Shown here piece after piece: positions 1-37,786 of a stretch of 37,786 nt of DNA (position 1 is the stretch's first letter; every line of letters starts with the position of its first letter). The notes under the pieces are model-generated. The model did no database searches and was not told where the DNA came from. It saw only the letters and a program-made list of their open reading frames with translations. Both the position numbers and the translations under genes were made by a program. Location of the stretch: NCBI GenBank assembly GCA_004322365.1, contig SCTS01000007.1:84266-122051 (forward strand), given 5' to 3'. The DNA comes from Patescibacteria group bacterium. Lineage in GTDB: Bacteria > Patescibacteriota > Minisyncoccia > Phycocordibacterales > Phycocordibacteraceae.

Positions 1-209
1 GTGTTCTTTTTGATAACACCTCGCTTTGCTGCCTTATCGATAACGCTGTAGGCCTTTGCAAGCTCCGCCATCTGCTCTTTCTTATCTTTCCCAACAAATG
101 TGCGAGCTACTTTGACACCCTCTGCCATAGCGCGCTTGCGTCGAATATTGAATACACGCTTCCGGAGGGATGCGCGATGTGCCTTTTTTGCTCCTTTTGT
201 TATTGCCAT
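1..209 (-). CDS. rpsT: 30S ribosomal protein S20 (3' end runs off the window)
   Basis: Manual translation from ATG at 209: MAITKGAKKAHRASLRKRVFNIRRKRAM...AYSVIDKAAKRGVIKKN. The IDKAAKRGVIKKN motif is typical of S20. Not in the ORF track. Confidence 0.93.
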   Translation of the reverse strand, partial: MAITKGAKKAHRASLRKRVFNIRRKRAMAEGVKVARTFVGKDKKEQMAELAKAYSVIDKAAKRGVIKKN

Positions 210-237
210 TGTGTTCGCAGGCTACCACGAGTCGATA

Positions 238-294
238 CAGGATTCAAGATTCAGGTTTTAAAAGCTGACAGCTGGAACCTGACACCTAAAAGCT
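238..294. repeat. Inverted heptamer-repeat element, empty site
   Basis: CAGGATT CAAGATT CAGGTTT - TAAA - AGCTGAC AGCTGGA ACCTGAC ACCTAAA AGCT, between divergent rpsT and ruvA. Confidence 0.8.
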
Positions 295-312
295 CCCTGC
301 TACAATAGCCCT

Positions 313-885
313 ATGATTGGCTCTTTAGACGGCACCGTGCGAGGCATAATTCGTGACTCTATCATCCTTGAAATAAACGGGGTTGGTTATCGTGTTTCTG
401 TACCTATAGCAACGCTCACTGGAGCTAAAGAAGGTGACCATCTTTTCCTCTGGATACACATGGCAGTGCGCGAAACTGCACAAGACCTCTACGGATTTGA
501 AACTCAAAATGAACTTTCTTGGTTTGAACTTCTTCTTTCTGTTTCAGGTGTTGGGCCTAAATCAGCGCTCGGCATTATGAATGCGGTAGACACAAAATCC
601 TTGGAGAAAGCAATCGCAAGAAACGATGCTTCCATTCTTTCAAAATCATTCGGTGTAGGGAAAAAGACAGCAGAGAAAATAGTTCTTGAGCTTCGAGAAA
701 AAGTGGGTTCAGTCGAAGACAAGGGCACTGAGAGCGGGTCTGATGGTGATGTTGTTGATGCACTTGTCGGCCTGGGCTATTCACTTCGGGAAGCTCGTGA
801 CGCAGTGCATGCTGTTTCAAAAGACCTTGTAACGCCCGAGGCACGCCTCCGTGAAGCAATCCGTATTGCATCACGCTCTCGTTAA
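313..885 (+). CDS. ruvA: Holliday junction branch migration protein RuvA
   Basis: MIGSLDG..GVGY, LYGF, HhH motifs VSGVGPKSAL and GVGKKTAEKIVLEL, C-terminal ALVGLGY. Confidence 0.97.
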   Translation: MIGSLDGTVRGIIRDSIILEINGVGYRVSVPIATLTGAKEGDHLFLWIHMAVRETAQDLYGFETQNELSWFELLLSVSGVGPKSALGIMNAVDTKSLEKAIARNDASILSKSFGVGKKTAEKIVLELREKVGSVEDKGTESGSDGDVVDALVGLGYSLREARDAVHAVSKDLVTPEARLREAIRIASRSR

Positions 886-890
886 ACACT

Positions 891-2159
891 ATGGTACGGA
901 TACTAAAAAAGATACTAGAGAGACTCATACCGTCTTTTATTTTTTCTCGCATGATAGTTGCCTATCATTTTCTTTTATCACTTTTCAGCGCCCTCATTGC
1001 GGGGTTTCCCTCTCGTAAACTTTTTGTCATAGGTATCACTGGCACTAAAGGCAAGTCATCCGTATCTGAAATGATGAATGCAATACTTGAAGAAGCTGGT
1101 TATCGCACGGCACTTGCAAACACCATTCGTTTTAAAATAGACAAAGATTCAAGGCGAAACCTTTTCAAAATGACCATGCCGGGGCGTGGATTTTTACAAC
1201 ATTTTTTAAAGGAGGCAAAGAAAAAAGATTGCACCCATGTAGTATTTGAAATTACCTCAGAAGGCGCGCGTCAGTTTAGAAATGCCTTCATAGATCTTAA
1301 TGCACTGATATTCACCAATATCGCCCCTGAACATATTGAGTCGCACGGCTCATACGACGCGTACAAAAAAGCAAAAGTTTCAATTGGCATGTCTATACTT
1401 CGCTCATCAAAACGACCTCGCATCATTGTGGCAAATCCAAATGACGAAGTTGGAAAAAAGTTTCTAGCAATCCCTGCTGAGAAAGTCATTCCCTTCCAGC
1501 TTGACGACGCAAATCCATATCAAACCAATCCAAATAAAGTTTCAATGACTTTCAAAGGAGTCACCTTTGATGTGCCCTTCCCTGGTACCTTCACTATTGA
1601 GAACGCGCTCTCTGTTGCAACACTTGCTGACGCCATCGGCATTAGCCCTGAAGTAATAGGACGAGCACTTCAGCATATGCGACCGATTGAAGGCAGAGTT
1701 GAAAGAATTGAAATGGGGCAAAAATTCACTGCCGTGGTTGACTACGCCCACACGCCTGATTCTCTAAAGGCACTCTACGGCGCATTCCCACAGGTGCGAA
1801 AAATCTGTGTTTTAGGAAACACCGGTGGCGGCCGAGATACATGGAAGCGCGGAGAAATGGGTGCCATAGCAGATAAGGAATGCGATATCGTAATTCTCAC
1901 CAATGAGGATCCATACGATGAAGACCCGGTGAAGATAGTTGAAGCAATGCGAGCTGGCATGGCGCGCGCCCCTCTTGTAATTATGGATCGTCGTGAAGCT
2001 ATTACTCATGCGCTCCACCTTACACAAAGTGGAGACGCTGTACTTATAACAGGCAAAGGAACAGACCCTTACATAATGGGTGCCTCCGGAGAGAAAACCC
2101 CTTGGTCCGACTCTGGCGTTGTGCGAGAAGAGCTTGAAAAAATACTGCACAAAAAATAA
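891..2159 (+). CDS. murE: MurE-like Mur ligase (UDP-N-acetylmuramyl-tripeptide synthetase)
   Basis: GITGTKGKSS P-loop, FTNIAPEH, VVDYAHTPDSL, GGGRD, LITGKG. Confidence 0.85.
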   Translation: MVRILKKILERLIPSFIFSRMIVAYHFLLSLFSALIAGFPSRKLFVIGITGTKGKSSVSEMMNAILEEAGYRTALANTIRFKIDKDSRRNLFKMTMPGRGFLQHFLKEAKKKDCTHVVFEITSEGARQFRNAFIDLNALIFTNIAPEHIESHGSYDAYKKAKVSIGMSILRSSKRPRIIVANPNDEVGKKFLAIPAEKVIPFQLDDANPYQTNPNKVSMTFKGVTFDVPFPGTFTIENALSVATLADAIGISPEVIGRALQHMRPIEGRVERIEMGQKFTAVVDYAHTPDSLKALYGAFPQVRKICVLGNTGGGRDTWKRGEMGAIADKECDIVILTNEDPYDEDPVKIVEAMRAGMARAPLVIMDRREAITHALHLTQSGDAVLITGKGTDPYIMGASGEKTPWSDSGVVREELEKILHKK

Positions 2160-2191
2160 CAAAGTGCATTTGAGGTAGTATTATTCAATCT

Positions 2192-3172
2192 ATGGGCAAC
2201 GCAAAAGGTGATCTTTTAATAGTCATCCTACTTTTAATAGCGCTCGGCATTGCGTGGGTTATGACTGGTGGCCCTAGAAACACCATAGCTCATCAAAGCG
2301 GACTCTTCAGTGCACCTTGGCCTTTGGGGAATAATGGCAATGCATACAAAGTGCCATTAGTTCCGCTAGGAACGGGTGACGCATCTTCAAGTGACACATC
2401 CGACACCTCTAGTACGCCAATACCAAGCAACACAAAGACGAGCGTCTTTGATTCTTTCTTTGGATATCGCCCCGGAGTTGGGCGCGCAACAGACCCAAGC
2501 ATGTCACCTTATGCTGAGTTCGTTCGACTCGATCGCGGAAATGCAACAAGTCAAGACGCCAAAAATGAATATGTCACCATCCGCATTTCAGGTTCTCCAA
2601 AAAACAACTTAATTCTCACAGGCTGGATACTTCAAAGCAGTACAAATAGCACCAAGGTTGTCATTGGTCCCGCGGCACAAACTCCGTCACTCGGCAATAT
2701 AAATACCGATACATCAATCTCGGTAAATTCTGGCGCCACAATTCATGTGACCACAGGGAGATCACCAAACGGTGCGTCATTTCGAATCAACCAATGCACA
2801 GGGTATTTTGAACAGTTCCAAGATTTTTCTCCTGCGCTTCCACAAGACTGTCCACGACCACGAGATGAAATGTACTTATTCCCTGAGAAAACCGCAGGAA
2901 ATGCTGAGTGTGAAGCCTTCATTAATACACTCCGCCAATGCACACTTACCGTAACAGAAATTCCTGGGAAAATTGGCAACAACTGCCAAGACTTTGTCCT
3001 CAACAATCTTTCGTATAACGGATGTGTGATCAAACACAGAAATGATGCTGACTTCTATAAGAATGAGTGGCGAGTATTTTTAGGGCGCGATCAAGAGCTC
3101 TGGGGCAATAGCCATGACAGAGTTCTTCTCCTTGATGAGAACGGAAGGTTAGTTTCCTCAGTGAGTTATTAG
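2192..3172 (+). CDS. Membrane-anchored Cys-rich exported protein with lamin-tail-like segment
   Basis: N-terminal TM helix, Ser/Thr linker, NEYVTIR...LTGWIL resembles an LTD motif, six Cys in the C-terminal half. Confidence 0.6.
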   Translation: MGNAKGDLLIVILLLIALGIAWVMTGGPRNTIAHQSGLFSAPWPLGNNGNAYKVPLVPLGTGDASSSDTSDTSSTPIPSNTKTSVFDSFFGYRPGVGRATDPSMSPYAEFVRLDRGNATSQDAKNEYVTIRISGSPKNNLILTGWILQSSTNSTKVVIGPAAQTPSLGNINTDTSISVNSGATIHVTTGRSPNGASFRINQCTGYFEQFQDFSPALPQDCPRPRDEMYLFPEKTAGNAECEAFINTLRQCTLTVTEIPGKIGNNCQDFVLNNLSYNGCVIKHRNDADFYKNEWRVFLGRDQELWGNSHDRVLLLDENGRLVSSVSY

Positions 3173-3208
3173 ATTTCCCCTACTGCTACATAGTAGGTTT
3201 TTGAACTC

Positions 3209-3421
3209 CTATGTTTGGCTAGCTTCTTCCTTAATCAAACTCATAGTGTCGCTTTCCATAAATGTAACCTTCCCTCCTGGACGACGAATCCCTATTGAAT
3301 ATCGGAGAATTTCAATAACATCAAACAAGATACCGCCACGACGAACCTGGTCTCCCACCCCTACTTCGCCTCCCTGGACTTTCGCCCGTTCACGCTCAGG
3401 TTGTCGATCGTGCCGTCCCAT
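3209..3421 (-). CDS. Small hypothetical protein (70 aa), possible beta-barrel
   Basis: Fills the gap downstream of trmH on the same strand; -10-like TAGTAT 6 nt before the ATG. Confidence 0.5.
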   Translation of the reverse strand: MGRHDRQPERERAKVQGGEVGVGDQVRRGGILFDVIEILRYSIGIRRPGGKVTFMESDTMSLIKEEASQT

Positions 3422-3447
3422 CGCGCGATACTAATACTGCGCGAACT

Positions 3448-3936
3448 CTATGTCAAAGATTCTGATGCCTTGAAAAGAATAATCCCTGCCGCTACTGACA
3501 CATTCAAAGACTCCTTCGCTCCTCGCATAGGAATCTCAACTACTTCATCGCACACACGAAGAATCGCGGACGACACTCCGAGCACCTCGTTGCCTAAAAT
3601 AATCGCGAGAGGAAATTTTGGCTTCCATTTCGTGCAAGAAACTGCGCTTGGTGACTGCTCCCCTGCAACAATGTGCACACCACTCTTTTTTAATCTTTTT
3701 ATAAGTGCACCAACACTTTTACAAGATTCCCAGGGAATGATTTTTTCAGCACCGAGCGCGGTCTTTGCTATCTTATTGTCCGCACGGTTGAATCGATCAA
3801 GCGGAGCGGGAGTATAGCCAGTAAGATATATCTTCTGAATTCCTACTGCGTCAGCGGTACGAAATATCGCACCAACATTTTGTGCGCTCCGAATATTGTG
3901 GAGAATAAGAAAAAATTGTGCAGAGTTTAAATTCAC
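3448..3936 (-). CDS. TrmH/SpoU family RNA methyltransferase
   Basis: HNIRSAQNVGAIFRTADA, LGNEVLGV, IPMRGAKESLNVSVAAGI (SPOUT motifs). Confidence 0.92.
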   Translation of the reverse strand: MNLNSAQFFLILHNIRSAQNVGAIFRTADAVGIQKIYLTGYTPAPLDRFNRADNKIAKTALGAEKIIPWESCKSVGALIKRLKKSGVHIVAGEQSPSAVSCTKWKPKFPLAIILGNEVLGVSSAILRVCDEVVEIPMRGAKESLNVSVAAGIILFKASESLT

Positions 3937-3990
3937 AATGCATACCGTAGCATTTTGAAGCCAAATGCTCCATGTGCTACCATTTGTTGT

Positions 3991-4338
3991 ATGGAAAGTT
4001 TATTCCCCAGCCTCTTCACCTTCTCGTATTTCGCACCACTTATATTGCGTATCGCTATTGCAGTAGTCCTCTTTGAAGCTGCTCGTGGTACTTGGAAACA
4101 ACAAAAAAAGGGCAAGGTGGCATCTTTTACTTCCGCAATATTAGGTATTGCTCTCGTCTTTGGCGCATTTACACAACTTACTGCCATATTGGGGATTATA
4201 GAGATCGGCATTCTTACCGCACAGAGAGGTGTTCCTTCCATATTTCACAGAAGAGCTTTTGCGCTTCTTGTTATCGCAATTCTTCTTTCACTCTTGATCA
4301 CCGGCCCTGGGGCAATGGCAATAGACTTGCCGTACTAG
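3991..4338 (+). CDS. DoxX-like membrane protein
   Basis: Probable start ATG at 3991 (TACCAT -10-like element just upstream); four hydrophobic segments; PLILRI and C-terminal TGPGAMAID. Confidence 0.7.
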   Translation: MESLFPSLFTFSYFAPLILRIAIAVVLFEAARGTWKQQKKGKVASFTSAILGIALVFGAFTQLTAILGIIEIGILTAQRGVPSIFHRRAFALLVIAILLSLLITGPGAMAIDLPY

Positions 4339-4358
4339 TAAGGAAAATATCGGAAACA

Positions 4359-4748
4359 AAAAACAGCACGGATGTGCTGTTTTTAAAAGCTGTGCGGACA
4401 CAAATAAATTTCCTGGAAATTTTTCGCTGAGTCCCTTTTGTGGTCACCCGTCACTAAGTATTTTTCTTCGGAAACTTGAAAAATACTAAGTGCGCTCGAC
4501 CCCGCCTCGCCCGTCGCAAAGCGACATGGCTCCGGCACGCACCACAATATAAAAACGGCACGCAGGTGCCGTATTTTATTTGTGGTGCGCCCGCCTGGGC
4601 TCGCTTCTTACAGAAGCCTGTACAGGTTTCATATTCACTTCGCTTACGCTCATTCATTTATTTAACCTTTCGAACCCAGGACGCATGCAACAGTTTGCAT
4701 GCTCGGTCGCACAGCAAAAACAGCACCTGCGTGCTGTTTTTTAAGCTG

Positions 4749-4752
<4 letters not shown>
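4359..4752. repeat. Three related GCAC-N4-GTGC hairpins plus duplicated tRNA 3' end
   Basis: Hairpins at 4359-4384, 4538-4589 and 4708-4752; GTGCGCCCGCCTGGGCTCG is identical at 4585-4603 and 4748-4766. Confidence 0.8.
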
Positions 4753-4821
<69 letters not shown>

Positions 4822-5051
4822 AAGCGAGAAGGAAAGTGTCTGCGAAGCAGTGTTTTTGGAGCGGAGGGACAGAGGAAAGTTTTACTTTCATTCTGACTCG
4901 ACGAAACAAAAACAAGAGCGCTAGCGAACTTTCTTAGAGTGACCCGCCCGAAAGCTATGCTTACGGGTCAAAGTTTCCCCTCTTCTTCTTCAGATTCCAT
5001 CCTCGAGCATCGTTGCCCTTGGACAGATTCGTGGATTATGCTCTAAAAACT

Positions 5052-5744
5052 CTATTTTTTCAACAAGAACGCCTCGAGTAGATCTCCTAAGTTTCCTCCA
5101 CCCATACGAGAGTGGTGCACCATACGCACCAACTCCCGAGAAACTTCTTCACATCCGGCTTCCCCTAACCGCGATGCCGCTTTTTTTGCTTTGGAATAAA
5201 CGAAGGGGTGAATCCCTGTTCCTGCAACGGTTTTTGTTTTGGAAGCCAGCACCATCGCTCGTGCTTGCGATGTAAGCGTCCCGTGGATCTGTTCCGGCGC
5301 TGAACCAGATTCTATGAGTCTCCGATACACGATCCATGAATTTTTCCTGTCCCCTATCGCGAATGCGTCAGTCAGTGCAAATGCATTTGGTGCTGGTTTT
5401 ATCAGCTGTTCTTTATAATCAAACTCTTCAACCTCTGCATTAGTCCTCAAGTTCTTAAGAACTTGAGGACTAATCTCTGGCTGAATAATAATCACCAATG
5501 CGTCGCCTTCGGCTAAATCTTTCGCATGCTCGGCTAGCAGGAGTTTTCCATCATCGTCCTCAAGAGGCCTATCGAGAAGTAGCGTTGTCTTTGGAGCAAA
5601 AAGTCCACGGGCACTACGGTATCGAAGTACGCTCGTAAATAGTTCTCCCCCTTCACCAAAGCGCACAAGTTCAGACCCTTCCGCGAGCTTCATCGCGCGT
5701 GCCTTTGCTTTGACTACATCAGACCCAAGAAGAATGTAGAGCAT
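5052..5744 (-). CDS. holA: DNA polymerase III delta subunit-like (short HolA)
   Basis: MLYILLGSD start, GLFAPK, FALTDAF, IHPFVYSKA; downstream of polA. Confidence 0.75.
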   Translation of the reverse strand: MLYILLGSDVVKAKARAMKLAEGSELVRFGEGGELFTSVLRYRSARGLFAPKTTLLLDRPLEDDDGKLLLAEHAKDLAEGDALVIIIQPEISPQVLKNLRTNAEVEEFDYKEQLIKPAPNAFALTDAFAIGDRKNSWIVYRRLIESGSAPEQIHGTLTSQARAMVLASKTKTVAGTGIHPFVYSKAKKAASRLGEAGCEEVSRELVRMVHHSRMGGGNLGDLLEAFLLKK

Positions 5745-5756
5745 TTTAATAGAGTA

Positions 5757-5784
5757 CAGGTTTCGGGTTTCGGATTCCAGTTTT
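5757..5784. repeat. Heptamer-repeat arm upstream of holA
   Basis: CAGGTTT CGGGTTT CGGATTC CAGTTTT. Confidence 0.6.
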
Positions 5785-5796
5785 TCTTGTTTTTAA

Positions 5797-5838
5797 CTGT
5801 ATAGTATAACCTAACGATCGTTAAATTATACTATACAG
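5797..5838. repeat. 42-bp near-perfect palindrome
   Basis: CTGTATAGTATAA CC TAACGATCGTTA AA TTATACTATACAG (two mismatched pairs). Confidence 0.85.
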
Positions 5839-5920
5839 CTCTTTCCCCTTTATTTTTATTTGGTTTAAGAAAGTGAAAATCTAAAAATTAGATGCCCCTG
5901 TGGACCCGAAGGAGTGTCGC

Positions 5921-8347
5921 CTATACCCCTAGCTCTGTCATCTCTCCCCAATTAGGACCTGCCTCTCCAGAAACGAGAATGGGTATGCCTTTCATTTCAG
6001 ATGCAGGAATGACATTCTCCATTGCATGCCGTATTTCTTTTGCGACATCAGTAAGGATTGATTCTTTAACTTCAAAAATCAGTTCGTCATGAATCTGCAA
6101 CACAATCGCTGCGTCCGTGGCAAATTTTTCTTTGAGGACTTTAGCAATGCGCGCCATTGCAATCTTAATAATATCTGACTGCGTTCCCTGTAGTGGCGCG
6201 TTAATAGCCATGCGTTCTGCCATGGCGCGTACATACGGAATTTTTGAGCGGATGCCAGGGAAAAACCTACGGCGACCAAAATGAGTTGTGGTGTAGCCAA
6301 GTCGTGCAGCTGTTGCCCGTGTTTGCGTTAGGTATTCTGCAAGACCTGAAAATGTTTCAAAATAGCGATTATAAAATTCTTGCGCTTGCGCTCTGTCTCC
6401 ACCTAAATTTTCTCGAAGAGCATTCACCCCCATACCGTAGAGAATGCCGAAGTTAATAACTTTGGCACTTCGCCTCATATCATACGTAACCTCTTTTTGC
6501 GGAACACCGTACACTTCTGCCGCTACCGCAGAATGCACATCTTCACCTCGTTTAAAAATATCGATTAATTTTTCATCTCCTGAAAGAAACGCAGCGAGTC
6601 GAAGTTCTATTTGTGAGTAGTCGAACGCAGCAAGCACAAAACCCTTTGGCGCAATAAACCCTCGTCGAATGCGACGACCGAGTTCGCTCTTAACGGGGAT
6701 ATTTTGGAGGTTTGGATTATGCGATGAAATGCGCCCCGTTGTTGTCCCTGTTTGTATAAACGAAGTGTGGAGTCTATTGTCGCTGGCCAGAAGAGGTGGA
6801 ATTGCATCGATGTAGGTTGAAAGAAGTTTTTGGAGTTCTCGATGGGACAGTATGTGTTCAATGATTGGGTGCTCCCCTTTTAACTTCACAAGTTCGGACT
6901 CGCGTGTTGAGAGTTGCCCTGTGGCAGTTTTCTTTTGTCGTTTCCCAGCAATACCAATACCTAATTTTGTAAATAAAATTTCTCCGAGTTGCTTTGGAGA
7001 ATTAATATTAAATTCTTCCCCTGCTGCATCACAAATTTTCTTAGCAAGCGCATCTAATTCTTTGTGATATTCCTTTGAGAGATTCGCTAGATACTCCTTA
7101 TCCACCAAAACACCGTGCGCATTAATCGCTTCAATAACAGGAATGAGCGGTTTCTCAATATTTTCAAAAACCTCTTTCAATTCTTCTTTTTCTATCAGAG
7201 CAGTAAGTTTCGCGTGTGCCTCTGGTACTGTCTTTGATTTGGTGTTTGCAAGCACATCATCGAGCGTCGGATTCGTAATATCTGACTGCGTAAGCCACAG
7301 CATTATCTTCGCTTCCGCAAACAACTTCTTTTCTGCGTCAGGCACTGTTTCTATTGAGGATAGGGATTGTTGTCGGGGGGCATCACCTTCTTCCCCCGCA
7401 TCAGTCTTTGTATTTTTTTGTGGCTTTGATGAAAGAGCGCTCATTCTCGGCACCAAGGAACGAAATCCGAGGTCAGTGAAAAGGCTGGTGGCATGAGCAA
7501 CATCAAGTGTATCTGCAAATGATTTTTCCGGTTCCTTGAAAGCGACCGGCGCATCAGTGCGTATGGTCGCCAAAACTTTAGAAAATTCGGCTTCATCTTC
7601 ATGGTCACGGAGCAAATTAAGGTTACGGGGAGATATTCCAACTTCTTTCCATTTCTCCTCTGTCCATTTTTTATTATGTACCGCCTTATACACACCTTCC
7701 ATGGAATCAAATTCTTGTAGAAGCTTCGTTGCGGTCTTTTCGCCAATCCCAGGAATACCAATGATGTTGTCTGAGGGGTCACCGGCGAATCCTTTGTAGT
7801 CAGGGATTCGTACTGGCAAAAATCCATATCGAGCTAGTACGGCTTTCTCGTCATAAAGAATGGTGTCTTGAATACCTTTACGAAGCGTAAAAACCCGAAC
7901 ACGCTCATCATCAACTAACTGCAAGGTATCCATATCTCCTGAGGCGATGATGACATCAAAATTTTTCTTTGCATTTACAGCAATTGTGCCAATAACATCA
8001 TCAGCTTCAAACCCTGGCATTTCATAAATAGGAATACTAAAAGCTGACAAAATATCTCGTGAGCGATTAATTTGCGTTATGAGCGAATCATCAATTTGTG
8101 GTCGTTTTGCTTTATATTCTTTGTATACTTCGTGGCGATGTGTTGGCCCCGGTAAATCGTACGCTGCGACAACATGGTCAGGCTTTAAGTCCTTGATGAT
8201 TTTAATAAGCATCGCCGCAAGACCATACACCGCATTCACAGGCTCACCCGATGGAGATGTCATCTCAGGAATTGCATGATACGCACGATGAATAATCGCG
8301 TGCGTATCGAGGAGAATAAGGGTTTCTTTTTTCTTTTTTGAACTCAT
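5921..8347 (-). CDS. polA: DNA polymerase I
   Basis: 5'-3' exonuclease motifs EADDVIGT and GDPSDNIIGIPGIGEKTA; family A motifs DYSQIELR, AKVINFGILYG, QIHDEL. Confidence 0.97.
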   Translation of the reverse strand: MSSKKKKETLILLDTHAIIHRAYHAIPEMTSPSGEPVNAVYGLAAMLIKIIKDLKPDHVVAAYDLPGPTHRHEVYKEYKAKRPQIDDSLITQINRSRDILSAFSIPIYEMPGFEADDVIGTIAVNAKKNFDVIIASGDMDTLQLVDDERVRVFTLRKGIQDTILYDEKAVLARYGFLPVRIPDYKGFAGDPSDNIIGIPGIGEKTATKLLQEFDSMEGVYKAVHNKKWTEEKWKEVGISPRNLNLLRDHEDEAEFSKVLATIRTDAPVAFKEPEKSFADTLDVAHATSLFTDLGFRSLVPRMSALSSKPQKNTKTDAGEEGDAPRQQSLSSIETVPDAEKKLFAEAKIMLWLTQSDITNPTLDDVLANTKSKTVPEAHAKLTALIEKEELKEVFENIEKPLIPVIEAINAHGVLVDKEYLANLSKEYHKELDALAKKICDAAGEEFNINSPKQLGEILFTKLGIGIAGKRQKKTATGQLSTRESELVKLKGEHPIIEHILSHRELQKLLSTYIDAIPPLLASDNRLHTSFIQTGTTTGRISSHNPNLQNIPVKSELGRRIRRGFIAPKGFVLAAFDYSQIELRLAAFLSGDEKLIDIFKRGEDVHSAVAAEVYGVPQKEVTYDMRRSAKVINFGILYGMGVNALRENLGGDRAQAQEFYNRYFETFSGLAEYLTQTRATAARLGYTTTHFGRRRFFPGIRSKIPYVRAMAERMAINAPLQGTQSDIIKIAMARIAKVLKEKFATDAAIVLQIHDELIFEVKESILTDVAKEIRHAMENVIPASEMKGIPILVSGEAGPNWGEMTELGV

Positions 8348-8775
8348 GCTTTTTTTTCTTCAATATTCCTAACGTTTTCGCCTATTACGGTAAAATTCAA
8401 AGTGTGTGTCCCTGTAGGTATTCCTCCTGGAGCTCTATCAACCCACTCTACGAGAACCAAATTTTTCGGATCATTCAAAAAATCTTTCCACCCAATGGTG
8501 TCGGATTCCCCACTTAGAAGACGGTATGCATCGATATGCACAAGACGCTCGAAAGGCTGGTGATTGATTGTATATGTTTGAGCAATAACAAAAGTTGGGC
8601 TTGTTACACTCCGAGCGATACCAAGTAGTTTGGCAACTTCTTGTACAAACGCCGTTTTACCCGCACCAAGTTCTCCCAAAAGCCCCACAACATAAGCCTT
8701 TGTTCCGAGCTCTTTTGGCAAACTCTCTACAAACTGCTTTGCATAAGCTGGTAATTCTTCCAATGCTACTTTCAT
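8344..8775 (-). CDS. tsaE: tRNA threonylcarbamoyladenosine biosynthesis ATPase TsaE
   Basis: GELGAGKT, SPTF, HIDAYRL, VEW; start moved to ATG at 8775. Confidence 0.94.
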   Translation of the reverse strand: MKVALEELPAYAKQFVESLPKELGTKAYVVGLLGELGAGKTAFVQEVAKLLGIARSVTSPTFVIAQTYTINHQPFERLVHIDAYRLLSGESDTIGWKDFLNDPKNLVLVEWVDRAPGGIPTGTHTLNFTVIGENVRNIEEKKA

Positions 8776-8816
8776 ATTTCTTATATCAGTATAGTGCGGT
8801 TTCTTAGATGTTCCCA

Positions 8817-8851
8817 AACTAACCCCTAGCACCTAGAACCTAAAACCTAGC
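8817..8851. repeat. Heptamer-repeat arm upstream of pilB
   Basis: AACTAAC CCCTAGC ACCTAGA ACCTAAA ACCTAGC, followed by TACTAT (-10-like, 8859-8864). Confidence 0.8.
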
Positions 8852-8870
8852 TTTAAGGTACTATTGCTCT

Positions 8871-10544
8871 ATGGCACAAACTGACGACACCGATAATCGA
8901 CTTAAAGAGCTCCAACTTCGAGAAGAAGAGGAGCTCGCCCTCATCCTCTCGCACAGGTATAACATTCGATATCTCGACCTGACGCGCGTCTCAATTAATT
9001 CTGACGCACTCCGACTCATAGAAGAACCTGTAGCTCGTCTCGCTGAAATCGCAGGCTTTGACATTGTAGGTAAAAAACTAACCATCGCTGTTCGCTCACC
9101 ACAACATCCTAAATTGCCTGCAATCCTTGAAGACTTAGAGAAGCGCGGATACACAGTAGAACAGGTGTTGGTATCGCGCGCATCCTTAGCGAGAGCTTGG
9201 GAGCACTACAAAGATCTTTCATTTGCCGTTGAATCAAAGCAGGGCGTTTTAGATGTCTCCCCAACGGAGCTGAAAAAAGTACTTGAAAGTATTCATACGA
9301 TTGAGGATATCCAAAAAGCAGTCGCCAGTGTTACTGAAATGAAACGAGCCTACCGTGTTTCAAAAATTCTGGAAGTAGTACTCGCCGGAGCATTTGCAGT
9401 TGACGCATCGGACATTCACATCGAACCTGAACAAAATCAGGTGCGCTTGCGCTATCGCCTTGACGGTGTGTTGCATGATGTCATTAACTTTGACCTCGAT
9501 ACAGCAAATCTTCTCTTGTCACGACTAAAACTTCTTTCTGGTCTTAAACTGAATCTAAAAAATCGTCCACAGGATGGCAGATTCAGCCTTGTTATGGATG
9601 CAAAAGAGATTGAGATTCGTGCTTCCGTTATTCCTGGTGCGTACGGTGAGACTGTCGTGATGCGCCTCTTAAATCCCGACACCATTTCCGTTCCATTTGA
9701 AGCTTTGGGTATGGAGCCAAAATTGCGAGCACTTATTGAGCGCGAAATTGGTAATCCAAATGGCATGCTTTTAAATACAGGACCTACAGGAAGCGGTAAA
9801 ACAACCACGCTGTATGCGTGCATGAAAAAAATTAATTCTTCAGAAATTAAAATTATTACCATTGAAGACCCTGTGGAATACCATGTTGCCGGATTGGTGC
9901 AGACACAGGTGGATGAAAAAAACTACACATTCCTTCAAGGGCTCCGCTCCGCACTCCGTCAAGATCCCGATGTCATCATGATCGGAGAAATCCGCGATGA
10001 AGAAGTCGCAAAAACGGCAATCGACGCGGCGCTTACGGGACACTTCGTATTTTCAACACTCCATACCAACGATGCTGCAGGGTCCTTCCCTCGACTTGTT
10101 GATCTTGGTGTGGATCCAAAAGTATTTGGTTCCGCAATCAATATCGCCATGGCACAGCGCTTAGTAAGAGTCTTATGTAAGCAATGCAAAAAAGAAGTCC
10201 CTCTTGAAGGTAAGAACAAAGAGCGTGTTGATAAAGTGCTCGCAGGTCTTCGAGATAAGACGGCCATCCCCGCTGACATTTCCAAAGTATTTGAGCCTGC
10301 TGGGTGCTCTGTCTGCAACAACACTGGATTCAAGGGCCGTATTGGTGTTTTTGAGGCAGTCGTTATTGATAGCGAGATGGATGCACTTCTTCGCACTTCC
10401 CCTTCAGAACATGAAATACAGGCACTCCAGCATAAAAAAGAAATACTAACGATGGTTGAGGACGGCATCATGAAAGTCTTAACTGGAGTTACTTCACTTG
10501 ATGAACTAAATCGGGTTGTCTTAATCGAAGAAACACTCAAATAA
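8871..10544 (+). CDS. pilB: Type IV pilus / type II secretion assembly ATPase (PilB/GspE family)
   Basis: ASDIHIEP, PQDGR, GPTGSGKTTT, TIEDPVE, LRQDPDVIMIGEIRD, STLHTN, two CxxC motifs. Confidence 0.9.
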   Translation: MAQTDDTDNRLKELQLREEEELALILSHRYNIRYLDLTRVSINSDALRLIEEPVARLAEIAGFDIVGKKLTIAVRSPQHPKLPAILEDLEKRGYTVEQVLVSRASLARAWEHYKDLSFAVESKQGVLDVSPTELKKVLESIHTIEDIQKAVASVTEMKRAYRVSKILEVVLAGAFAVDASDIHIEPEQNQVRLRYRLDGVLHDVINFDLDTANLLLSRLKLLSGLKLNLKNRPQDGRFSLVMDAKEIEIRASVIPGAYGETVVMRLLNPDTISVPFEALGMEPKLRALIEREIGNPNGMLLNTGPTGSGKTTTLYACMKKINSSEIKIITIEDPVEYHVAGLVQTQVDEKNYTFLQGLRSALRQDPDVIMIGEIRDEEVAKTAIDAALTGHFVFSTLHTNDAAGSFPRLVDLGVDPKVFGSAINIAMAQRLVRVLCKQCKKEVPLEGKNKERVDKVLAGLRDKTAIPADISKVFEPAGCSVCNNTGFKGRIGVFEAVVIDSEMDALLRTSPSEHEIQALQHKKEILTMVEDGIMKVLTGVTSLDELNRVVLIEETLK

Positions 10545-10580
10545 ACAAAAAACCCGAGGATGACCTCGGGTTTTTTGTTT
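10543..10580. terminator. Bidirectional intrinsic terminator
   Basis: AAACAAAAAA CCCGAGG ATGA CCTCGGG TTTTTTGTTT. Confidence 0.88.
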
Positions 10581-10757
10581 CGTGCCAAAATAAAAAATCG
10601 CACCCCTCTAAACAACGCTTGCAGTGAAGGTGGAACAAATGATGAGGAGACTCCCAGAGAATAACCGAGGTCAGACTTCCAGCAGATCCTTACAATGATG
10701 CCACGGCGTTGCTTAGATGGGCACGATTTTTTAGAATAAAACCCCTTTCGGGGTTAC
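10545..10757 (-). ncRNA. Candidate ~200-nt structured non-coding RNA, family unknown
   Basis: Upstream promoter on the minus strand, 5' GAAA-tetraloop hairpin, 28-bp stem with G-U pairs, terminator, no ATG ORF; ends are approximate. Confidence 0.55.
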
Positions 10758-10763
10758 AATGGT

Positions 10764-10792
10764 ACGATAGCATACGCTTTTATATATGTCAA
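10764..10792 (-). promoter_or_regulatory. Sigma70-type promoter pointing away from ruvB
   Basis: TTGACA (10792-10787), 17-nt spacer ending in TGC, then TATCGT (10769-10764). Confidence 0.65.
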
Positions 10793-11817
10793 GTACTCAA
10801 TCAAAGAAGATTCATTCTGAGGAAGAGGGGCCAAAAGAAGCTGGGGAACGCGTCCTAGACCAAACTCTACGACCGGAGGCTTGGGAGGAATACGTGGGAC
10901 AAGAAAATGTAAAGGAAAACCTCCGCGTACTTATAGCAGCTGCGAGAGAAAGAAACCATGCGCCTGAACACACACTCCTCTATGGTCCTCCTGGGCTTGG
11001 GAAAACAACCCTGGCACACCTTGTGGCGAAAGAGCTTGGTGCAAACATGCGAGCAACGGCAGGGCCTGTTATTGAGCGCGTAGGTGACCTCGCTGCAATT
11101 CTCACCAACTTAGAGCCTGGGGATGTATTGTTTATCGATGAGATACACAGGCTCAATAAAACAATCGAGGAAGTTCTCTACCCCGCCATGGAAGCTGGGA
11201 AGCTGGATATCATTATCGGTAAAGGTCCGTCAGCTCGCACTATTGAGCTAGCACTTCCCTCTTTCACACTCGTTGGTGCAACGACACGCATAGGACTTAT
11301 TTCTGCACCACTTCGTTCTCGTTTTTCAGGCGGAGTATTCCAACTTGATTTTTATTCTGAAAAAGAAATTGAACGAATTCTTGCTCGTTCTGCAAAAATT
11401 CTTGGCATTGAAGCCGATGTCGATGCTCTTCAAGAGATTGCAAAACGCTCTAGAAAAACTCCACGTACTGCAAACTACCTTCTAAAACGCTCCCGTGATG
11501 TTGCACAGCTCGACCGCACAACACTCTCAAAAGTAGCGGCAGAAAAAGCACTCGCCATGATTGGCATAGACACAGCTGGACTTACTCCGTCAGACAGGCG
11601 CATTCTTGAGGCGCTCATAACAAAATTCGCAGGGGGTCCCGTGGGTGTAAAAACTCTTGCAGCTGCTGCAGCCGAAGACGAACAAACTATTGAGGATGTC
11701 TATGAGCCGTATTTAATGCAGGAAGGATTTTTGGAACGCACTCCGCGAGGTCGCATCGTTACAGCTCGCGCACGCGAGCATTTAGGAAAACAAGGTGTAC
11801 AAAAAAAACTTATATGA
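10786..11817 (+). CDS. ruvB: Holliday junction branch migration helicase RuvB
   Basis: [46 protein letters not shown]. Confidence 0.98.
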
Positions 11818-12149
11818 CATTACTCTCCGACACATTGAAAGCGTGGGTAACAAAACAAGAGTCGATTATTTGGCAGACTCAAAAGAAAGAGCGGGGTGAC
11901 GCGTCTCACTTACTCGCCTACACCGTTAAACTTGGCGAGGAAGTTGGCGAACTTGCGGAACAAGTACTTGCTCGTTTTGGATATCAACGCAAATCAAAAA
12001 TAATGGCAGCTGGAAATGATGAGCTTGCTGACGAGTGTGCGGACGTGATTATCGTCTCACTCTTTCTTGCAGAAGCAGCTGGCATTGATATAGAAAAAGC
12101 ACTGACACGAAAAATGGAGAAATTGGAAGTCCGTAATAAAGAAAAGTAA
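11814..12149 (+). CDS. MazG-like nucleotide pyrophosphohydrolase
   Basis: [11 protein letters not shown] and ELADECADV motifs; overlaps the ruvB stop (ATGA). Confidence 0.85.
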
Positions 12150-12154
12150 TAAAA

Positions 12155-12667
12155 ATGCCCTCTCTGAAAGCTGAAACCGGAAAAACAAAACCTACTGTCA
12201 TCGCTGTCGACCCTGGGTACGACAGAGTGGGCATTGCCGTGATGGAAGGAACTGCTCTTATTTTTTCTGAATGCTTTATTCCTCCTAAGGGAGCTGTCCC
12301 CATTCGCCTTGGTGCAGTATTCCAGCACCTTGGAAAAACAATAAAAAAATACAAACCCGATGCACTGGCGATAGAAACACTCTTCTTTACAAAAAATCAG
12401 AAGACGGCAATCCATGTTGCAGAAGCACGTGGAGTTATAACTCTTGCGGGAGTTGAGGCCGGTATTGAGGTTTATGAATATTCTCCTCAGGAAGTGAAAA
12501 TTGCAGTGACAGGCTCAGGAAGTGCAGACAAAAAGAGTGTTATGCGGATGGTAAACATGTTGATTCCCATGGGAAACATGAAGCGTCACGACGATGAATA
12601 TGACGCCATAGCACTTGCAATAGCCCATCAATCAAGCTCTAAATTCAGACAAACGCGAAATATATAG
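12155..12667 (+). CDS. ruvC: Crossover junction endodeoxyribonuclease RuvC
   Basis: AVDPGY, AIETLFF, AEARGV, VKIAVTGSGSADK, DDEYDAIALA. Confidence 0.96.
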   Translation: MPSLKAETGKTKPTVIAVDPGYDRVGIAVMEGTALIFSECFIPPKGAVPIRLGAVFQHLGKTIKKYKPDALAIETLFFTKNQKTAIHVAEARGVITLAGVEAGIEVYEYSPQEVKIAVTGSGSADKKSVMRMVNMLIPMGNMKRHDDEYDAIALAIAHQSSSKFRQTRNI

Positions 12668-12763
12668 AGCAGTGCAGAAGCCTGTTATCCACACGCCTCT
12701 GACGCATCGCTTGCCAATAGGTAGCATTTTGATACAAATAGGGCGTTAGAAGCTATATCCAAT

Positions 12764-12907
12764 ATGAGTAACGACCCAAAAAAACACAAAGGATTTGAAG
12801 ACGAGGAAGACGCAGATGCGCCGGTGGTTCCTCCCGTTGATGAGGAAGACATGCCTGACGAGGAAGAAGATGCCGACCCGTTTAGTGATGATGATGACAT
12901 GATGTAA
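12764..12907 (+). CDS. Small, highly acidic hypothetical protein (47 aa)
   Basis: MSNDPKKHKGFEDEEDADAPVVPPVDEEDMPDEEEDADPFSDDDDMM*; the stop abuts a terminator; below the ORF-track cutoff. Confidence 0.65.
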   Translation: MSNDPKKHKGFEDEEDADAPVVPPVDEEDMPDEEEDADPFSDDDDMM

Positions 12908-12948
12908 ATAATAAAAAACCTCGCGAGCGCGAGGTTTTTTATTATTTA
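12905..12948. terminator. Bidirectional intrinsic terminator
   Basis: TAAATAATAAAAAA CCTCGCG AG CGCGAGG TTTTTTATTATTTA between convergent genes. Confidence 0.85.
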
Positions 12949-14150
12949 TTTTTTATCATTTTGGCAATTCTGCGCTTACCAATTCGTAAGATTTCACCCT
13001 CAACAGGTTCGTTATTCATATCAGCAATCGCTTCCCCTGTCGTAACTGAGGTTACTGCTCCGGCAGAAACCAATCGGCGTAGTTCTGTTCTAGAAGCAAC
13101 AAGGCCTGCGTGTACCAATGCATCCGCATATGTTTGCCCTTCACTGAATAATGCTGGTGTGGCATCCTCTTCAGAAATCTCACCTTTTGAAAAAACGGAA
13201 ACGAATCGCTCCCCTGCTTTTTTACTTTCGACATCACCGTGATACATACGAACAATTTCTAACGCCAGATCAAACTTTGAGTCTCGAGGGCTTTTTGTGA
13301 GAATATTCTTCACTACATTTAACGGTACTCGTGTGCAGTGAACGAAATATGTTTCGATGAGCGAATCAGGAATACTCATTACTTTCCCAAACATATCTTG
13401 AGGTGCATCATTAAGATTAATGGTGTTTCCCCAGCTTGAACTCATCTTTCTTCCATCAGTACCCAAAATGAGCTCGCTCATCACAATGTGTTGCGGAGAT
13501 TGGCCTGCCTTTCCTTGGAGTACTCTGCCTGCAAGCAAATTAAACCTCTGGTCTGTTCCACCAAGCTCTACATCTGCCTTTATGGCAACGCTGTCATACC
13601 CTTGCATTAAAGGGTAGAGCACCTCTCGCAGGGAAACCCTTTTGCCTCCATCCAAGCGGCGCTTAATATTGTCTCGAGATATGAAATCGGCTACAGAAAA
13701 CGCATCAGCTTGATCGCCAATAGCAGAGTAGTCTAACTTCAAAAGCCACTCAGAATTTCTCCGTACCTCCAAAAGATTTGGGTCAAGAATTTTTTTGGCT
13801 TGAGAAACATACTCTGTGAGATTTTTTTCAACATCAGCTCGACTGAGCATTGGGCGTTCACTTTCTTTGTCCGAAGTATCACCTATTACACCCGTTGCAT
13901 CTCCAATAATAAAAACCACCGTGTGCCCTAAATTTTGAAAATCTCGAAGCTTAAGAAGTGCCACCGCGCGTCCAATGTGAATATTTGGGCTTGTAGGGTC
14001 TATTCCGAGCTTGATACGCAGTCGCTCTCCTAACAATAGAAGTTTTCGGAGTGATTCGTCTGAAGGAATTATTTCAACAACACTCCTCGTCAAAAGAGTT
14101 TCTATCTTTTCAGGATCAGTGTTAACTGAGGCTTTGATTTTAAAAAACAT
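12942..14150 (-). CDS. tyrS: Tyrosine--tRNA ligase
   Basis: GIDPT..HIGR (HIGH-type), YPLMQGYD, GGTDQRFN, KMSSS, C-terminal S4-like domain; start moved to ATG at 14150. Confidence 0.96.
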   Translation of the reverse strand: MFFKIKASVNTDPEKIETLLTRSVVEIIPSDESLRKLLLLGERLRIKLGIDPTSPNIHIGRAVALLKLRDFQNLGHTVVFIIGDATGVIGDTSDKESERPMLSRADVEKNLTEYVSQAKKILDPNLLEVRRNSEWLLKLDYSAIGDQADAFSVADFISRDNIKRRLDGGKRVSLREVLYPLMQGYDSVAIKADVELGGTDQRFNLLAGRVLQGKAGQSPQHIVMSELILGTDGRKMSSSWGNTINLNDAPQDMFGKVMSIPDSLIETYFVHCTRVPLNVVKNILTKSPRDSKFDLALEIVRMYHGDVESKKAGERFVSVFSKGEISEEDATPALFSEGQTYADALVHAGLVASRTELRRLVSAGAVTSVTTGEAIADMNNEPVEGEILRIGKRRIAKMIKNK

Positions 14151-14276
14151 ACAATAAACTCTACCACGCTCGGTATTAGGGTCTACCGCCATTAATGTAT
14201 CTGCCACCTCTCCGGCCATACGCTCATATAGAGAAACACCTAGCAAGTAGACCATTCCCTTGCTACGATTTAGAGC

Positions 14277-16388
14277 ATGCGAAGACGGCGCTTGATTAAA
14301 AATAAGAAATCTTTTTTCCTCATTATTAGTGCGCTTGCACTATTTAGTATAGGGGCTCTACTCATTTGGGCAGTGTCATTAAAAATCCCCGATATCAAGT
14401 CTTTGGAGACTAGAAAAATTGAACAATCAACAAAAATCTACGACCGCACAGGCACTGTTTTGCTCGACGATTTGAGCCAAAACATGATGCGCACTGTCGT
14501 TCCAGAGAGTGAAATTTCTCCGTACATAAAACAAGCAACCGTTGCAATAGAAGACACAGAGTTCTACCATCATGCCGGTGTACGCCCGTTAGCATTTCTT
14601 CGAGCAACGATTGTTAATGTTCTTTCTCTAGGTTTCGAGCAGGGTGGTTCAACAATTACACAGCAGGTAGTAAAAAACTCTATCCTCACTGCCGATAAAA
14701 CTATCGCGCGAAAGGTAAAGGAGTGGATTCTTGCAATAAAACTTGAGCAAGTGCTAACCAAAGAACAAATTCTCGAGCTCTACCTCAACGGGAACCCCTA
14801 TGGTGGTCTTATTTACGGTGTAGAGGAAGCGAGCGCGCAATACTTCACTAAACACGCAAAAGATGTAACTCTCGCCGAAGCGGCGTACCTCGCTGCCCTA
14901 CCCCAAGCCCCTACGTACTTTTCGCCGTACGGCAATCATCGCGATGACTTAGATAACAGAAAAAATCTTGTGCTCTCGCGAATGAAAGACTTGAAATTTA
15001 TATCTGAACAAGAATACACGCTAGCAAAATCTGAGGTTGTGGCTTTTGCTCCTCAAGCAACGGCTGGTATTCGCGCACCACATTTCGTCTTCTATGTTCG
15101 CGGGCTCTTGGAACAAGAGTTTGGTACGAGTGCATTAGAACAGTCTGGCTGGCGCATTATTACTACACTTGACGCCGACCTTGAAGCCAAAGCAGAAGAG
15201 ATTGTAAAGAAAAATGCTCTTGAAAATAAGAAGAAATTTAATGCTGAGAACGCGAGTATCGTCGCCATTGCACCAAAAACGGGAGACATTCTTGTGATGG
15301 CTGGATCCCGAGATTATTTTGATCCAGAAATAAACGGCGCCTACAACATAGCCTTAGCGAAACGCCAACCAGGTTCTTCATTCAAACCATTTGTGTACGC
15401 AGCCGCCTTCACTAAAGGATACACAGCAAACACCGTGCTCTTTGATGTGCCGACACAGTTCTCAACTGAGTGCCCGCCAGCAAGCTTGAGCGATACACCT
15501 CCTTGCTATGCACCAGGAAACTACGATAGTAAATTTAATGGGCCAATGACCTTGCGAGATGCACTCGCACAATCAAGAAATATCCCCGCAGTGAAAGTGC
15601 TCTATCTTGTGGGAATAAACAATGCACTTTCGCTTGCACGGTCACTTGGTATCACCACACTCGCCGGATCAGACCGCTACGGGCTAACTTTAGTTCTTGG
15701 TGGTGGCGAAGTCACCCCGCTCGACATGACAAGCGCATACGGTGTTTTTGCAAACGAAGGTGTGCGAAATCCATACCGCGCAATACTTCGTATTGAAGAC
15801 AAAAACGGAAATGAGGTAAAGTCATACACACTAACACCCGAAAGAGTGCTCGACGCCAATATCGCACTCTCCATCTCCGATATCCTTTCTGATAACGTTG
15901 CCCGCACTCCTGAGTTCGGAGCAACTTCCGCATTAAATTTCCCAAGTCGTCATGTTGCAGTAAAAACAGGAACAACAAACGATTACCGTGATGCTTGGAT
16001 TTTAGGCTACACACCCGACATATCCGTAGGGGCGTGGGCAGGCAATAATGACAACAGCCCTATGGCAAAAAAAATAGCCGGATTCATTGTGGCTCCTCTC
16101 TGGCATGAGTTTACACAATATGCTCTCACTAAATTCCCTAATACCCCCTTCCCTGAAGCAACTCCTTTAGAGGACCCGTCCGATAAACCAGTGCTTCGTG
16201 GTGTATGGCAAGGGAGCGACGGCACCGTTTCTGTGCACTCAATTCTCTACTGGCTTGATAAAAATGATCCGCGGGGAGCTCGCCCAAGTAACCCCAACAA
16301 TGATCCACAATTTGCTCGATGGGAGTGGGGCGTTAGAGACTGGGCAAGCCAACATGGCTTTGTAGATGGAACTCCGTTCACCCAATAA
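14277..16388 (+). CDS. Class A penicillin-binding protein (PBP1A family)
   Basis: N-terminal TM; transglycosylase EDTEFYHHAG, GGSTITQQ, RKVKE; transpeptidase SSFK, SRN, KTGT. Confidence 0.95.
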   Translation: MRRRRLIKNKKSFFLIISALALFSIGALLIWAVSLKIPDIKSLETRKIEQSTKIYDRTGTVLLDDLSQNMMRTVVPESEISPYIKQATVAIEDTEFYHHAGVRPLAFLRATIVNVLSLGFEQGGSTITQQVVKNSILTADKTIARKVKEWILAIKLEQVLTKEQILELYLNGNPYGGLIYGVEEASAQYFTKHAKDVTLAEAAYLAALPQAPTYFSPYGNHRDDLDNRKNLVLSRMKDLKFISEQEYTLAKSEVVAFAPQATAGIRAPHFVFYVRGLLEQEFGTSALEQSGWRIITTLDADLEAKAEEIVKKNALENKKKFNAENASIVAIAPKTGDILVMAGSRDYFDPEINGAYNIALAKRQPGSSFKPFVYAAAFTKGYTANTVLFDVPTQFSTECPPASLSDTPPCYAPGNYDSKFNGPMTLRDALAQSRNIPAVKVLYLVGINNALSLARSLGITTLAGSDRYGLTLVLGGGEVTPLDMTSAYGVFANEGVRNPYRAILRIEDKNGNEVKSYTLTPERVLDANIALSISDILSDNVARTPEFGATSALNFPSRHVAVKTGTTNDYRDAWILGYTPDISVGAWAGNNDNSPMAKKIAGFIVAPLWHEFTQYALTKFPNTPFPEATPLEDPSDKPVLRGVWQGSDGTVSVHSILYWLDKNDPRGARPSNPNNDPQFARWEWGVRDWASQHGFVDGTPFTQ

Positions 16389-16390
16389 CT

Positions 16391-16468
16391 GCAAGTGCTC
16401 GCTTCTAGGGACTAGGTGCTAGGTGTAAATCCAGAAAGCTAAAACCTAGCACCTGACACCTATAACCT
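16391..16468. repeat. Inverted heptamer-repeat element
   Basis: CTCGCTT CTAGGGA CTAGGTG CTAGGTG - 11 nt - AGCTAAA ACCTAGC ACCTGAC ACCTATA ACCT, between convergent stops. Confidence 0.88.
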
Positions 16469-16470
16469 TC

Positions 16471-16734
16471 CTATCGGATATCCCTCACAGTATTTCGCGC
16501 TTTCGGCATCTCTTGGAAAAGCTCATTGAGAATGGCGCCACGAGCAACCTGAATGGCGCTTTTTGCAACCGAAGAACAGCGAATAAATGCCACGGAATTT
16601 GATATGGACACATCTTCTTTTTTCACAGGAACTTTCGCAACAAAAAAAACAGCTGAAGCAACCGCGCGACGCACAGCATCATCTGGTGGTGTTAAGTTTT
16701 GGAAACGGGCAAGAAAATCATTTACGAGTTTCAT
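16471..16734 (-). CDS. Hypothetical protein, possible DciA (DUF721)-like helicase-loading factor
   Basis: 87 aa, directly downstream of dnaN; beta-beta-helix pattern VSISNSVAFIRCSSVAKSAI..AILNEL. Confidence 0.5.
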   Translation of the reverse strand: MKLVNDFLARFQNLTPPDDAVRRAVASAVFFVAKVPVKKEDVSISNSVAFIRCSSVAKSAIQVARGAILNELFQEMPKARNTVRDIR

Positions 16735-16807
16735 AAGGTGCTAAGTGCTAGGTGCTAGGTGCTAGCTTTTAAAGCTAGAAGCTAGTCCCTAGAACCTATA
16801 AACTAAC
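16734..16807. repeat. Inverted heptamer-repeat element, cleanest empty site
   Basis: TAAGGTG CTAAGTG CTAGGTG CTAGGTG CTAGCTT - TTAA - AGCTAGA AGCTAGT CCCTAGA ACCTATA AACTAAC; fills the whole intergenic gap. Confidence 0.92.
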
Positions 16808-17907
16808 TAACGATTCATCGGCATCACTAAGTATGTGAAGCCTTTATTAGGGACATCATTCATAACCATCGGCTTCCCAGCACCAGCTACAGAGAAAGTA
16901 ACGCTATCACCCACCACTATCGAAAGAGCATCAACAATATATTTTGCATTGAAATTAATATCAATATCTTCACCCTCAAGAACTGCTGGAATATGGTCAA
17001 TAGTTTCTCCCACCGAGGCATTCACCGCACGAACAGTGAATGTCTTTTCAGAAGCCTTTAATGAAATGTGTACCTGATTGAAAGAGTCCGTAAAAATTGA
17101 AATTTTTCTAAAAGCGCGTGACGCATCCTCTTTTAAACATGTCGCCGAAGCAACATAATTACGCGGAATAATTGCCTGATAGTCTGGGAAAGATCCATCT
17201 ATAGTTCGAGAAGTAATGTGCCCAAAATCAGATATAAATGAACACTGATTGTCCCCAACACGAACCTCAACATCAACACCTGACTCAATTGCCCTTAATA
17301 TATCAGGAACATTTCGTGCTGGTATTAGTACAGAATTAAATGAATTTTTTGTTTTTATAGGTATTTTTATTTCAGCAAGACGAAATGAATCTGTTGCCAC
17401 AGCAACAAGCTCCCCTTTTTCTAAAGTAAGGGAGATACTTGAAAGTTCTGGTTTTACACTAGAGGTTGACGCTGCAAATGAAACCGACTTCAATGCTGTT
17501 ATAAATTCTCGAACAGGTAAAGTTGCGGAACTCCCAACCCCATCCTTAACATATGATAATGTTGGGAATTCAGATGGATCAATAAGTGCTATAGAGGTAG
17601 TTCCCCTTTCACCATCAATAACAAGATTATTTCCTGATGTTTTTAATAATAATTTCTGATCAGTAAGTGCTGAAGTAGTTTGTGCAAGTATGTGTGCAGG
17701 AATAGCAATAATTCCATCTTGGATTATTTTTGCTTTAAGAATAACTTCTACACTTAAATCAAGGTTTGTTGCGCGAAGTACTGCCCTATCACCCTCAACA
17801 ACAATTACCACACAACCAAAAACAGGTAGTGAAAGATTTTTATTACTAACCTTAGATGCTATAGCAACAGCTTTCTCTAAGTTCTCTCTTAAAATTTCAA
17901 TTTTCAT
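16807..17907 (-). CDS. dnaN: DNA polymerase III beta sliding clamp
   Basis: ATNLD, VATDSFRLA, FPDYQAIIP, FNAKYIVDAL, YLVMPM; downstream of dnaA. Confidence 0.97.
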   Translation of the reverse strand: MKIEILRENLEKAVAIASKVSNKNLSLPVFGCVVIVVEGDRAVLRATNLDLSVEVILKAKIIQDGIIAIPAHILAQTTSALTDQKLLLKTSGNNLVIDGERGTTSIALIDPSEFPTLSYVKDGVGSSATLPVREFITALKSVSFAASTSSVKPELSSISLTLEKGELVAVATDSFRLAEIKIPIKTKNSFNSVLIPARNVPDILRAIESGVDVEVRVGDNQCSFISDFGHITSRTIDGSFPDYQAIIPRNYVASATCLKEDASRAFRKISIFTDSFNQVHISLKASEKTFTVRAVNASVGETIDHIPAVLEGEDIDINFNAKYIVDALSIVVGDSVTFSVAGAGKPMVMNDVPNKGFTYLVMPMNR

Positions 17908-18139
17908 ATTTTATTTTAATTAAGAGGATCCACTCATTCTAATACACTGTGGACTGTGTGGGTAGCTTGAAAGTCTTTTATTTAAGCTGTATTTATGGAT
18001 TTTTTTTAGAAGAAACTGTTTAAAAGTTTGTTTTGTATTGTGAATATTGAATGTTTTAGTTACTAGTCGCTTTGGTGTAATTGTTTTCAACATATTATCC
18101 ACTAGTAATCCCAACAAGTTATTCATACTGTTTTCAACA
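17908..18139. other. Probable replication origin (oriC)
   Basis: AT-rich dnaA-dnaN gap with clustered DnaA-box-like 9-mers: TTTTCAACA 18084 and 18131, TTATCCACT 18095, TTATTCATA 18119, TGTGAATAT ~18040, TGTGGGTAG ~17957. Confidence 0.7.
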
Positions 18140-19486
18140 TTATTTCAACATACCCCTAATTTCCTCAATTTGTGTCTTTAGGTCAGTGTCAGTTGTTATT
18201 CCCCCGCGAACCTTTTCACAAGCATGAATAACAGTAGTGTGGTCACGCCCACCAAAAACTGTCCCAATTGCTGGGTATGATAGGTGAAAATCCTCCCTAA
18301 GGATATACATCATTATTTGGCGTGGACGAACTACCTCACGACGCCTTGTTTTTGCATACATACTTGCCTCATCGATATTGTAGAACTCAGCAATCCTTGA
18401 AATAACATGTTTAACCGAAACAGCCCTCTTTGGTCTCGCTGTTGTTTTTATTAGGTCCTTAATTTGATCTTCAGAAAGTGTTCCCTTGAGTTGTATTTGG
18501 CACAAAATAGTATTAAGCATCCCTTCTATTTCACGAATGTTCCCTGGAACAGCTATGGAGAGGTTCTCGATAGTTAAATCAGAAAGTGTGAGATTCATCG
18601 ATTCAGCTTTTGTTTTAATGATTGCCATACGCGATTCATGGTCAGGTTCATTTATTGCAACAGCCATACCCGCAATAAAGCGAGACTTTAAGCGCTCAGT
18701 AATGTCAGGGATTAAATTTGGGTGCTTATCAGATGAGCAGACAATTTGCTTATTGGCATCATGGAGGGTATTGAATAGATGAAAGAATTCTTCCTGAATG
18801 GTCCCTTTTTTAGAGAAGAATTGTATATCATCAATAATGAGGACATCGTACGAGCGGTATTTATCTTTAAATGAAGGAATACTTCGGTTATTTATGGCAT
18901 TCATAAACTCAAACCCGAATCGCTCCGCAGTTAAATAGAAAACTTTCTTTGAAGGGTAGGCCTTTTTAATCTGATTTCCAACAGCTTGAGTGAGGTGTGT
19001 CTTTCCTCTCCCTGTTTCGCCATACACAAATAGCGGGTTGTAGGCAATTCCTGGGTTTTTTACAACCACTTGCCCTGCAGTAAAGGCTAGTTCGTTAAAG
19101 GGTCCCACGACAAAGGTGTCGAATGTATAGCGTGGATTTAAATTGTCCGATCTATTTATGTAATAGTCGGAGAGAGGAAGCTCTGATTCCGGTCGAGTTT
19201 CTACGATGACTTTTTCAGGGACTCGTTTTGGGCTTTCTTTTGAAACAATATATTCAACGCCACGCAAAGTATCAACAAAACCCCTGATTGTTTTTAAAAC
19301 GAGTTTACCAAACCGTTCAGAAACCCACTCTTTTGTTAGTTGATTAGGGACACCAACGAACACAACGCCGTCTTCTATCCGTACGATGTGGGTTTCCCCG
19401 AACCACATTTTGAAACTTGCCGGCGATATTGAAAGCTCTATGTTCGTTAGTGTATTTTCCCAGAGCTGTTTTGTGTCGAGTTCCAT
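18140..19486 (-). CDS. dnaA: Chromosomal replication initiator DnaA
   Basis: LNPRYTFDTFVVG, YNPLFVYG..GRGKTHL, IIDDIQF, RLKSRF, GGRDHTTVIHA. Confidence 0.98.
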   Translation of the reverse strand: MELDTKQLWENTLTNIELSISPASFKMWFGETHIVRIEDGVVFVGVPNQLTKEWVSERFGKLVLKTIRGFVDTLRGVEYIVSKESPKRVPEKVIVETRPESELPLSDYYINRSDNLNPRYTFDTFVVGPFNELAFTAGQVVVKNPGIAYNPLFVYGETGRGKTHLTQAVGNQIKKAYPSKKVFYLTAERFGFEFMNAINNRSIPSFKDKYRSYDVLIIDDIQFFSKKGTIQEEFFHLFNTLHDANKQIVCSSDKHPNLIPDITERLKSRFIAGMAVAINEPDHESRMAIIKTKAESMNLTLSDLTIENLSIAVPGNIREIEGMLNTILCQIQLKGTLSEDQIKDLIKTTARPKRAVSVKHVISRIAEFYNIDEASMYAKTRRREVVRPRQIMMYILREDFHLSYPAIGTVFGGRDHTTVIHACEKVRGGITTDTDLKTQIEEIRGMLK

Positions 19487-19601
19487 GTAAAATTACTGAA
19501 AGTTCAGTTATTATACCTGTGTGGAGAAAACAGCAAACTTGCGGAAAAGGCACGCTCGTGTTAATAAACTGTGAGATACTTGTGTATAACATTCAGCGAA
19601 T
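19487..19601. promoter_or_regulatory. dnaA/rpmH divergent promoter region with DnaA boxes
   Basis: TGTGTATAA 19581-19589 (consensus box), TGTGGAGAA 19520, TGCGGAAAA 19540; TATAAT on the minus strand near 19510-19515. Confidence 0.7.
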
Positions 19602-19757
19602 ATGAAAAGAACATACCAACCTAAAAAAAGAAAGAGAGCTACAACCCACGGTTTCTTAGTCCGTACGGCCACCACCTCAGGCAGGAAGGTTTTAAAGAAT
19701 CGTCGTCGTAAGGGTCGCGCAAAGCTCACTGTTGTAAGCAAAGTAAAAGGAAAATAA
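19602..19757 (+). CDS. rpmH: 50S ribosomal protein L34
   Basis: [44 protein letters not shown]...; not in the ORF track. Confidence 0.97.
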
Positions 19758-19768
19758 GGCAGAGATAG

Positions 19769-19846
19769 TTAGTGTTTAGGATGATTTTCACGTCTTAGTT
19801 TTCTGAATTTAAGCTAGCGCCTAGTCCCTTGAAGCTAGAACCTATC
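19769..19846. repeat. Heptamer-repeat element between rpmH and rnpA
   Basis: Degenerate left arm, TTTA core, then AGCTAGC GCCTAGT CCCTTGA AGCTAGA ACCTATC (19812-19846). Confidence 0.75.
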
Positions 19847-19852
19847 GTTTCA

Positions 19853-20167
19853 ATGTTGTCGAAAAAAGAACGGGTTTCAAGGCTTACTTTCCAAAAGCGA
19901 CCTGTGCGAACGGGTCGCTTTATATATGGCTCTATAAAAGGGTTTGAGGGGCATCCGTCAGGTGCAGTTGTTGTGTCAAAAAAGGTTTGCCCCACAGCGC
20001 CCGAGCGAAACAAGCTTAGACGGCGCATTTATAACATTATTCGACCCCTTATCCGCACTGGAGCGATTGCCGGTGTGGTGGTCGTGTATCCAAACTCAGC
20101 GGCCCGCACAGCGAAGTTTAGTGAACTTAAAAGAGAACTGGAGAAGGTTCTAGGTGTTAGGTTATAG
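19853..20167 (+). CDS. rnpA: Ribonuclease P protein component
   Basis: VVVSKKV..APERNKLRRRI (RNR motif); rpmH-rnpA-yidC synteny; ATG at 19853. Confidence 0.9.
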   Translation: MLSKKERVSRLTFQKRPVRTGRFIYGSIKGFEGHPSGAVVVSKKVCPTAPERNKLRRRIYNIIRPLIRTGAIAGVVVVYPNSAARTAKFSELKRELEKVLGVRL

Positions 20168-20268
20168 CTTCTAGCTTTGAATTTAGAATCTGAATTTTCC
20201 CCGCAGCACAGCTGCGGGGTTTTTGATTTCAGAAAAAGCTAACACCTAACACCTAGTCCCTAGAACCT
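20143..20268. repeat. Inverted heptamer-repeat element enclosing a terminator
   Basis: Left arm CTAGGTG TTAGGTT ATAGCTT CTAGCTT (overlaps the rnpA stop); right arm AGCTAAC ACCTAAC ACCTAGT CCCTAGA ACCT (20237-20268). Confidence 0.85.
20199..20224 (+). terminator. Intrinsic terminator after rnpA
   Basis: CCCCGCAGC ACA GCTGCGGGG TTTTT. Confidence 0.8.
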
Positions 20269-20297
20269 TTTAGCCTCCTAGGCTACAATGCGATGAA

Positions 20298-21032
20298 ATG
20301 GCATCTTTTTTCCACACAGCAATCTATCAACCAATTTACAATGCGCTCGCTTTTATTATTGGTGTTGTACCAGGAGGTGATATAGGAATTGCCATTGTTC
20401 TCATCACGATACTTGTACGTCTCATCCTGTTCCCTCTCTCGATGTCTGCGATTAAAACACAGATTTCGATGCGTTCCATTGAGCCACAATTGAAGGAGCT
20501 CCGGGAAAAATTAAAAGACAACAAGGAAGAGCTGGCCCGTCGCACAATGGCACTTTTTAAAGAAAATAATATCAACCCCTTTGCAAGCTTTCTTCTCATA
20601 TTAATTCAACTTCCAATAATCATTGGGCTGTATCTCGTACTGGAGCACGAAAGCAAGGCGGTCTCATTTGACCCCAGCATTCTCTACGCGTTTGTGCAGG
20701 TTCCTGACCAAGCGTCGTTACTATTTCTTGGCTTTGTAGATCTTGCAGGCAAAAGTATTGTTCTCGCTATCATAGTGGCTATTACGCAGTTTATTTATGC
20801 TCGTCTTATGATGCCAGCGCTACCCCCTAAAAATACTTCAGGAAGCAAGCCTTCTTTCCAAGATGACCTATCGAGAAGTATGAATCTCCAAATGAAGTAT
20901 GTTTTCCCCGTTGTTATTGGCGTGGTTGCATATGCGGCGTCGTCAGCAATTGCGCTGTACTTTCTTGTAGGCAATCTTTTCAGTATTGGGCAAGAGTTAG
21001 CAATACGCCGAATGCACAATGGAAAAAAATAA
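20298..21032 (+). CDS. yidC: Membrane protein insertase YidC/Oxa1 (short form)
   Basis: GIAIVLITILVRLILFPL, INPFAS..LIQLPIIIGLY, ALYF..NLFSIGQ. Confidence 0.95.
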   Translation: MASFFHTAIYQPIYNALAFIIGVVPGGDIGIAIVLITILVRLILFPLSMSAIKTQISMRSIEPQLKELREKLKDNKEELARRTMALFKENNINPFASFLLILIQLPIIIGLYLVLEHESKAVSFDPSILYAFVQVPDQASLLFLGFVDLAGKSIVLAIIVAITQFIYARLMMPALPPKNTSGSKPSFQDDLSRSMNLQMKYVFPVVIGVVAYAASSAIALYFLVGNLFSIGQELAIRRMHNGKK

Positions 21033-21495
21033 AGTCATCGCCGTTATTAAGGAGTTGGTTGCTAAAATGGGTTTAGACCTCAAAGATGTTGTTGTGTCTG
21101 AAGTCGCGGGGCATACCCTCTTCACGCTTCTCTCAGAAGATTCTGGGGCGCTTATTGGTACAGGGGGAGAAACGCTCCACGCCTTTAATCATGTGGTGAA
21201 AAAAACACTCGAAGCTGGTTCGAAAGGCGATGAACCATTTCGTTTTGTTGTTGATGTAAACGGATACCACTTGAAGCACATAAAGATGCTCGAGGCACAG
21301 GCACTTTCACTTGCAGAGCGTGCGCGTACTTTTAAGCACGATGTCGACATGAGCCCTATGAGCCCGTATGACCGTTTGATTGTGCACGCGTCTCTCCAAG
21401 GTTCCCCTAGTATCAAAACAGAATCAGAGGGCGAAGGTAAGCTTCGACATATTGTGATTCGCTATAAAGGTGAGGGGGTGCCAACGCCCCAATAG
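21019..21495 (+). CDS. jag: Jag/EloR-type KH + R3H RNA-binding protein
   Basis: LIGTGGETL (KH), VDVNGY, PMSPYDRLIVH (R3H), TESEGEG; follows yidC. Confidence 0.88.
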   Translation: MEKNKVIAVIKELVAKMGLDLKDVVVSEVAGHTLFTLLSEDSGALIGTGGETLHAFNHVVKKTLEAGSKGDEPFRFVVDVNGYHLKHIKMLEAQALSLAERARTFKHDVDMSPMSPYDRLIVHASLQGSPSIKTESEGEGKLRHIVIRYKGEGVPTPQ

Positions 21496-21502
21496 CCTTA
21501 TT

Positions 21503-22717
21503 TTATTGATCCCTATTTAAGTCGAGTGACCACACACTGAGGTCATTTTTGTTTATGAAGAGAGCAAATCTACCGTCGGCAGAAACGGTCGGATTGAGAA
21601 CATCAATGGAGGTGTTTGCTATTTCCTGAAGATATCCTAATGAATGTGCGGTATTTTCAATGGGGCGAATAATCCATACAGAGTCACTAAAAGATATTTT
21701 ACCGAGGAGCCAATCATCCGGGAGTGTTGCTGTTCCCCCTCGCAAGGGATCTGATATTGCACAGAAAACACGCGGAGCGTCTTCTGAAATCCACGCACAC
21801 TTTGTTGCAAGGGTTTTTAGAGGAAGTGTGTAGTTTTGTCCGGTTTTTGTATCGATCATTCCAAGAAAAACCTTTACCCCTGTTGCTCCGCTGTAGAGAA
21901 TATAACGCCCTGTCGGGCTTGGTACTGAAAGAAGTCCAGGGATATCGCTCAATATTTTAGTAAGACCACCGTTGCTTTTAATTTCATATAAGAACCCCGA
22001 AGCTCCTGAAGAAGGAGCGCTCTGTATAAAAAAACGACTGTCTCCCGCGAGTGGCACCCATGAGCGAATTGGGGAAAGGAGAATTGTGCGAGATTTTGTG
22101 CCGTCGGGTTGCATAAGTTCAATTTGTGAACCTCGTAGAACTTCAGTAACCGTCATCATACTTAATCCGTTTTTGGCTACCGCAACGCGCTGGAATCCTT
22201 TGAGAGCGGATGTATTGAGAGATTGTTGTGAGCTCGTTGCATTGAGCACGCCAAATGCGTTTGAAATAGTTTCCGTGCCGGTTAATGTACGGAGGAGAAG
22301 GGCGGTGTCGTTAACTACAAGAAGCTCCTGCATGAGAGGAATTGTGGTATTAGAAATTCGTAGTTCCGCGTATGAGTCGGTAGGTGTTTCAAATATGTGC
22401 CCTGTTGCTCTCTCTGTAAACCGGATATGAGGTGGAGTTGTTGTTCCTGATGGAGAAGTAAACCACGCTCCTGCAGTGGGACGCGCACTCACCTGACGGA
22501 TACGAGCAGTTACTTTTTGCGCCGACTCCCCCGACGCTTCGTTTGTAGGTTTTTCTGAAGCTCGATTTCCTTGCCCGAATGGGAAAAATGCACTGAAGAA
22601 ATCTTTCGGTGCTCCAGCGGTGTTGCTGTCTGTTTTTTGAAACACGAAAAAGTATCCAACAGCAAAAAGTGCGACAGCAAGCAGTCCCAGACCAGAAATG
22701 ATAAGCGTTCGTCGCAT
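21503..22717 (-). CDS. Membrane-anchored protein, probable beta-propeller (TolB-like repeats)
   Basis: N-terminal TM; SPTGRYILY and SADGRFALF repeats; KCAW..FCA. Confidence 0.6.
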   Translation of the reverse strand: MRRTLIISGLGLLAVALFAVGYFFVFQKTDSNTAGAPKDFFSAFFPFGQGNRASEKPTNEASGESAQKVTARIRQVSARPTAGAWFTSPSGTTTPPHIRFTERATGHIFETPTDSYAELRISNTTIPLMQELLVVNDTALLLRTLTGTETISNAFGVLNATSSQQSLNTSALKGFQRVAVAKNGLSMMTVTEVLRGSQIELMQPDGTKSRTILLSPIRSWVPLAGDSRFFIQSAPSSGASGFLYEIKSNGGLTKILSDIPGLLSVPSPTGRYILYSGATGVKVFLGMIDTKTGQNYTLPLKTLATKCAWISEDAPRVFCAISDPLRGGTATLPDDWLLGKISFSDSVWIIRPIENTAHSLGYLQEIANTSIDVLNPTVSADGRFALFINKNDLSVWSLDLNRDQ

Positions 22718-22721
22718 AGTG

Positions 22722-23666
22722 TTAACGAATTGAGCTACAACCAGATTGTGTGCTTAATGGTTGCCCGCAGTTACAAGGAAAGTTACTTGTTATTGTTAGT
22801 GTCGGATTTTGATTCATGAAAGTCGTAAGAGATGCATCACACTGAGAAGAGTTACTGAATGGGCCAGCCTGTCTCGTAATTCTTGCCCCAGTACCATTAG
22901 GAGGTTGTAAAAAGTCACCTCGCCAGCCGTACTGCACAGTTGTTGGTGATGCAGGCTGAGCTCCTCCTGGAGTAGGAGTAGCAGGTGCTGATGGACTTCC
23001 TGCTGGTGTTGCAGGTGAAGTAGGAGGAGTTGCGGAAGCGGGACAGCGTTGCACAGCGTCACCCGTTGTGCACTCGCCCCCAGTTGGTGTTAAGAATGCA
23101 TTATCAAGCCAACATGTTAGGGTACACCCAGCGCTCAATGTTCCATCGTACGCTCGCAATTCAGTTCCGCTCGGCAAAGCGCTTGGGTTAAGGGCACCAG
23201 TGGCTCCTGTTGCTCCGGTACTACCAGGAGGGGGTGTTGCTCTGCTCGAACTGCTTCCCCCTAAACCGCGTATGTTGTCATTGAGCGATTTTATATTGAG
23301 TATTTGGGGGTTGATGACGTTGAGCAGGATATACGATAATAAAAGTAAAACCAATCCTATGGCCGCTCCTTGGAGTCCTTCAATTGCGGCTTTTTTTGTC
23401 CCGATAGCATCGGATGTCATGTAGCGGATACCATCAAAGGTAATCATGACGACCCCAAGAATCGTGGCGACAGCAATGGTAAGTACGAATATTCCATTTA
23501 AGTAATCAGTGAGCGATGTTTCAGCCCCAACAGCGCCCCCAGTAGGGAGAGGTACCGATACAATTGGTTGAAATTGAAACTGAGGTGGAGCTTCAGCATG
23601 GGCCGGAGTTGCCACCACGAAGAGTGAAATGAGAATGAGCGAAAAGATGAAAAGTGTGCGTGGCAT
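22722..23666 (-). CDS. VirB2/TrbC-like T4SS pilin with Pro/Thr-rich linkers and Cys-rich C-terminal extension
   Basis: Signal peptide (AHA), two TM helices around GIRYMTS..KKAA..GAAIGLVLLLLSYILLNVINP. Confidence 0.7.
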   Translation of the reverse strand: MPRTLFIFSLILISLFVVATPAHAEAPPQFQFQPIVSVPLPTGGAVGAETSLTDYLNGIFVLTIAVATILGVVMITFDGIRYMTSDAIGTKKAAIEGLQGAAIGLVLLLLSYILLNVINPQILNIKSLNDNIRGLGGSSSSRATPPPGSTGATGATGALNPSALPSGTELRAYDGTLSAGCTLTCWLDNAFLTPTGGECTTGDAVQRCPASATPPTSPATPAGSPSAPATPTPGGAQPASPTTVQYGWRGDFLQPPNGTGARITRQAGPFSNSSQCDASLTTFMNQNPTLTITSNFPCNCGQPLSTQSGCSSIR

Positions 23667-23671
23667 GGTAA

Positions 23672-24640
23672 TTAAAATGTGAGTTGAAATGTAGTATCTC
23701 CGCGCTCTAAGAATTTTTTCATATTTTCAAATGAGACACTCACCGTATGTGTTCCTTTACCACCTCCAACCTTCCTAAATGTAGCATTACGAGGCCGTGC
23801 AGGGTCAACTGCAAATGGAGAGGTGTCGAGGTTCCATGTATAGGACACATCATTCATATTGCTCACAAAGAGCGGGTACGCAACGAATGATACCTCCTCG
23901 TTAATAAATGGGAATAGTCCCGCCTCGGCTTTATTGAAGCGCACGCCAAGAAGTGGTGCGTCCTCATAAATAATAAGAGATGGTGTTTGTGGTTGGATGA
24001 GAACTGAATTTTCTGCGACTACTGTTCCGCTTTTGTTGCTCACAAGAACAGAAACAGTAAAAGCAGAACCAAAGCGCGGAGGAGTTACTGCGATGCTTGA
24101 TTTCCCGTAGCCTGATTGTTTTTGTAAAGTAACCCCACCCATTTTCCATGAATAGATAAGAGATTCAGGTTCAGCCTCAATACCGTTTATAGGAAGATGA
24201 GGGATAGCAATAACCGTAACTATACTTTGTGCGGTAGGAAGTGGGCGCCCAATATACAAAGGAGGTGTGTAGGTATCCCCTTCCCATATAATATCTACCG
24301 ACGCTGGTCGAATGATGGTCACGGCATCGCCTCTAGCAACATCATTTTCAATAGCGATAACGCGTATGGTTTCAGCCGTTCCTTCTCCTCTTGCCGTGAT
24401 AGAAATTGATTTGTGCCCGATGCCCTGATCAACCATTCTGTCGTTTACTAACCACATGTACGCCGTTGTACCCACCTCTTCCTGCGGGTCGGAGACCGTT
24501 AGTGTTACTTGATTGCCTGCGCGTGGGTGCTCGGGGCTTACCCCTATTTCTAGAGGTGAGCCAAAGCTTGGTAGCATAGCCGCTGAAGCAAAAATGGGCG
24601 CTAAGGTTAATAGAGAAAGCACGAGTATTCCACGGAGCAT
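23672..24640 (-). CDS. Exported protein with probable Ig-like domains
   Basis: Signal peptide; three Y-x-W repeats (AYMW, IYSW, SYTW); TYTPPLYIGRPLP. Confidence 0.6.
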   Translation of the reverse strand: MLRGILVLSLLTLAPIFASAAMLPSFGSPLEIGVSPEHPRAGNQVTLTVSDPQEEVGTTAYMWLVNDRMVDQGIGHKSISITARGEGTAETIRVIAIENDVARGDAVTIIRPASVDIIWEGDTYTPPLYIGRPLPTAQSIVTVIAIPHLPINGIEAEPESLIYSWKMGGVTLQKQSGYGKSSIAVTPPRFGSAFTVSVLVSNKSGTVVAENSVLIQPQTPSLIIYEDAPLLGVRFNKAEAGLFPFINEEVSFVAYPLFVSNMNDVSYTWNLDTSPFAVDPARPRNATFRKVGGGKGTHTVSVSFENMKKFLERGDTTFQLTF

Positions 24641-24663
24641 AGTTCTTATTATAAGGGACGGGG

Positions 24664-24876
24664 AAGCTTTCAGCTTTCAGCTTTCAGCTTTCAGGGGGAC
24701 ATTGTCAGAGGGTAAGGTTGGCCTCCGGTCTCTAGCCTTTAGGCGACACCTCTGATGCTTCATCACCCTGTCGAGGGTTCGGATCCGGAGAGATCACAGG
24801 AAGCGGAGCTAGGAGTTAGGGGGGTTGGAAGTTAGAAGCTGAAACCCGACAGCTAGAAGTTTGAAGCCAAAAGCTA
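24664..24876. repeat. Inverted heptamer-repeat element with ~120-nt structured insert
   Basis: Left arm AAGCTTT (CAGCTTT)x3; right arm AGTTAGA AGCTGAA ACCCGAC AGCTAGA AGTTTGA AGCCAAA AGCTA, ending in the virB4 stop. Confidence 0.8.
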
Positions 24877-26685
24877 TTCCGATGCTTCCCTCTTTTGTTG
24901 GGCTATTGCAAGAAGTTGAGATGGGTCTGAAGTAATTATTTGGTCTTCAGTGTAGGATGCAATTATTTTTATGGCGACATGTTTGAGCCCCGCGAAGAAA
25001 ATTCCCTCACCCACATCAGATTCAAGCAGAAGATATTTTTCCTCCTCCGTGAGGTTGAATGTTTTTTGTACGGCATCTATGGATGTTGGTGACTGCTTCA
25101 AAAGAATTTGGATTGATGAGTTAGTGAGCATTGGCAGTCCGTAGGGTGACTTTAGGAAGTCCTCAACATCTTGAGTGATGGTAGCGAGACCAAGATAGTA
25201 TTTTCTTCCGCGCTTTGCCATTCCGTAAAGGAATGCAGCGGTATCTTCTGATTTCATCATCCACCATGCCTCATCAATAACAAGAAGTCGTTTGCGCAAA
25301 TCTTTTCTCACCGCATTCCAAATGAAGTGCGTAATGATATACATCGCAATTGTCTTCAACTCATCTTCCATGTTTCGAACTGAGAACGCGACGAACTTTT
25401 TGTTGATGTCGACATTGGTTGGTCGGTTGATAAAGCCAGACCATGTGCCCTTGGTGTATTTTGTAATTCTCTGAACTAAAGACTCGCTTCCTTCCATACC
25501 GGCAAGCACTAGCTCGAAGTCAGAAAGAAGTGGTGGTTCCATGTTGGTGAAATCGTTCGCACCAGTGATGTCTTTGAGTGCGTATGTTTCCGTAATGGCG
25601 CGGTCAATAATCGCATCCTCTTCAGGAGTGAGCCCCCCAAGCATTAAGCGAAATAGTCCCACAAGGTTGATGATGTTTGAGCGGAGAATATCAGCTGGCG
25701 ACTCGTCTTCACGAGCTACTGGCAAGTCGAAAGGATTGATGCGGTTTTCTGATGAGAGTGAAATATTGAAAAATCTTCCACCTACAGCATTTGCAAGATA
25801 TTCGTATTCACTCTCAGGGTCGATGACGATAACCTCTGTGTCGAACATCAGCGTTCGCAAGATTTCAAGTTTTGTACCATATGATTTTCCTGAACCCGAT
25901 TTTGCAAAGGTGACTGAGTTGTAGTTTTCAAGAGAAAATCGATCAAAGAGAATTAATGACGAGTTGTGTCTGTTTATACCGTAGAGAATTCCTTTGTCGC
26001 TCGTAAGGTCGAAGGATATAAATGGGAAGAAGCTTGAGAGTGGAGCAGAATTCATTTTCGAGTTCACCGCTAACTGGTCATCCCCTATTGGTATGACACT
26101 CTTGAATCCTTGTTCTTGCTGGAATAGCGCAGGCTTTATGTAAACGAGTTTTGAGTCAAGGATTGAGCGCATCTCTGCTTCGGTTTTGTCCAATTCTTCT
26201 TGATCTGTGCCGTAAATTGAGATATAGAGACCTACATCAAATACTCGCTCTTGCGCCTGCTGGAGTTGATTTCTAAGTTGCTCAATGTCTTGGTAGGCCG
26301 TGTCGAGCATAGGGTCTCGTACCATGCCTTTTTCTTGACGGGTCATGATTTGGCTCTGCACCTCGGCAACTTTTTTCTGAAACTTGCGGAGAATTGCTGC
26401 TGTGTCTACAGGATGAATGAATATGGAAATATCAAGCACGCGGTCACGGTTAATAATTGGAGCAAACCAAGTGCCTGACAGAAAGCGCGGATATGAAATT
26501 ACATAGAAGGTGCGCACCAGCTTATCGCCCAAGTTCATTTCACGCGGAGTAATCTTTAACGCTGATGGAGCGATGATGTCTGCAAAATCGAGTTTTGCTG
26601 CTTCATAAATATCCTTAGGTAAAAAAGGAGTCAGCGTCTCCTTCTTTTTTCCAGCGTTACCTAAAAATGTATCGAAGATTCCCAT
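24874..26685 (-). CDS. virB4: VirB4/TraC-like type IV secretion ATPase
   Basis: YGIN..LILFDRF, AKSGSGKS (Walker A), VIDPESEY, INPFD, VIDEAW (Walker B), KRGRKY, ITQDVEDF. Confidence 0.88.
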   Translation of the reverse strand: MGIFDTFLGNAGKKKETLTPFLPKDIYEAAKLDFADIIAPSALKITPREMNLGDKLVRTFYVISYPRFLSGTWFAPIINRDRVLDISIFIHPVDTAAILRKFQKKVAEVQSQIMTRQEKGMVRDPMLDTAYQDIEQLRNQLQQAQERVFDVGLYISIYGTDQEELDKTEAEMRSILDSKLVYIKPALFQQEQGFKSVIPIGDDQLAVNSKMNSAPLSSFFPFISFDLTSDKGILYGINRHNSSLILFDRFSLENYNSVTFAKSGSGKSYGTKLEILRTLMFDTEVIVIDPESEYEYLANAVGGRFFNISLSSENRINPFDLPVAREDESPADILRSNIINLVGLFRLMLGGLTPEEDAIIDRAITETYALKDITGANDFTNMEPPLLSDFELVLAGMEGSESLVQRITKYTKGTWSGFINRPTNVDINKKFVAFSVRNMEDELKTIAMYIITHFIWNAVRKDLRKRLLVIDEAWWMMKSEDTAAFLYGMAKRGRKYYLGLATITQDVEDFLKSPYGLPMLTNSSIQILLKQSPTSIDAVQKTFNLTEEEKYLLLESDVGEGIFFAGLKHVAIKIIASYTEDQIITSDPSQLLAIAQQKREASE

Positions 26686-26687
26686 GG

Positions 26688-27359
26688 TTATATAAGTGGC
26701 GCGTTAGCCTGATCCATAACGATTGGTTTTTCCAACTCCCCAGGGTTGAACTCTTTGTAGAGAAGCTCTATCACCTCTTCAGTACCAAGAGGAACGGTTC
26801 GTACCCCTGTGCGTGCCAACCCTTGTTCCACCACCCCCATTCTCTGCTCCAACTGTGTACGGTGTTCCTCAAAACCAATAGCATTCTCATCTCTCGATGA
26901 CAGATTTGTCTTCCCAAACACTTTATTTTGCACTGCTTTTTTTATATCAAGAGCTGGTGGAGAGTATGGAACAACAATAAAGAAATGTTTACTCATAATG
27001 TTCGCTCTCTCAATGAATGTTTTGATGAACTCTATATATTCGCGCACCTGTATTTTCATCAACTCCTCCGTCTGTGCCTTTAGTCGTTCTTCCAGAAGTG
27101 CTATGTAGGGTCTGATATCGAGTTTTCGCGATTGTATGAAAAACTGAACACTGAAATCAAGCGAATTCATAAAGCTCTGAAATTGCGAGAGTATGGCGTT
27201 TTGCTCGTCCTCTGACTTCAGTGCAAAGTTAATACTTGAAGCAAGCATGACCCCGACGAGTGTGCCATTTTTCATTACCATCACACCGCCACGAACTTCC
27301 TTCACTGGAACGAAGTCCTGAGCCGCTTTTGTTTTTGTTGTTTTTTGGTCGCCAGACAT
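26688..27359 (-). CDS. T4SS-associated protein (VirB4/TraC N-terminal-like) upstream of virB4
   Basis: SSINFALKSEDEQNAI..FMNSLDFSVQ..SRKLDI..Y; 2-bp gap to virB4. Confidence 0.7.
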   Translation of the reverse strand: MSGDQKTTKTKAAQDFVPVKEVRGGVMVMKNGTLVGVMLASSINFALKSEDEQNAILSQFQSFMNSLDFSVQFFIQSRKLDIRPYIALLEERLKAQTEELMKIQVREYIEFIKTFIERANIMSKHFFIVVPYSPPALDIKKAVQNKVFGKTNLSSRDENAIGFEEHRTQLEQRMGVVEQGLARTGVRTVPLGTEEVIELLYKEFNPGELEKPIVMDQANAPLI

Positions 27360-27367
27360 ATTGTTGG

Positions 27368-27807
27368 GAGGGTTCTAGCTTCTAGGTGCTAGGTTTTAGC
27401 TTTAAGACTCGCAATGATAGCAACGAGCATCTTCGAAACTTCCTGTAGCGCCGCTACTATTTCATTATAGTCGACTTTTTCTCCGTACTCTAAGCGTTTT
27501 GCTATTTCAAGCTGTGTTTCTAGTTCAGATACAGAACCTAAAGCAATGTGCAGGAATTGGGCGAAGTCTTTTCTGGTACTTCTCGATCTGCCCTCCGCTA
27601 TGTTGGAAGAAATTGAAACCGCCGCTCGTCTCATTTGATTAATGAGACCGAATTTCTCTTCAGACGGAAACTTAGAAGTAAGTTTGTAAATTATAATCGC
27701 TAAATCTATCCCCTTCTGCCACACAATAAGGTCTTTATGAGAATAGATTTTAGTCTTATTTGTTTGCATTTTAAAAGCTGGCACCTAAAACCTAGTCCCT
27801 AGCACCT
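27368..27807. mobile_element. Putative heptamer-arm cassette carrying a four-helix-bundle gene
   Basis: Left arm CTAGCTT CTAGGTG CTAGGTT TTAGC-TTTAA (27375-27405); right side TTTAAA-AGCTGGC ACCTAAA ACCTAGT CCCTAGC ACCT (27770-27807); mobility is inferred. Confidence 0.5.
27389..27769 (-). CDS. Four helix bundle protein (TIGR02436 / 23S rRNA IVS protein-like)
   Basis: HKDLIVWQK, FPSEEKFGLINQMRRAAVSISSNIAEG, FLHIALGSVSELETQL; ATG at 27769. Confidence 0.93.
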   Translation of the reverse strand: MQTNKTKIYSHKDLIVWQKGIDLAIIIYKLTSKFPSEEKFGLINQMRRAAVSISSNIAEGRSRSTRKDFAQFLHIALGSVSELETQLEIAKRLEYGEKVDYNEIVAALQEVSKMLVAIIASLKAKT

Positions 27808-27809
27808 TC

Positions 27810-28247
27810 TTATCTCTGTTTCTTGTCCGAATACATACTCTCTTTTATGTCCAAGCTCCACGCTAAGTCTTTAATCTTGTTTGAAGTGGCCGAAGGTGCG
27901 TATTTTGCCGGATCTTCAGCGGGTGTTTGCCCAGGAAGAGTAATTTCGTCAGGGAGGACAGTCTTTGATTGTTTCTTCTCCCAAATGTAGAGTTTTGTGC
28001 GAAAAAGGTATTGGAAGCCAGATTCAAGTGCATTTATGAGAGGGCGGTCGTTGATTTTGTAGAATGCGAGTGCAGCACCTAAAAGTGCAATTGGCCCACC
28101 AATAACTATTGCAAGCCAGTGCGGCATAACAAACCACAGCGCTACGAGGAATCCTCCTCCTCCGACGAGGTATATAAATTGTACGGCAGTTAGAGGACCG
28201 AAAATTTTGTCTTCAACTTCAACGAACTGAGGAACTTGGAATTGCAT
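27810..28247 (-). CDS. prgI: PrgI family protein (VirB3-like)
   Basis: MQFQVPQFVEVEDKIFGPLT..QF, two TM helices, YIW. Confidence 0.88.
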   Translation of the reverse strand: MQFQVPQFVEVEDKIFGPLTAVQFIYLVGGGGFLVALWFVMPHWLAIVIGGPIALLGAALAFYKINDRPLINALESGFQYLFRTKLYIWEKKQSKTVLPDEITLPGQTPAEDPAKYAPSATSNKIKDLAWSLDIKESMYSDKKQR

Positions 28248-28252
28248 ACTAG

Positions 28253-28292
28253 TAAGGGTATAGCGTTTAGTGGTTAGCGTCTAGGGTTTTAA
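28253..28292. repeat. Variant heptamer arm followed by TTTAA
   Basis: TAAGGGT ATAGCGT TTAGTGG TTAGCGT CTAGGGT TTTAA; weak partner arm TCCCTAA ACGCTAA ACCCCAC at 29011-29031. Confidence 0.65.
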
Positions 28293-28325
28293 GGAGAATA
28301 AAAAACTTCCTTAATTTAATGTATG

Positions 28326-28348
28326 TGTGGGATTTCGTAAATCCCACA
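28326..28348. repeat. REP-like hairpin (copy 1 of 3)
   Basis: TGTGGGATTT CGT AAATCCCACA; related copies at 29174-29198 and 29808-29828. Confidence 0.75.
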
Positions 28349-28403
28349 TGCATGCGTCAAGAGTCCCCTATTTGAATTGTTTCTATATATGGAAATTTTT
28401 ACC

Positions 28404-28437
28404 ATTCCTATATACCAGTTAACTGGTATATAGGAAT
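28404..28437. repeat. 34-bp perfect palindrome
   Basis: ATTCCTATATACCAGTT|AACTGGTATATAGGAAT. Confidence 0.92.
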
Positions 28438-28541
28438 TAACGCTCTGCGGAGGTCCGACATTTGCACTCTCTACATATCCGATGAAGCGTCCTCACCGCT
28501 TCATTCTCGCGACCCGGTTGTTGTTATTAGTAAGTATGTCA

Positions 28542-28955
28542 TTAGAAGGTTATTCTGATGTGCGCCATTTCCCCACGTGAGATCCACCCACCCCCGTTGG
28601 GACCCTTTTCGCTACGTTCTCCAGGGAAGAGTGAAAACTTAAATCCGTTCTCAGTACAAAATTTTTTAATTTTTTTAAATGCTTGGAATTTCTCCATGTC
28701 CACTAATTCCAAATGTCCACTAAGGTTTTGATTAATATGTGTTCCTCCTCTGCTAGCTGCTTCTAGTATCTTTTGGTGTAGATTATGATAAAAGACCTCT
28801 AGTGAGTCTGCGATCTCAGGGTATTTTTTTTCCTGTACCTGCATACGTTCTTCTTCTTTTTCTTTCTCTTCTTTCTCAACACGAAGTCTTATTCTATGTT
28901 CCTCAATCATTCGCTGTAGCGACAAACCTTGTGGGGATTGGGAAGATTTTTCCAT
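28542..28955 (-). CDS. Hypothetical protein, paralog of 29248-29763
   Basis: ATG at 28955, 8 nt after a -10-like element; shared sequence blocks with the neighbour. Confidence 0.7.
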   Translation of the reverse strand: MEKSSQSPQGLSLQRMIEEHRIRLRVEKEEKEKEEERMQVQEKKYPEIADSLEVFYHNLHQKILEAASRGGTHINQNLSGHLELVDMEKFQAFKKIKKFCTENGFKFSLFPGERSEKGPNGGGWISRGEMAHIRITF

Positions 28956-29000
28956 ACCCAAGCACCCTACGCTGAATATTCTTTTTGTCAAACAGCAATG
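28948..29000 (-). promoter_or_regulatory. Duplicated promoter/start block, copy 1
   Basis: TTGACA-16 nt-TAGGGT-GCTTGGGT-ATGGAAAA. Confidence 0.7.
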
Positions 29001-29083
29001 ACAAACACCATCCCTAAACGCTAAACCCCACCCTCCTACTTCACCCTACTGGTTCTCGGAGATCGCATACAGTCGTCTGAATG

Positions 29084-29117
29084 TAGCCAGTGACTTGATA
29101 TATCAAGTCACTGGCTA
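29084..29117. repeat. 34-bp perfect palindrome
   Basis: TAGCCAGTGACTTGATA|TATCAAGTCACTGGCTA. Confidence 0.92.
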
Positions 29118-29247
29118 GTCATATTTTTTAGGTTACTCTTCTTTCCTCTTCGGGTAGTTCCTTAATTTACTACATGTGGGACCTACGAGGTCCCACATCA
29201 GCATCTCTTACTTCTGCAATCTGTTTTCTACTACGACGAGCGCGCCG

Positions 29248-29763
29248 TTAGAAAAGTATGCTGATAATGTGATTTGTAGGTGGGGTTCGCCATGACGGAA
29301 ATTCCCAGTCAAGATATTCTGTTCTAGAGTTGTCGGAATAGTGCAATTTTAGTCCATACTTGCTACAAAATGTTTTGAGGTCTTTAAATGCCTTCAGGTT
29401 CATCAGTGTATCTTTAGGTAAGTCCCATATGGAAACCTCGGCCATAACTGAATGGTGGCCTTTTTCGGTAGCCTCTAATATATTTTCATATGCGCTTGCT
29501 AAGAAATCTTCTAAGGTGTTAGAGGCGTTTAAACATGCTTCTGCTACTCGACGTTGTTCCTCCTCTTCCTTCTTGCGCTTTTCCTTCCGGTTTTCTTCAT
29601 CTCTTCCCGCACCCCTCGCATCTCTTGTTTTGTCGTAAATGGTTCTACGTTCGCTTATCATTTCTCGTAGCGACCCATCAGGTGGAGATTCATTCCATTC
29701 CGTATTTTTTTGTCCCGAAGCTTTTCTTCCCCAGAACTCGTCCCAAAATGATACTTTTTCCAT
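29248..29763 (-). CDS. Hypothetical protein, paralog of 28542-28955
   Basis: ATG at 29763; SLREMISERR, ILEATEKG and KAFKDLKTFC match blocks in the neighbour. Confidence 0.7.
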   Translation of the reverse strand: MEKVSFWDEFWGRKASGQKNTEWNESPPDGSLREMISERRTIYDKTRDARGAGRDEENRKEKRKKEEEEQRRVAEACLNASNTLEDFLASAYENILEATEKGHHSVMAEVSIWDLPKDTLMNLKAFKDLKTFCSKYGLKLHYSDNSRTEYLDWEFPSWRTPPTNHIISILF

Positions 29764-29808
29764 ACCCAAGCACTCTACGTTGAGTGTTTGCTTTGTCAAA
29801 CAATAATG
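29756..29808 (-). promoter_or_regulatory. Duplicated promoter/start block, copy 2
   Basis: TTGACA-16 nt-TAGAGT-GCTTGGGT-ATGGAAAA. Confidence 0.7.
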
Positions 29809-29830
29809 TTGGGTTTCGTAAACCCAACGT

Positions 29831-30592
29831 TTATTCTACTGGTTCGCGGTATGGGTCGACACCTCCTTTGTAGGCTGGCTTCGGTGTTTCAGTTGCTTGT
29901 GGTTTTATTGGTGCAGGAGTTTCAGTCGGCGCAGTCTTTTTAGTTTCTTCTCCTAGTTTTTCTTCTGAGATTGGCGTTACTGGTACACCCGTTTCGTCTG
30001 TTTTATTTTCGTTAGGTACATCTGTCACCAATCCTAGTTTTTCCGCAACAATACTCGATGGAGACAGGTCAGCCGTCTCTTCTGGTGTTACTACAGGAGG
30101 ATTGAGTCGTTCCTGCTCTGCTTTGGCTCTGTCTGCTTCGTCAGGGTCTTTCCAACCATCAATCTTTTCTTTTTCGGCGAGAGCATCCAACGCTTCATCG
30201 GAAAGAAGAAGAGGATCATTTTCTTCAGGTTTTTTCCCTAACTCTTCTTCGTCCCACACAGGCTCTGGTGCCACAATGTTTTCTTGCACGCGTCTTCGGG
30301 CCTCTTTAAAGAGACGGTCGTTTATATCAGCCACTAGTTCGTGAGTCGCTGCATTTGAGAGTTCCGGCAACATTTGATGAAGATTAGTTTCAAGTACTGC
30401 CTCTGACTCTAATCCCATGAGGGTTGCGTTGGCAATGTCACTTACCAAACCTGCCTGATTAAAGTTTAGTTTGTATTTAGCAAATATGCCTCGATATATT
30501 GCAATAAGCTCCTTCGAGTCAAAAAAGTCGTTTACAGGCTTCGTTAGTTTTTTTCTTGCTTCAATATATTCGTCTCGCGTGTAATTTTTCAT
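29831..30592 (-). CDS. Hypothetical protein with acidic, Pro-rich tail ending DPYREPVE
   Basis: Long ORF co-oriented with the VirB6-like gene, 20 bp downstream of it. Confidence 0.75.
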   Translation of the reverse strand: MKNYTRDEYIEARKKLTKPVNDFFDSKELIAIYRGIFAKYKLNFNQAGLVSDIANATLMGLESEAVLETNLHQMLPELSNAATHELVADINDRLFKEARRRVQENIVAPEPVWDEEELGKKPEENDPLLLSDEALDALAEKEKIDGWKDPDEADRAKAEQERLNPPVVTPEETADLSPSSIVAEKLGLVTDVPNENKTDETGVPVTPISEEKLGEETKKTAPTETPAPIKPQATETPKPAYKGGVDPYREPVE

Positions 30593-30612
30593 AATGGGTA
30601 TAAGAGAATTAT

Positions 30613-33600
30613 TTAAGACCCCTGTTCATTTTCAATTTCATCAACAGATGGTAGTCCAAGTCTCGCACGTTCTTTTGCTACTTCTTCCCAGTCAACTGAA
30701 TAGCTTTTTCCGCTCGGAGTGGTTCGTAGCCAGTTTAGGGTTTCTGGAGATCCATAGATTGCCATGGCCAACGCCTGTTTGTCTTTCCACGCCTGATCTT
30801 TATGGCTCGCCATCAGTTGTTCGGCACTCATGTATTTACCCACAAGGCGAAGACCGTACGCCTCTTGTTTAAGTTCTGAGTCAATTTCCCCGTCGGATTT
30901 ACCTTCAAAGTAGTTTCTACTCTGTTCGTCGGCGCGTTTACGTAACCACGCTGCGTAAAATATCTTACCTTCATTTGTTGCGGTCCCTCCAAGTTTTTCT
31001 AACTTCTCTTCAAAATCTTCATATGAAATTGTACCTTCAGTAATAGGGTCTGTAACCATTGCCATGGCCGCATCTCGTTGAACCTCGCTTGTGACACCCG
31101 CACCTTCAAAAATTTCCATCGCTTCAGTATCCATAGTATCTGCGTCAATAACACGCTTACGTTTGTATGCTCTCATGTCACGTTTCTCACCGTAGGAAAT
31201 TTTGTTACTTTTTTGCAAAGCCTGTCCGACGCTGTTTTTAACTGCATCTATGAAGACTTTATTTTTTCGCATTCCATTTTTAATACCCTCGTCTGATTCT
31301 ATATAATCAATAACCTCTGCGTCGTTTTCATATTTCTTAAATGATTGGTGTAGTTTTACTCGAAACTGATGATATTCATTGCTTCCACGCAACACTTTCC
31401 CTACACGCTTTTCTTTAGACATTTTTTTCCATGCGTCGAGTTCCACAACTTTCTCTTCAAAGTCTCGGGCTTCTCGCATGATGGTGCCCAAACGTACATC
31501 GCGGACCTCATTTTTAATTGTACGACTGATGGAGTCGTCAGCTTTCATTTGTGCCCACTGATCATCTGAGAGCGACATGGCGATTTTAGGTAGAAGAGCA
31601 TGGTCTCTTCGAATTTCTTCCTTCAGTGTGCTGTATGAAATTTCAACAGCAGCGGAACGCATTTGATCCAGAGCGCTTTGGTATGTAATTTTTTCCTTAC
31701 CGGCCTCTCGTTCTTCTTTAGTACGGAGGTCTACATCCTTGCGTAGACGGTCGCGATACTCCCAATCTCCCTCGACACCCCATGTTTTCTTGTCCTTGTC
31801 GTATAACCACAAACGACCCTGCCATCGCCCGTCTTCTTTTGCTCGTGCAAGAAGATCTTGGCGCTCTTTATTATCGAGATCCCCCCAACTTTTTCCTTTG
31901 TATTTTTCATCGTTAGTTGTAAGAGTATCTAGGCTTTTACCTAGCTCTGAATCTTTCCAACGACTGTCTGCCATCACCTCATTTTTTTGCTTATCAGATA
32001 GACTATCGAAGTCTTTTTTAAACTTCTCTTTAGCAATGACATTAGCTAACTCTCGATGTTCTTTATCCTTAGCTTCAACAGCCTCTTTTCTTTCTTTGAC
32101 ATCATTATGTTGATCAACAAGCCCTCCTGCCCCTTTCAGTTTCTTTAAATTTTCTTGCGAAGTCTTTACGTCGCCAAGTCGTGTTTTTCGCTTCTCAGCC
32201 TCCTCAATTCTTGTTAGGTACCCTTCTTTTCCTCCGAATTTTGCGTCCGCCACAGTCTGGAATCCTTTTTGTATACCACGATCAATTCCACTCCCCGCCA
32301 AGAGTTTCGGTATACGTCCATCAGATGCAATCCACTTCTCGTACCCACGCCCTAGACGGTCAGCTAAAAATCCGGCAGTGCCCGTTGCTGCGCTACTTCC
32401 CATGTATTTGAGACTACTTGTGTATACCTTTGGCATCCAGCCGGCAAGTTTGTCGGATGTTTTGTACACATCAGTAAGTCGTTTTGAGGCCTCACTCATG
32501 CCTTTGGCGATTTTGAGCGACTGCAACATGAAAACTGTTGCCACCATGAAGGTGAGCAGACCACCAATGAGATTAGTGTCGTTCCCGCTAAATGCGCCAT
32601 TAGAATTATCAAGAATGGTGAGAGAAAAACCTACGAGAAGAAAGTACACTGGCGCAAAAAATGCCTGACTGAAAAGCGCCTCCCACCACTCTTTTGCGTA
32701 TTTGCTTATTTGAGGAATGGCCATGCCCGCGATACCTATGGGGGATGTGATGAGAATAAGGATGAGTGCAACAAAGCGCCCTAAGAGTAATGATGCAGCA
32801 GACAGAAATACGAATATTGTTACTGCAATAAGTACGACGCTTAAAATATCTTGCAAAACTCCCATCCATTGGCTGTCTTGTTCTCCGCCTCTAAGACCCT
32901 CAACCCTACCTTGTAGATACTCTGCTAAGTTTTTATGTGGACTTTGGATAACTCGCTCAAAACGATCAACAATGGTACAGGCCTCTGCACATCTTTCAGT
33001 TTGGATAGTTGCTCTATAAATAGTGGTCGCAAGAAAATTTGAGGAATCTATAATCGCGCCTGCGAAAAAGAAACTGAAGTTTACTAAGAGAGCCGCAATA
33101 ATGAGGCGCACTAAAAGTTTTTGGGCGTTTATAGTTGCAAGATGCAGAATAGTGCCAATGGCAGTTGCAATAAGTCCACCAATGATGGCGAGGTTTGCAA
33201 GGTCACGCATAATGCGCCACGCGATTTGTATACCCACAGCGTCTGAGGAGGTAACAAAGCTACCCATATTCACAACAAGTTGTTCTACGAAAAAATTCAA
33301 AAATAACCCTACAAAATAAAGAATAACTTCCGCTAGCTTTAGAAGCATTGAAGTAAATACACGGATGATGCTCGCGAGGCAGTCATCTGCTTTCGCAGCT
33401 CCAAATATTGGAATAGCTGCCGATGCGCAATCGATAGCGACATCTAGACCTCTTTGAACTCCAGGGGAGTTTGCTATTGCCGCACCAGCTGCACCTTGCT
33501 GTGCTGAGTAGGTGGCTTCTGCAGTTTGCTGAGCTGCCGCAGCTTCAGGCGCAACAGTTGCGAGGCCACCAGCCGCCCCGCTTTCTCCTGCTTCTCCAGC

Positions 33601-33675
33601 GAATGCGAGATGTGAGGGCACCACAAACCCAGCGAGAGTAATGGTGAGCAAAAGAATTAAAAAAACTTTCTTCAT
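30613..33675 (-). CDS. Large VirB6/TrbL-like polytopic membrane protein with long charged C-terminal region
   Basis: WRIMRDLAN, LIIAALLVNFSFF..IID.SN, GRFVALILILITSP, WW..QAFFAPVY; T4SS context. Confidence 0.75.
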   Translation of the reverse strand: MKKVFLILLLTITLAGFVVPSHLAFAGEAGESGAAGGLATVAPEAAAAQQTAEATYSAQQGAAGAAIANSPGVQRGLDVAIDCASAAIPIFGAAKADDCLASIIRVFTSMLLKLAEVILYFVGLFLNFFVEQLVVNMGSFVTSSDAVGIQIAWRIMRDLANLAIIGGLIATAIGTILHLATINAQKLLVRLIIAALLVNFSFFFAGAIIDSSNFLATTIYRATIQTERCAEACTIVDRFERVIQSPHKNLAEYLQGRVEGLRGGEQDSQWMGVLQDILSVVLIAVTIFVFLSAASLLLGRFVALILILITSPIGIAGMAIPQISKYAKEWWEALFSQAFFAPVYFLLVGFSLTILDNSNGAFSGNDTNLIGGLLTFMVATVFMLQSLKIAKGMSEASKRLTDVYKTSDKLAGWMPKVYTSSLKYMGSSAATGTAGFLADRLGRGYEKWIASDGRIPKLLAGSGIDRGIQKGFQTVADAKFGGKEGYLTRIEEAEKRKTRLGDVKTSQENLKKLKGAGGLVDQHNDVKERKEAVEAKDKEHRELANVIAKEKFKKDFDSLSDKQKNEVMADSRWKDSELGKSLDTLTTNDEKYKGKSWGDLDNKERQDLLARAKEDGRWQGRLWLYDKDKKTWGVEGDWEYRDRLRKDVDLRTKEEREAGKEKITYQSALDQMRSAAVEISYSTLKEEIRRDHALLPKIAMSLSDDQWAQMKADDSISRTIKNEVRDVRLGTIMREARDFEEKVVELDAWKKMSKEKRVGKVLRGSNEYHQFRVKLHQSFKKYENDAEVIDYIESDEGIKNGMRKNKVFIDAVKNSVGQALQKSNKISYGEKRDMRAYKRKRVIDADTMDTEAMEIFEGAGVTSEVQRDAAMAMVTDPITEGTISYEDFEEKLEKLGGTATNEGKIFYAAWLRKRADEQSRNYFEGKSDGEIDSELKQEAYGLRLVGKYMSAEQLMASHKDQAWKDKQALAMAIYGSPETLNWLRTTPSGKSYSVDWEEVAKERARLGLPSVDEIENEQGS

Positions 33676-33677
33676 GT

Positions 33678-35702
33678 CTAATAGGTTCTACACAGAGTGA
33701 GTTGTGTGTTTGCAGTTGCAGACATTTCCGCGAGGAGTGTTTTTGATGCATCACGGTCATTTGTAAGAGAGGCAAGATTGTTTTGTGTATGTATAGGACC
33801 GTATGTTTTGAGAGAGTTGAATGCTTCAGCGAGAGCATTAATTTCAGTAGAAGTTTCAGCACTACCCACCTCCGATTGGAGCGCTTCAAGTGATGAGGAG
33901 GTACTGTCAGAATTATCAAACGCAATTGAAGCTAATTCTATTTGTGGAGTGAGCGTAGTATTAACCGTTGAAGATGCCTGATTCATTTTTGTGGTTGCCG
34001 TTGCAGAGTCAATACCTAGCCCTCCGCCCTTAGTAACGAGGGCTAGGTAGCAAGCTTGCACAGAAGCGTAGCCACTTTTTGTATTCTCTAGATTAACAAT
34101 CATGTCGGCAAGAGTTGCTTGGTATGCGTATTCGATTACCAGCGATTTTTCTATGTTGTCATTTAAAGTAAGCTTCGCTTGATTCGCGGCGTTTGCTCCT
34201 GTGTTTTGAGTGAGATTATCAAGGTATGAGCCACTCCCTGTTGAACTTTTATTAGACAGTCCAACTAACCCCTTCAAACTCGTGAGAGCTTGCTGGCCAA
34301 GTTGTGCAAATAAAGAATTTACCAAGCTCCCGATATCATTCGCGTTTTGTTGTTGGCGTGCACCGCTCAACTGTGTGTCGGTGTGTACATCTTTTTGATC
34401 AACACCTGGCGTTGCAACTGCGTATGTTTGTAATATTAAACACTCTTCCTCTGTGCTTGCCGTACTCCCGTCGCTACAAGTTACCTTCGGATAGAATCCT
34501 TGACCTCTTTCGAGCTGCTGTTCTCTGTCGGCACTAGCAAGGGCGTTTCGTGTCTGAATGTAACTTTGGGTGATGGCGGTCACTCCCTCCGCAGTGCAAC
34601 CATCAGTGAGAGTAATGGTGAGACGGTTGGCACGCCTCTCGTCACCTGTTGACCCACATTTTGTAATATCTTTTCTGCACGCAATGACATCTATCTTTTC
34701 TGCAAGAGGACATTTCACTTGTTCAGCGAAGCTCGTTTGACGCCTCGTATCAGCAACAATAGTTCTTTGTACTACAGGAATAAGGGCTGGGACAATCCCG
34801 CTGTTTGTTAGTAGATTATTAACAACCTCATTAGTAATGACGCTGTTGGTTGTATTAGTGATCTCTACTAAGGATCTGTTTTCAAAGATTGGCCCACCGT
34901 CTCTGCCGGTAGTTGTGTACCTGGTATTTTCTTCAGCGAGTCGTGCTGTCGCGTCTATACGAGTTTTGCGCACCAAGACATTTTGTATACAGGTTACTTC
35001 AAGTTGCGTATCTTGATCAGCTTGAATTTGTTTTGTATTACCTTGGATTTTTTGGTTAACCTCGTGGATTTTTTGAGTGTTGCTTTGCACTGTGCTGTCG
35101 CTCACTGGCACGGCACCCATTCCTCCGCCTATCATTCCCAAAGCACCACCAGCAATACCTCCAAGACCACCGCTTCCGCCAAGCAAGCCCCCAATGGAGC
35201 CACCAATCCCACTGCTACTCCCGCCAAGTAATCCACTCACGGCGCCACCTATACTGCTTCCGCTACTTCCGCCGAGTAAGTTTCCAACTACATTTCCCAA
35301 GCCTGAGCTACTGAGAATACTGCTTATGTTTCCATTGCTACCGAGGAGACTTGAAATGATTTGCCCAGTCTGACTTCCGCCAGTAATGCTACTGATGATT
35401 CCACTTATGTTACCGCCCTGTGCACCGCTCAAAAGAGAGCTGATGTTACCTCCTTGGAATAACGATCCTAGTATTCCTGATATGGAACCAAGAGAACCTT
35501 GGGAGTTTGATTTACATCCTGCGACCTCGGCAGATTTACTGCTGTCGGTATCTGTGCCTGATGAAGAGATATTAATATCGTTCGGTAATCCTGGAAGTAG
35601 TGTTGGATTGGTATCAACAGTTGTTGCTTGTATGACTTCTTCAGCTGATACATACATCGGAGCAAGAGCAAGCAACAAAATTATGAGGATTATTTTTTTC
35701 AT
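33678..35702 (-). CDS. Secreted Gly/Ser-repeat protein, possible VirB5-like subunit
   Basis: Signal peptide, ~125-aa GNISS/GLLGG repeat tract, AVPVSD motif, paired Cys, helical C-terminus. Confidence 0.6.
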   Translation of the reverse strand: MKKIILIILLLALAPMYVSAEEVIQATTVDTNPTLLPGLPNDINISSSGTDTDSSKSAEVAGCKSNSQGSLGSISGILGSLFQGGNISSLLSGAQGGNISGIISSITGGSQTGQIISSLLGSNGNISSILSSSGLGNVVGNLLGGSSGSSIGGAVSGLLGGSSSGIGGSIGGLLGGSGGLGGIAGGALGMIGGGMGAVPVSDSTVQSNTQKIHEVNQKIQGNTKQIQADQDTQLEVTCIQNVLVRKTRIDATARLAEENTRYTTTGRDGGPIFENRSLVEITNTTNSVITNEVVNNLLTNSGIVPALIPVVQRTIVADTRRQTSFAEQVKCPLAEKIDVIACRKDITKCGSTGDERRANRLTITLTDGCTAEGVTAITQSYIQTRNALASADREQQLERGQGFYPKVTCSDGSTASTEEECLILQTYAVATPGVDQKDVHTDTQLSGARQQQNANDIGSLVNSLFAQLGQQALTSLKGLVGLSNKSSTGSGSYLDNLTQNTGANAANQAKLTLNDNIEKSLVIEYAYQATLADMIVNLENTKSGYASVQACYLALVTKGGGLGIDSATATTKMNQASSTVNTTLTPQIELASIAFDNSDSTSSSLEALQSEVGSAETSTEINALAEAFNSLKTYGPIHTQNNLASLTNDRDASKTLLAEMSATANTQLTLCRTY

Positions 35703-36439
35703 GTTTTATTTTGAAATGCCATCACCGCTAAGAGTAGTGTATCAACGCTCCCCTCAGTGTAGCTCTTTGCTTTATTAAATGTGTCCACATCGGAAAGAGC
35801 TTCTATAGGGTCGCCTTTCCATGTCGCCATGTTCTCAACGGCTCTTGCTAATGCCCCAACACTTTTCACTACTTCGAGGTGTTCTGTGGCGAGTGTTTTC
35901 GGCACCTCCATTATTAGTAGCGATGCTCCTATTTTTTTATATAAATCAGCCGTTGACTGAAGTGCAGGTGTTCCATAAATGTTGTCGTTCATGACACTTT
36001 GCGTGAAAACCGTTACCTCGTATTTTTTCACTTGATTAGCTTGGCTCAAAATGACTACCAGTAGTTTGGAGTATGTGTCTAGTGAGGCTGTGTCACTGAT
36101 ATTTAAATCAACAAGATTGATGTTTGGCACTATAGCTGGACTGACCACTCTTTGTTTTACTAGCGAGGCAATAATGACATCGCGCTCCCTTGCACTGTAG
36201 TTTGTATTTTCTGCAAGTTTTGCATATAGGTCCTCCGAAAGAGATCCTGTAAGACTGTTATCTGAGGACTGTGTCACCGTACTTGAAACAGATTGCCAAC
36301 CTGTCATTGTTTCCCCACCAGGGATTACCGCTATTCTTTTTGGTTGATGTAGAAAGGAATACGCAGAAGATCCACCTATAACAACGACTGCAAATATCAC
36401 TGCCCAAAAAGCACCCCCCCATTTATTTTGGGTTTCCAT
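35699..36439 (-). CDS. Membrane-anchored hypothetical protein
   Basis: N-terminal TM; VPKTLATEHL..DPIEAL; overlaps the start of the next gene. Confidence 0.7.
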   Translation of the reverse strand: METQNKWGGAFWAVIFAVVVIGGSSAYSFLHQPKRIAVIPGGETMTGWQSVSSTVTQSSDNSLTGSLSEDLYAKLAENTNYSARERDVIIASLVKQRVVSPAIVPNINLVDLNISDTASLDTYSKLLVVILSQANQVKKYEVTVFTQSVMNDNIYGTPALQSTADLYKKIGASLLIMEVPKTLATEHLEVVKSVGALARAVENMATWKGDPIEALSDVDTFNKAKSYTEGSVDTLLLAVMAFQNKT

Positions 36440-36572
36440 CGTACCGTTAGTATAACCCCAGCTATAAAGGACTATTGTCCTTTATACGTGCTTGTGGGGA
36501 TTAGAAGTGTGGTGTTAAAAATAAAAAATATCCGTCTCCTTGGCGGACGTTTCTTAGGGAGAAGATTTTTCA

Positions 36573-36794
36573 CTACTCAGGGCGGTAGGGAGCGTATTGT
36601 GATTCAAAATCTCGCACGAGAGCTTTAATTTCATAGATAGAAAGACGGTGATGTTTCTCTGCCGGCTCCGCCTGAGTTTTGGTATCTTGAGACAAAAGTA
36701 CCCCAGAAGCCACTACGAGCCCCAAAGTAGTGAAAAATTCTACCAAAGAAATTTTCCCCTCTCTTTTTACTCCGCTTTTCTCACTTTGGTGCAT
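36573..36794 (-). CDS. Small hypothetical membrane protein (73 aa)
   Basis: Probable ATG at 36794; single hydrophobic segment. Confidence 0.4.
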   Translation of the reverse strand: MHQSEKSGVKREGKISLVEFFTTLGLVVASGVLLSQDTKTQAEPAEKHHRLSIYEIKALVRDFESQYAPYRPE

Positions 36795-36910
36795 ATTTTC
36801 TTTGATTTTTGATGAGCATACCATAAGCCTTTGTGGGGTGGGGGCATGGTTATTGGGTTGTTGTGTTAAAAATCTAGGATAGTGGCTCATGAGCAAGTTA
36901 TAGTGTTGTT

Positions 36911-37786
36911 ATGTCTCGATTTAATGCTATTCCCTACCTCGCTTTCACCTCTATACTGCTCATTCTTTTACCGTTCGCTGTTCGAGCGAGTGAACCAGCA
37001 CAAGTAAAGCAGGCGTCATTTGAAGGTACGGTGCTCGAGGTTATTCCCTGCACAAACATTTCAGGGTCTCTGGTTACGATTGGATCTTCTGGTTCCCAGT
37101 TTATATATAGAGGAGGTATTTCAAAATCAGCTCCTATCAATGCTTCGCCTGCCGTAGGAAAAGAAGTCTCAGGAGTGTTATTCCCGTCGTTTGTTGATTG
37201 CGAAGTAGGAAATGGAGCGGAGGCAATCACCTTTAAACGACAATCCATACTTTATTACGCTTCCGCGCGCACTGTATATGCAGAGCCTTCACAAGCATCA
37301 GCGCCTAGGTCACCCAATCAATCTCCTAGTCCATCGTCCGGCGAGTCTTCTTTTGGTGGATTTTCTGGTTTGTTTTCAAAACTTCAGAGTTCTTTCTCAT
37401 CATTATTTTCTGGAAGTTCTGGGCAAACTCAATCAACTGGTGCCTCAACCCACACGACATCAAATTCAAACACCTCTGCCGGTAATATTAGTAACGCTAA
37501 CACGTCTGGGGGAGCATCATCCGCAGGAGGGATAAGCATTAGTCAGCCATATGGCGGGATAGTGCTCGCAGCAATTCCTTGTACCTGTAGTGCGGGAGAT
37601 TTTCTGATCACTCTCGGGCCTCCTTCGGCAGGTACGTACCTTTTTAGCCCAACGAGTGTTCCAACAATTTATCCCTACGGGTTAGTTATTGTTCCTGGAG
37701 TTCATCATCTTGGGTTTTATCGCCCCTTCGGACTTTGTTGGATGATTGCATATCCATGCACTTCTATTCCGGCAACAAAAGGCACT
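36911..37786 (+). CDS. Secreted protein with two Cys-containing repeat domains (runs off the window)
   Basis: Manual translation is open from ATG 36911 to the end: signal peptide (AVRA), FEGTVLEVIPCT, Ser/Gly linker, YGGIVLAAIPCTCS. Absent from the ORF track because it has no stop. Confidence 0.8.
   Translation, partial: MSRFNAIPYLAFTSILLILLPFAVRASEPAQVKQASFEGTVLEVIPCTNISGSLVTIGSSGSQFIYRGGISKSAPINASPAVGKEVSGVLFPSFVDCEVGNGAEAITFKRQSILYYASARTVYAEPSQASAPRSPNQSPSPSSGESSFGGFSGLFSKLQSSFSSLFSGSSGQTQSTGASTHTTSNSNTSAGNISNANTSGGASSAGGISISQPYGGIVLAAIPCTCSAGDFLITLGPPSAGTYLFSPTSVPTIYPYGLVIVPGVHHLGFYRPFGLCWMIAYPCTSIPATKGT

Follow-up and report, generated by a model that had tools for sequence, protein, structure and literature searches.

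Correia elements (CREE) of Neisseria are palindromic intergenic sequences of about 100 bp that frequently abut genes; they have a fixed 26-bp terminal inverted repeat and a TA duplication, their ends can supply outward -10 boxes, and the hairpin in their transcripts is a possible RNase III site. Integron attC sites, like the Vibrio cholerae repeats, are imperfect inverted repeats of variable sequence and conserved architecture that adjoin small orphan gene cassettes arranged in one cassette array; to our knowledge, heptamer periodicity is no feature of attC. The cyanobacterial STRR are intergenic heptanucleotide tandem repeats. BIME, REP and REPIN elements are short, palindromic, hairpin-forming and lineage-specific, and lie in intergenic gaps and at operon ends; they are mosaics in which small motifs separate inverted units, and the REP stem is GC-rich, 20-40 bp long and marked by a GTAG/CGTC tag. 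Excerpts of three papers cover such elements in Enterobacteria and Pseudomonas (PMC3116915, PMC3337134, PMC3733652). In excerpts of PMC4679880, mostly intergenic TAACTGA heptanucleotide tandem repeats are described from Beggiatoaceae and Cyanobacteria, often directly 5' of start codons where no ribosome-binding site is present; as they have stop codons in every frame, they are restricted to non-coding DNA, their phylogenetic distribution is patchy, and polymerase slippage is proposed as their source. In these repeats one exact heptamer recurs in direct orientation along the gene strand (169 direct sets, 1 indirect), and Mrazek et al. 2007 is cited for long simple sequence repeats.

Anatomy, polarity and distribution of the arrays

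The window, a 37,786-nt stretch of DNA, lies within the 787-kb genome of a tiny groundwater bacterium of the Patescibacteria (CPR). A sequence-only reading had described about ten intergenic loci of 7-nt periodicity and suggested a genome-wide scan; all ten were found, each in place or a few bases off, and the scan showed that the arrays are real and well above chance expectation. CTAG follows CTAG at 7 nt 100 times and at 14 nt 26 times, versus 1-8 times for any other distance up to 45 nt, in a genome where CTAG is scarce (1184 counted, 2986 predicted by base composition). There are 49 CTAG arrays (44 intergenic, 4 at an edge, 1 coding) compared with 0-1 per shuffle in five shuffles. Scanning for the YYAG core gave 149 raw arrays, against 3-5 in five shuffles, which an orientation filter reduced to 115 arms (53 K, 62 M). 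Intergenic DNA holds 97 of the arms; 7 lie at an edge and 11 are "coding" by crude ORF calls, most of the last group being 8-37 nt off an ORF end and 3 truly internal. An unbiased run of TRF on the whole genome returned 103, 42 and 6 repeats with periods of 7, 14 and 21, respectively (17, 3 and 1 in a shuffled genome). TRF on the window reported period 7 at 5759, 8825, 16736, 20239, 24665 and 27373 and period 14 at 28255; two more period-7 rows, 8323 and 12938, are T-rich runs unrelated to the arrays. By a strict genome scan 86 of 871 intergenic regions, about one gap in ten, bear arrays, with no preference across tandem, convergent and divergent gaps (63/12/11; background 307/66/90).

The heptamer unit is YYAG+SKK, as in CTAGGTG, TCAGCTT or TTAGCGT; arrays of this unit are K arms and their reverse complements M arms. 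The CAG-type variant remarked on earlier is real, YCAG being the dominant core in 34 arms, CTAG in 47 and TTAG in 26. Arm orientation, which that reading had proposed to test, is non-random: all 19 strict pairs are ordered K to M, a further 12 relaxed pairs agree, and M precedes K once only, within one M-K-M region (KM 17, KMM 1, MKM 1, MK alone 0 per intergenic region). More than half of the genome's array-bearing gaps have one clear arm only; among 67 single-arm regions, a 2-unit partner lies on the expected side in 12, on the wrong side in none and is absent from 55. Where arms are paired, they agree in dominant core type in 14 of 19 cases (permutation mean 9.8, P 0.013).

The full element is an imperfect palindrome of a left K array, an AT-rich mini-hairpin and a right M array. 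The consensus of this centre is AGCTTT-TCTGAAATT-AAAGCT, and the same centre occurs in CTAG-type and CAG-type elements of this genome (G000), G017 and G014. A TTTA(A) core had been placed at the inner junctions; TTTAA/TTAAA is indeed enriched about 5-fold in the AT-rich centres (14 motifs versus 2.65 expected from array-free intergenic DNA) but is not universal, occurring in 9 of 19. The 19 K-M elements fold with a median z of -2.56 (-0.44 to -6.30), compared with -0.70 for 40 array-free gaps. Perfect runs such as (CTAGAAC)x6 and (AGCTTTC)x4 are as expected from recent slippage. CTAG, CTAA and CTGA cores at period 7 place stop codons in all three frames, which would confine the arrays to DNA between genes; arrays thus fill operon boundaries, flush with the start and stop codons of their neighbours.

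Array loci within the window

All arms below are given on the plus strand. A CAG-type K arm (CAGGATT CAAGATT CAGGTTT; 238-258) adjoins the start of rpsT (minus strand); its AT-rich centre occupies 259-264, TTTTAAAAG spanning 255-264, and the M arm (CTGACAG CTGGAAC CTGACAC CTAAAAG; 265-292) precedes a -10 box, TACAAT (301-306), and ruvA, whose leaderless ATG is at 313. The loci at 5757 and 8817 are both single arms, as first described: K-type CAGGTTTCGGGTTTCGGATTCCAG (5757-5780), in a gap whose remainder is another repeat, a 42-bp palindrome, and an M arm (CTAACCC CTAGCAC CTAGAAC CTAAAAC CTAG; 8819-8850) directly 5' of a conserved -10 box, TACTAT, with ATG at 8871. In a convergent gap, a K arm (CTAGGGA CTAGGTG CTAGGTG; 16405-16425) and an M arm (CTAAAAC CTAGCAC CTGACAC CTATAAC; 16439-16466) form a 12-bp stem (MFE -19.9, z -3.3); this gap is entirely replaced in related strains. 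The next K arm (AAGGTG CTAAGTG CTAGGTG CTAGGTG CTAG; 16735-16765) directly abuts the ATG of gene 16471-16734 (minus strand) and is followed by the centre CTTTTAAAG (16766-16774), loop and stem of AGCTTTTAAAGCT, and by an M arm (CTAGAAG CTAGTCC CTAGAAC CTATAAA CTAA; 16775-16806) that runs into the stop codon of gene 16807-17907.

Locus 19769 does hold 7-nt arrays, with a left arm that is weak and degenerate (TTAG-type K, 19765-19783); its centre TTTTCTGAATTTAAG (19799-19813) is the family's consensus centre, and its M arm (CTAGCGC CTAGTCC CTTGAAG CTAGAAC CTA; 19814-19844) lies upstream of the RNase P protein gene. At 20143, a K arm (20150-20174) overlaps the 3' end of gene 19829-20167, and an M arm (20239-20267) precedes the -10 box TACAAT (20284-20289) and an ATG at 20298; inserted in the centre is a canonical intrinsic terminator (CCCCGCAGC..GCTGCGGGG TTTTT; 20199-20224, plus strand), which G017 is without. 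The K arm at 24665-24694, four perfect AGCTTTC units, is followed in the gene sense by TATAAT and by the leaderless ATG with which gene 23672-24640 begins. Between it and a degenerate M arm (..AAGCTGA AACCCGA CAGCTAG AAG..AAAAGCTA; approximately 24820-24873) is a structured insert of about 120 nt (24695-24812), missing from G017 and of another form in G006 and G014. The insert holds a copy of a small, 30-nt double-hairpin module that always sits exactly at the spacer position after a YYAG core and whose stem shows compensatory changes (GATCC/GGATC, GGTCC/GGACC, GTTCC/GGAAC).

What had been read as a four-helix-bundle gene between arms does lie exactly between two half-centres, and encodes the PF05635 23S rRNA intervening-sequence protein (27389-27784, minus strand; the true start is likely the ATG at 27767-27769). 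A K arm (GGTTCTAG CTTCTAG GTGCTAG GTTTTAG) with the half-centre CTTTAAG (27371-27406) supplies its stop codon, and the half-centre TTTAAAAG with an M arm (CTGGCAC CTAAAAC CTAGTCC CTAGCAC) occupies 27770-27805. A TTAG-type K arm (GGGTATAG CGTTTAG TGGTTAG CGTCTAG GG) plus TTTTAAGG (28256-28294) provides, in the gene sense, an in-phase -10 box, TACCCT, for the PrgI-family gene 27810-28247. It is followed by a variable island (28542-29799, minus strand), whose two orphan genes are paralogues (28542-28991 and 29248-29799); both have TTGACA-N17-TAGGGT and a leaderless ATG, and a TTAG-type M arm (CTAAACG CTAAACC CCACCCTCC; 29014-29036) lies between the two cassettes; in G017 an M arm follows each cassette. 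The terminator, the 120-nt insert, the PF05635 gene and the two-cassette island are all insertions in centres.

Rapid turnover and -10 phasing

When relatives were compared, as had been proposed, empty, filled and replaced states were all seen. Related genomes carry arrays at the same gaps, often of another unit type, and in distant relatives the corresponding gaps are 2-20 nt and array-free. Array gaps diverge far faster than flanking genes (identity 0.36-0.86 versus G017 and 0.32-0.61 versus G006; flanking genes 0.79-0.95, array-free gaps 0.84-0.98), with divergence starting sharply at gene boundaries. In contigs from other samples whose flanks are about 97-99% identical, 94 or 76 other letters stand in place of 16389-16478, and 77 others in place of 16734-16813. 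Of 237 gaps that are orthologous between G000 and G017, 23 have arrays in both genomes, 7 have them solely in G000 and 5 solely in G017. The element at 16734 is 0.86 identical between G000 and G014, and its flanking genes only 0.78. Within the genus 16 of 33 genomes have no array match; across the class at least one match was found in 75 of 301 genomes and at least ten in 11, with controls at or near 0. The YYAG+SKK vocabulary (e.g. TTAGCTT, TCAGGTG) recurs patchily in at least ten other families of the class. In L060 and L019, which are distant lineages, CTAG-type arrays lie upstream of the orthologous PrgI-family gene, and other lineages have unrelated heptamers, e.g. ACAACCG, ACAATTT and AAGTnnn.

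The genome is leaderless, TANNNT peaking at -12/-13 in 125 of 489 genes, and has no Shine-Dalgarno signal. Arms face gene starts 57 times and gene ends 50 times, and TANNNT stands exactly 6 nt past the last core in 17 of the 57 start-facing arms versus 7 of the 50 end-facing ones. A single substitution separates the outermost unit from a -10 box, and often this unit is itself the putative -10 box of a leaderless promoter; TAAGCT is the -10 sequence in 5 of the 39 array-bearing promoters but ranks outside the 20 commonest of 122 array-free promoters. Of 350 gaps lying behind a gene end, 61 have a canonical terminator, and such terminators are not depleted in array gaps (8/64 versus 53/286, P 0.28). 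RNase III is present; MutS_V and the Rho RNA-binding domain were not found in the genome, which scored 100% complete.

Origin of the arrays and comparison with known repeats

The best reading of these loci is that they are part of a genome-wide, lineage-restricted family of intergenic mosaic repeats. We put the probability at roughly 0.45 that they are BIME/REPIN/Correia-like mosaics, driven by slippage and recombination and partly co-opted as leaderless promoters and hairpins. Arrays would arise, spread and turn over mainly by errors of host replication and recombination, namely 7-nt slippage in a MutS-less genome, template switching between K and M arms, and illegitimate or ectopic recombination; a dedicated transposase is not thought to be involved. 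With two arms, single-stranded DNA or read-through RNA would fold into a long imperfect hairpin, which may be cut by RNase III, act as a barrier or be a fragile site that gathers extra DNA in the centre. Against this, since 55 of the 67 single-arm gaps are partnerless, the hairpin cannot be the arrays' general point; whole-gap unit swaps at about 3% flank difference are very fast for slippage in 3-5-unit arrays; and the common centre points to a founder element that was dispersed, by a route for which the mosaic-repeat reading names no mechanism. The conservation of the 16734 element beyond its flanks in G014 looks like constraint rather than neutral drift, and the vocabulary shared with other families, together with the PrgI-family arrays of L060 and L019, suggests either horizontal spread or a conserved factor that recognises the units; the mosaic-repeat reading requires neither.

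These last observations also speak for the arrays being cis-acting sites for a dedicated host factor, be it a protein that binds DNA or RNA, or RNA polymerase/sigma itself, to which the units would be near-cognate -10 boxes. The sites might mark operon boundaries without Rho or Shine-Dalgarno, e.g. as roadblock terminators, insulators or promoter antennae, their unit types co-evolving with the factor or being tolerated variants of the degenerate YYAG+SKK. The invariance of YYAG and the keto-rich spacers across three unit types fit this, as do the vocabulary held in common across the class, the phasing with true -10 boxes, and the absence of Rho in a genome with few canonical terminators. We nevertheless consider it unlikely: the array-free genomes of the genus have the same core machinery, the heptamers of other lineages are unrelated, gene ends are faced nearly as often as starts, elements are swapped or lost between close relatives with no visible consequence, array gaps are not terminator-depleted, and no candidate protein was identified. 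Non-autonomous transposable elements (MITE/REPIN-like), mobilised in trans by an enzyme encoded elsewhere, e.g. a Y1/RAYT-like protein acting on the hairpin with YYAG cores as cleavage or target sites, would account for the palindromic architecture and common centre, the patchy distribution in genus and class, the presence/absence differences at about 90% identical flanking genes, and the fixed position and compensatory stem changes of the double-hairpin module. G000 has two Y1_Tnp-like genes; such genes, however, occur in all 33 genomes of the genus with or without arrays and are flanked by other hairpins. The cleanest presence/absence cases lack target-site duplications, arm length and unit order vary in every copy, many arms are single, and pairwise comparison over at least 70 nt found no near-identical copies within the genome (best full-length matches 77-87%, the top one 86.5% over 89 nt). 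RVT_1 has no matches in G000, and no transposase or reverse transcriptase associated with the arrays was found. We regard this explanation as improbable.

Integron-like cassette sites, with a site-specific recombinase capturing genes or modules between arms, are close to the "landing pads" of the sequence-only reading, and we judge them very improbable. The placement of the PF05635 gene, the insertions that distinguish the centres at 20143, 24664 and 19769, and the island at 28248-29830, whose two promoter-bearing paralogous cassettes G002 lacks and whose G006 counterpart consists of arms and small modules only, speak for them. Yet K-only and M-only gaps bracket mostly housekeeping genes (7 cases, including a protease, HisRS, PNPase and rpsR), and the opposite arrangement is commoner (15 cases). 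PF05635, found in 18 of 33 genus genomes, does not track arrays: G009 has five matches and no arrays, G035 arrays and no PF05635, and G004 the gene without arms. The single read-level "empty" joint, 27396->27782, probably derives from another element copy because just 26 letters match on one side. Insertions do set centres apart, in partial support of the landing-pad idea; the mobile or cassette system proposed with it is putative.

Like attC sites, the arrays are imperfect inverted repeats of conserved architecture, with orphan cassettes adjoining at the island; unlike them, they are heptamer-periodic and dispersed among housekeeping genes, and any integrase link is putative. With the TAACTGA repeats they share period 7, a mostly intergenic position, often 5' of starts, all-frame stops, a patchy distribution and slippage as a proposed source, but their units are degenerate and of at least three types, flank a conserved centre in opposite orientations, point equally often towards gene ends and starts and are swapped between close strains. 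Correia elements are likewise palindromic, intergenic and gene-abutting, with -10 boxes at their ends and a hairpin that is a possible RNase III site; the arrays differ in their 7-nt periodic arms, in lacking a fixed 26-bp terminal inverted repeat and near-identical copies, and in showing no TA duplication, and RNase III cleavage is here only putative. As in BIME, REP and REPIN elements, they are lineage-specific intergenic mosaics of inverted units that can form hairpins, whereas their arms are degenerate tandem heptamer arrays rather than a REP stem, near-identical copies are absent, and Y1/RAYT-like genes do not track them and are flanked by other hairpins. The mirrored heptamer arrays appear to be a repeat family not described before.

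Inverted heptamer arrays in the source genome

The window opens with rpsT and ruvA and carries one tRNA-Lys, its sole Rfam match at gathering thresholds. Its DNA was also found in groundwater, aquifer and related metagenomes, with no RNA data set among those listed as containing it, and a conserved 603-aa protein encoded in it has relatives in Patescibacteria/CPR (Paceibacteria, Kaiserbacteria and similar MAGs). The sequence-only reading had described 7-nt periodic arrays at ten intergenic loci (238, 5757, 8817, 16391, 16734, 19769, 20143, 24664, 27368 and 28253), and we found arrays at all ten coordinates. Throughout the source genome, G000 (787 kb in 8 contigs, 44% G+C; the window is C6:84266–122051), CTAG–CTAG spacings of 7 nt occurred 100 times and of 14 nt 26 times, with 1–8 occurrences for each other spacing up to 45 nt; the tetramer itself is scarce, with 1184 copies observed versus 2986 expected from base composition. 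Using a strict scan for at least three in-phase units, we detected 49 CTAG arrays (44 intergenic) versus 0–1 in five shuffles. A generic-core YYAG scan returned 149 arrays versus 3–5 in shuffles; 115 were left after orienting by spacer composition, 97 of them intergenic. The motif-free program TRF found 103 period-7 and 42 period-14 arrays, compared with 17 and 3 in shuffled sequence, and its commonest units were AACCTAG, AAAGCTG and ACCTAGC. The arrays are scattered over all 8 contigs, among housekeeping genes. The shuffles, together with the presence of arrays in independent assemblies and contigs, exclude chance or artefact.

Each unit has a YYAG core and then three keto-rich bases (GTG, GTT, CTT, GGA, CGT and others). 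We refer to an array of YYAG+SKK units as a K arm, to its reverse complement as an M arm and to K-centre-M as a full element. In total, 107 arms could be assigned to gaps, occupying 86 of the 871 intergenic regions, and three core types occur side by side (dominant core CTAG in 47 arms, TCAG/CCAG in 34 and TTAG in 26). The proposed non-random orientation was borne out genome-wide: gaps with two strict arms were arranged KM in 17 cases, KMM in one and MKM in one, and never MK alone. Among 67 single-arm gaps, a two-unit partner lay on the expected side in 12 and on the wrong side in none, with no partner in the remaining 55. The dominant core matched between both arms in 14 of 19 pairs (permutation P = 0.013). 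Element centres are 67% A+T, and the TTTAA noted at inner junctions was indeed enriched, with TTTAA/TTAAA occurring 14 times versus 2.65 expected and present in 9 of 19 centres; AGCTTT-TCTGAAATT-AAAGCT is common to many centres in either orientation. The K-centre-M elements scored a median folding z (against dinucleotide shuffles) of -2.56 (n = 19), compared with -0.70 for 40 array-free gaps; their stems are imperfect.

Arrays at gene starts and ends

Array-bearing gaps were tandem in 63 cases, convergent in 12 and divergent in 11, near the background of 307, 66 and 90. Arrays abut the neighbouring genes directly, supplying the adjacent stop codon in 8 cases, and 57 arms point towards gene starts and 50 towards gene ends. 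Of the 489 G000 genes preceded by a gap of 40 nt or more, 125 contributed to a TANNNT peak at -12/-13 from the start codon, and no Shine-Dalgarno signal or enrichment was found. From these sequence signals, G000 mRNAs are predicted to be leaderless. Starts of this type in the window lie at 301–313, 8860–8873, 20284–20300 and 24641–24655, where TANNNT ends 6–7 nt before the ATG; operon-internal genes in G000 are joined via overlaps or gaps of less than 15 nt.

TANNNT lay exactly 6 nt past the last core in 17 of 57 start-facing arms versus 7 of 50 end-facing arms, and the in-phase variant units forming these boxes were CTGTAAG|CT, CTATAAC|CT and CTATACA|CT. TAAGCT boxes were present in 5 of 39 array-bearing promoters and absent from the top 20 boxes of 122 array-free promoters. 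The outermost unit is thus one substitution from a -10 box, and often doubles as the predicted one. The conserved -10 box at 8817 (TACTAT) is older than the arm, being found also in array-free relatives. A by-eye reading of a canonical -35 box within the M arm was discarded, as merely 2–3 of 6 positions matched at the right spacing.

Intrinsic terminators are GC-rich stems followed by a U tract. Since the K–M hairpins form mismatched, moderate stems without a consistent T tract, they are not intrinsic (Rho-independent) terminators; canonical terminators sit as separate entities inside some elements (e.g. 20199–20224). Our own crude scan placed a canonical terminator in ~17% of the G000 gaps that follow a gene end. 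By the same detector, the idea that arrays replace canonical terminators was rejected, since array gaps showed no significant depletion (8 of 64 versus 53 of 286; P = 0.28).

Turnover among relatives and sequences between the arms

Nine genomes of the genus yielded the syntenic region, and alignment of orthologous gaps revealed array-bearing, replaced and array-free states. G017, G006 and G014 carry arrays at the same gaps as G000, often with a different unit type; at 16391, for example, the units are CTAG in G000, CAG in G017 and G014, and TTAG in G006. The corresponding gaps of G004, G007, G001, G010 and G011 are 2–20 nt long and array-free. Identity across array gaps was 0.36–0.86 versus G017 and 0.32–0.61 versus G006, compared with 0.79–0.95 for flanking genes and 0.84–0.98 for array-free gaps, and mismatches rose from ~1 per 30 nt to almost one in two positions, switching exactly at gene boundaries. 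An exception was the 16734 element, which is 0.86 identical to that of G014 between flanks at 0.78. In contigs from other samples with few flank differences, 16389–16478 was swapped for 94 or 76 other letters and 16734–16813 for 77. When G000 was compared with contig C4 of G017, 23 of 237 orthologous gaps bore arrays in both, 7 in G000 only, 5 in G017 only and 202 in neither. Elsewhere in the window, at 10590–10785, a long intergenic stretch of 241 nt upstream of gene 10786–11817 is 94–98% conserved in G017 and G006 and 69–73% in G014 and G002; it has no Rfam match at gathering score and may be a leader or non-coding RNA.

Matches to the generic K pattern (forward plus reverse) totalled 163 in G000, 183 in G014, 132 in G033, 127 in G006, 109 in G017, 41 in G002 and 32 in G003; ten other genomes of the genus had 1–11 and 16 of 33 had none, with controls at 0–1. 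Because the array-rich genomes fall into a single subclade, their arrays would show correlations with hundreds of genes. Of 301 genomes sampled from the class, 75 had at least one match, and 11 besides G000, in 9 families, had at least 10, with controls at or near zero; units in these 11 include TTAGCTT and TCAGGTG. Of 80 loci from other Patescibacteria, six (L019, L049, L052, L060, L064 and L068) showed convincing heptamer arrays adjoining orthologous genes. Four of the six have inverted arms of other units (ACAACCG, ACAATTT, AAGTnnn, CTACAAC), and at L060 and L019 CTAG-type arrays lie just 5' of a PrgI-family gene, as at 28253 in the window. The longest array seen, a perfect CTAGGTG run of at least 11 units in a relative (G032:C105:19440–19513), fits a recent slippage expansion.

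Between the arms, both the terminator at 20199–20224 and the ~120-nt insert at 24695–24812 are absent in G017. The insert matched nothing in Rfam at gathering thresholds, and pieces of just 27–38 nt recur elsewhere in G000. A gene does lie between the arms at 27368 as described, but not under its former four-helix-bundle label: 27389–27784 encodes a PF05635 23S rRNA intervening-sequence protein (E 2e-41) and is flanked exactly, in its own sense, by AGCTTTTAAA and CTTAAAGCT, the position of the central-hairpin loop. We rejected PF05635 as a trans-acting partner, since it occurs in 7 of 7 array-rich but also 11 of 26 array-poor genomes; G009 has five matches and no arrays, and G035 has arrays and no PF05635. 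A read-level "empty site" of this gene (a joint from 27396 to 27782 in X4) was not counted because its shorter side spans merely 26 letters; the cross-locus joints, also left uncounted, are most readily attributed to further members of the repeat family. The 23S rRNA gene of G000, outside the window at C6:17654–21016, is 3363 nt long versus 2925 model positions, implying ~440 nt of insertions, and a K arm (C6:21392–21416) lies ~380 nt upstream of its 5' end.

The stretch 28248–29830 holds an orphan paralogue pair, 28542–28991 and 29248–29799 (149 and 183 aa; 26% identity, E 4e-10), each gene with its own predicted TTGACA-N17-TAGGGT promoter. Neither protein matched Pfam or PHROGs, and PADLOC gave a single weak match (E 0.0028) for one of them. 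The corresponding site holds 2–3 nt in G002, arms and two small modules in G006, another array type and another gene in G014, and two diverged cassettes, with an M arm after each, in G017. The pair lies in a hypervariable island beside the PrgI-family gene, upstream of large same-strand genes.

Two further repeats were seen. A ~30-nt double-hairpin module, GCGATGCTTCATCG GATCC GNAG GGATC AT, always takes the K-arm spacer position straight after the YYAG core, and compensatory changes are seen in its second stem (GATCC/GGATC, GGTCC/GGACC, GTTCC/GGAAC). Copies in G000 lie at C3:26140, C4:15856, C4:10401, C5:40448, C5:265877, C5:109181, C5:47612, C6:10991 and C1:14284, with degenerate copies at 24740–24800 and near 5890–5917 of the window; in G017 one M arm holds the module and a duplicate arm has 3 nt instead. 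The second repeat, a near-perfect 42-bp palindrome at 5797–5838 (CTGTATAGTATAA..TAACGATCGTTA..TTATACTATACAG, centre CGATCG), gave 30 strand-hits in G000, with ~20 other loci (e.g. C2:57915, C3:1589 and C4:11974). Since TATAGT/TATAAT-like boxes occur on both of its strands, it may act as a promoter in both directions or as a REP-like site.

Origin of the arrays and comparison with known systems

We consider a mosaic intergenic repeat family, driven by slippage and recombination, to be the best fit, with a probability of about 45%. In a cell that lacks mismatch repair, illegitimate recombination, slippage and template switching from one arm to the other would keep the arrays moving; they would be tolerated solely between genes, and their use as -10 boxes and in hairpins would be secondary. 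Neither MutS domain V nor the Rho RNA-binding domain was found in G000, whose completeness is scored at 100%; RNase III is encoded at C3:25481–25882. The mobile or cassette system first proposed retains from its evidence the inserts that distinguish the centres, but the cleanest presence/absence cases showed no target-site duplication, near-identical copies were not found, and Y1_Tnp does not track the arrays. MITEs, which if mobilised in trans we consider an improbable explanation, are defined by terminal inverted repeats plus a target-site duplication, together with an autonomous relative that encodes a transposase in the same or a related genome. Inverted arms are present here; comparison of G000 C6:37047–37105 and C5:253022 with G017 revealed no recognisable duplication, and element ends are not sharply defined. 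The searches for enzymes covered Y1_Tnp and RVT_1. Among the 86 element-bearing gaps, the best non-self match was 86.5% over 89 nt, and matches above 90% span at most 44 nt. Recombination of cassettes is very improbable: genes between K-only and M-only gaps (7 cases) are mostly housekeeping, the opposite bracket arrangement occurs 15 times genome-wide, and PF05635 does not track the arrays. An integron has an integrase, an attI site beside it and one unbroken run of cassettes, whereas the G000 arrays are dispersed. A reverse-transcriptase origin was dismissed, as RVT_1 has no match in G000 and is present in merely 3 of 33 genomes of the genus.

Four observations lend some weight to arrays that are bound by a factor or truly mobile: the vocabulary shared throughout the class, the conservation of the element at 16734, the arrays that recur 5' of one and the same gene in lineages far apart, and the rapidity with which whole elements are swapped. 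A code of factor-binding sites marking boundaries is thus conceivable, if unlikely. The K-then-M polarity, a single inherited bit of information since a palindrome is identical on both strands, does not by itself prove function. A bolder form, which we regard as distinctly unlikely, is a 7-nt "boundary code" of the class Paceibacteria, in which RNA polymerase/sigma or a dedicated factor would read inverted near-cognate -10 arrays, setting leaderless promoters and stopping or insulating transcription. Such a code may operate in cells without Rho, Shine-Dalgarno sites or mismatch repair, and the lineage heptamers CTAGGTG, TTAGCTT, ACAACCG, ACAATTT and AAGTnnn may be its dialects; active renewal of the arrays would explain whole-element swaps between near-identical strains. 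Ideas drawn from the motif alone (primase site, G-quadruplex, CsrA decoy) were dropped, given that the heptamers of other lineages are unrelated.

Much of bacterial diversity belongs to the Patescibacteria, whose genomes are tiny; to our knowledge, their gene-expression signals are almost unstudied. About 10% of G000 intergenic regions are given to one repeat architecture, phased with predicted leaderless -10 boxes, turning over far faster than neighbouring genes and patchy across the class with lineage-specific units. If the arrays are mere by-products of slippage without mismatch repair, they offer a clear natural example of the way repeats in a streamlined genome give rise to promoters, hairpins and hot spots for insertion; they would then help to tell strains apart, and assemblies would be likely to break at them. 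If a factor reads them, they would show how operon boundaries are marked in these bacteria, which lack Rho.

All 33 genomes of the genus, the 16 array-free ones among them, have Y1_Tnp matches. The two Y1-transposase-like (RAYT-like) genes of G000 (C5:216040–216732 and C7:18813–19478, ~220–230 aa) are each bordered on both sides by their own GC-rich hairpins, e.g. TGTGCAACCTCCGGAGGTTGCACA, with no heptamer arrays there. Similar hairpins (GTGGGA..TCCCAC) occur in the orphan-gene island of the window at ~28325–28350 and ~29170–29195. A RAYT link was rejected, since Y1_Tnp is independent of array presence and the two genes are flanked by these other hairpins. PMC3733652 describes REPs as GC-rich palindromes of 20–40 bp that bear a conserved tag, GTAG or CGTC. 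In contrast to REP/REPIN–RAYT systems, the elements described here have YYAG+SKK heptamer arms and AT-rich centres, without a GTAG/CGTC-tagged stem, and Y1_Tnp is neither flanked by arrays nor tracks their presence; nor was the near-identical copy population typical of REP/REPIN found, no within-genome pair exceeding 86.5% over at least 70 nt. BIME/REPIN and Correia elements are comparable, but the G000 family is built from heptamer arrays.

Our literature searches turned up no account of such arrays in Patescibacteria. The closest description is that of TAACTGA repeats (PMC4679880), presented there as exact direct repeats upstream of start codons. Like LSSR/STRR/TAACTGA-type repeats, the G000 arrays are period-7 tandem repeats, above chance and mostly intergenic; unlike the TAACTGA type, they combine degenerate units of three core types in inverted arms, and 50 of 107 arms face gene ends.

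Follow-up and report, generated by a model that had tools for sequence, protein, structure and literature searches.

Bacterial RNAs that are widely conserved, strongly structured and provided with promoters of their own are rare, and those whose function has been solved have usually proved to be machines or regulators of central importance, among them 6S RNA, the RNA of the signal recognition particle (SRP), tmRNA and RNase P RNA. The RNA gene described here lies on the minus strand between a pilB-like gene and ruvB in a Patescibacteria genome of 787 kb, assembled in 8 contigs and scored as 100% complete. The window, that is, the whole stretch of 37,786 nucleotides that was analysed, corresponds to G000:C6:84266-122051, and the names of the records matched by the core sequence pattern of the RNA agree with the Patescibacteria affiliation.

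The closest described system is 6S RNA (SsrS, RF00013), which resembles the ruvB-side RNA in size (~170-200 nt), in its stand-alone gene with a strong promoter, in the long closing stem that joins both ends, in the long apical stem and in a hairpin placed 3' of the centre. Short CCAC/CCCA motifs are also common to both. However, the centre of 6S RNA is an open bubble, whereas that of the ruvB-side family is a tight four-way junction, and the ruvB-side RNA shows neither a match to the 6S models nor the signature GGGAGC ... GCACCCACCUGG that the Rfam consensus places at the base of the terminal stem (absent from 10587-10757). A divergent 6S RNA is, in addition, encoded elsewhere in the same genome. 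The raiA motif RNA and OLE RNA, two orphan structured bacterial RNAs that came out of comparative genomics and are both in Rfam, share with the ruvB-side RNA a conserved sequence, a covarying structure, a lineage-restricted occurrence, a noncoding nature and a function unknown at discovery. The ruvB-side RNA has no sequence or model similarity to either of them, belongs to another lineage (Paceibacteria) and, unlike them, constitutes a complete predicted transcription unit, promoter and terminator included, whose place on the chromosome is fixed. GadY of E. coli is a cis-encoded antisense RNA, and RNAs of this type, located where genes start or end, are comparable in that they lie on the strand opposite to two genes and occupy promoter and terminator space in common with them; the ruvB-side RNA, in contrast, barely overlaps coding sequences and has an elaborate conserved fold that is not needed for antisense action.

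Two further assignments were rejected. Y RNA (YrlA) with Ro/Rsr shows a similar long end-to-end stem and a cloverleaf-like multi-helix domain, but the genome has no TROVE (Ro) protein (PF05731) and the ruvB-side RNA has no Rfam match and no rsr neighbour. SRP RNA is recognized by a conserved apical GNRA tetraloop and Ffh-binding loops; its models (RF00169 and RF01854) gave no match in the region, nor in the genome at E ≤ 10, and the apical hairpin of the ruvB-side RNA is variable, with UUCG/CUCG/CUUG-type loops and not a conserved GNRA.

When the whole window was compared with Rfam 15 at gathering score, the sole match was a tRNA gene (4749-4821, minus strand). At E ≤ 10 the source copy of the ruvB-side RNA gave terminator-type partial matches only, none of them on the body of the RNA, and at E ≤ 0.1 the 20 other members that were searched gave only three sub-threshold matches, all at their 3' terminator ends. 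An earlier note on this DNA, made from the sequence alone, had considered that the RNA may be a new class, and the results for the source copy and the 20 members agree with this view. The ruvB-side RNA would thus be a member of a family outside Rfam 15 that appears, as far as it can be detected, to be specific to the Paceibacteria (Parcubacteria). No paper was found in the literature on an RNA beside ruvB or on structured RNAs of bacteria of the Candidate Phyla Radiation (CPR), nor was one found on 6S RNA in this radiation; the portions available of PMC8321541, PMC11383801 and PMC10768705 contain nothing bearing on the ruvB-side RNA. New here are the coexistence of a divergent 6S RNA in the genome, the exclusion of SRP RNA and Y RNA, the reduced architecture of the RNA in the source genus and the occurrence of one member outside the class in another context.

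The RNA gene and its neighbours

The RNA gene is convergent with a pilB-like gene for a type IV pilus ATPase (8871..10544, plus strand; Pfam T2SSE, E = 7.7e-116) and divergent from ruvB (10786..11817, plus strand; Pfam RuvB_N, E = 3.2e-73), which is followed downstream by a MazG-like gene and then by ruvC. Its promoter is composed of the -35 hexamer TTGACA (10787..10792, minus strand), whose complement overlaps the ruvB ATG at 10786, and of an extended -10 element, TG-C-TATCGT (10764..10772, minus strand), located by a promoter scan. The near-consensus arrangement that the earlier note had read here, TTGACA-17-TATCGT with TG before the -10 on the minus strand (10792..10764), is indeed present, is of sigma-70 type and matches the consensus at 10 of 12 positions. 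This is the sole promoter-like site in 10200-11200, although shuffled sequences hold 1.0 on average and the site is not significant by itself. Among relatives, 25/27 members from the genus and 58/94 from the class have an exact TTGACA-N16-18-TAnnnT upstream of the RNA, compared with 0/27 and 1/94, respectively, when the reverse complement of the same regions was taken as control; the extended form, TG-n-TAnnnT, is present in 25/27 and 55/94. In the alignment of relatives, conservation begins exactly at the -35 hexamer and stops at the U-run past the 3' arm of the closing stem.

Judging from the position of the -10 element, the RNA would start near 10757. Its 3' end is predicted within the U-run 10597-10587, most likely near 10587, because homology stops at this U-run after the 3' arm and the second hairpin that lies beyond is missing in 9 of 12 sequences. 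The predicted RNA (10587..10757, minus strand) corresponds to the match of the covariance model R1, built from 12 sequences, at G000:C6:94852-95022, where homology in relatives ends, and it measures ~171 nt instead of the ~200 nt that had been proposed. A run of at least four T is found at the 3' end in all 27 genus members and in 66 of 94 class members, and the closing stem together with the U-run would make up the RNA's own terminator.

The second hairpin (10543..10580) is a perfect 17-bp hairpin revealed by an inverted-repeat search, to which terminator-bearing Rfam models align on both strands. It can act bidirectionally because an A-run and a T-run flank it, and only three of the 12 aligned sequences have it, those of the source genome and of the two relatives nearest to it. 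This predicted terminator probably ends pilB or backs up termination of the RNA. The intrinsic terminator of the earlier note therefore exists, but the RNA likely ends before reaching it, near 10587.

No ATG-initiated open reading frame of at least 30 amino acids occurs on the minus strand within 10545-10792, in line with the noncoding character given to the region before. The locus shows the features by which a small RNA gene is generally recognized, namely its own predicted promoter and intrinsic terminator signals and a conserved position and strand, and the proposal of a stand-alone noncoding RNA gene on the minus strand finds support in the promoter, the U-run, the strand and the covariation of the family (see below), all of them sequence-based predictions. 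In the segment 9800-11500 of the window no match was obtained among the indexed RNA runs, in an index that covers near-identical words only. A 223-nt contig of run X20, which is guessed to be an RNA run, covers 10587-10795 at a depth of 3.6; it was not counted as a transcript since it spans the promoter, and it looks like DNA of a relative.

The position of the RNA gene is itself conserved. A ruvB-like gene lies upstream and on the opposite strand in 26 of the 31 RNA loci from genus and order, and a pilB-like gene lies downstream in convergent orientation in 28 of them; among the 26 loci of the class search the two figures are 23/26 and 23/26. Such a tight synteny (23-28 of 26-31 loci per neighbour across the class) could reflect a link in cis to ruvB or pilB. 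The RNA gene would then be a cis element of the pilB-ruvB locus, working as an antisense RNA and as a bidirectional terminator or insulator, and it would set the expression of ruvB (and ruvC) or pilB either through occlusion of a promoter or through pairing with pilB read-through or with the 5' leader of ruvB. The overlap of the -35 hexamer with the ruvB start is in agreement with this explanation, as is the possibility of termination on both strands offered by the A and U runs that flank the closing stem. Likewise, the promoter scan of 10200-11200 revealed no sigma-70-like plus-strand promoter for ruvB, and ruvB transcripts may because of this cross the RNA gene in antisense. However, conservation in the RNA is highest in the internal loops, the tandem G-U pairs and the four-way junction, none of which an antisense RNA or a terminator needs. 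Moreover, the RNA survives the loss of each neighbour, being kept without ruvB in 5/31 loci and without pilB in 3/31, one member (in genome G351) is found in an unrelated context, and the source genome has a separate terminator for pilB. A cis element is thus considered unlikely, and we infer that the RNA gene owes its place between these two genes to the inheritance of gene order and not to a function in cis; this order could be held by the back-to-back promoters and the shared terminator space. The overlap of the RNA gene with either coding sequence is minimal, only the -35 hexamer touching the start codon of ruvB.

Some additional observations concern the start of ruvB. Its start codon and the -35 hexamer of the RNA promoter, which belong to opposite strands, overlap within 10786-10792 of the window, and no Shine-Dalgarno sequence is visible 5' of the gene by inspection of the sequence. 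A candidate ruvB promoter inside the RNA gene, picked out by eye on the plus strand (TTGCTT-17-TAGAAT), was rejected: it fails the scan criteria and its -10 is unconserved in relatives.

Fold in the source genus and consensus of the family

The minus strand folds with a minimum free energy of -96.5 kcal/mol (z = -8.6), a value that none of 200 shuffled sequences reached. At its 5' end stands the hairpin AACCCC-GAAA-GGGGTT (AACCCCGAAAGGGGTT; 10740..10755, minus strand), with 6 pairs and a 4-nt loop, exactly as described in the earlier reading, followed by a U-rich linker (10739-10734, minus strand). Of the 12 genus sequences, 10-12 preserve its three central pairs, and a compensatory change is seen once. 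As a feature of the whole family this hairpin was discarded, since the leaders have a median z of -0.43 and a fold at -5 kcal/mol or below in 24 of 54 cases; it is a feature of the genus.

The closing stem, P1, is formed by a 5' arm (10706..10733, minus strand), which includes the inner helix found across the family, here AUCUAAGCAAC, and by a 3' arm (GCGUUGUUUAGAGGGGUGCGAUUUUUUA; 10591..10618, minus strand) that is continued by the U-run to 10587. The arms of this inverted repeat are 28 nt long and 86% complementary, with 87 nt between them, which corresponds to the 28-bp stem of the first description. The four mismatches of P1 on the minus strand are U-G, G-U, G-U and A.G, so that three of the four are indeed converted into wobble pairs, as had been noticed.

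P1 encloses an inner rod (10627..10704, minus strand) composed of P2, P3, P4 and an apical hairpin. In P2, GUGG (10704-10701) would pair with CCAC (10633-10630), and there is no variation within the genus and hence no covariation at this place. P3 is formed by AGGA (10690-10687) and UCCU (10648-10645), and P4 by CUGCUGG (10685-10679) and CUGGGAG (10657-10651), the latter helix containing a near-invariant tandem U-G/G-U. The top of the rod is the apical hairpin UGAC-CUCG-GUUA (10673-10662), variable in sequence; all of these elements are read on the minus strand. Towards the 3' arm of P1, the short stretch 10619..10629 (CUUCACUGCAA, minus strand) would be, from its place in the alignment, a remnant of the hairpin P5 of other genera. 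In the source genus the hairpin P1a is missing, P5 is cut to a few nucleotides and the centre looks looser in the pair table than in the family consensus. The source genus thus appears to have lost or shrunk the two side hairpins that other genera possess.

In the consensus of the family, a closing stem of ~27 bp clamps the 5' and 3' ends, with the U-run placed directly after it. The inner part of P1 is conserved in sequence and yet covaries (CUCYARGCAA / UUGCYURGAG), and in most genera the 5' arm is followed by the hairpin P1a. The rod P2-P3-P4 holds a near-invariant module, AGGAC-N3-CUGG / CUGG-N3-UAUCCU, in which a 1x2 internal loop is combined with a covarying step of 3 bp and with the tandem U-G/G-U, whereas the apical hairpin is variable in sequence and carries stable tetraloops of the UUCG/CUCG/CUUG type. 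P5 is in most other genera an 8-bp hairpin, ACUUUUGGU-RCCCAY-AUUAAAAG. With the two added side hairpins, the RNA of most genera is modelled as a four-way junction whose linkers measure 1-3 nt.

This structure was evaluated on two alignments. In 37 sequences from genus and order, 92.3% of the cells of the 38 proposed pairs are paired, compared with 75.0% in shuffles and 39-52% when the partners are slid, and changes on both sides are seen in 27/38 pairs; none of 500 shuffles reached any of these measures. In 95 sequences, comprising the class and pattern sets and aligned to the covariance model R2 (built from the 37 sequences), which biases the result towards P1, P3 and P4, 86.2% of the cells are paired against 73.3% in shuffles, with both-side changes in 45/57 pairs. 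By helix, P1 is paired in 96.3% of the cells (both-side changes in 18/23 pairs), P3/P4 in 91.6% (7/13), P5, which lies outside the model, in 82.6% (7/8), and P2, in the register aligned here, in 61.3% (11/11). The covarying homologues near ruvB that the earlier note had named as a check do therefore exist. The alignment A2, in which sense and antisense matches are mixed, was left out of these counts.

The same pairs indicate which strand is selected. G-U/U-G combinations fill 180 cells of the 38 pairs and A-C/C-A combinations 23 (117 and 22, respectively, without the invariant tandem), and because the former far outnumber the latter, and given the orientation of the promoter, the selected strand is the minus strand of the window. 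The argument for selection at the RNA level that had been drawn from the G-U pairs of one stem is in this way extended to the family. A functional plus strand, serving ruvB as a riboswitch or structured 5' leader or pilB as a 3' untranslated region, would fit with the location of the element directly upstream of ruvB and with the good fold of that strand (z = -6.9), but given these counts many of its pairs would be mismatches, the promoter and the U-run show conservation in the minus orientation alone, and R1 scores 89-181 bits in sense against 28-44 bits in antisense, a contrast only partly independent since R1 derives from sense-strand sequences. This explanation is, in consequence, very improbable. 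A DNA cruciform acting as substrate of RuvAB was rejected as well, the strand-asymmetric G-U pairs pointing to selection at the RNA level.

Distribution of the family

The source genome has one full-length copy of the element; six other matches are weak, measure at most 42 nt and correspond mostly to the terminator hairpin. A BLASTN search of 24 further genomes of the genus recovered the element from 12. R1 gave one sense match each in 28/33 genus genomes, and among the 27 with a completeness of 90% or more the figure is 24. In the sample of the order, 24/151 genomes have a full-length R1 match. In that of the class, the wider model R2 matched 45/151 genomes, representing 38 of 123 genera, and left 106/151 without a match under strict filters; much of the class may lack the family or may carry copies that have diverged beyond detection. 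Searches spanning more than 40 genomes were run under these strict filters, so that absences are weak evidence, and the E-values from R1-R3 are rough on account of a shortened calibration. In the sample of the phylum, the three R2 matches among 151 genomes belong to the source genome, to another genome of the same genus and to G351, a genome of another class.

A search by sequence pattern (CTCTARGCAA...AGGAC-N3-YTGG...CTGG-N3-YATCC) returned at least 120 species-representative records. Among the matches listed are Paceibacterota, Nomurabacteria, Parcubacteria, Zambryskibacteria, Taylorbacteria and Minisyncoccia, and many of those listed carry the generic label 'uncultured Saccharibacteria'. 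A shorter core pattern matched 5 of 401 phylum genomes, with no match for the backwards control: two genomes of the own order, G351, and the genomes G368 and G397, whose N3/N3 pairing is poor and whose matches may be due to chance. The member in G351 (L269:1454-1627, minus strand, equivalent to G351:C1:215281-215454) is the only convincing one outside the class. It keeps the core module, a P1 of 19 bp and the U-run, and is flanked by a VanW-like gene and a fragment of an IS110-family transposase instead of ruvB and pilB.

These data also bear on a possible mobile origin, in which the RNA would be the relic or cargo of a mobile element, that is, a MITE with terminal inverted repeats or the guide RNA of an IS110-type element. 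The long inverted arms are what such repeats look like, and the sole member outside the class lies ~900 nt from the transposase fragment. However, the element occurs once per genome and at the same chromosomal site across the class, its stems covary, which transposon repeats do not need, and the core pattern has 0 matches in viral contigs. The multi-copy MITE that the earlier note had put forward as a refutation was specifically discarded, there being one full-length copy in the source genome and one sense match per relative. A mobile element is the least credible of the explanations considered here, with hardly any probability left to it.

An RNA and its fold are thus kept across a large class of ultra-small, host-dependent and uncultured bacteria. 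The models R1 and R2, the consensus structure, the core pattern and the fixed address would allow its annotation in thousands of CPR genomes and its search in metatranscriptomes.

Proposed function, a coexisting 6S RNA and the signal recognition particle

The ruvB-side RNA is best explained, and we think rather probably, as a stand-alone, structured and stable noncoding RNA of ~171 nt that acts in trans, belongs to a family of the Paceibacteria outside Rfam and binds protein. Action in trans is suggested because either neighbour can be missing and because the G351 member has an unrelated context. Such an RNA would be abundant and resistant to nucleases, and it may serve as a ribonucleoprotein scaffold or as a decoy; protein binding is proposed from the invariant nucleotides only, and the protein would recognize the invariant module with its internal loop and the inner portion of P1, where sequence is conserved.

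A different function would correspond to a second, very divergent paralogue of 6S type, which would mimic open promoter DNA and sequester the RNA polymerase holoenzyme. Two such RNAs in one bacterium have a precedent in B. subtilis, which has 6S-1 and 6S-2. The size is right, the closing and apical stems are long and the promoter is strong and looks constitutive. In the source genus the centre could open into loops of ~15 nt on the 5' side and ~27 nt on the 3' side if the GUGG/CCAC pairing were unformed, and the CCACCU on the 3' side, together with the RCCCAY loop of P5 in other genera, recalls the 6S consensus CCCACCU. Against this, the Rfam 15 models for 6S RNA gave no match in 10450-10900 at E ≤ 10, nor in the 20 members at E ≤ 0.1. 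In the family consensus, linkers of 1-3 nt join the four central helices into a tight junction, in which P5 is 82.6% paired and covarying. The signature GGGAGC...GCACCCACCUGGA is missing here and present in another RNA of the same genome. A 6S paralogue is accordingly held to be rather unlikely, and the 6S-like character suggested by the earlier note finds no support in view of the missing Rfam match, the junction and the separate RNA that bears the signature.

This other RNA, a divergent 6S RNA, is encoded outside the window (G000:C5:201097-201269, minus strand, equivalent to L028:1501-1673, minus strand). Its full-length alignment with RF00013 scores 19.7 bits, short of the gathering score of 46.4 (E = 0.025 in the search of the genome), and the RNA carries GGGAGC ... 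GCACCCACCUGGA, folds with z = -7.3 and has a TG-extended -10 upstream. Weak 6S matches were seen in 8/33 genus genomes, the source genome included. A model built on this RNA (R3) detected divergent 6S RNA in 27 of 151 class genomes, 13 of which also have an R2 match. With a 6S RNA already encoded in this genome, the ruvB-side RNA is not simply the missing 6S RNA of the group.

Returning to a protein-bound RNA acting in trans, a more specific proposal is that it forms the core of a new housekeeping ribonucleoprotein that takes over a basic task of the cell in a lineage where no SRP was detected. The internal-loop module would then bind a dedicated protein, for instance for the handling of nascent membrane or pilus proteins. 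This proposal is quite improbable as it stands. SRP RNA was found neither in the source genome nor, at E ≤ 1, in any of the 33 genus genomes. The SRP54-type GTPase domain of Ffh and FtsY (PF00448) is over its cut-off in 0/33 genus genomes, 2/151 class genomes and 1/151 phylum genomes, all of these being short partial P-loop matches of 24-26 bits. In the source genome there is no match to PF02978 (the M domain of Ffh), PF00448 or TIGR00959, and a six-frame scan for the G1/G3/G4 motifs returned only UvrA and a peroxiredoxin-like open reading frame. The positive control SecY is present in the source genome (E = 2.8e-101), and the control genomes were positive in 14/14 cases. SRP annotations for CPR genomes exist; no paper was found in the literature reporting the absence of SRP in Patescibacteria. 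In the part available of PMC10768705, the ftsY and SRP genes bear APY09_ tags and are discussed as genes of the host (XH001). If the absence of SRP is true, a whole phylum would lack a near-universal system.

Two other RNAs were located on the same contig as the divergent 6S RNA. The RNase P RNA (G000:C5:119862-120247, minus strand) is divergent, scoring 83.3 bits against a gathering score of 100 for the bacterial type-A model, and the tmRNA (C5:196756-197150, plus strand) scores 99.3 bits, above its cut-off.

What the first reader, a model, noticed from the sequence alone, without database searches (positions are those of the whole stretch)
27368..27807. Four-helix-bundle gene inserted at the centre of a heptamer element, splitting prgI from its partner
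Seen: the gene fills the space between inverted arms exactly. Its ATG abuts the right-hand TTTTAAAA core and its last codons run through the left-hand TTTAA into the arm. Removing the gene plus one TTTAA gives ...TAGC-TTTAA-AAGCTG..., close to the empty sites at 16763 (TAGCTTTTAAAGCTA) and 252 (CAGGTTTTAAAAGCTG). Established: this family is structurally related to the DGR accessory protein Avd and has no known catalytic role. Inference: a minimal mobile unit of arms plus one gene with a TTTAA target duplication; the protein may bind the repeats or their RNA. This is the best candidate for an undescribed system in the window.
Basis: partly seen in the sequence, partly recalled or inferred. Interest (0 to 1): 0.88.

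Follow-up and report, generated by a model that had tools for sequence, protein, structure and literature searches.

The report
Four-helix-bundle gene inside heptamer-repeat hairpin

Summary
A 126-aa PF05635/TIGR02436 gene (27389-27769, minus strand) fills the space between two inverted 35-nt arms. Each arm is five tandem heptamers. The unit lies between the prgI stop codon and the start of a TrsD-like gene.

It is not a chance flanking. In relatives the gene is present, absent, at three different sites of the same operon, or replaced by a 62%-identical copy with different arms while the flanks stay about 97% identical. Arm complementarity of at least 19/24 occurs in 58/108 family genes (this genus plus 79 loci from many phyla). 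It occurs in 7/540 mismatched arm pairs, 11/819 other ORFs of this genome and 2/127 neighbour ORFs.

In this genome 69/121 arrays of the arm type have exactly five units. Genomes with the gene carry such arrays far more often than genomes without it (28/52 vs 5/69).

The TTTAA "target duplication" is not supported. The build is not wholly undescribed: it matches the S23p-encoding 23S rRNA intervening sequence, heptamers included. Here it lies in an mRNA operon, and 0/108 loci held rRNA-like DNA.

Likely working, inferred: the arms pair, possibly for RNase III processing, and the homopentameric protein binds five-heptamer arrays.

The parts
27773..27807 (-). Upstream arm as read on the gene's sense strand. 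It is five tandem heptamers (AGGTGCT AGGGACT AGGTTTT AGGTGCC AGCTTTT). It begins 2 nt after the prgI stop and ends 3 nt before the ATG.
   Evidence: Sequence read; inverted repeat. It is the only G-rich class-1 array in a 5' leader in the whole genome (1 vs 40 C-rich).
27389..27769 (-). [quoted passage not shown]
   Evidence: Similar to PDB 2gsc (E 1.9e-25) and 2rld, each deposited with 5 chains. dN/dS is about 0.07-0.15 between orthologous cassettes.
27370..27404 (-). Downstream arm, five heptamers complementary to the upstream arm (sense strand: TAAAGCT AAAACCT AGCACCT AGAAGCT AGAACCC). It overlaps the last five codons and the stop codon, and ends 10 nt before the trsD-like ATG.
   Evidence: The RNA minimum-free-energy and centroid folds pair it with the upstream arm around the ORF.
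27810..28247 (-). prgI (VirB3-like) gene, upstream neighbour in the type IV secretion operon.
   Evidence: PF12666, 38.2 bits against a cut-off of 27.
26688..27359 (-). TrsD-like / VirB4 N-terminal-domain gene, downstream neighbour. It abuts prgI in relatives that lack the cassette.
   Evidence: NCBIfam hits below cut-off to TrsD and to the N-terminal parts of VirB4 families. Gaps of 10-25 nt in L012, L013, L015, L016 and L024.
24874..26685 (-). VirB4-type ATPase (C-terminal part).
   Evidence: conju_CD1110, 375 bits against a cut-off of 325.
16736..16797 (.). Compact gene-less hairpin of the same unit class (G-rich arm, TTTTAAA loop, C-rich arm), lying between convergent genes.
   Evidence: It is one of 17 compact hairpins in the genome, all in the order G-rich arm then C-rich arm.
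238..294 (.). Second compact hairpin. Its C-rich arm has five units and its G-rich arm is degenerate.
28255..28288 (-). Heptamer array of a second class (AACNCTA type on the sense strand), directly before the prgI ATG.

Best explanation
The gene and its two arms are one insertion cassette lodged between prgI and the trsD-like gene of a type IV secretion operon.

It is a member of a class that I find across many bacterial phyla. In this class a PF05635 gene lies in the loop of a long hairpin whose arms are inverted arrays of about five tandem heptamers, with the G-rich arm on the 5' side. The S23p-encoding intervening sequence of 23S rRNA has the same build, but here the cassette lies in an mRNA operon.

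Shown: the anatomy, its variable presence, position and replacement among relatives, arm complementarity that is specific to each copy, purifying selection on the protein, and the five-unit length of the arrays.

Inferred: the cassette is transcribed with the operon. The arms pair and enclose the ORF and its start codon. RNase III, which this genome encodes, cuts the stem as it does in rRNA intervening sequences, so the insertion is tolerated. The protein, a homopentamer in solved relatives, binds five-heptamer arrays. These would be its own arms (autoregulation) and about 100 dispersed arrays of the same type that mark gene ends and starts in this genome.
For: Family and anatomy.

Variability: in 30 loci of the operon (own locus included) the gene lies between prgI and trsD in 7, upstream of prgI in 4 and after trsD in 1. 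It is not in the locus in 18. Between G006 and G000 the flanks are about 97% identical, but the gene is 62% identical with arms of another unit class. Identity breaks at the prgI stop and the trsD ATG.

Copy-specific arms: at least 19/24 Watson-Crick pairs in 58/108 own arm pairs against 7/540 mismatched pairs. The same threshold is met by 17/29 family genes against 11/819 ORFs of G000, and by 41/79 family genes against 2/127 neighbour ORFs in loci from many phyla.

Polarity: the G-rich arm is 5' in 48, the C-rich arm in 9 and one is tied, of 58. All 17 compact hairpins run G-rich arm then C-rich arm, and none the other way.

Fold: the arms pair in both the minimum-free-energy and the centroid structure.

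Enzymes and selection: RNase III is present. dN/dS is 0.07-0.15.

Five units: 69/121 arrays have exactly five. Exact runs number 27 at five units and 2 at six. Arms of family genes drop between five and six units, 15 to 2 upstream and 22 to 3 downstream.

Pentamer: 2gsc and 2rld have 5 chains each, and a homopentamer is stated in PMC4990558.

Co-occurrence: at least five TAG-period-7 arrays in 28/52 genomes with the gene against 5/69 without it. This is order level, mostly one genome per genus, Fisher p = 1.5e-8. In the genus the figures are 12/18 against 1/15.

Precedent: the Coxiella intervening sequence has a 28-bp inverted-repeat stem cut by RNase III and tandem heptamers before the S23p ATG.
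Against: There are no RNA data for this organism, so processing and expression are not shown. Mismatches in the arms show no G.U excess over A.C (73 vs 70). Selection on sense-RNA pairing would predict such an excess, so the complementarity may arise at the DNA level. The arms of this copy are only 72% complementary in register, and the whole-cassette fold has z = -2.4 only.

Binding of the protein to the repeats is untested. The five-unit/pentamer match could be a coincidence, or could simply reflect a preferred stem length.

Some genomes have arrays without a detected gene: G029, G037, G055 and G046. About half of the family genes fall below the 19/24 threshold. Some arms have period 8 or more than six units.

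Related genomes are not independent, so the p values overstate. The array census used only fixed TAG or AGST patterns, not a general period-7 detector.
Confidence: 0.6

Rival explanations
1. DNA-level mobile element. The arms are terminal inverted repeats of a MITE-like unit that inserts into hairpin loops or intergenic junctions. It would be moved by an enzyme encoded elsewhere or by host recombination, and the protein would be an accessory. RNA pairing would be irrelevant.
For: The cassette is present or absent and occupies three sites in one operon. At least four cassette lineages occur at the same prgI|trsD junction. One protein clade shares an arm class but sits at two sites. There is no G.U excess in the arm mismatches. 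Arrays and gene co-occur across genomes. 17 compact gene-less hairpins resemble deletion derivatives.
Against: There is no target-site duplication. The TTTAA is part of the palindromic repeat end and is absent in G014, G006 and G042. The cassette carries no transposase or recombinase. No RT was found in the genome. The RAYT-like gene is flanked by different palindromes. The cassette is stable between G000 and G017 over dS of about 0.6, like its flanks. Replacement could equally be homologous recombination through prgI and trsD. The strong orientation of solo arrays relative to genes (40 C-rich vs 1 G-rich in 5' leaders) is not expected of a merely selfish repeat.
Confidence: 0.25
2. Not a mobile or processed unit at all. 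The protein is a resident regulator, and the arrays are its operators on DNA. Its own gene is simply bracketed by two operators for autoregulation. Differences among relatives reflect ordinary gene gain, loss and allelic recombination.
For: Arrays have a fixed five-unit length and a strict placement at gene starts and ends. Gene and arrays co-occur. Purifying selection acts on the protein. The Geobacter genome paper read paired sites of 'five tandem heptanucleotide repeats' as binding sites of an unidentified global regulator (PMC2700814, passages).
Against: Unit sequences differ widely between paralogous cassettes in one genome. A single regulator with a regulon would not predict that. Family members lie inside rRNA genes as excised intervening sequences and in CPR rRNA insertions. 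The cassette is swapped as a block with its arms.
Confidence: 0.15
3. Chance. This genome has heptamer arrays in many intergenic spacers, and two of them happen to flank this gene.
For: Three other single genes of G000 are also bracketed G-rich arm ... C-rich arm: a SpoU methylase and two unknown proteins. G000 has about 105-121 arrays of this class.
Against: The same bracket surrounds family members at unrelated sites and in many phyla, with copy-specific units. In G000 this is the only gene with a G-rich array in its 5' leader.
Confidence: 0.03

Closest known systems
S23p-encoding intervening sequence (IVS) of 23S rRNA (Coxiella burnetii; Leptospira, Xanthomonas and Brucella as cited there)
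   Same: The ORF belongs to the same protein family. It is enclosed by terminal inverted repeats that form a long stem. Tandem heptameric repeats of variable number lie just before the ATG, and the Shine-Dalgarno sequence is poor or absent. The element is regarded as selfish and horizontally acquired (PMC4990558, passages).
   Different: Here the element lies between two protein-coding genes of a type IV secretion operon, not in helix 45 or 25 of 23S rRNA. 0/108 family loci examined held rRNA-like DNA. Both arms are whole five-unit heptamer arrays. The protein is under purifying selection, whereas the Coxiella ORF is reported as decaying. RNase III excision is shown there and only inferred here.
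Avd, accessory protein of diversity-generating retroelements
   Same: Related four-helix-bundle fold and sequence family. PHROG 'Avd protein of DGR' matches at E 3.9e-9, and the NCBIfam Avd model scores 31 bits.
   Different: The score is below the Avd cut-off of 80 bits. No reverse transcriptase was found in the genome. There is no template/variable repeat pair. The flanks are heptamer arrays instead.
Dispersed heptamer repeats of bacterial genomes
   Same: Four reports resemble the arrays here. Geobacter metallireducens has paired sites of 'five tandem heptanucleotide repeats' (PMC2700814). Xanthomonas has GGGAATC arrays, of which 70-75 are convergent pairs, and Nostoc has GGGGAYT (PMC4692102). 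Beggiatoaceae have TAACTGA repeats ending just before start codons (PMC4679880). All are intergenic, have period 7, often occur as inverted pairs and are oriented relative to genes.
   Different: None of the passages I saw links the repeats to PF05635 genes. They were read as G-quadruplex elements, IHF/HU sites or post-transcriptional signals.
TRAP binding to spaced (G/U)AG triplets in trp leader RNA (recalled from memory, not from any call)
   Same: It works alike only by analogy: a ring-shaped homo-oligomer whose subunit number matches the number of short, regularly spaced repeats in a leader next to a start codon.
   Different: The fold is unrelated, the ring has 11 subunits and the triplets are spaced by 2-3 nt. 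No binding data exist for PF05635.
REP/REPIN elements with RAYT transposases
   Same: Dispersed intergenic hairpins, and a single-copy gene flanked by them in inverted orientation.
   Different: The RAYT-like gene of this genome (G000:C5:216040-216732) is flanked by a different 24-nt palindrome, not by heptamers. PF05635 has no known catalytic role.

Membership tests
PF05635 / TIGR02436 four-helix-bundle protein (23S rRNA IVS protein, S23p) | Profile score above the curated cut-off over the full domain | tested here: met
   PF05635 scores 140.9 bits (cut-off 33.8) over positions 1-105 of 106. TIGR02436 scores 136.1 bits (cut-off 24). NF008911 scores 145.8 bits (cut-off 137).
PF05635 / TIGR02436 four-helix-bundle protein (23S rRNA IVS protein, S23p) | Four-helix bundle that assembles into a homopentameric ring | not tested
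   Only sequence similarity was tested: 2gsc (E 1.9e-25) and 2rld, each with 5 chains. A pentamer is stated in PMC4990558. No fold or assembly was predicted here.
S23p-type intervening sequence of 23S rRNA | S23p ORF enclosed by terminal inverted repeats that can form a stem | tested here: met
S23p-type intervening sequence of 23S rRNA | Tandem heptamers directly upstream of the ATG (Coxiella) | tested here: met
   Five heptamers end 3 nt before the ATG. Compare the passages.
S23p-type intervening sequence of 23S rRNA | Located inside a 23S rRNA helix | tested here: not met
   It lies between prgI and a trsD-like gene. The 23S gene is at G000:C6:17654-21016, about 90 kb away.
S23p-type intervening sequence of 23S rRNA | Excised from the transcript by RNase III | not testable with these tools
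   An RNase III gene is present. No RNA run was listed.
DGR Avd | Avd model above cut-off, and an adjacent reverse transcriptase with template/variable repeats | tested here: not met
   The Avd model scores 31.3 bits against a cut-off of 80. PF00078 has no match in the genome, which is 100% complete by marker genes.
Transposon / MITE with terminal inverted repeats | Direct target-site duplication outside the inverted repeats | tested here: not met
   There is no direct repeat at the outer ends. The inner TTTAA is part of the palindrome and is not kept in G014, G006 or G042.
Transposon / MITE with terminal inverted repeats | A transposase, in cis or in trans, tied to the repeats | tested here: inconclusive
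   None lies in the cassette. Of two Y1_Tnp hits in the genome, the stronger one has different palindromes at its flanks. Other transposase families were not searched.

The most novel reading that the evidence does not exclude
PF05635 proteins and heptamer repeats form one system found across bacteria. The homopentamer would recognise arrays of five tandem heptamers. Each gene travels in the loop of a hairpin made of two such arrays. Gene-less arrays and hairpins of the same unit spread through the host genome, where they mark gene ends (G-rich) and gene starts (C-rich). This would give a function to one of the large uncharacterised bacterial protein families. It would explain the long-noted excess of heptamer simple repeats in bacterial genomes. 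It would also make the 23S rRNA intervening sequences a special case of a general cassette.
Probability: 0.35. Interest if true: 0.9.

Novelty: new variant of a known kind. Interest (0 to 1): 0.8.

Why it matters
PF05635/TIGR02436 is a widespread family with solved structures and no known function. Heptamer repeats are over-represented in bacterial genomes without an accepted explanation (stated in PMC4692102). Four groups described such repeats in single organisms, and none of the passages I saw names a protein partner.

The window gives a clean, minimal example that links the two. The comparative data here show that the link holds across phyla, is specific to each copy, and has a fixed size of five units. 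That makes a simple binding experiment, and an RNase III mapping experiment, directly informative.

It also shows that the family's name is misleading. None of the 108 loci examined lies in an rRNA gene.

Tried and rejected
TTTAA target duplication: rejected. TTTAAA is palindromic and forms the inner end of the inverted repeat. Orthologous or neighbouring cassettes lack it: G014 has ...CTTTCAA before the ATG, and G006 and G042 have other units.

RAYT link: G000 has two Y1_Tnp hits. The stronger one is flanked by its own 24-nt palindromes, not by heptamers. The script printout for the weaker hit (C7) showed no clean frame, and I did not pursue it.

RT / DGR link: PF00078 was not found in G000.

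Second PF05635 match in G000 (C5:87722-87901, 22 bits, below cut-off): it overlaps a 195-aa ORF that looks to me like a peptidyl-tRNA hydrolase. That reading is mine, from the ORF translation, and no family search was run. I take the match as spurious.

G.U versus A.C test for RNA-level selection: 73 vs 70, no signal.

Stop codons in all three frames as the reason for period 7: true of only 25/58 upstream arms, so it is not a general rule.

Rfam: no match in 27200-28400 at E up to 1. PADLOC: no match. Promoter/terminator scan: counts near the shuffle expectation.

Expression: no RNA holder was listed.

Contigs of four DNA runs were laid on 26900-28300. Joints across the gene had sides of 30 nt or less. 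They most likely come from other hairpins or relatives. One run had no cover over the gene while the flanks were covered. None of this is used as evidence.

Ralph & McClelland 1993 is not held. It and Lin et al. 2006 are known to me only as cited in PMC4990558.

Papers: I saw passages only, by 'find', of PMC4990558, 10.1101/2024.02.27.582315, PMC10053308, PMC4692102, PMC4679880, PMC2700814, PMC8700078 and PMC8491059.

The statement that the general gene-repeat link is not in print rests on searches only. Family-database comments (TIGRFAMs, InterPro) and the closed supplements of the Geobacter and Xanthomonas papers could hold it.

Rows dropped before counts:
- 1 of 80 broad loci, for a short flank.
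- 1 genus protein under 100 aa, left out of the tree.
- 16 arrays of ambiguous strand type, left out of the orientation counts.
- 9 of the 38 genus matches had no locus or were not analysed.

The ORF set of G000 is my own greedy longest-ORF call, not an annotation.

Full report
**What is there.** The finding's coordinates hold a 126-aa gene on the minus strand (27389-27769; ATG at 27767-27769). It scores 140.9 bits on PF05635 (cut-off 33.8) and 136.1 bits on TIGR02436 (cut-off 24). It stays below the cut-offs of the Avd models. Its closest solved relatives are 2gsc (XCC0516, E 1.9e-25) and 2rld, each deposited with five chains.

The upstream neighbour is prgI (27810-28247). The downstream neighbours are a TrsD-like / VirB4 N-domain gene (26688-27359) and the VirB4 ATPase part (24874-26685).

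The repeat finder reports inverted arms at 27368-27403 and 27774-27809: 36 nt at 72% complementarity, and 83% over 24 nt. Read, each arm is five heptamers, at 27773-27807 and 27370-27404. The upstream arm starts 2 nt after the prgI stop and ends 3 nt before the ATG. The downstream arm contains the last five codons and the stop codon, and ends 10 nt before the trsD ATG. The two 'empty' hairpins it named exist.

**The arrays are a genome-wide feature.** The window lies in a 787-kb, 8-contig genome.
- Period-7 arrays number 48, against 0-3 for periods 5, 6 and 8-11.
- The unit AG[GC]TNNN occurs in runs of at least three at 63 + 58 places, against 0-1 at other periods.
- The array length is fixed. 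Exact runs number 20, 13, 27, 2 and 1 for three to seven units. With tolerant extension, 69 of 121 arrays have exactly five units.
- Seventeen compact hairpins all run G-rich arm, loop, C-rich arm. None runs the other way.
- Next to genes, C-rich arrays lie in 5' leaders 40 times and G-rich arrays once. G-rich arrays lie after stop codons 34 times and C-rich arrays 17 times.
- The single G-rich leader belongs to the four-helix-bundle gene itself. This gene is therefore placed 'inside-out' compared with every other gene, which is what lying in the loop of a hairpin means.

**Is the bracket specific to this gene?** G000 has only this one family member. A second, weak match overlaps another ORF. 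I therefore used relatives.

In 30 loci of the operon (own locus included) the gene lies between prgI and trsD in 7, upstream of prgI in 4 and after trsD in 1. It is not in the locus in 18. In five loci prgI and trsD are only 10-25 nt apart with no heptamers. One distant relative (L025) has an empty heptamer hairpin in that gap.

In G006 the flanking proteins are about 97% identical to G000, but the gene is 62% identical and its arms are of another unit class. In the DNA alignment, identity collapses exactly between the prgI stop and the trsD ATG.

The genus holds the family in 18 of 33 genomes, with up to five matches per genome, at many sites. Nearly every copy has a repeat array before its ATG and the complementary array at or after its stop. 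The units differ from copy to copy.

Counts of flank complementarity of at least 19/24 Watson-Crick pairs without gaps:
- 17/29 family genes against 11/819 other ORFs of G000 (Mann-Whitney p = 5e-15).
- 41/79 family genes against 2/127 neighbour ORFs in 79 loci fetched from the genome collection with the protein alignment. These come from Acidobacteriota, Bacteroidota, Proteobacteria, Verrucomicrobia, Nitrospirota, Elusimicrobiota, Gemmatimonadota, Firmicutes and other Patescibacteria.
- 58/108 own arm pairs against 7/540 mismatched pairs. The arms therefore covary copy by copy.

The G-rich arm is on the 5' side in 48, the C-rich arm in 9 and one is tied, of 58. Period 7 dominates. Some copies have period 8 or longer arrays. 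None of the 108 loci holds rRNA-like DNA.

**Gene and arrays go together.** Across 121 genomes of the order (116 genera), at least five arrays of five TAGs at period 7 occur in 28/52 genomes with a family member over cut-off, and in 5/69 of the rest (Fisher p = 1.5e-8). In the genus the figures are 12/18 against 1/15. Related genomes are not independent, and only TAG-type units were counted.

Where listed places allow a look, the cassette arms are of the genome's dominant dispersed unit. Examples are G000 itself, G070:C45 and G119:C1.

A protein clade (L035, L038, L042) shares its arm class but occupies two different sites.

**The protein is functional and the cassette is not hyper-mobile.** dN/dS is 0.07-0.15 in five orthologous pairs. 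Between G000 and G017 the gene's dS (0.66) is like that of prgI (0.63) and trsD (0.33). In that lineage the cassette was therefore inherited together with its flanks.

**Mechanism.** The following is shown: the anatomy, the block-wise variability, the copy-specific complementarity, the polarity, the five-unit length and the co-occurrence.

The following is inferred:
(a) The arms pair. Both the minimum-free-energy and the centroid RNA structures of the cassette pair them around the ORF (-120 kcal/mol, z = -2.4).
(b) RNase III, which the genome encodes, would cut such a stem. This is shown for the Coxiella 23S intervening sequence, which has a 28-bp inverted-repeat stem, an S23p ORF and tandem heptamers before the ATG (passages of PMC4990558).
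(c) The homopentameric protein binds arrays of five heptamers. The start codon abuts such an array, which would allow autoregulation.

Against an RNA-only reading, arm mismatches show no G.U excess (73 vs 70 A.C). A DNA-level origin of the complementarity therefore stays open. No reverse transcriptase was found. A RAYT-like gene has its own, different palindromes. No target duplication is seen.

**Comparison with what is known.** The build is that of the S23p-bearing intervening sequence of 23S rRNA, so the system is not wholly undescribed. Family ORFs are also reported in rRNA insertions of CPR bacteria (10.1101/2024.02.27.582315, passages).

What I did not find in print:
- that family members outside rRNA carry the same hairpin in many phyla;
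- that the arms are arrays of about five heptamers;
- that dispersed heptamer arrays track the gene.

Isolated reports fit the picture. Geobacter metallireducens has paired sites of 'five tandem heptanucleotide repeats' ascribed to an unidentified regulator (PMC2700814). Xanthomonas has convergent GGGAATC pairs and Nostoc has GGGGAYT (PMC4692102). Beggiatoaceae have TAACTGA repeats before start codons (PMC4679880). The supplements of these papers were closed, and I could not read the family-database comments.

**Verdict.** I file it as a new variant of a known kind of element. The bolder reading, a protein-repeat system spread across bacteria, is given separately at about one in three.

Noticed in passing
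window 24874-27359 (-): VirB4 of this type IV secretion operon is encoded as two ORFs in different frames: a 223-aa TrsD-like N-terminal part and a 603-aa ATPase part. The 223-aa protein was found in 37 of 41 related genomes (G000 included), mostly as an open frame of similar length.
   Followed up: partly
G000:C5:216040-216732 (outside the window): A 230-aa Y1 transposase-like (RAYT-like) gene is flanked on both sides by the palindrome TGTGCAACCTCCGGAGGTTGCACA. This is a second, unrelated repeat system in the genome.
   Followed up: partly
G000:C8:53694-54275 (outside the window): A 193-aa gene is flanked on both sides by palindromes of about 40 nt, with 24/24 complementarity between the flanks.
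   Followed up: no
window 28255-28288 and many places in G000: A second class of heptamer arrays (TAG[CGT]G[TG]T, read as AACNCTA on the sense strand) lies immediately before start codons, here before prgI.
   Followed up: partly
L013, L015, L016, L024, L026-L032 (prgI|trsD junction of relatives): Where the cassette is absent, a TA(C/T)AAT box lies about 7-12 nt before the trsD ATG. This suggests a very short leader or a leaderless start.
   Followed up: no
G020:C105:19375-19513: One array of about 20 heptamers shifts from AGGTAGT to AGGTGCT units, far longer than the usual five.
   Followed up: no
G000:C6:17654-21016 (outside the window): The 23S rRNA gene spans 3363 nt for a 2925-position model, so about 440 nt of extra sequence is present. 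The genome's only PF05635 gene is not there.
   Followed up: no
window 28542-28991 and 29248-29799 (-): Two neighbouring ORFs with TTG starts share an N-terminus (MTK...CLGMEK) and a glutamate/lysine-rich middle. They are possibly paralogues.
   Followed up: no
G000:C5:33232-34113, 229580-230447, 239565-240831: Three other single genes are also bracketed by a G-rich array on one side and a C-rich array on the other: a 209-aa protein and a 417-aa protein without Pfam hits, and a SpoU methylase.
   Followed up: partly
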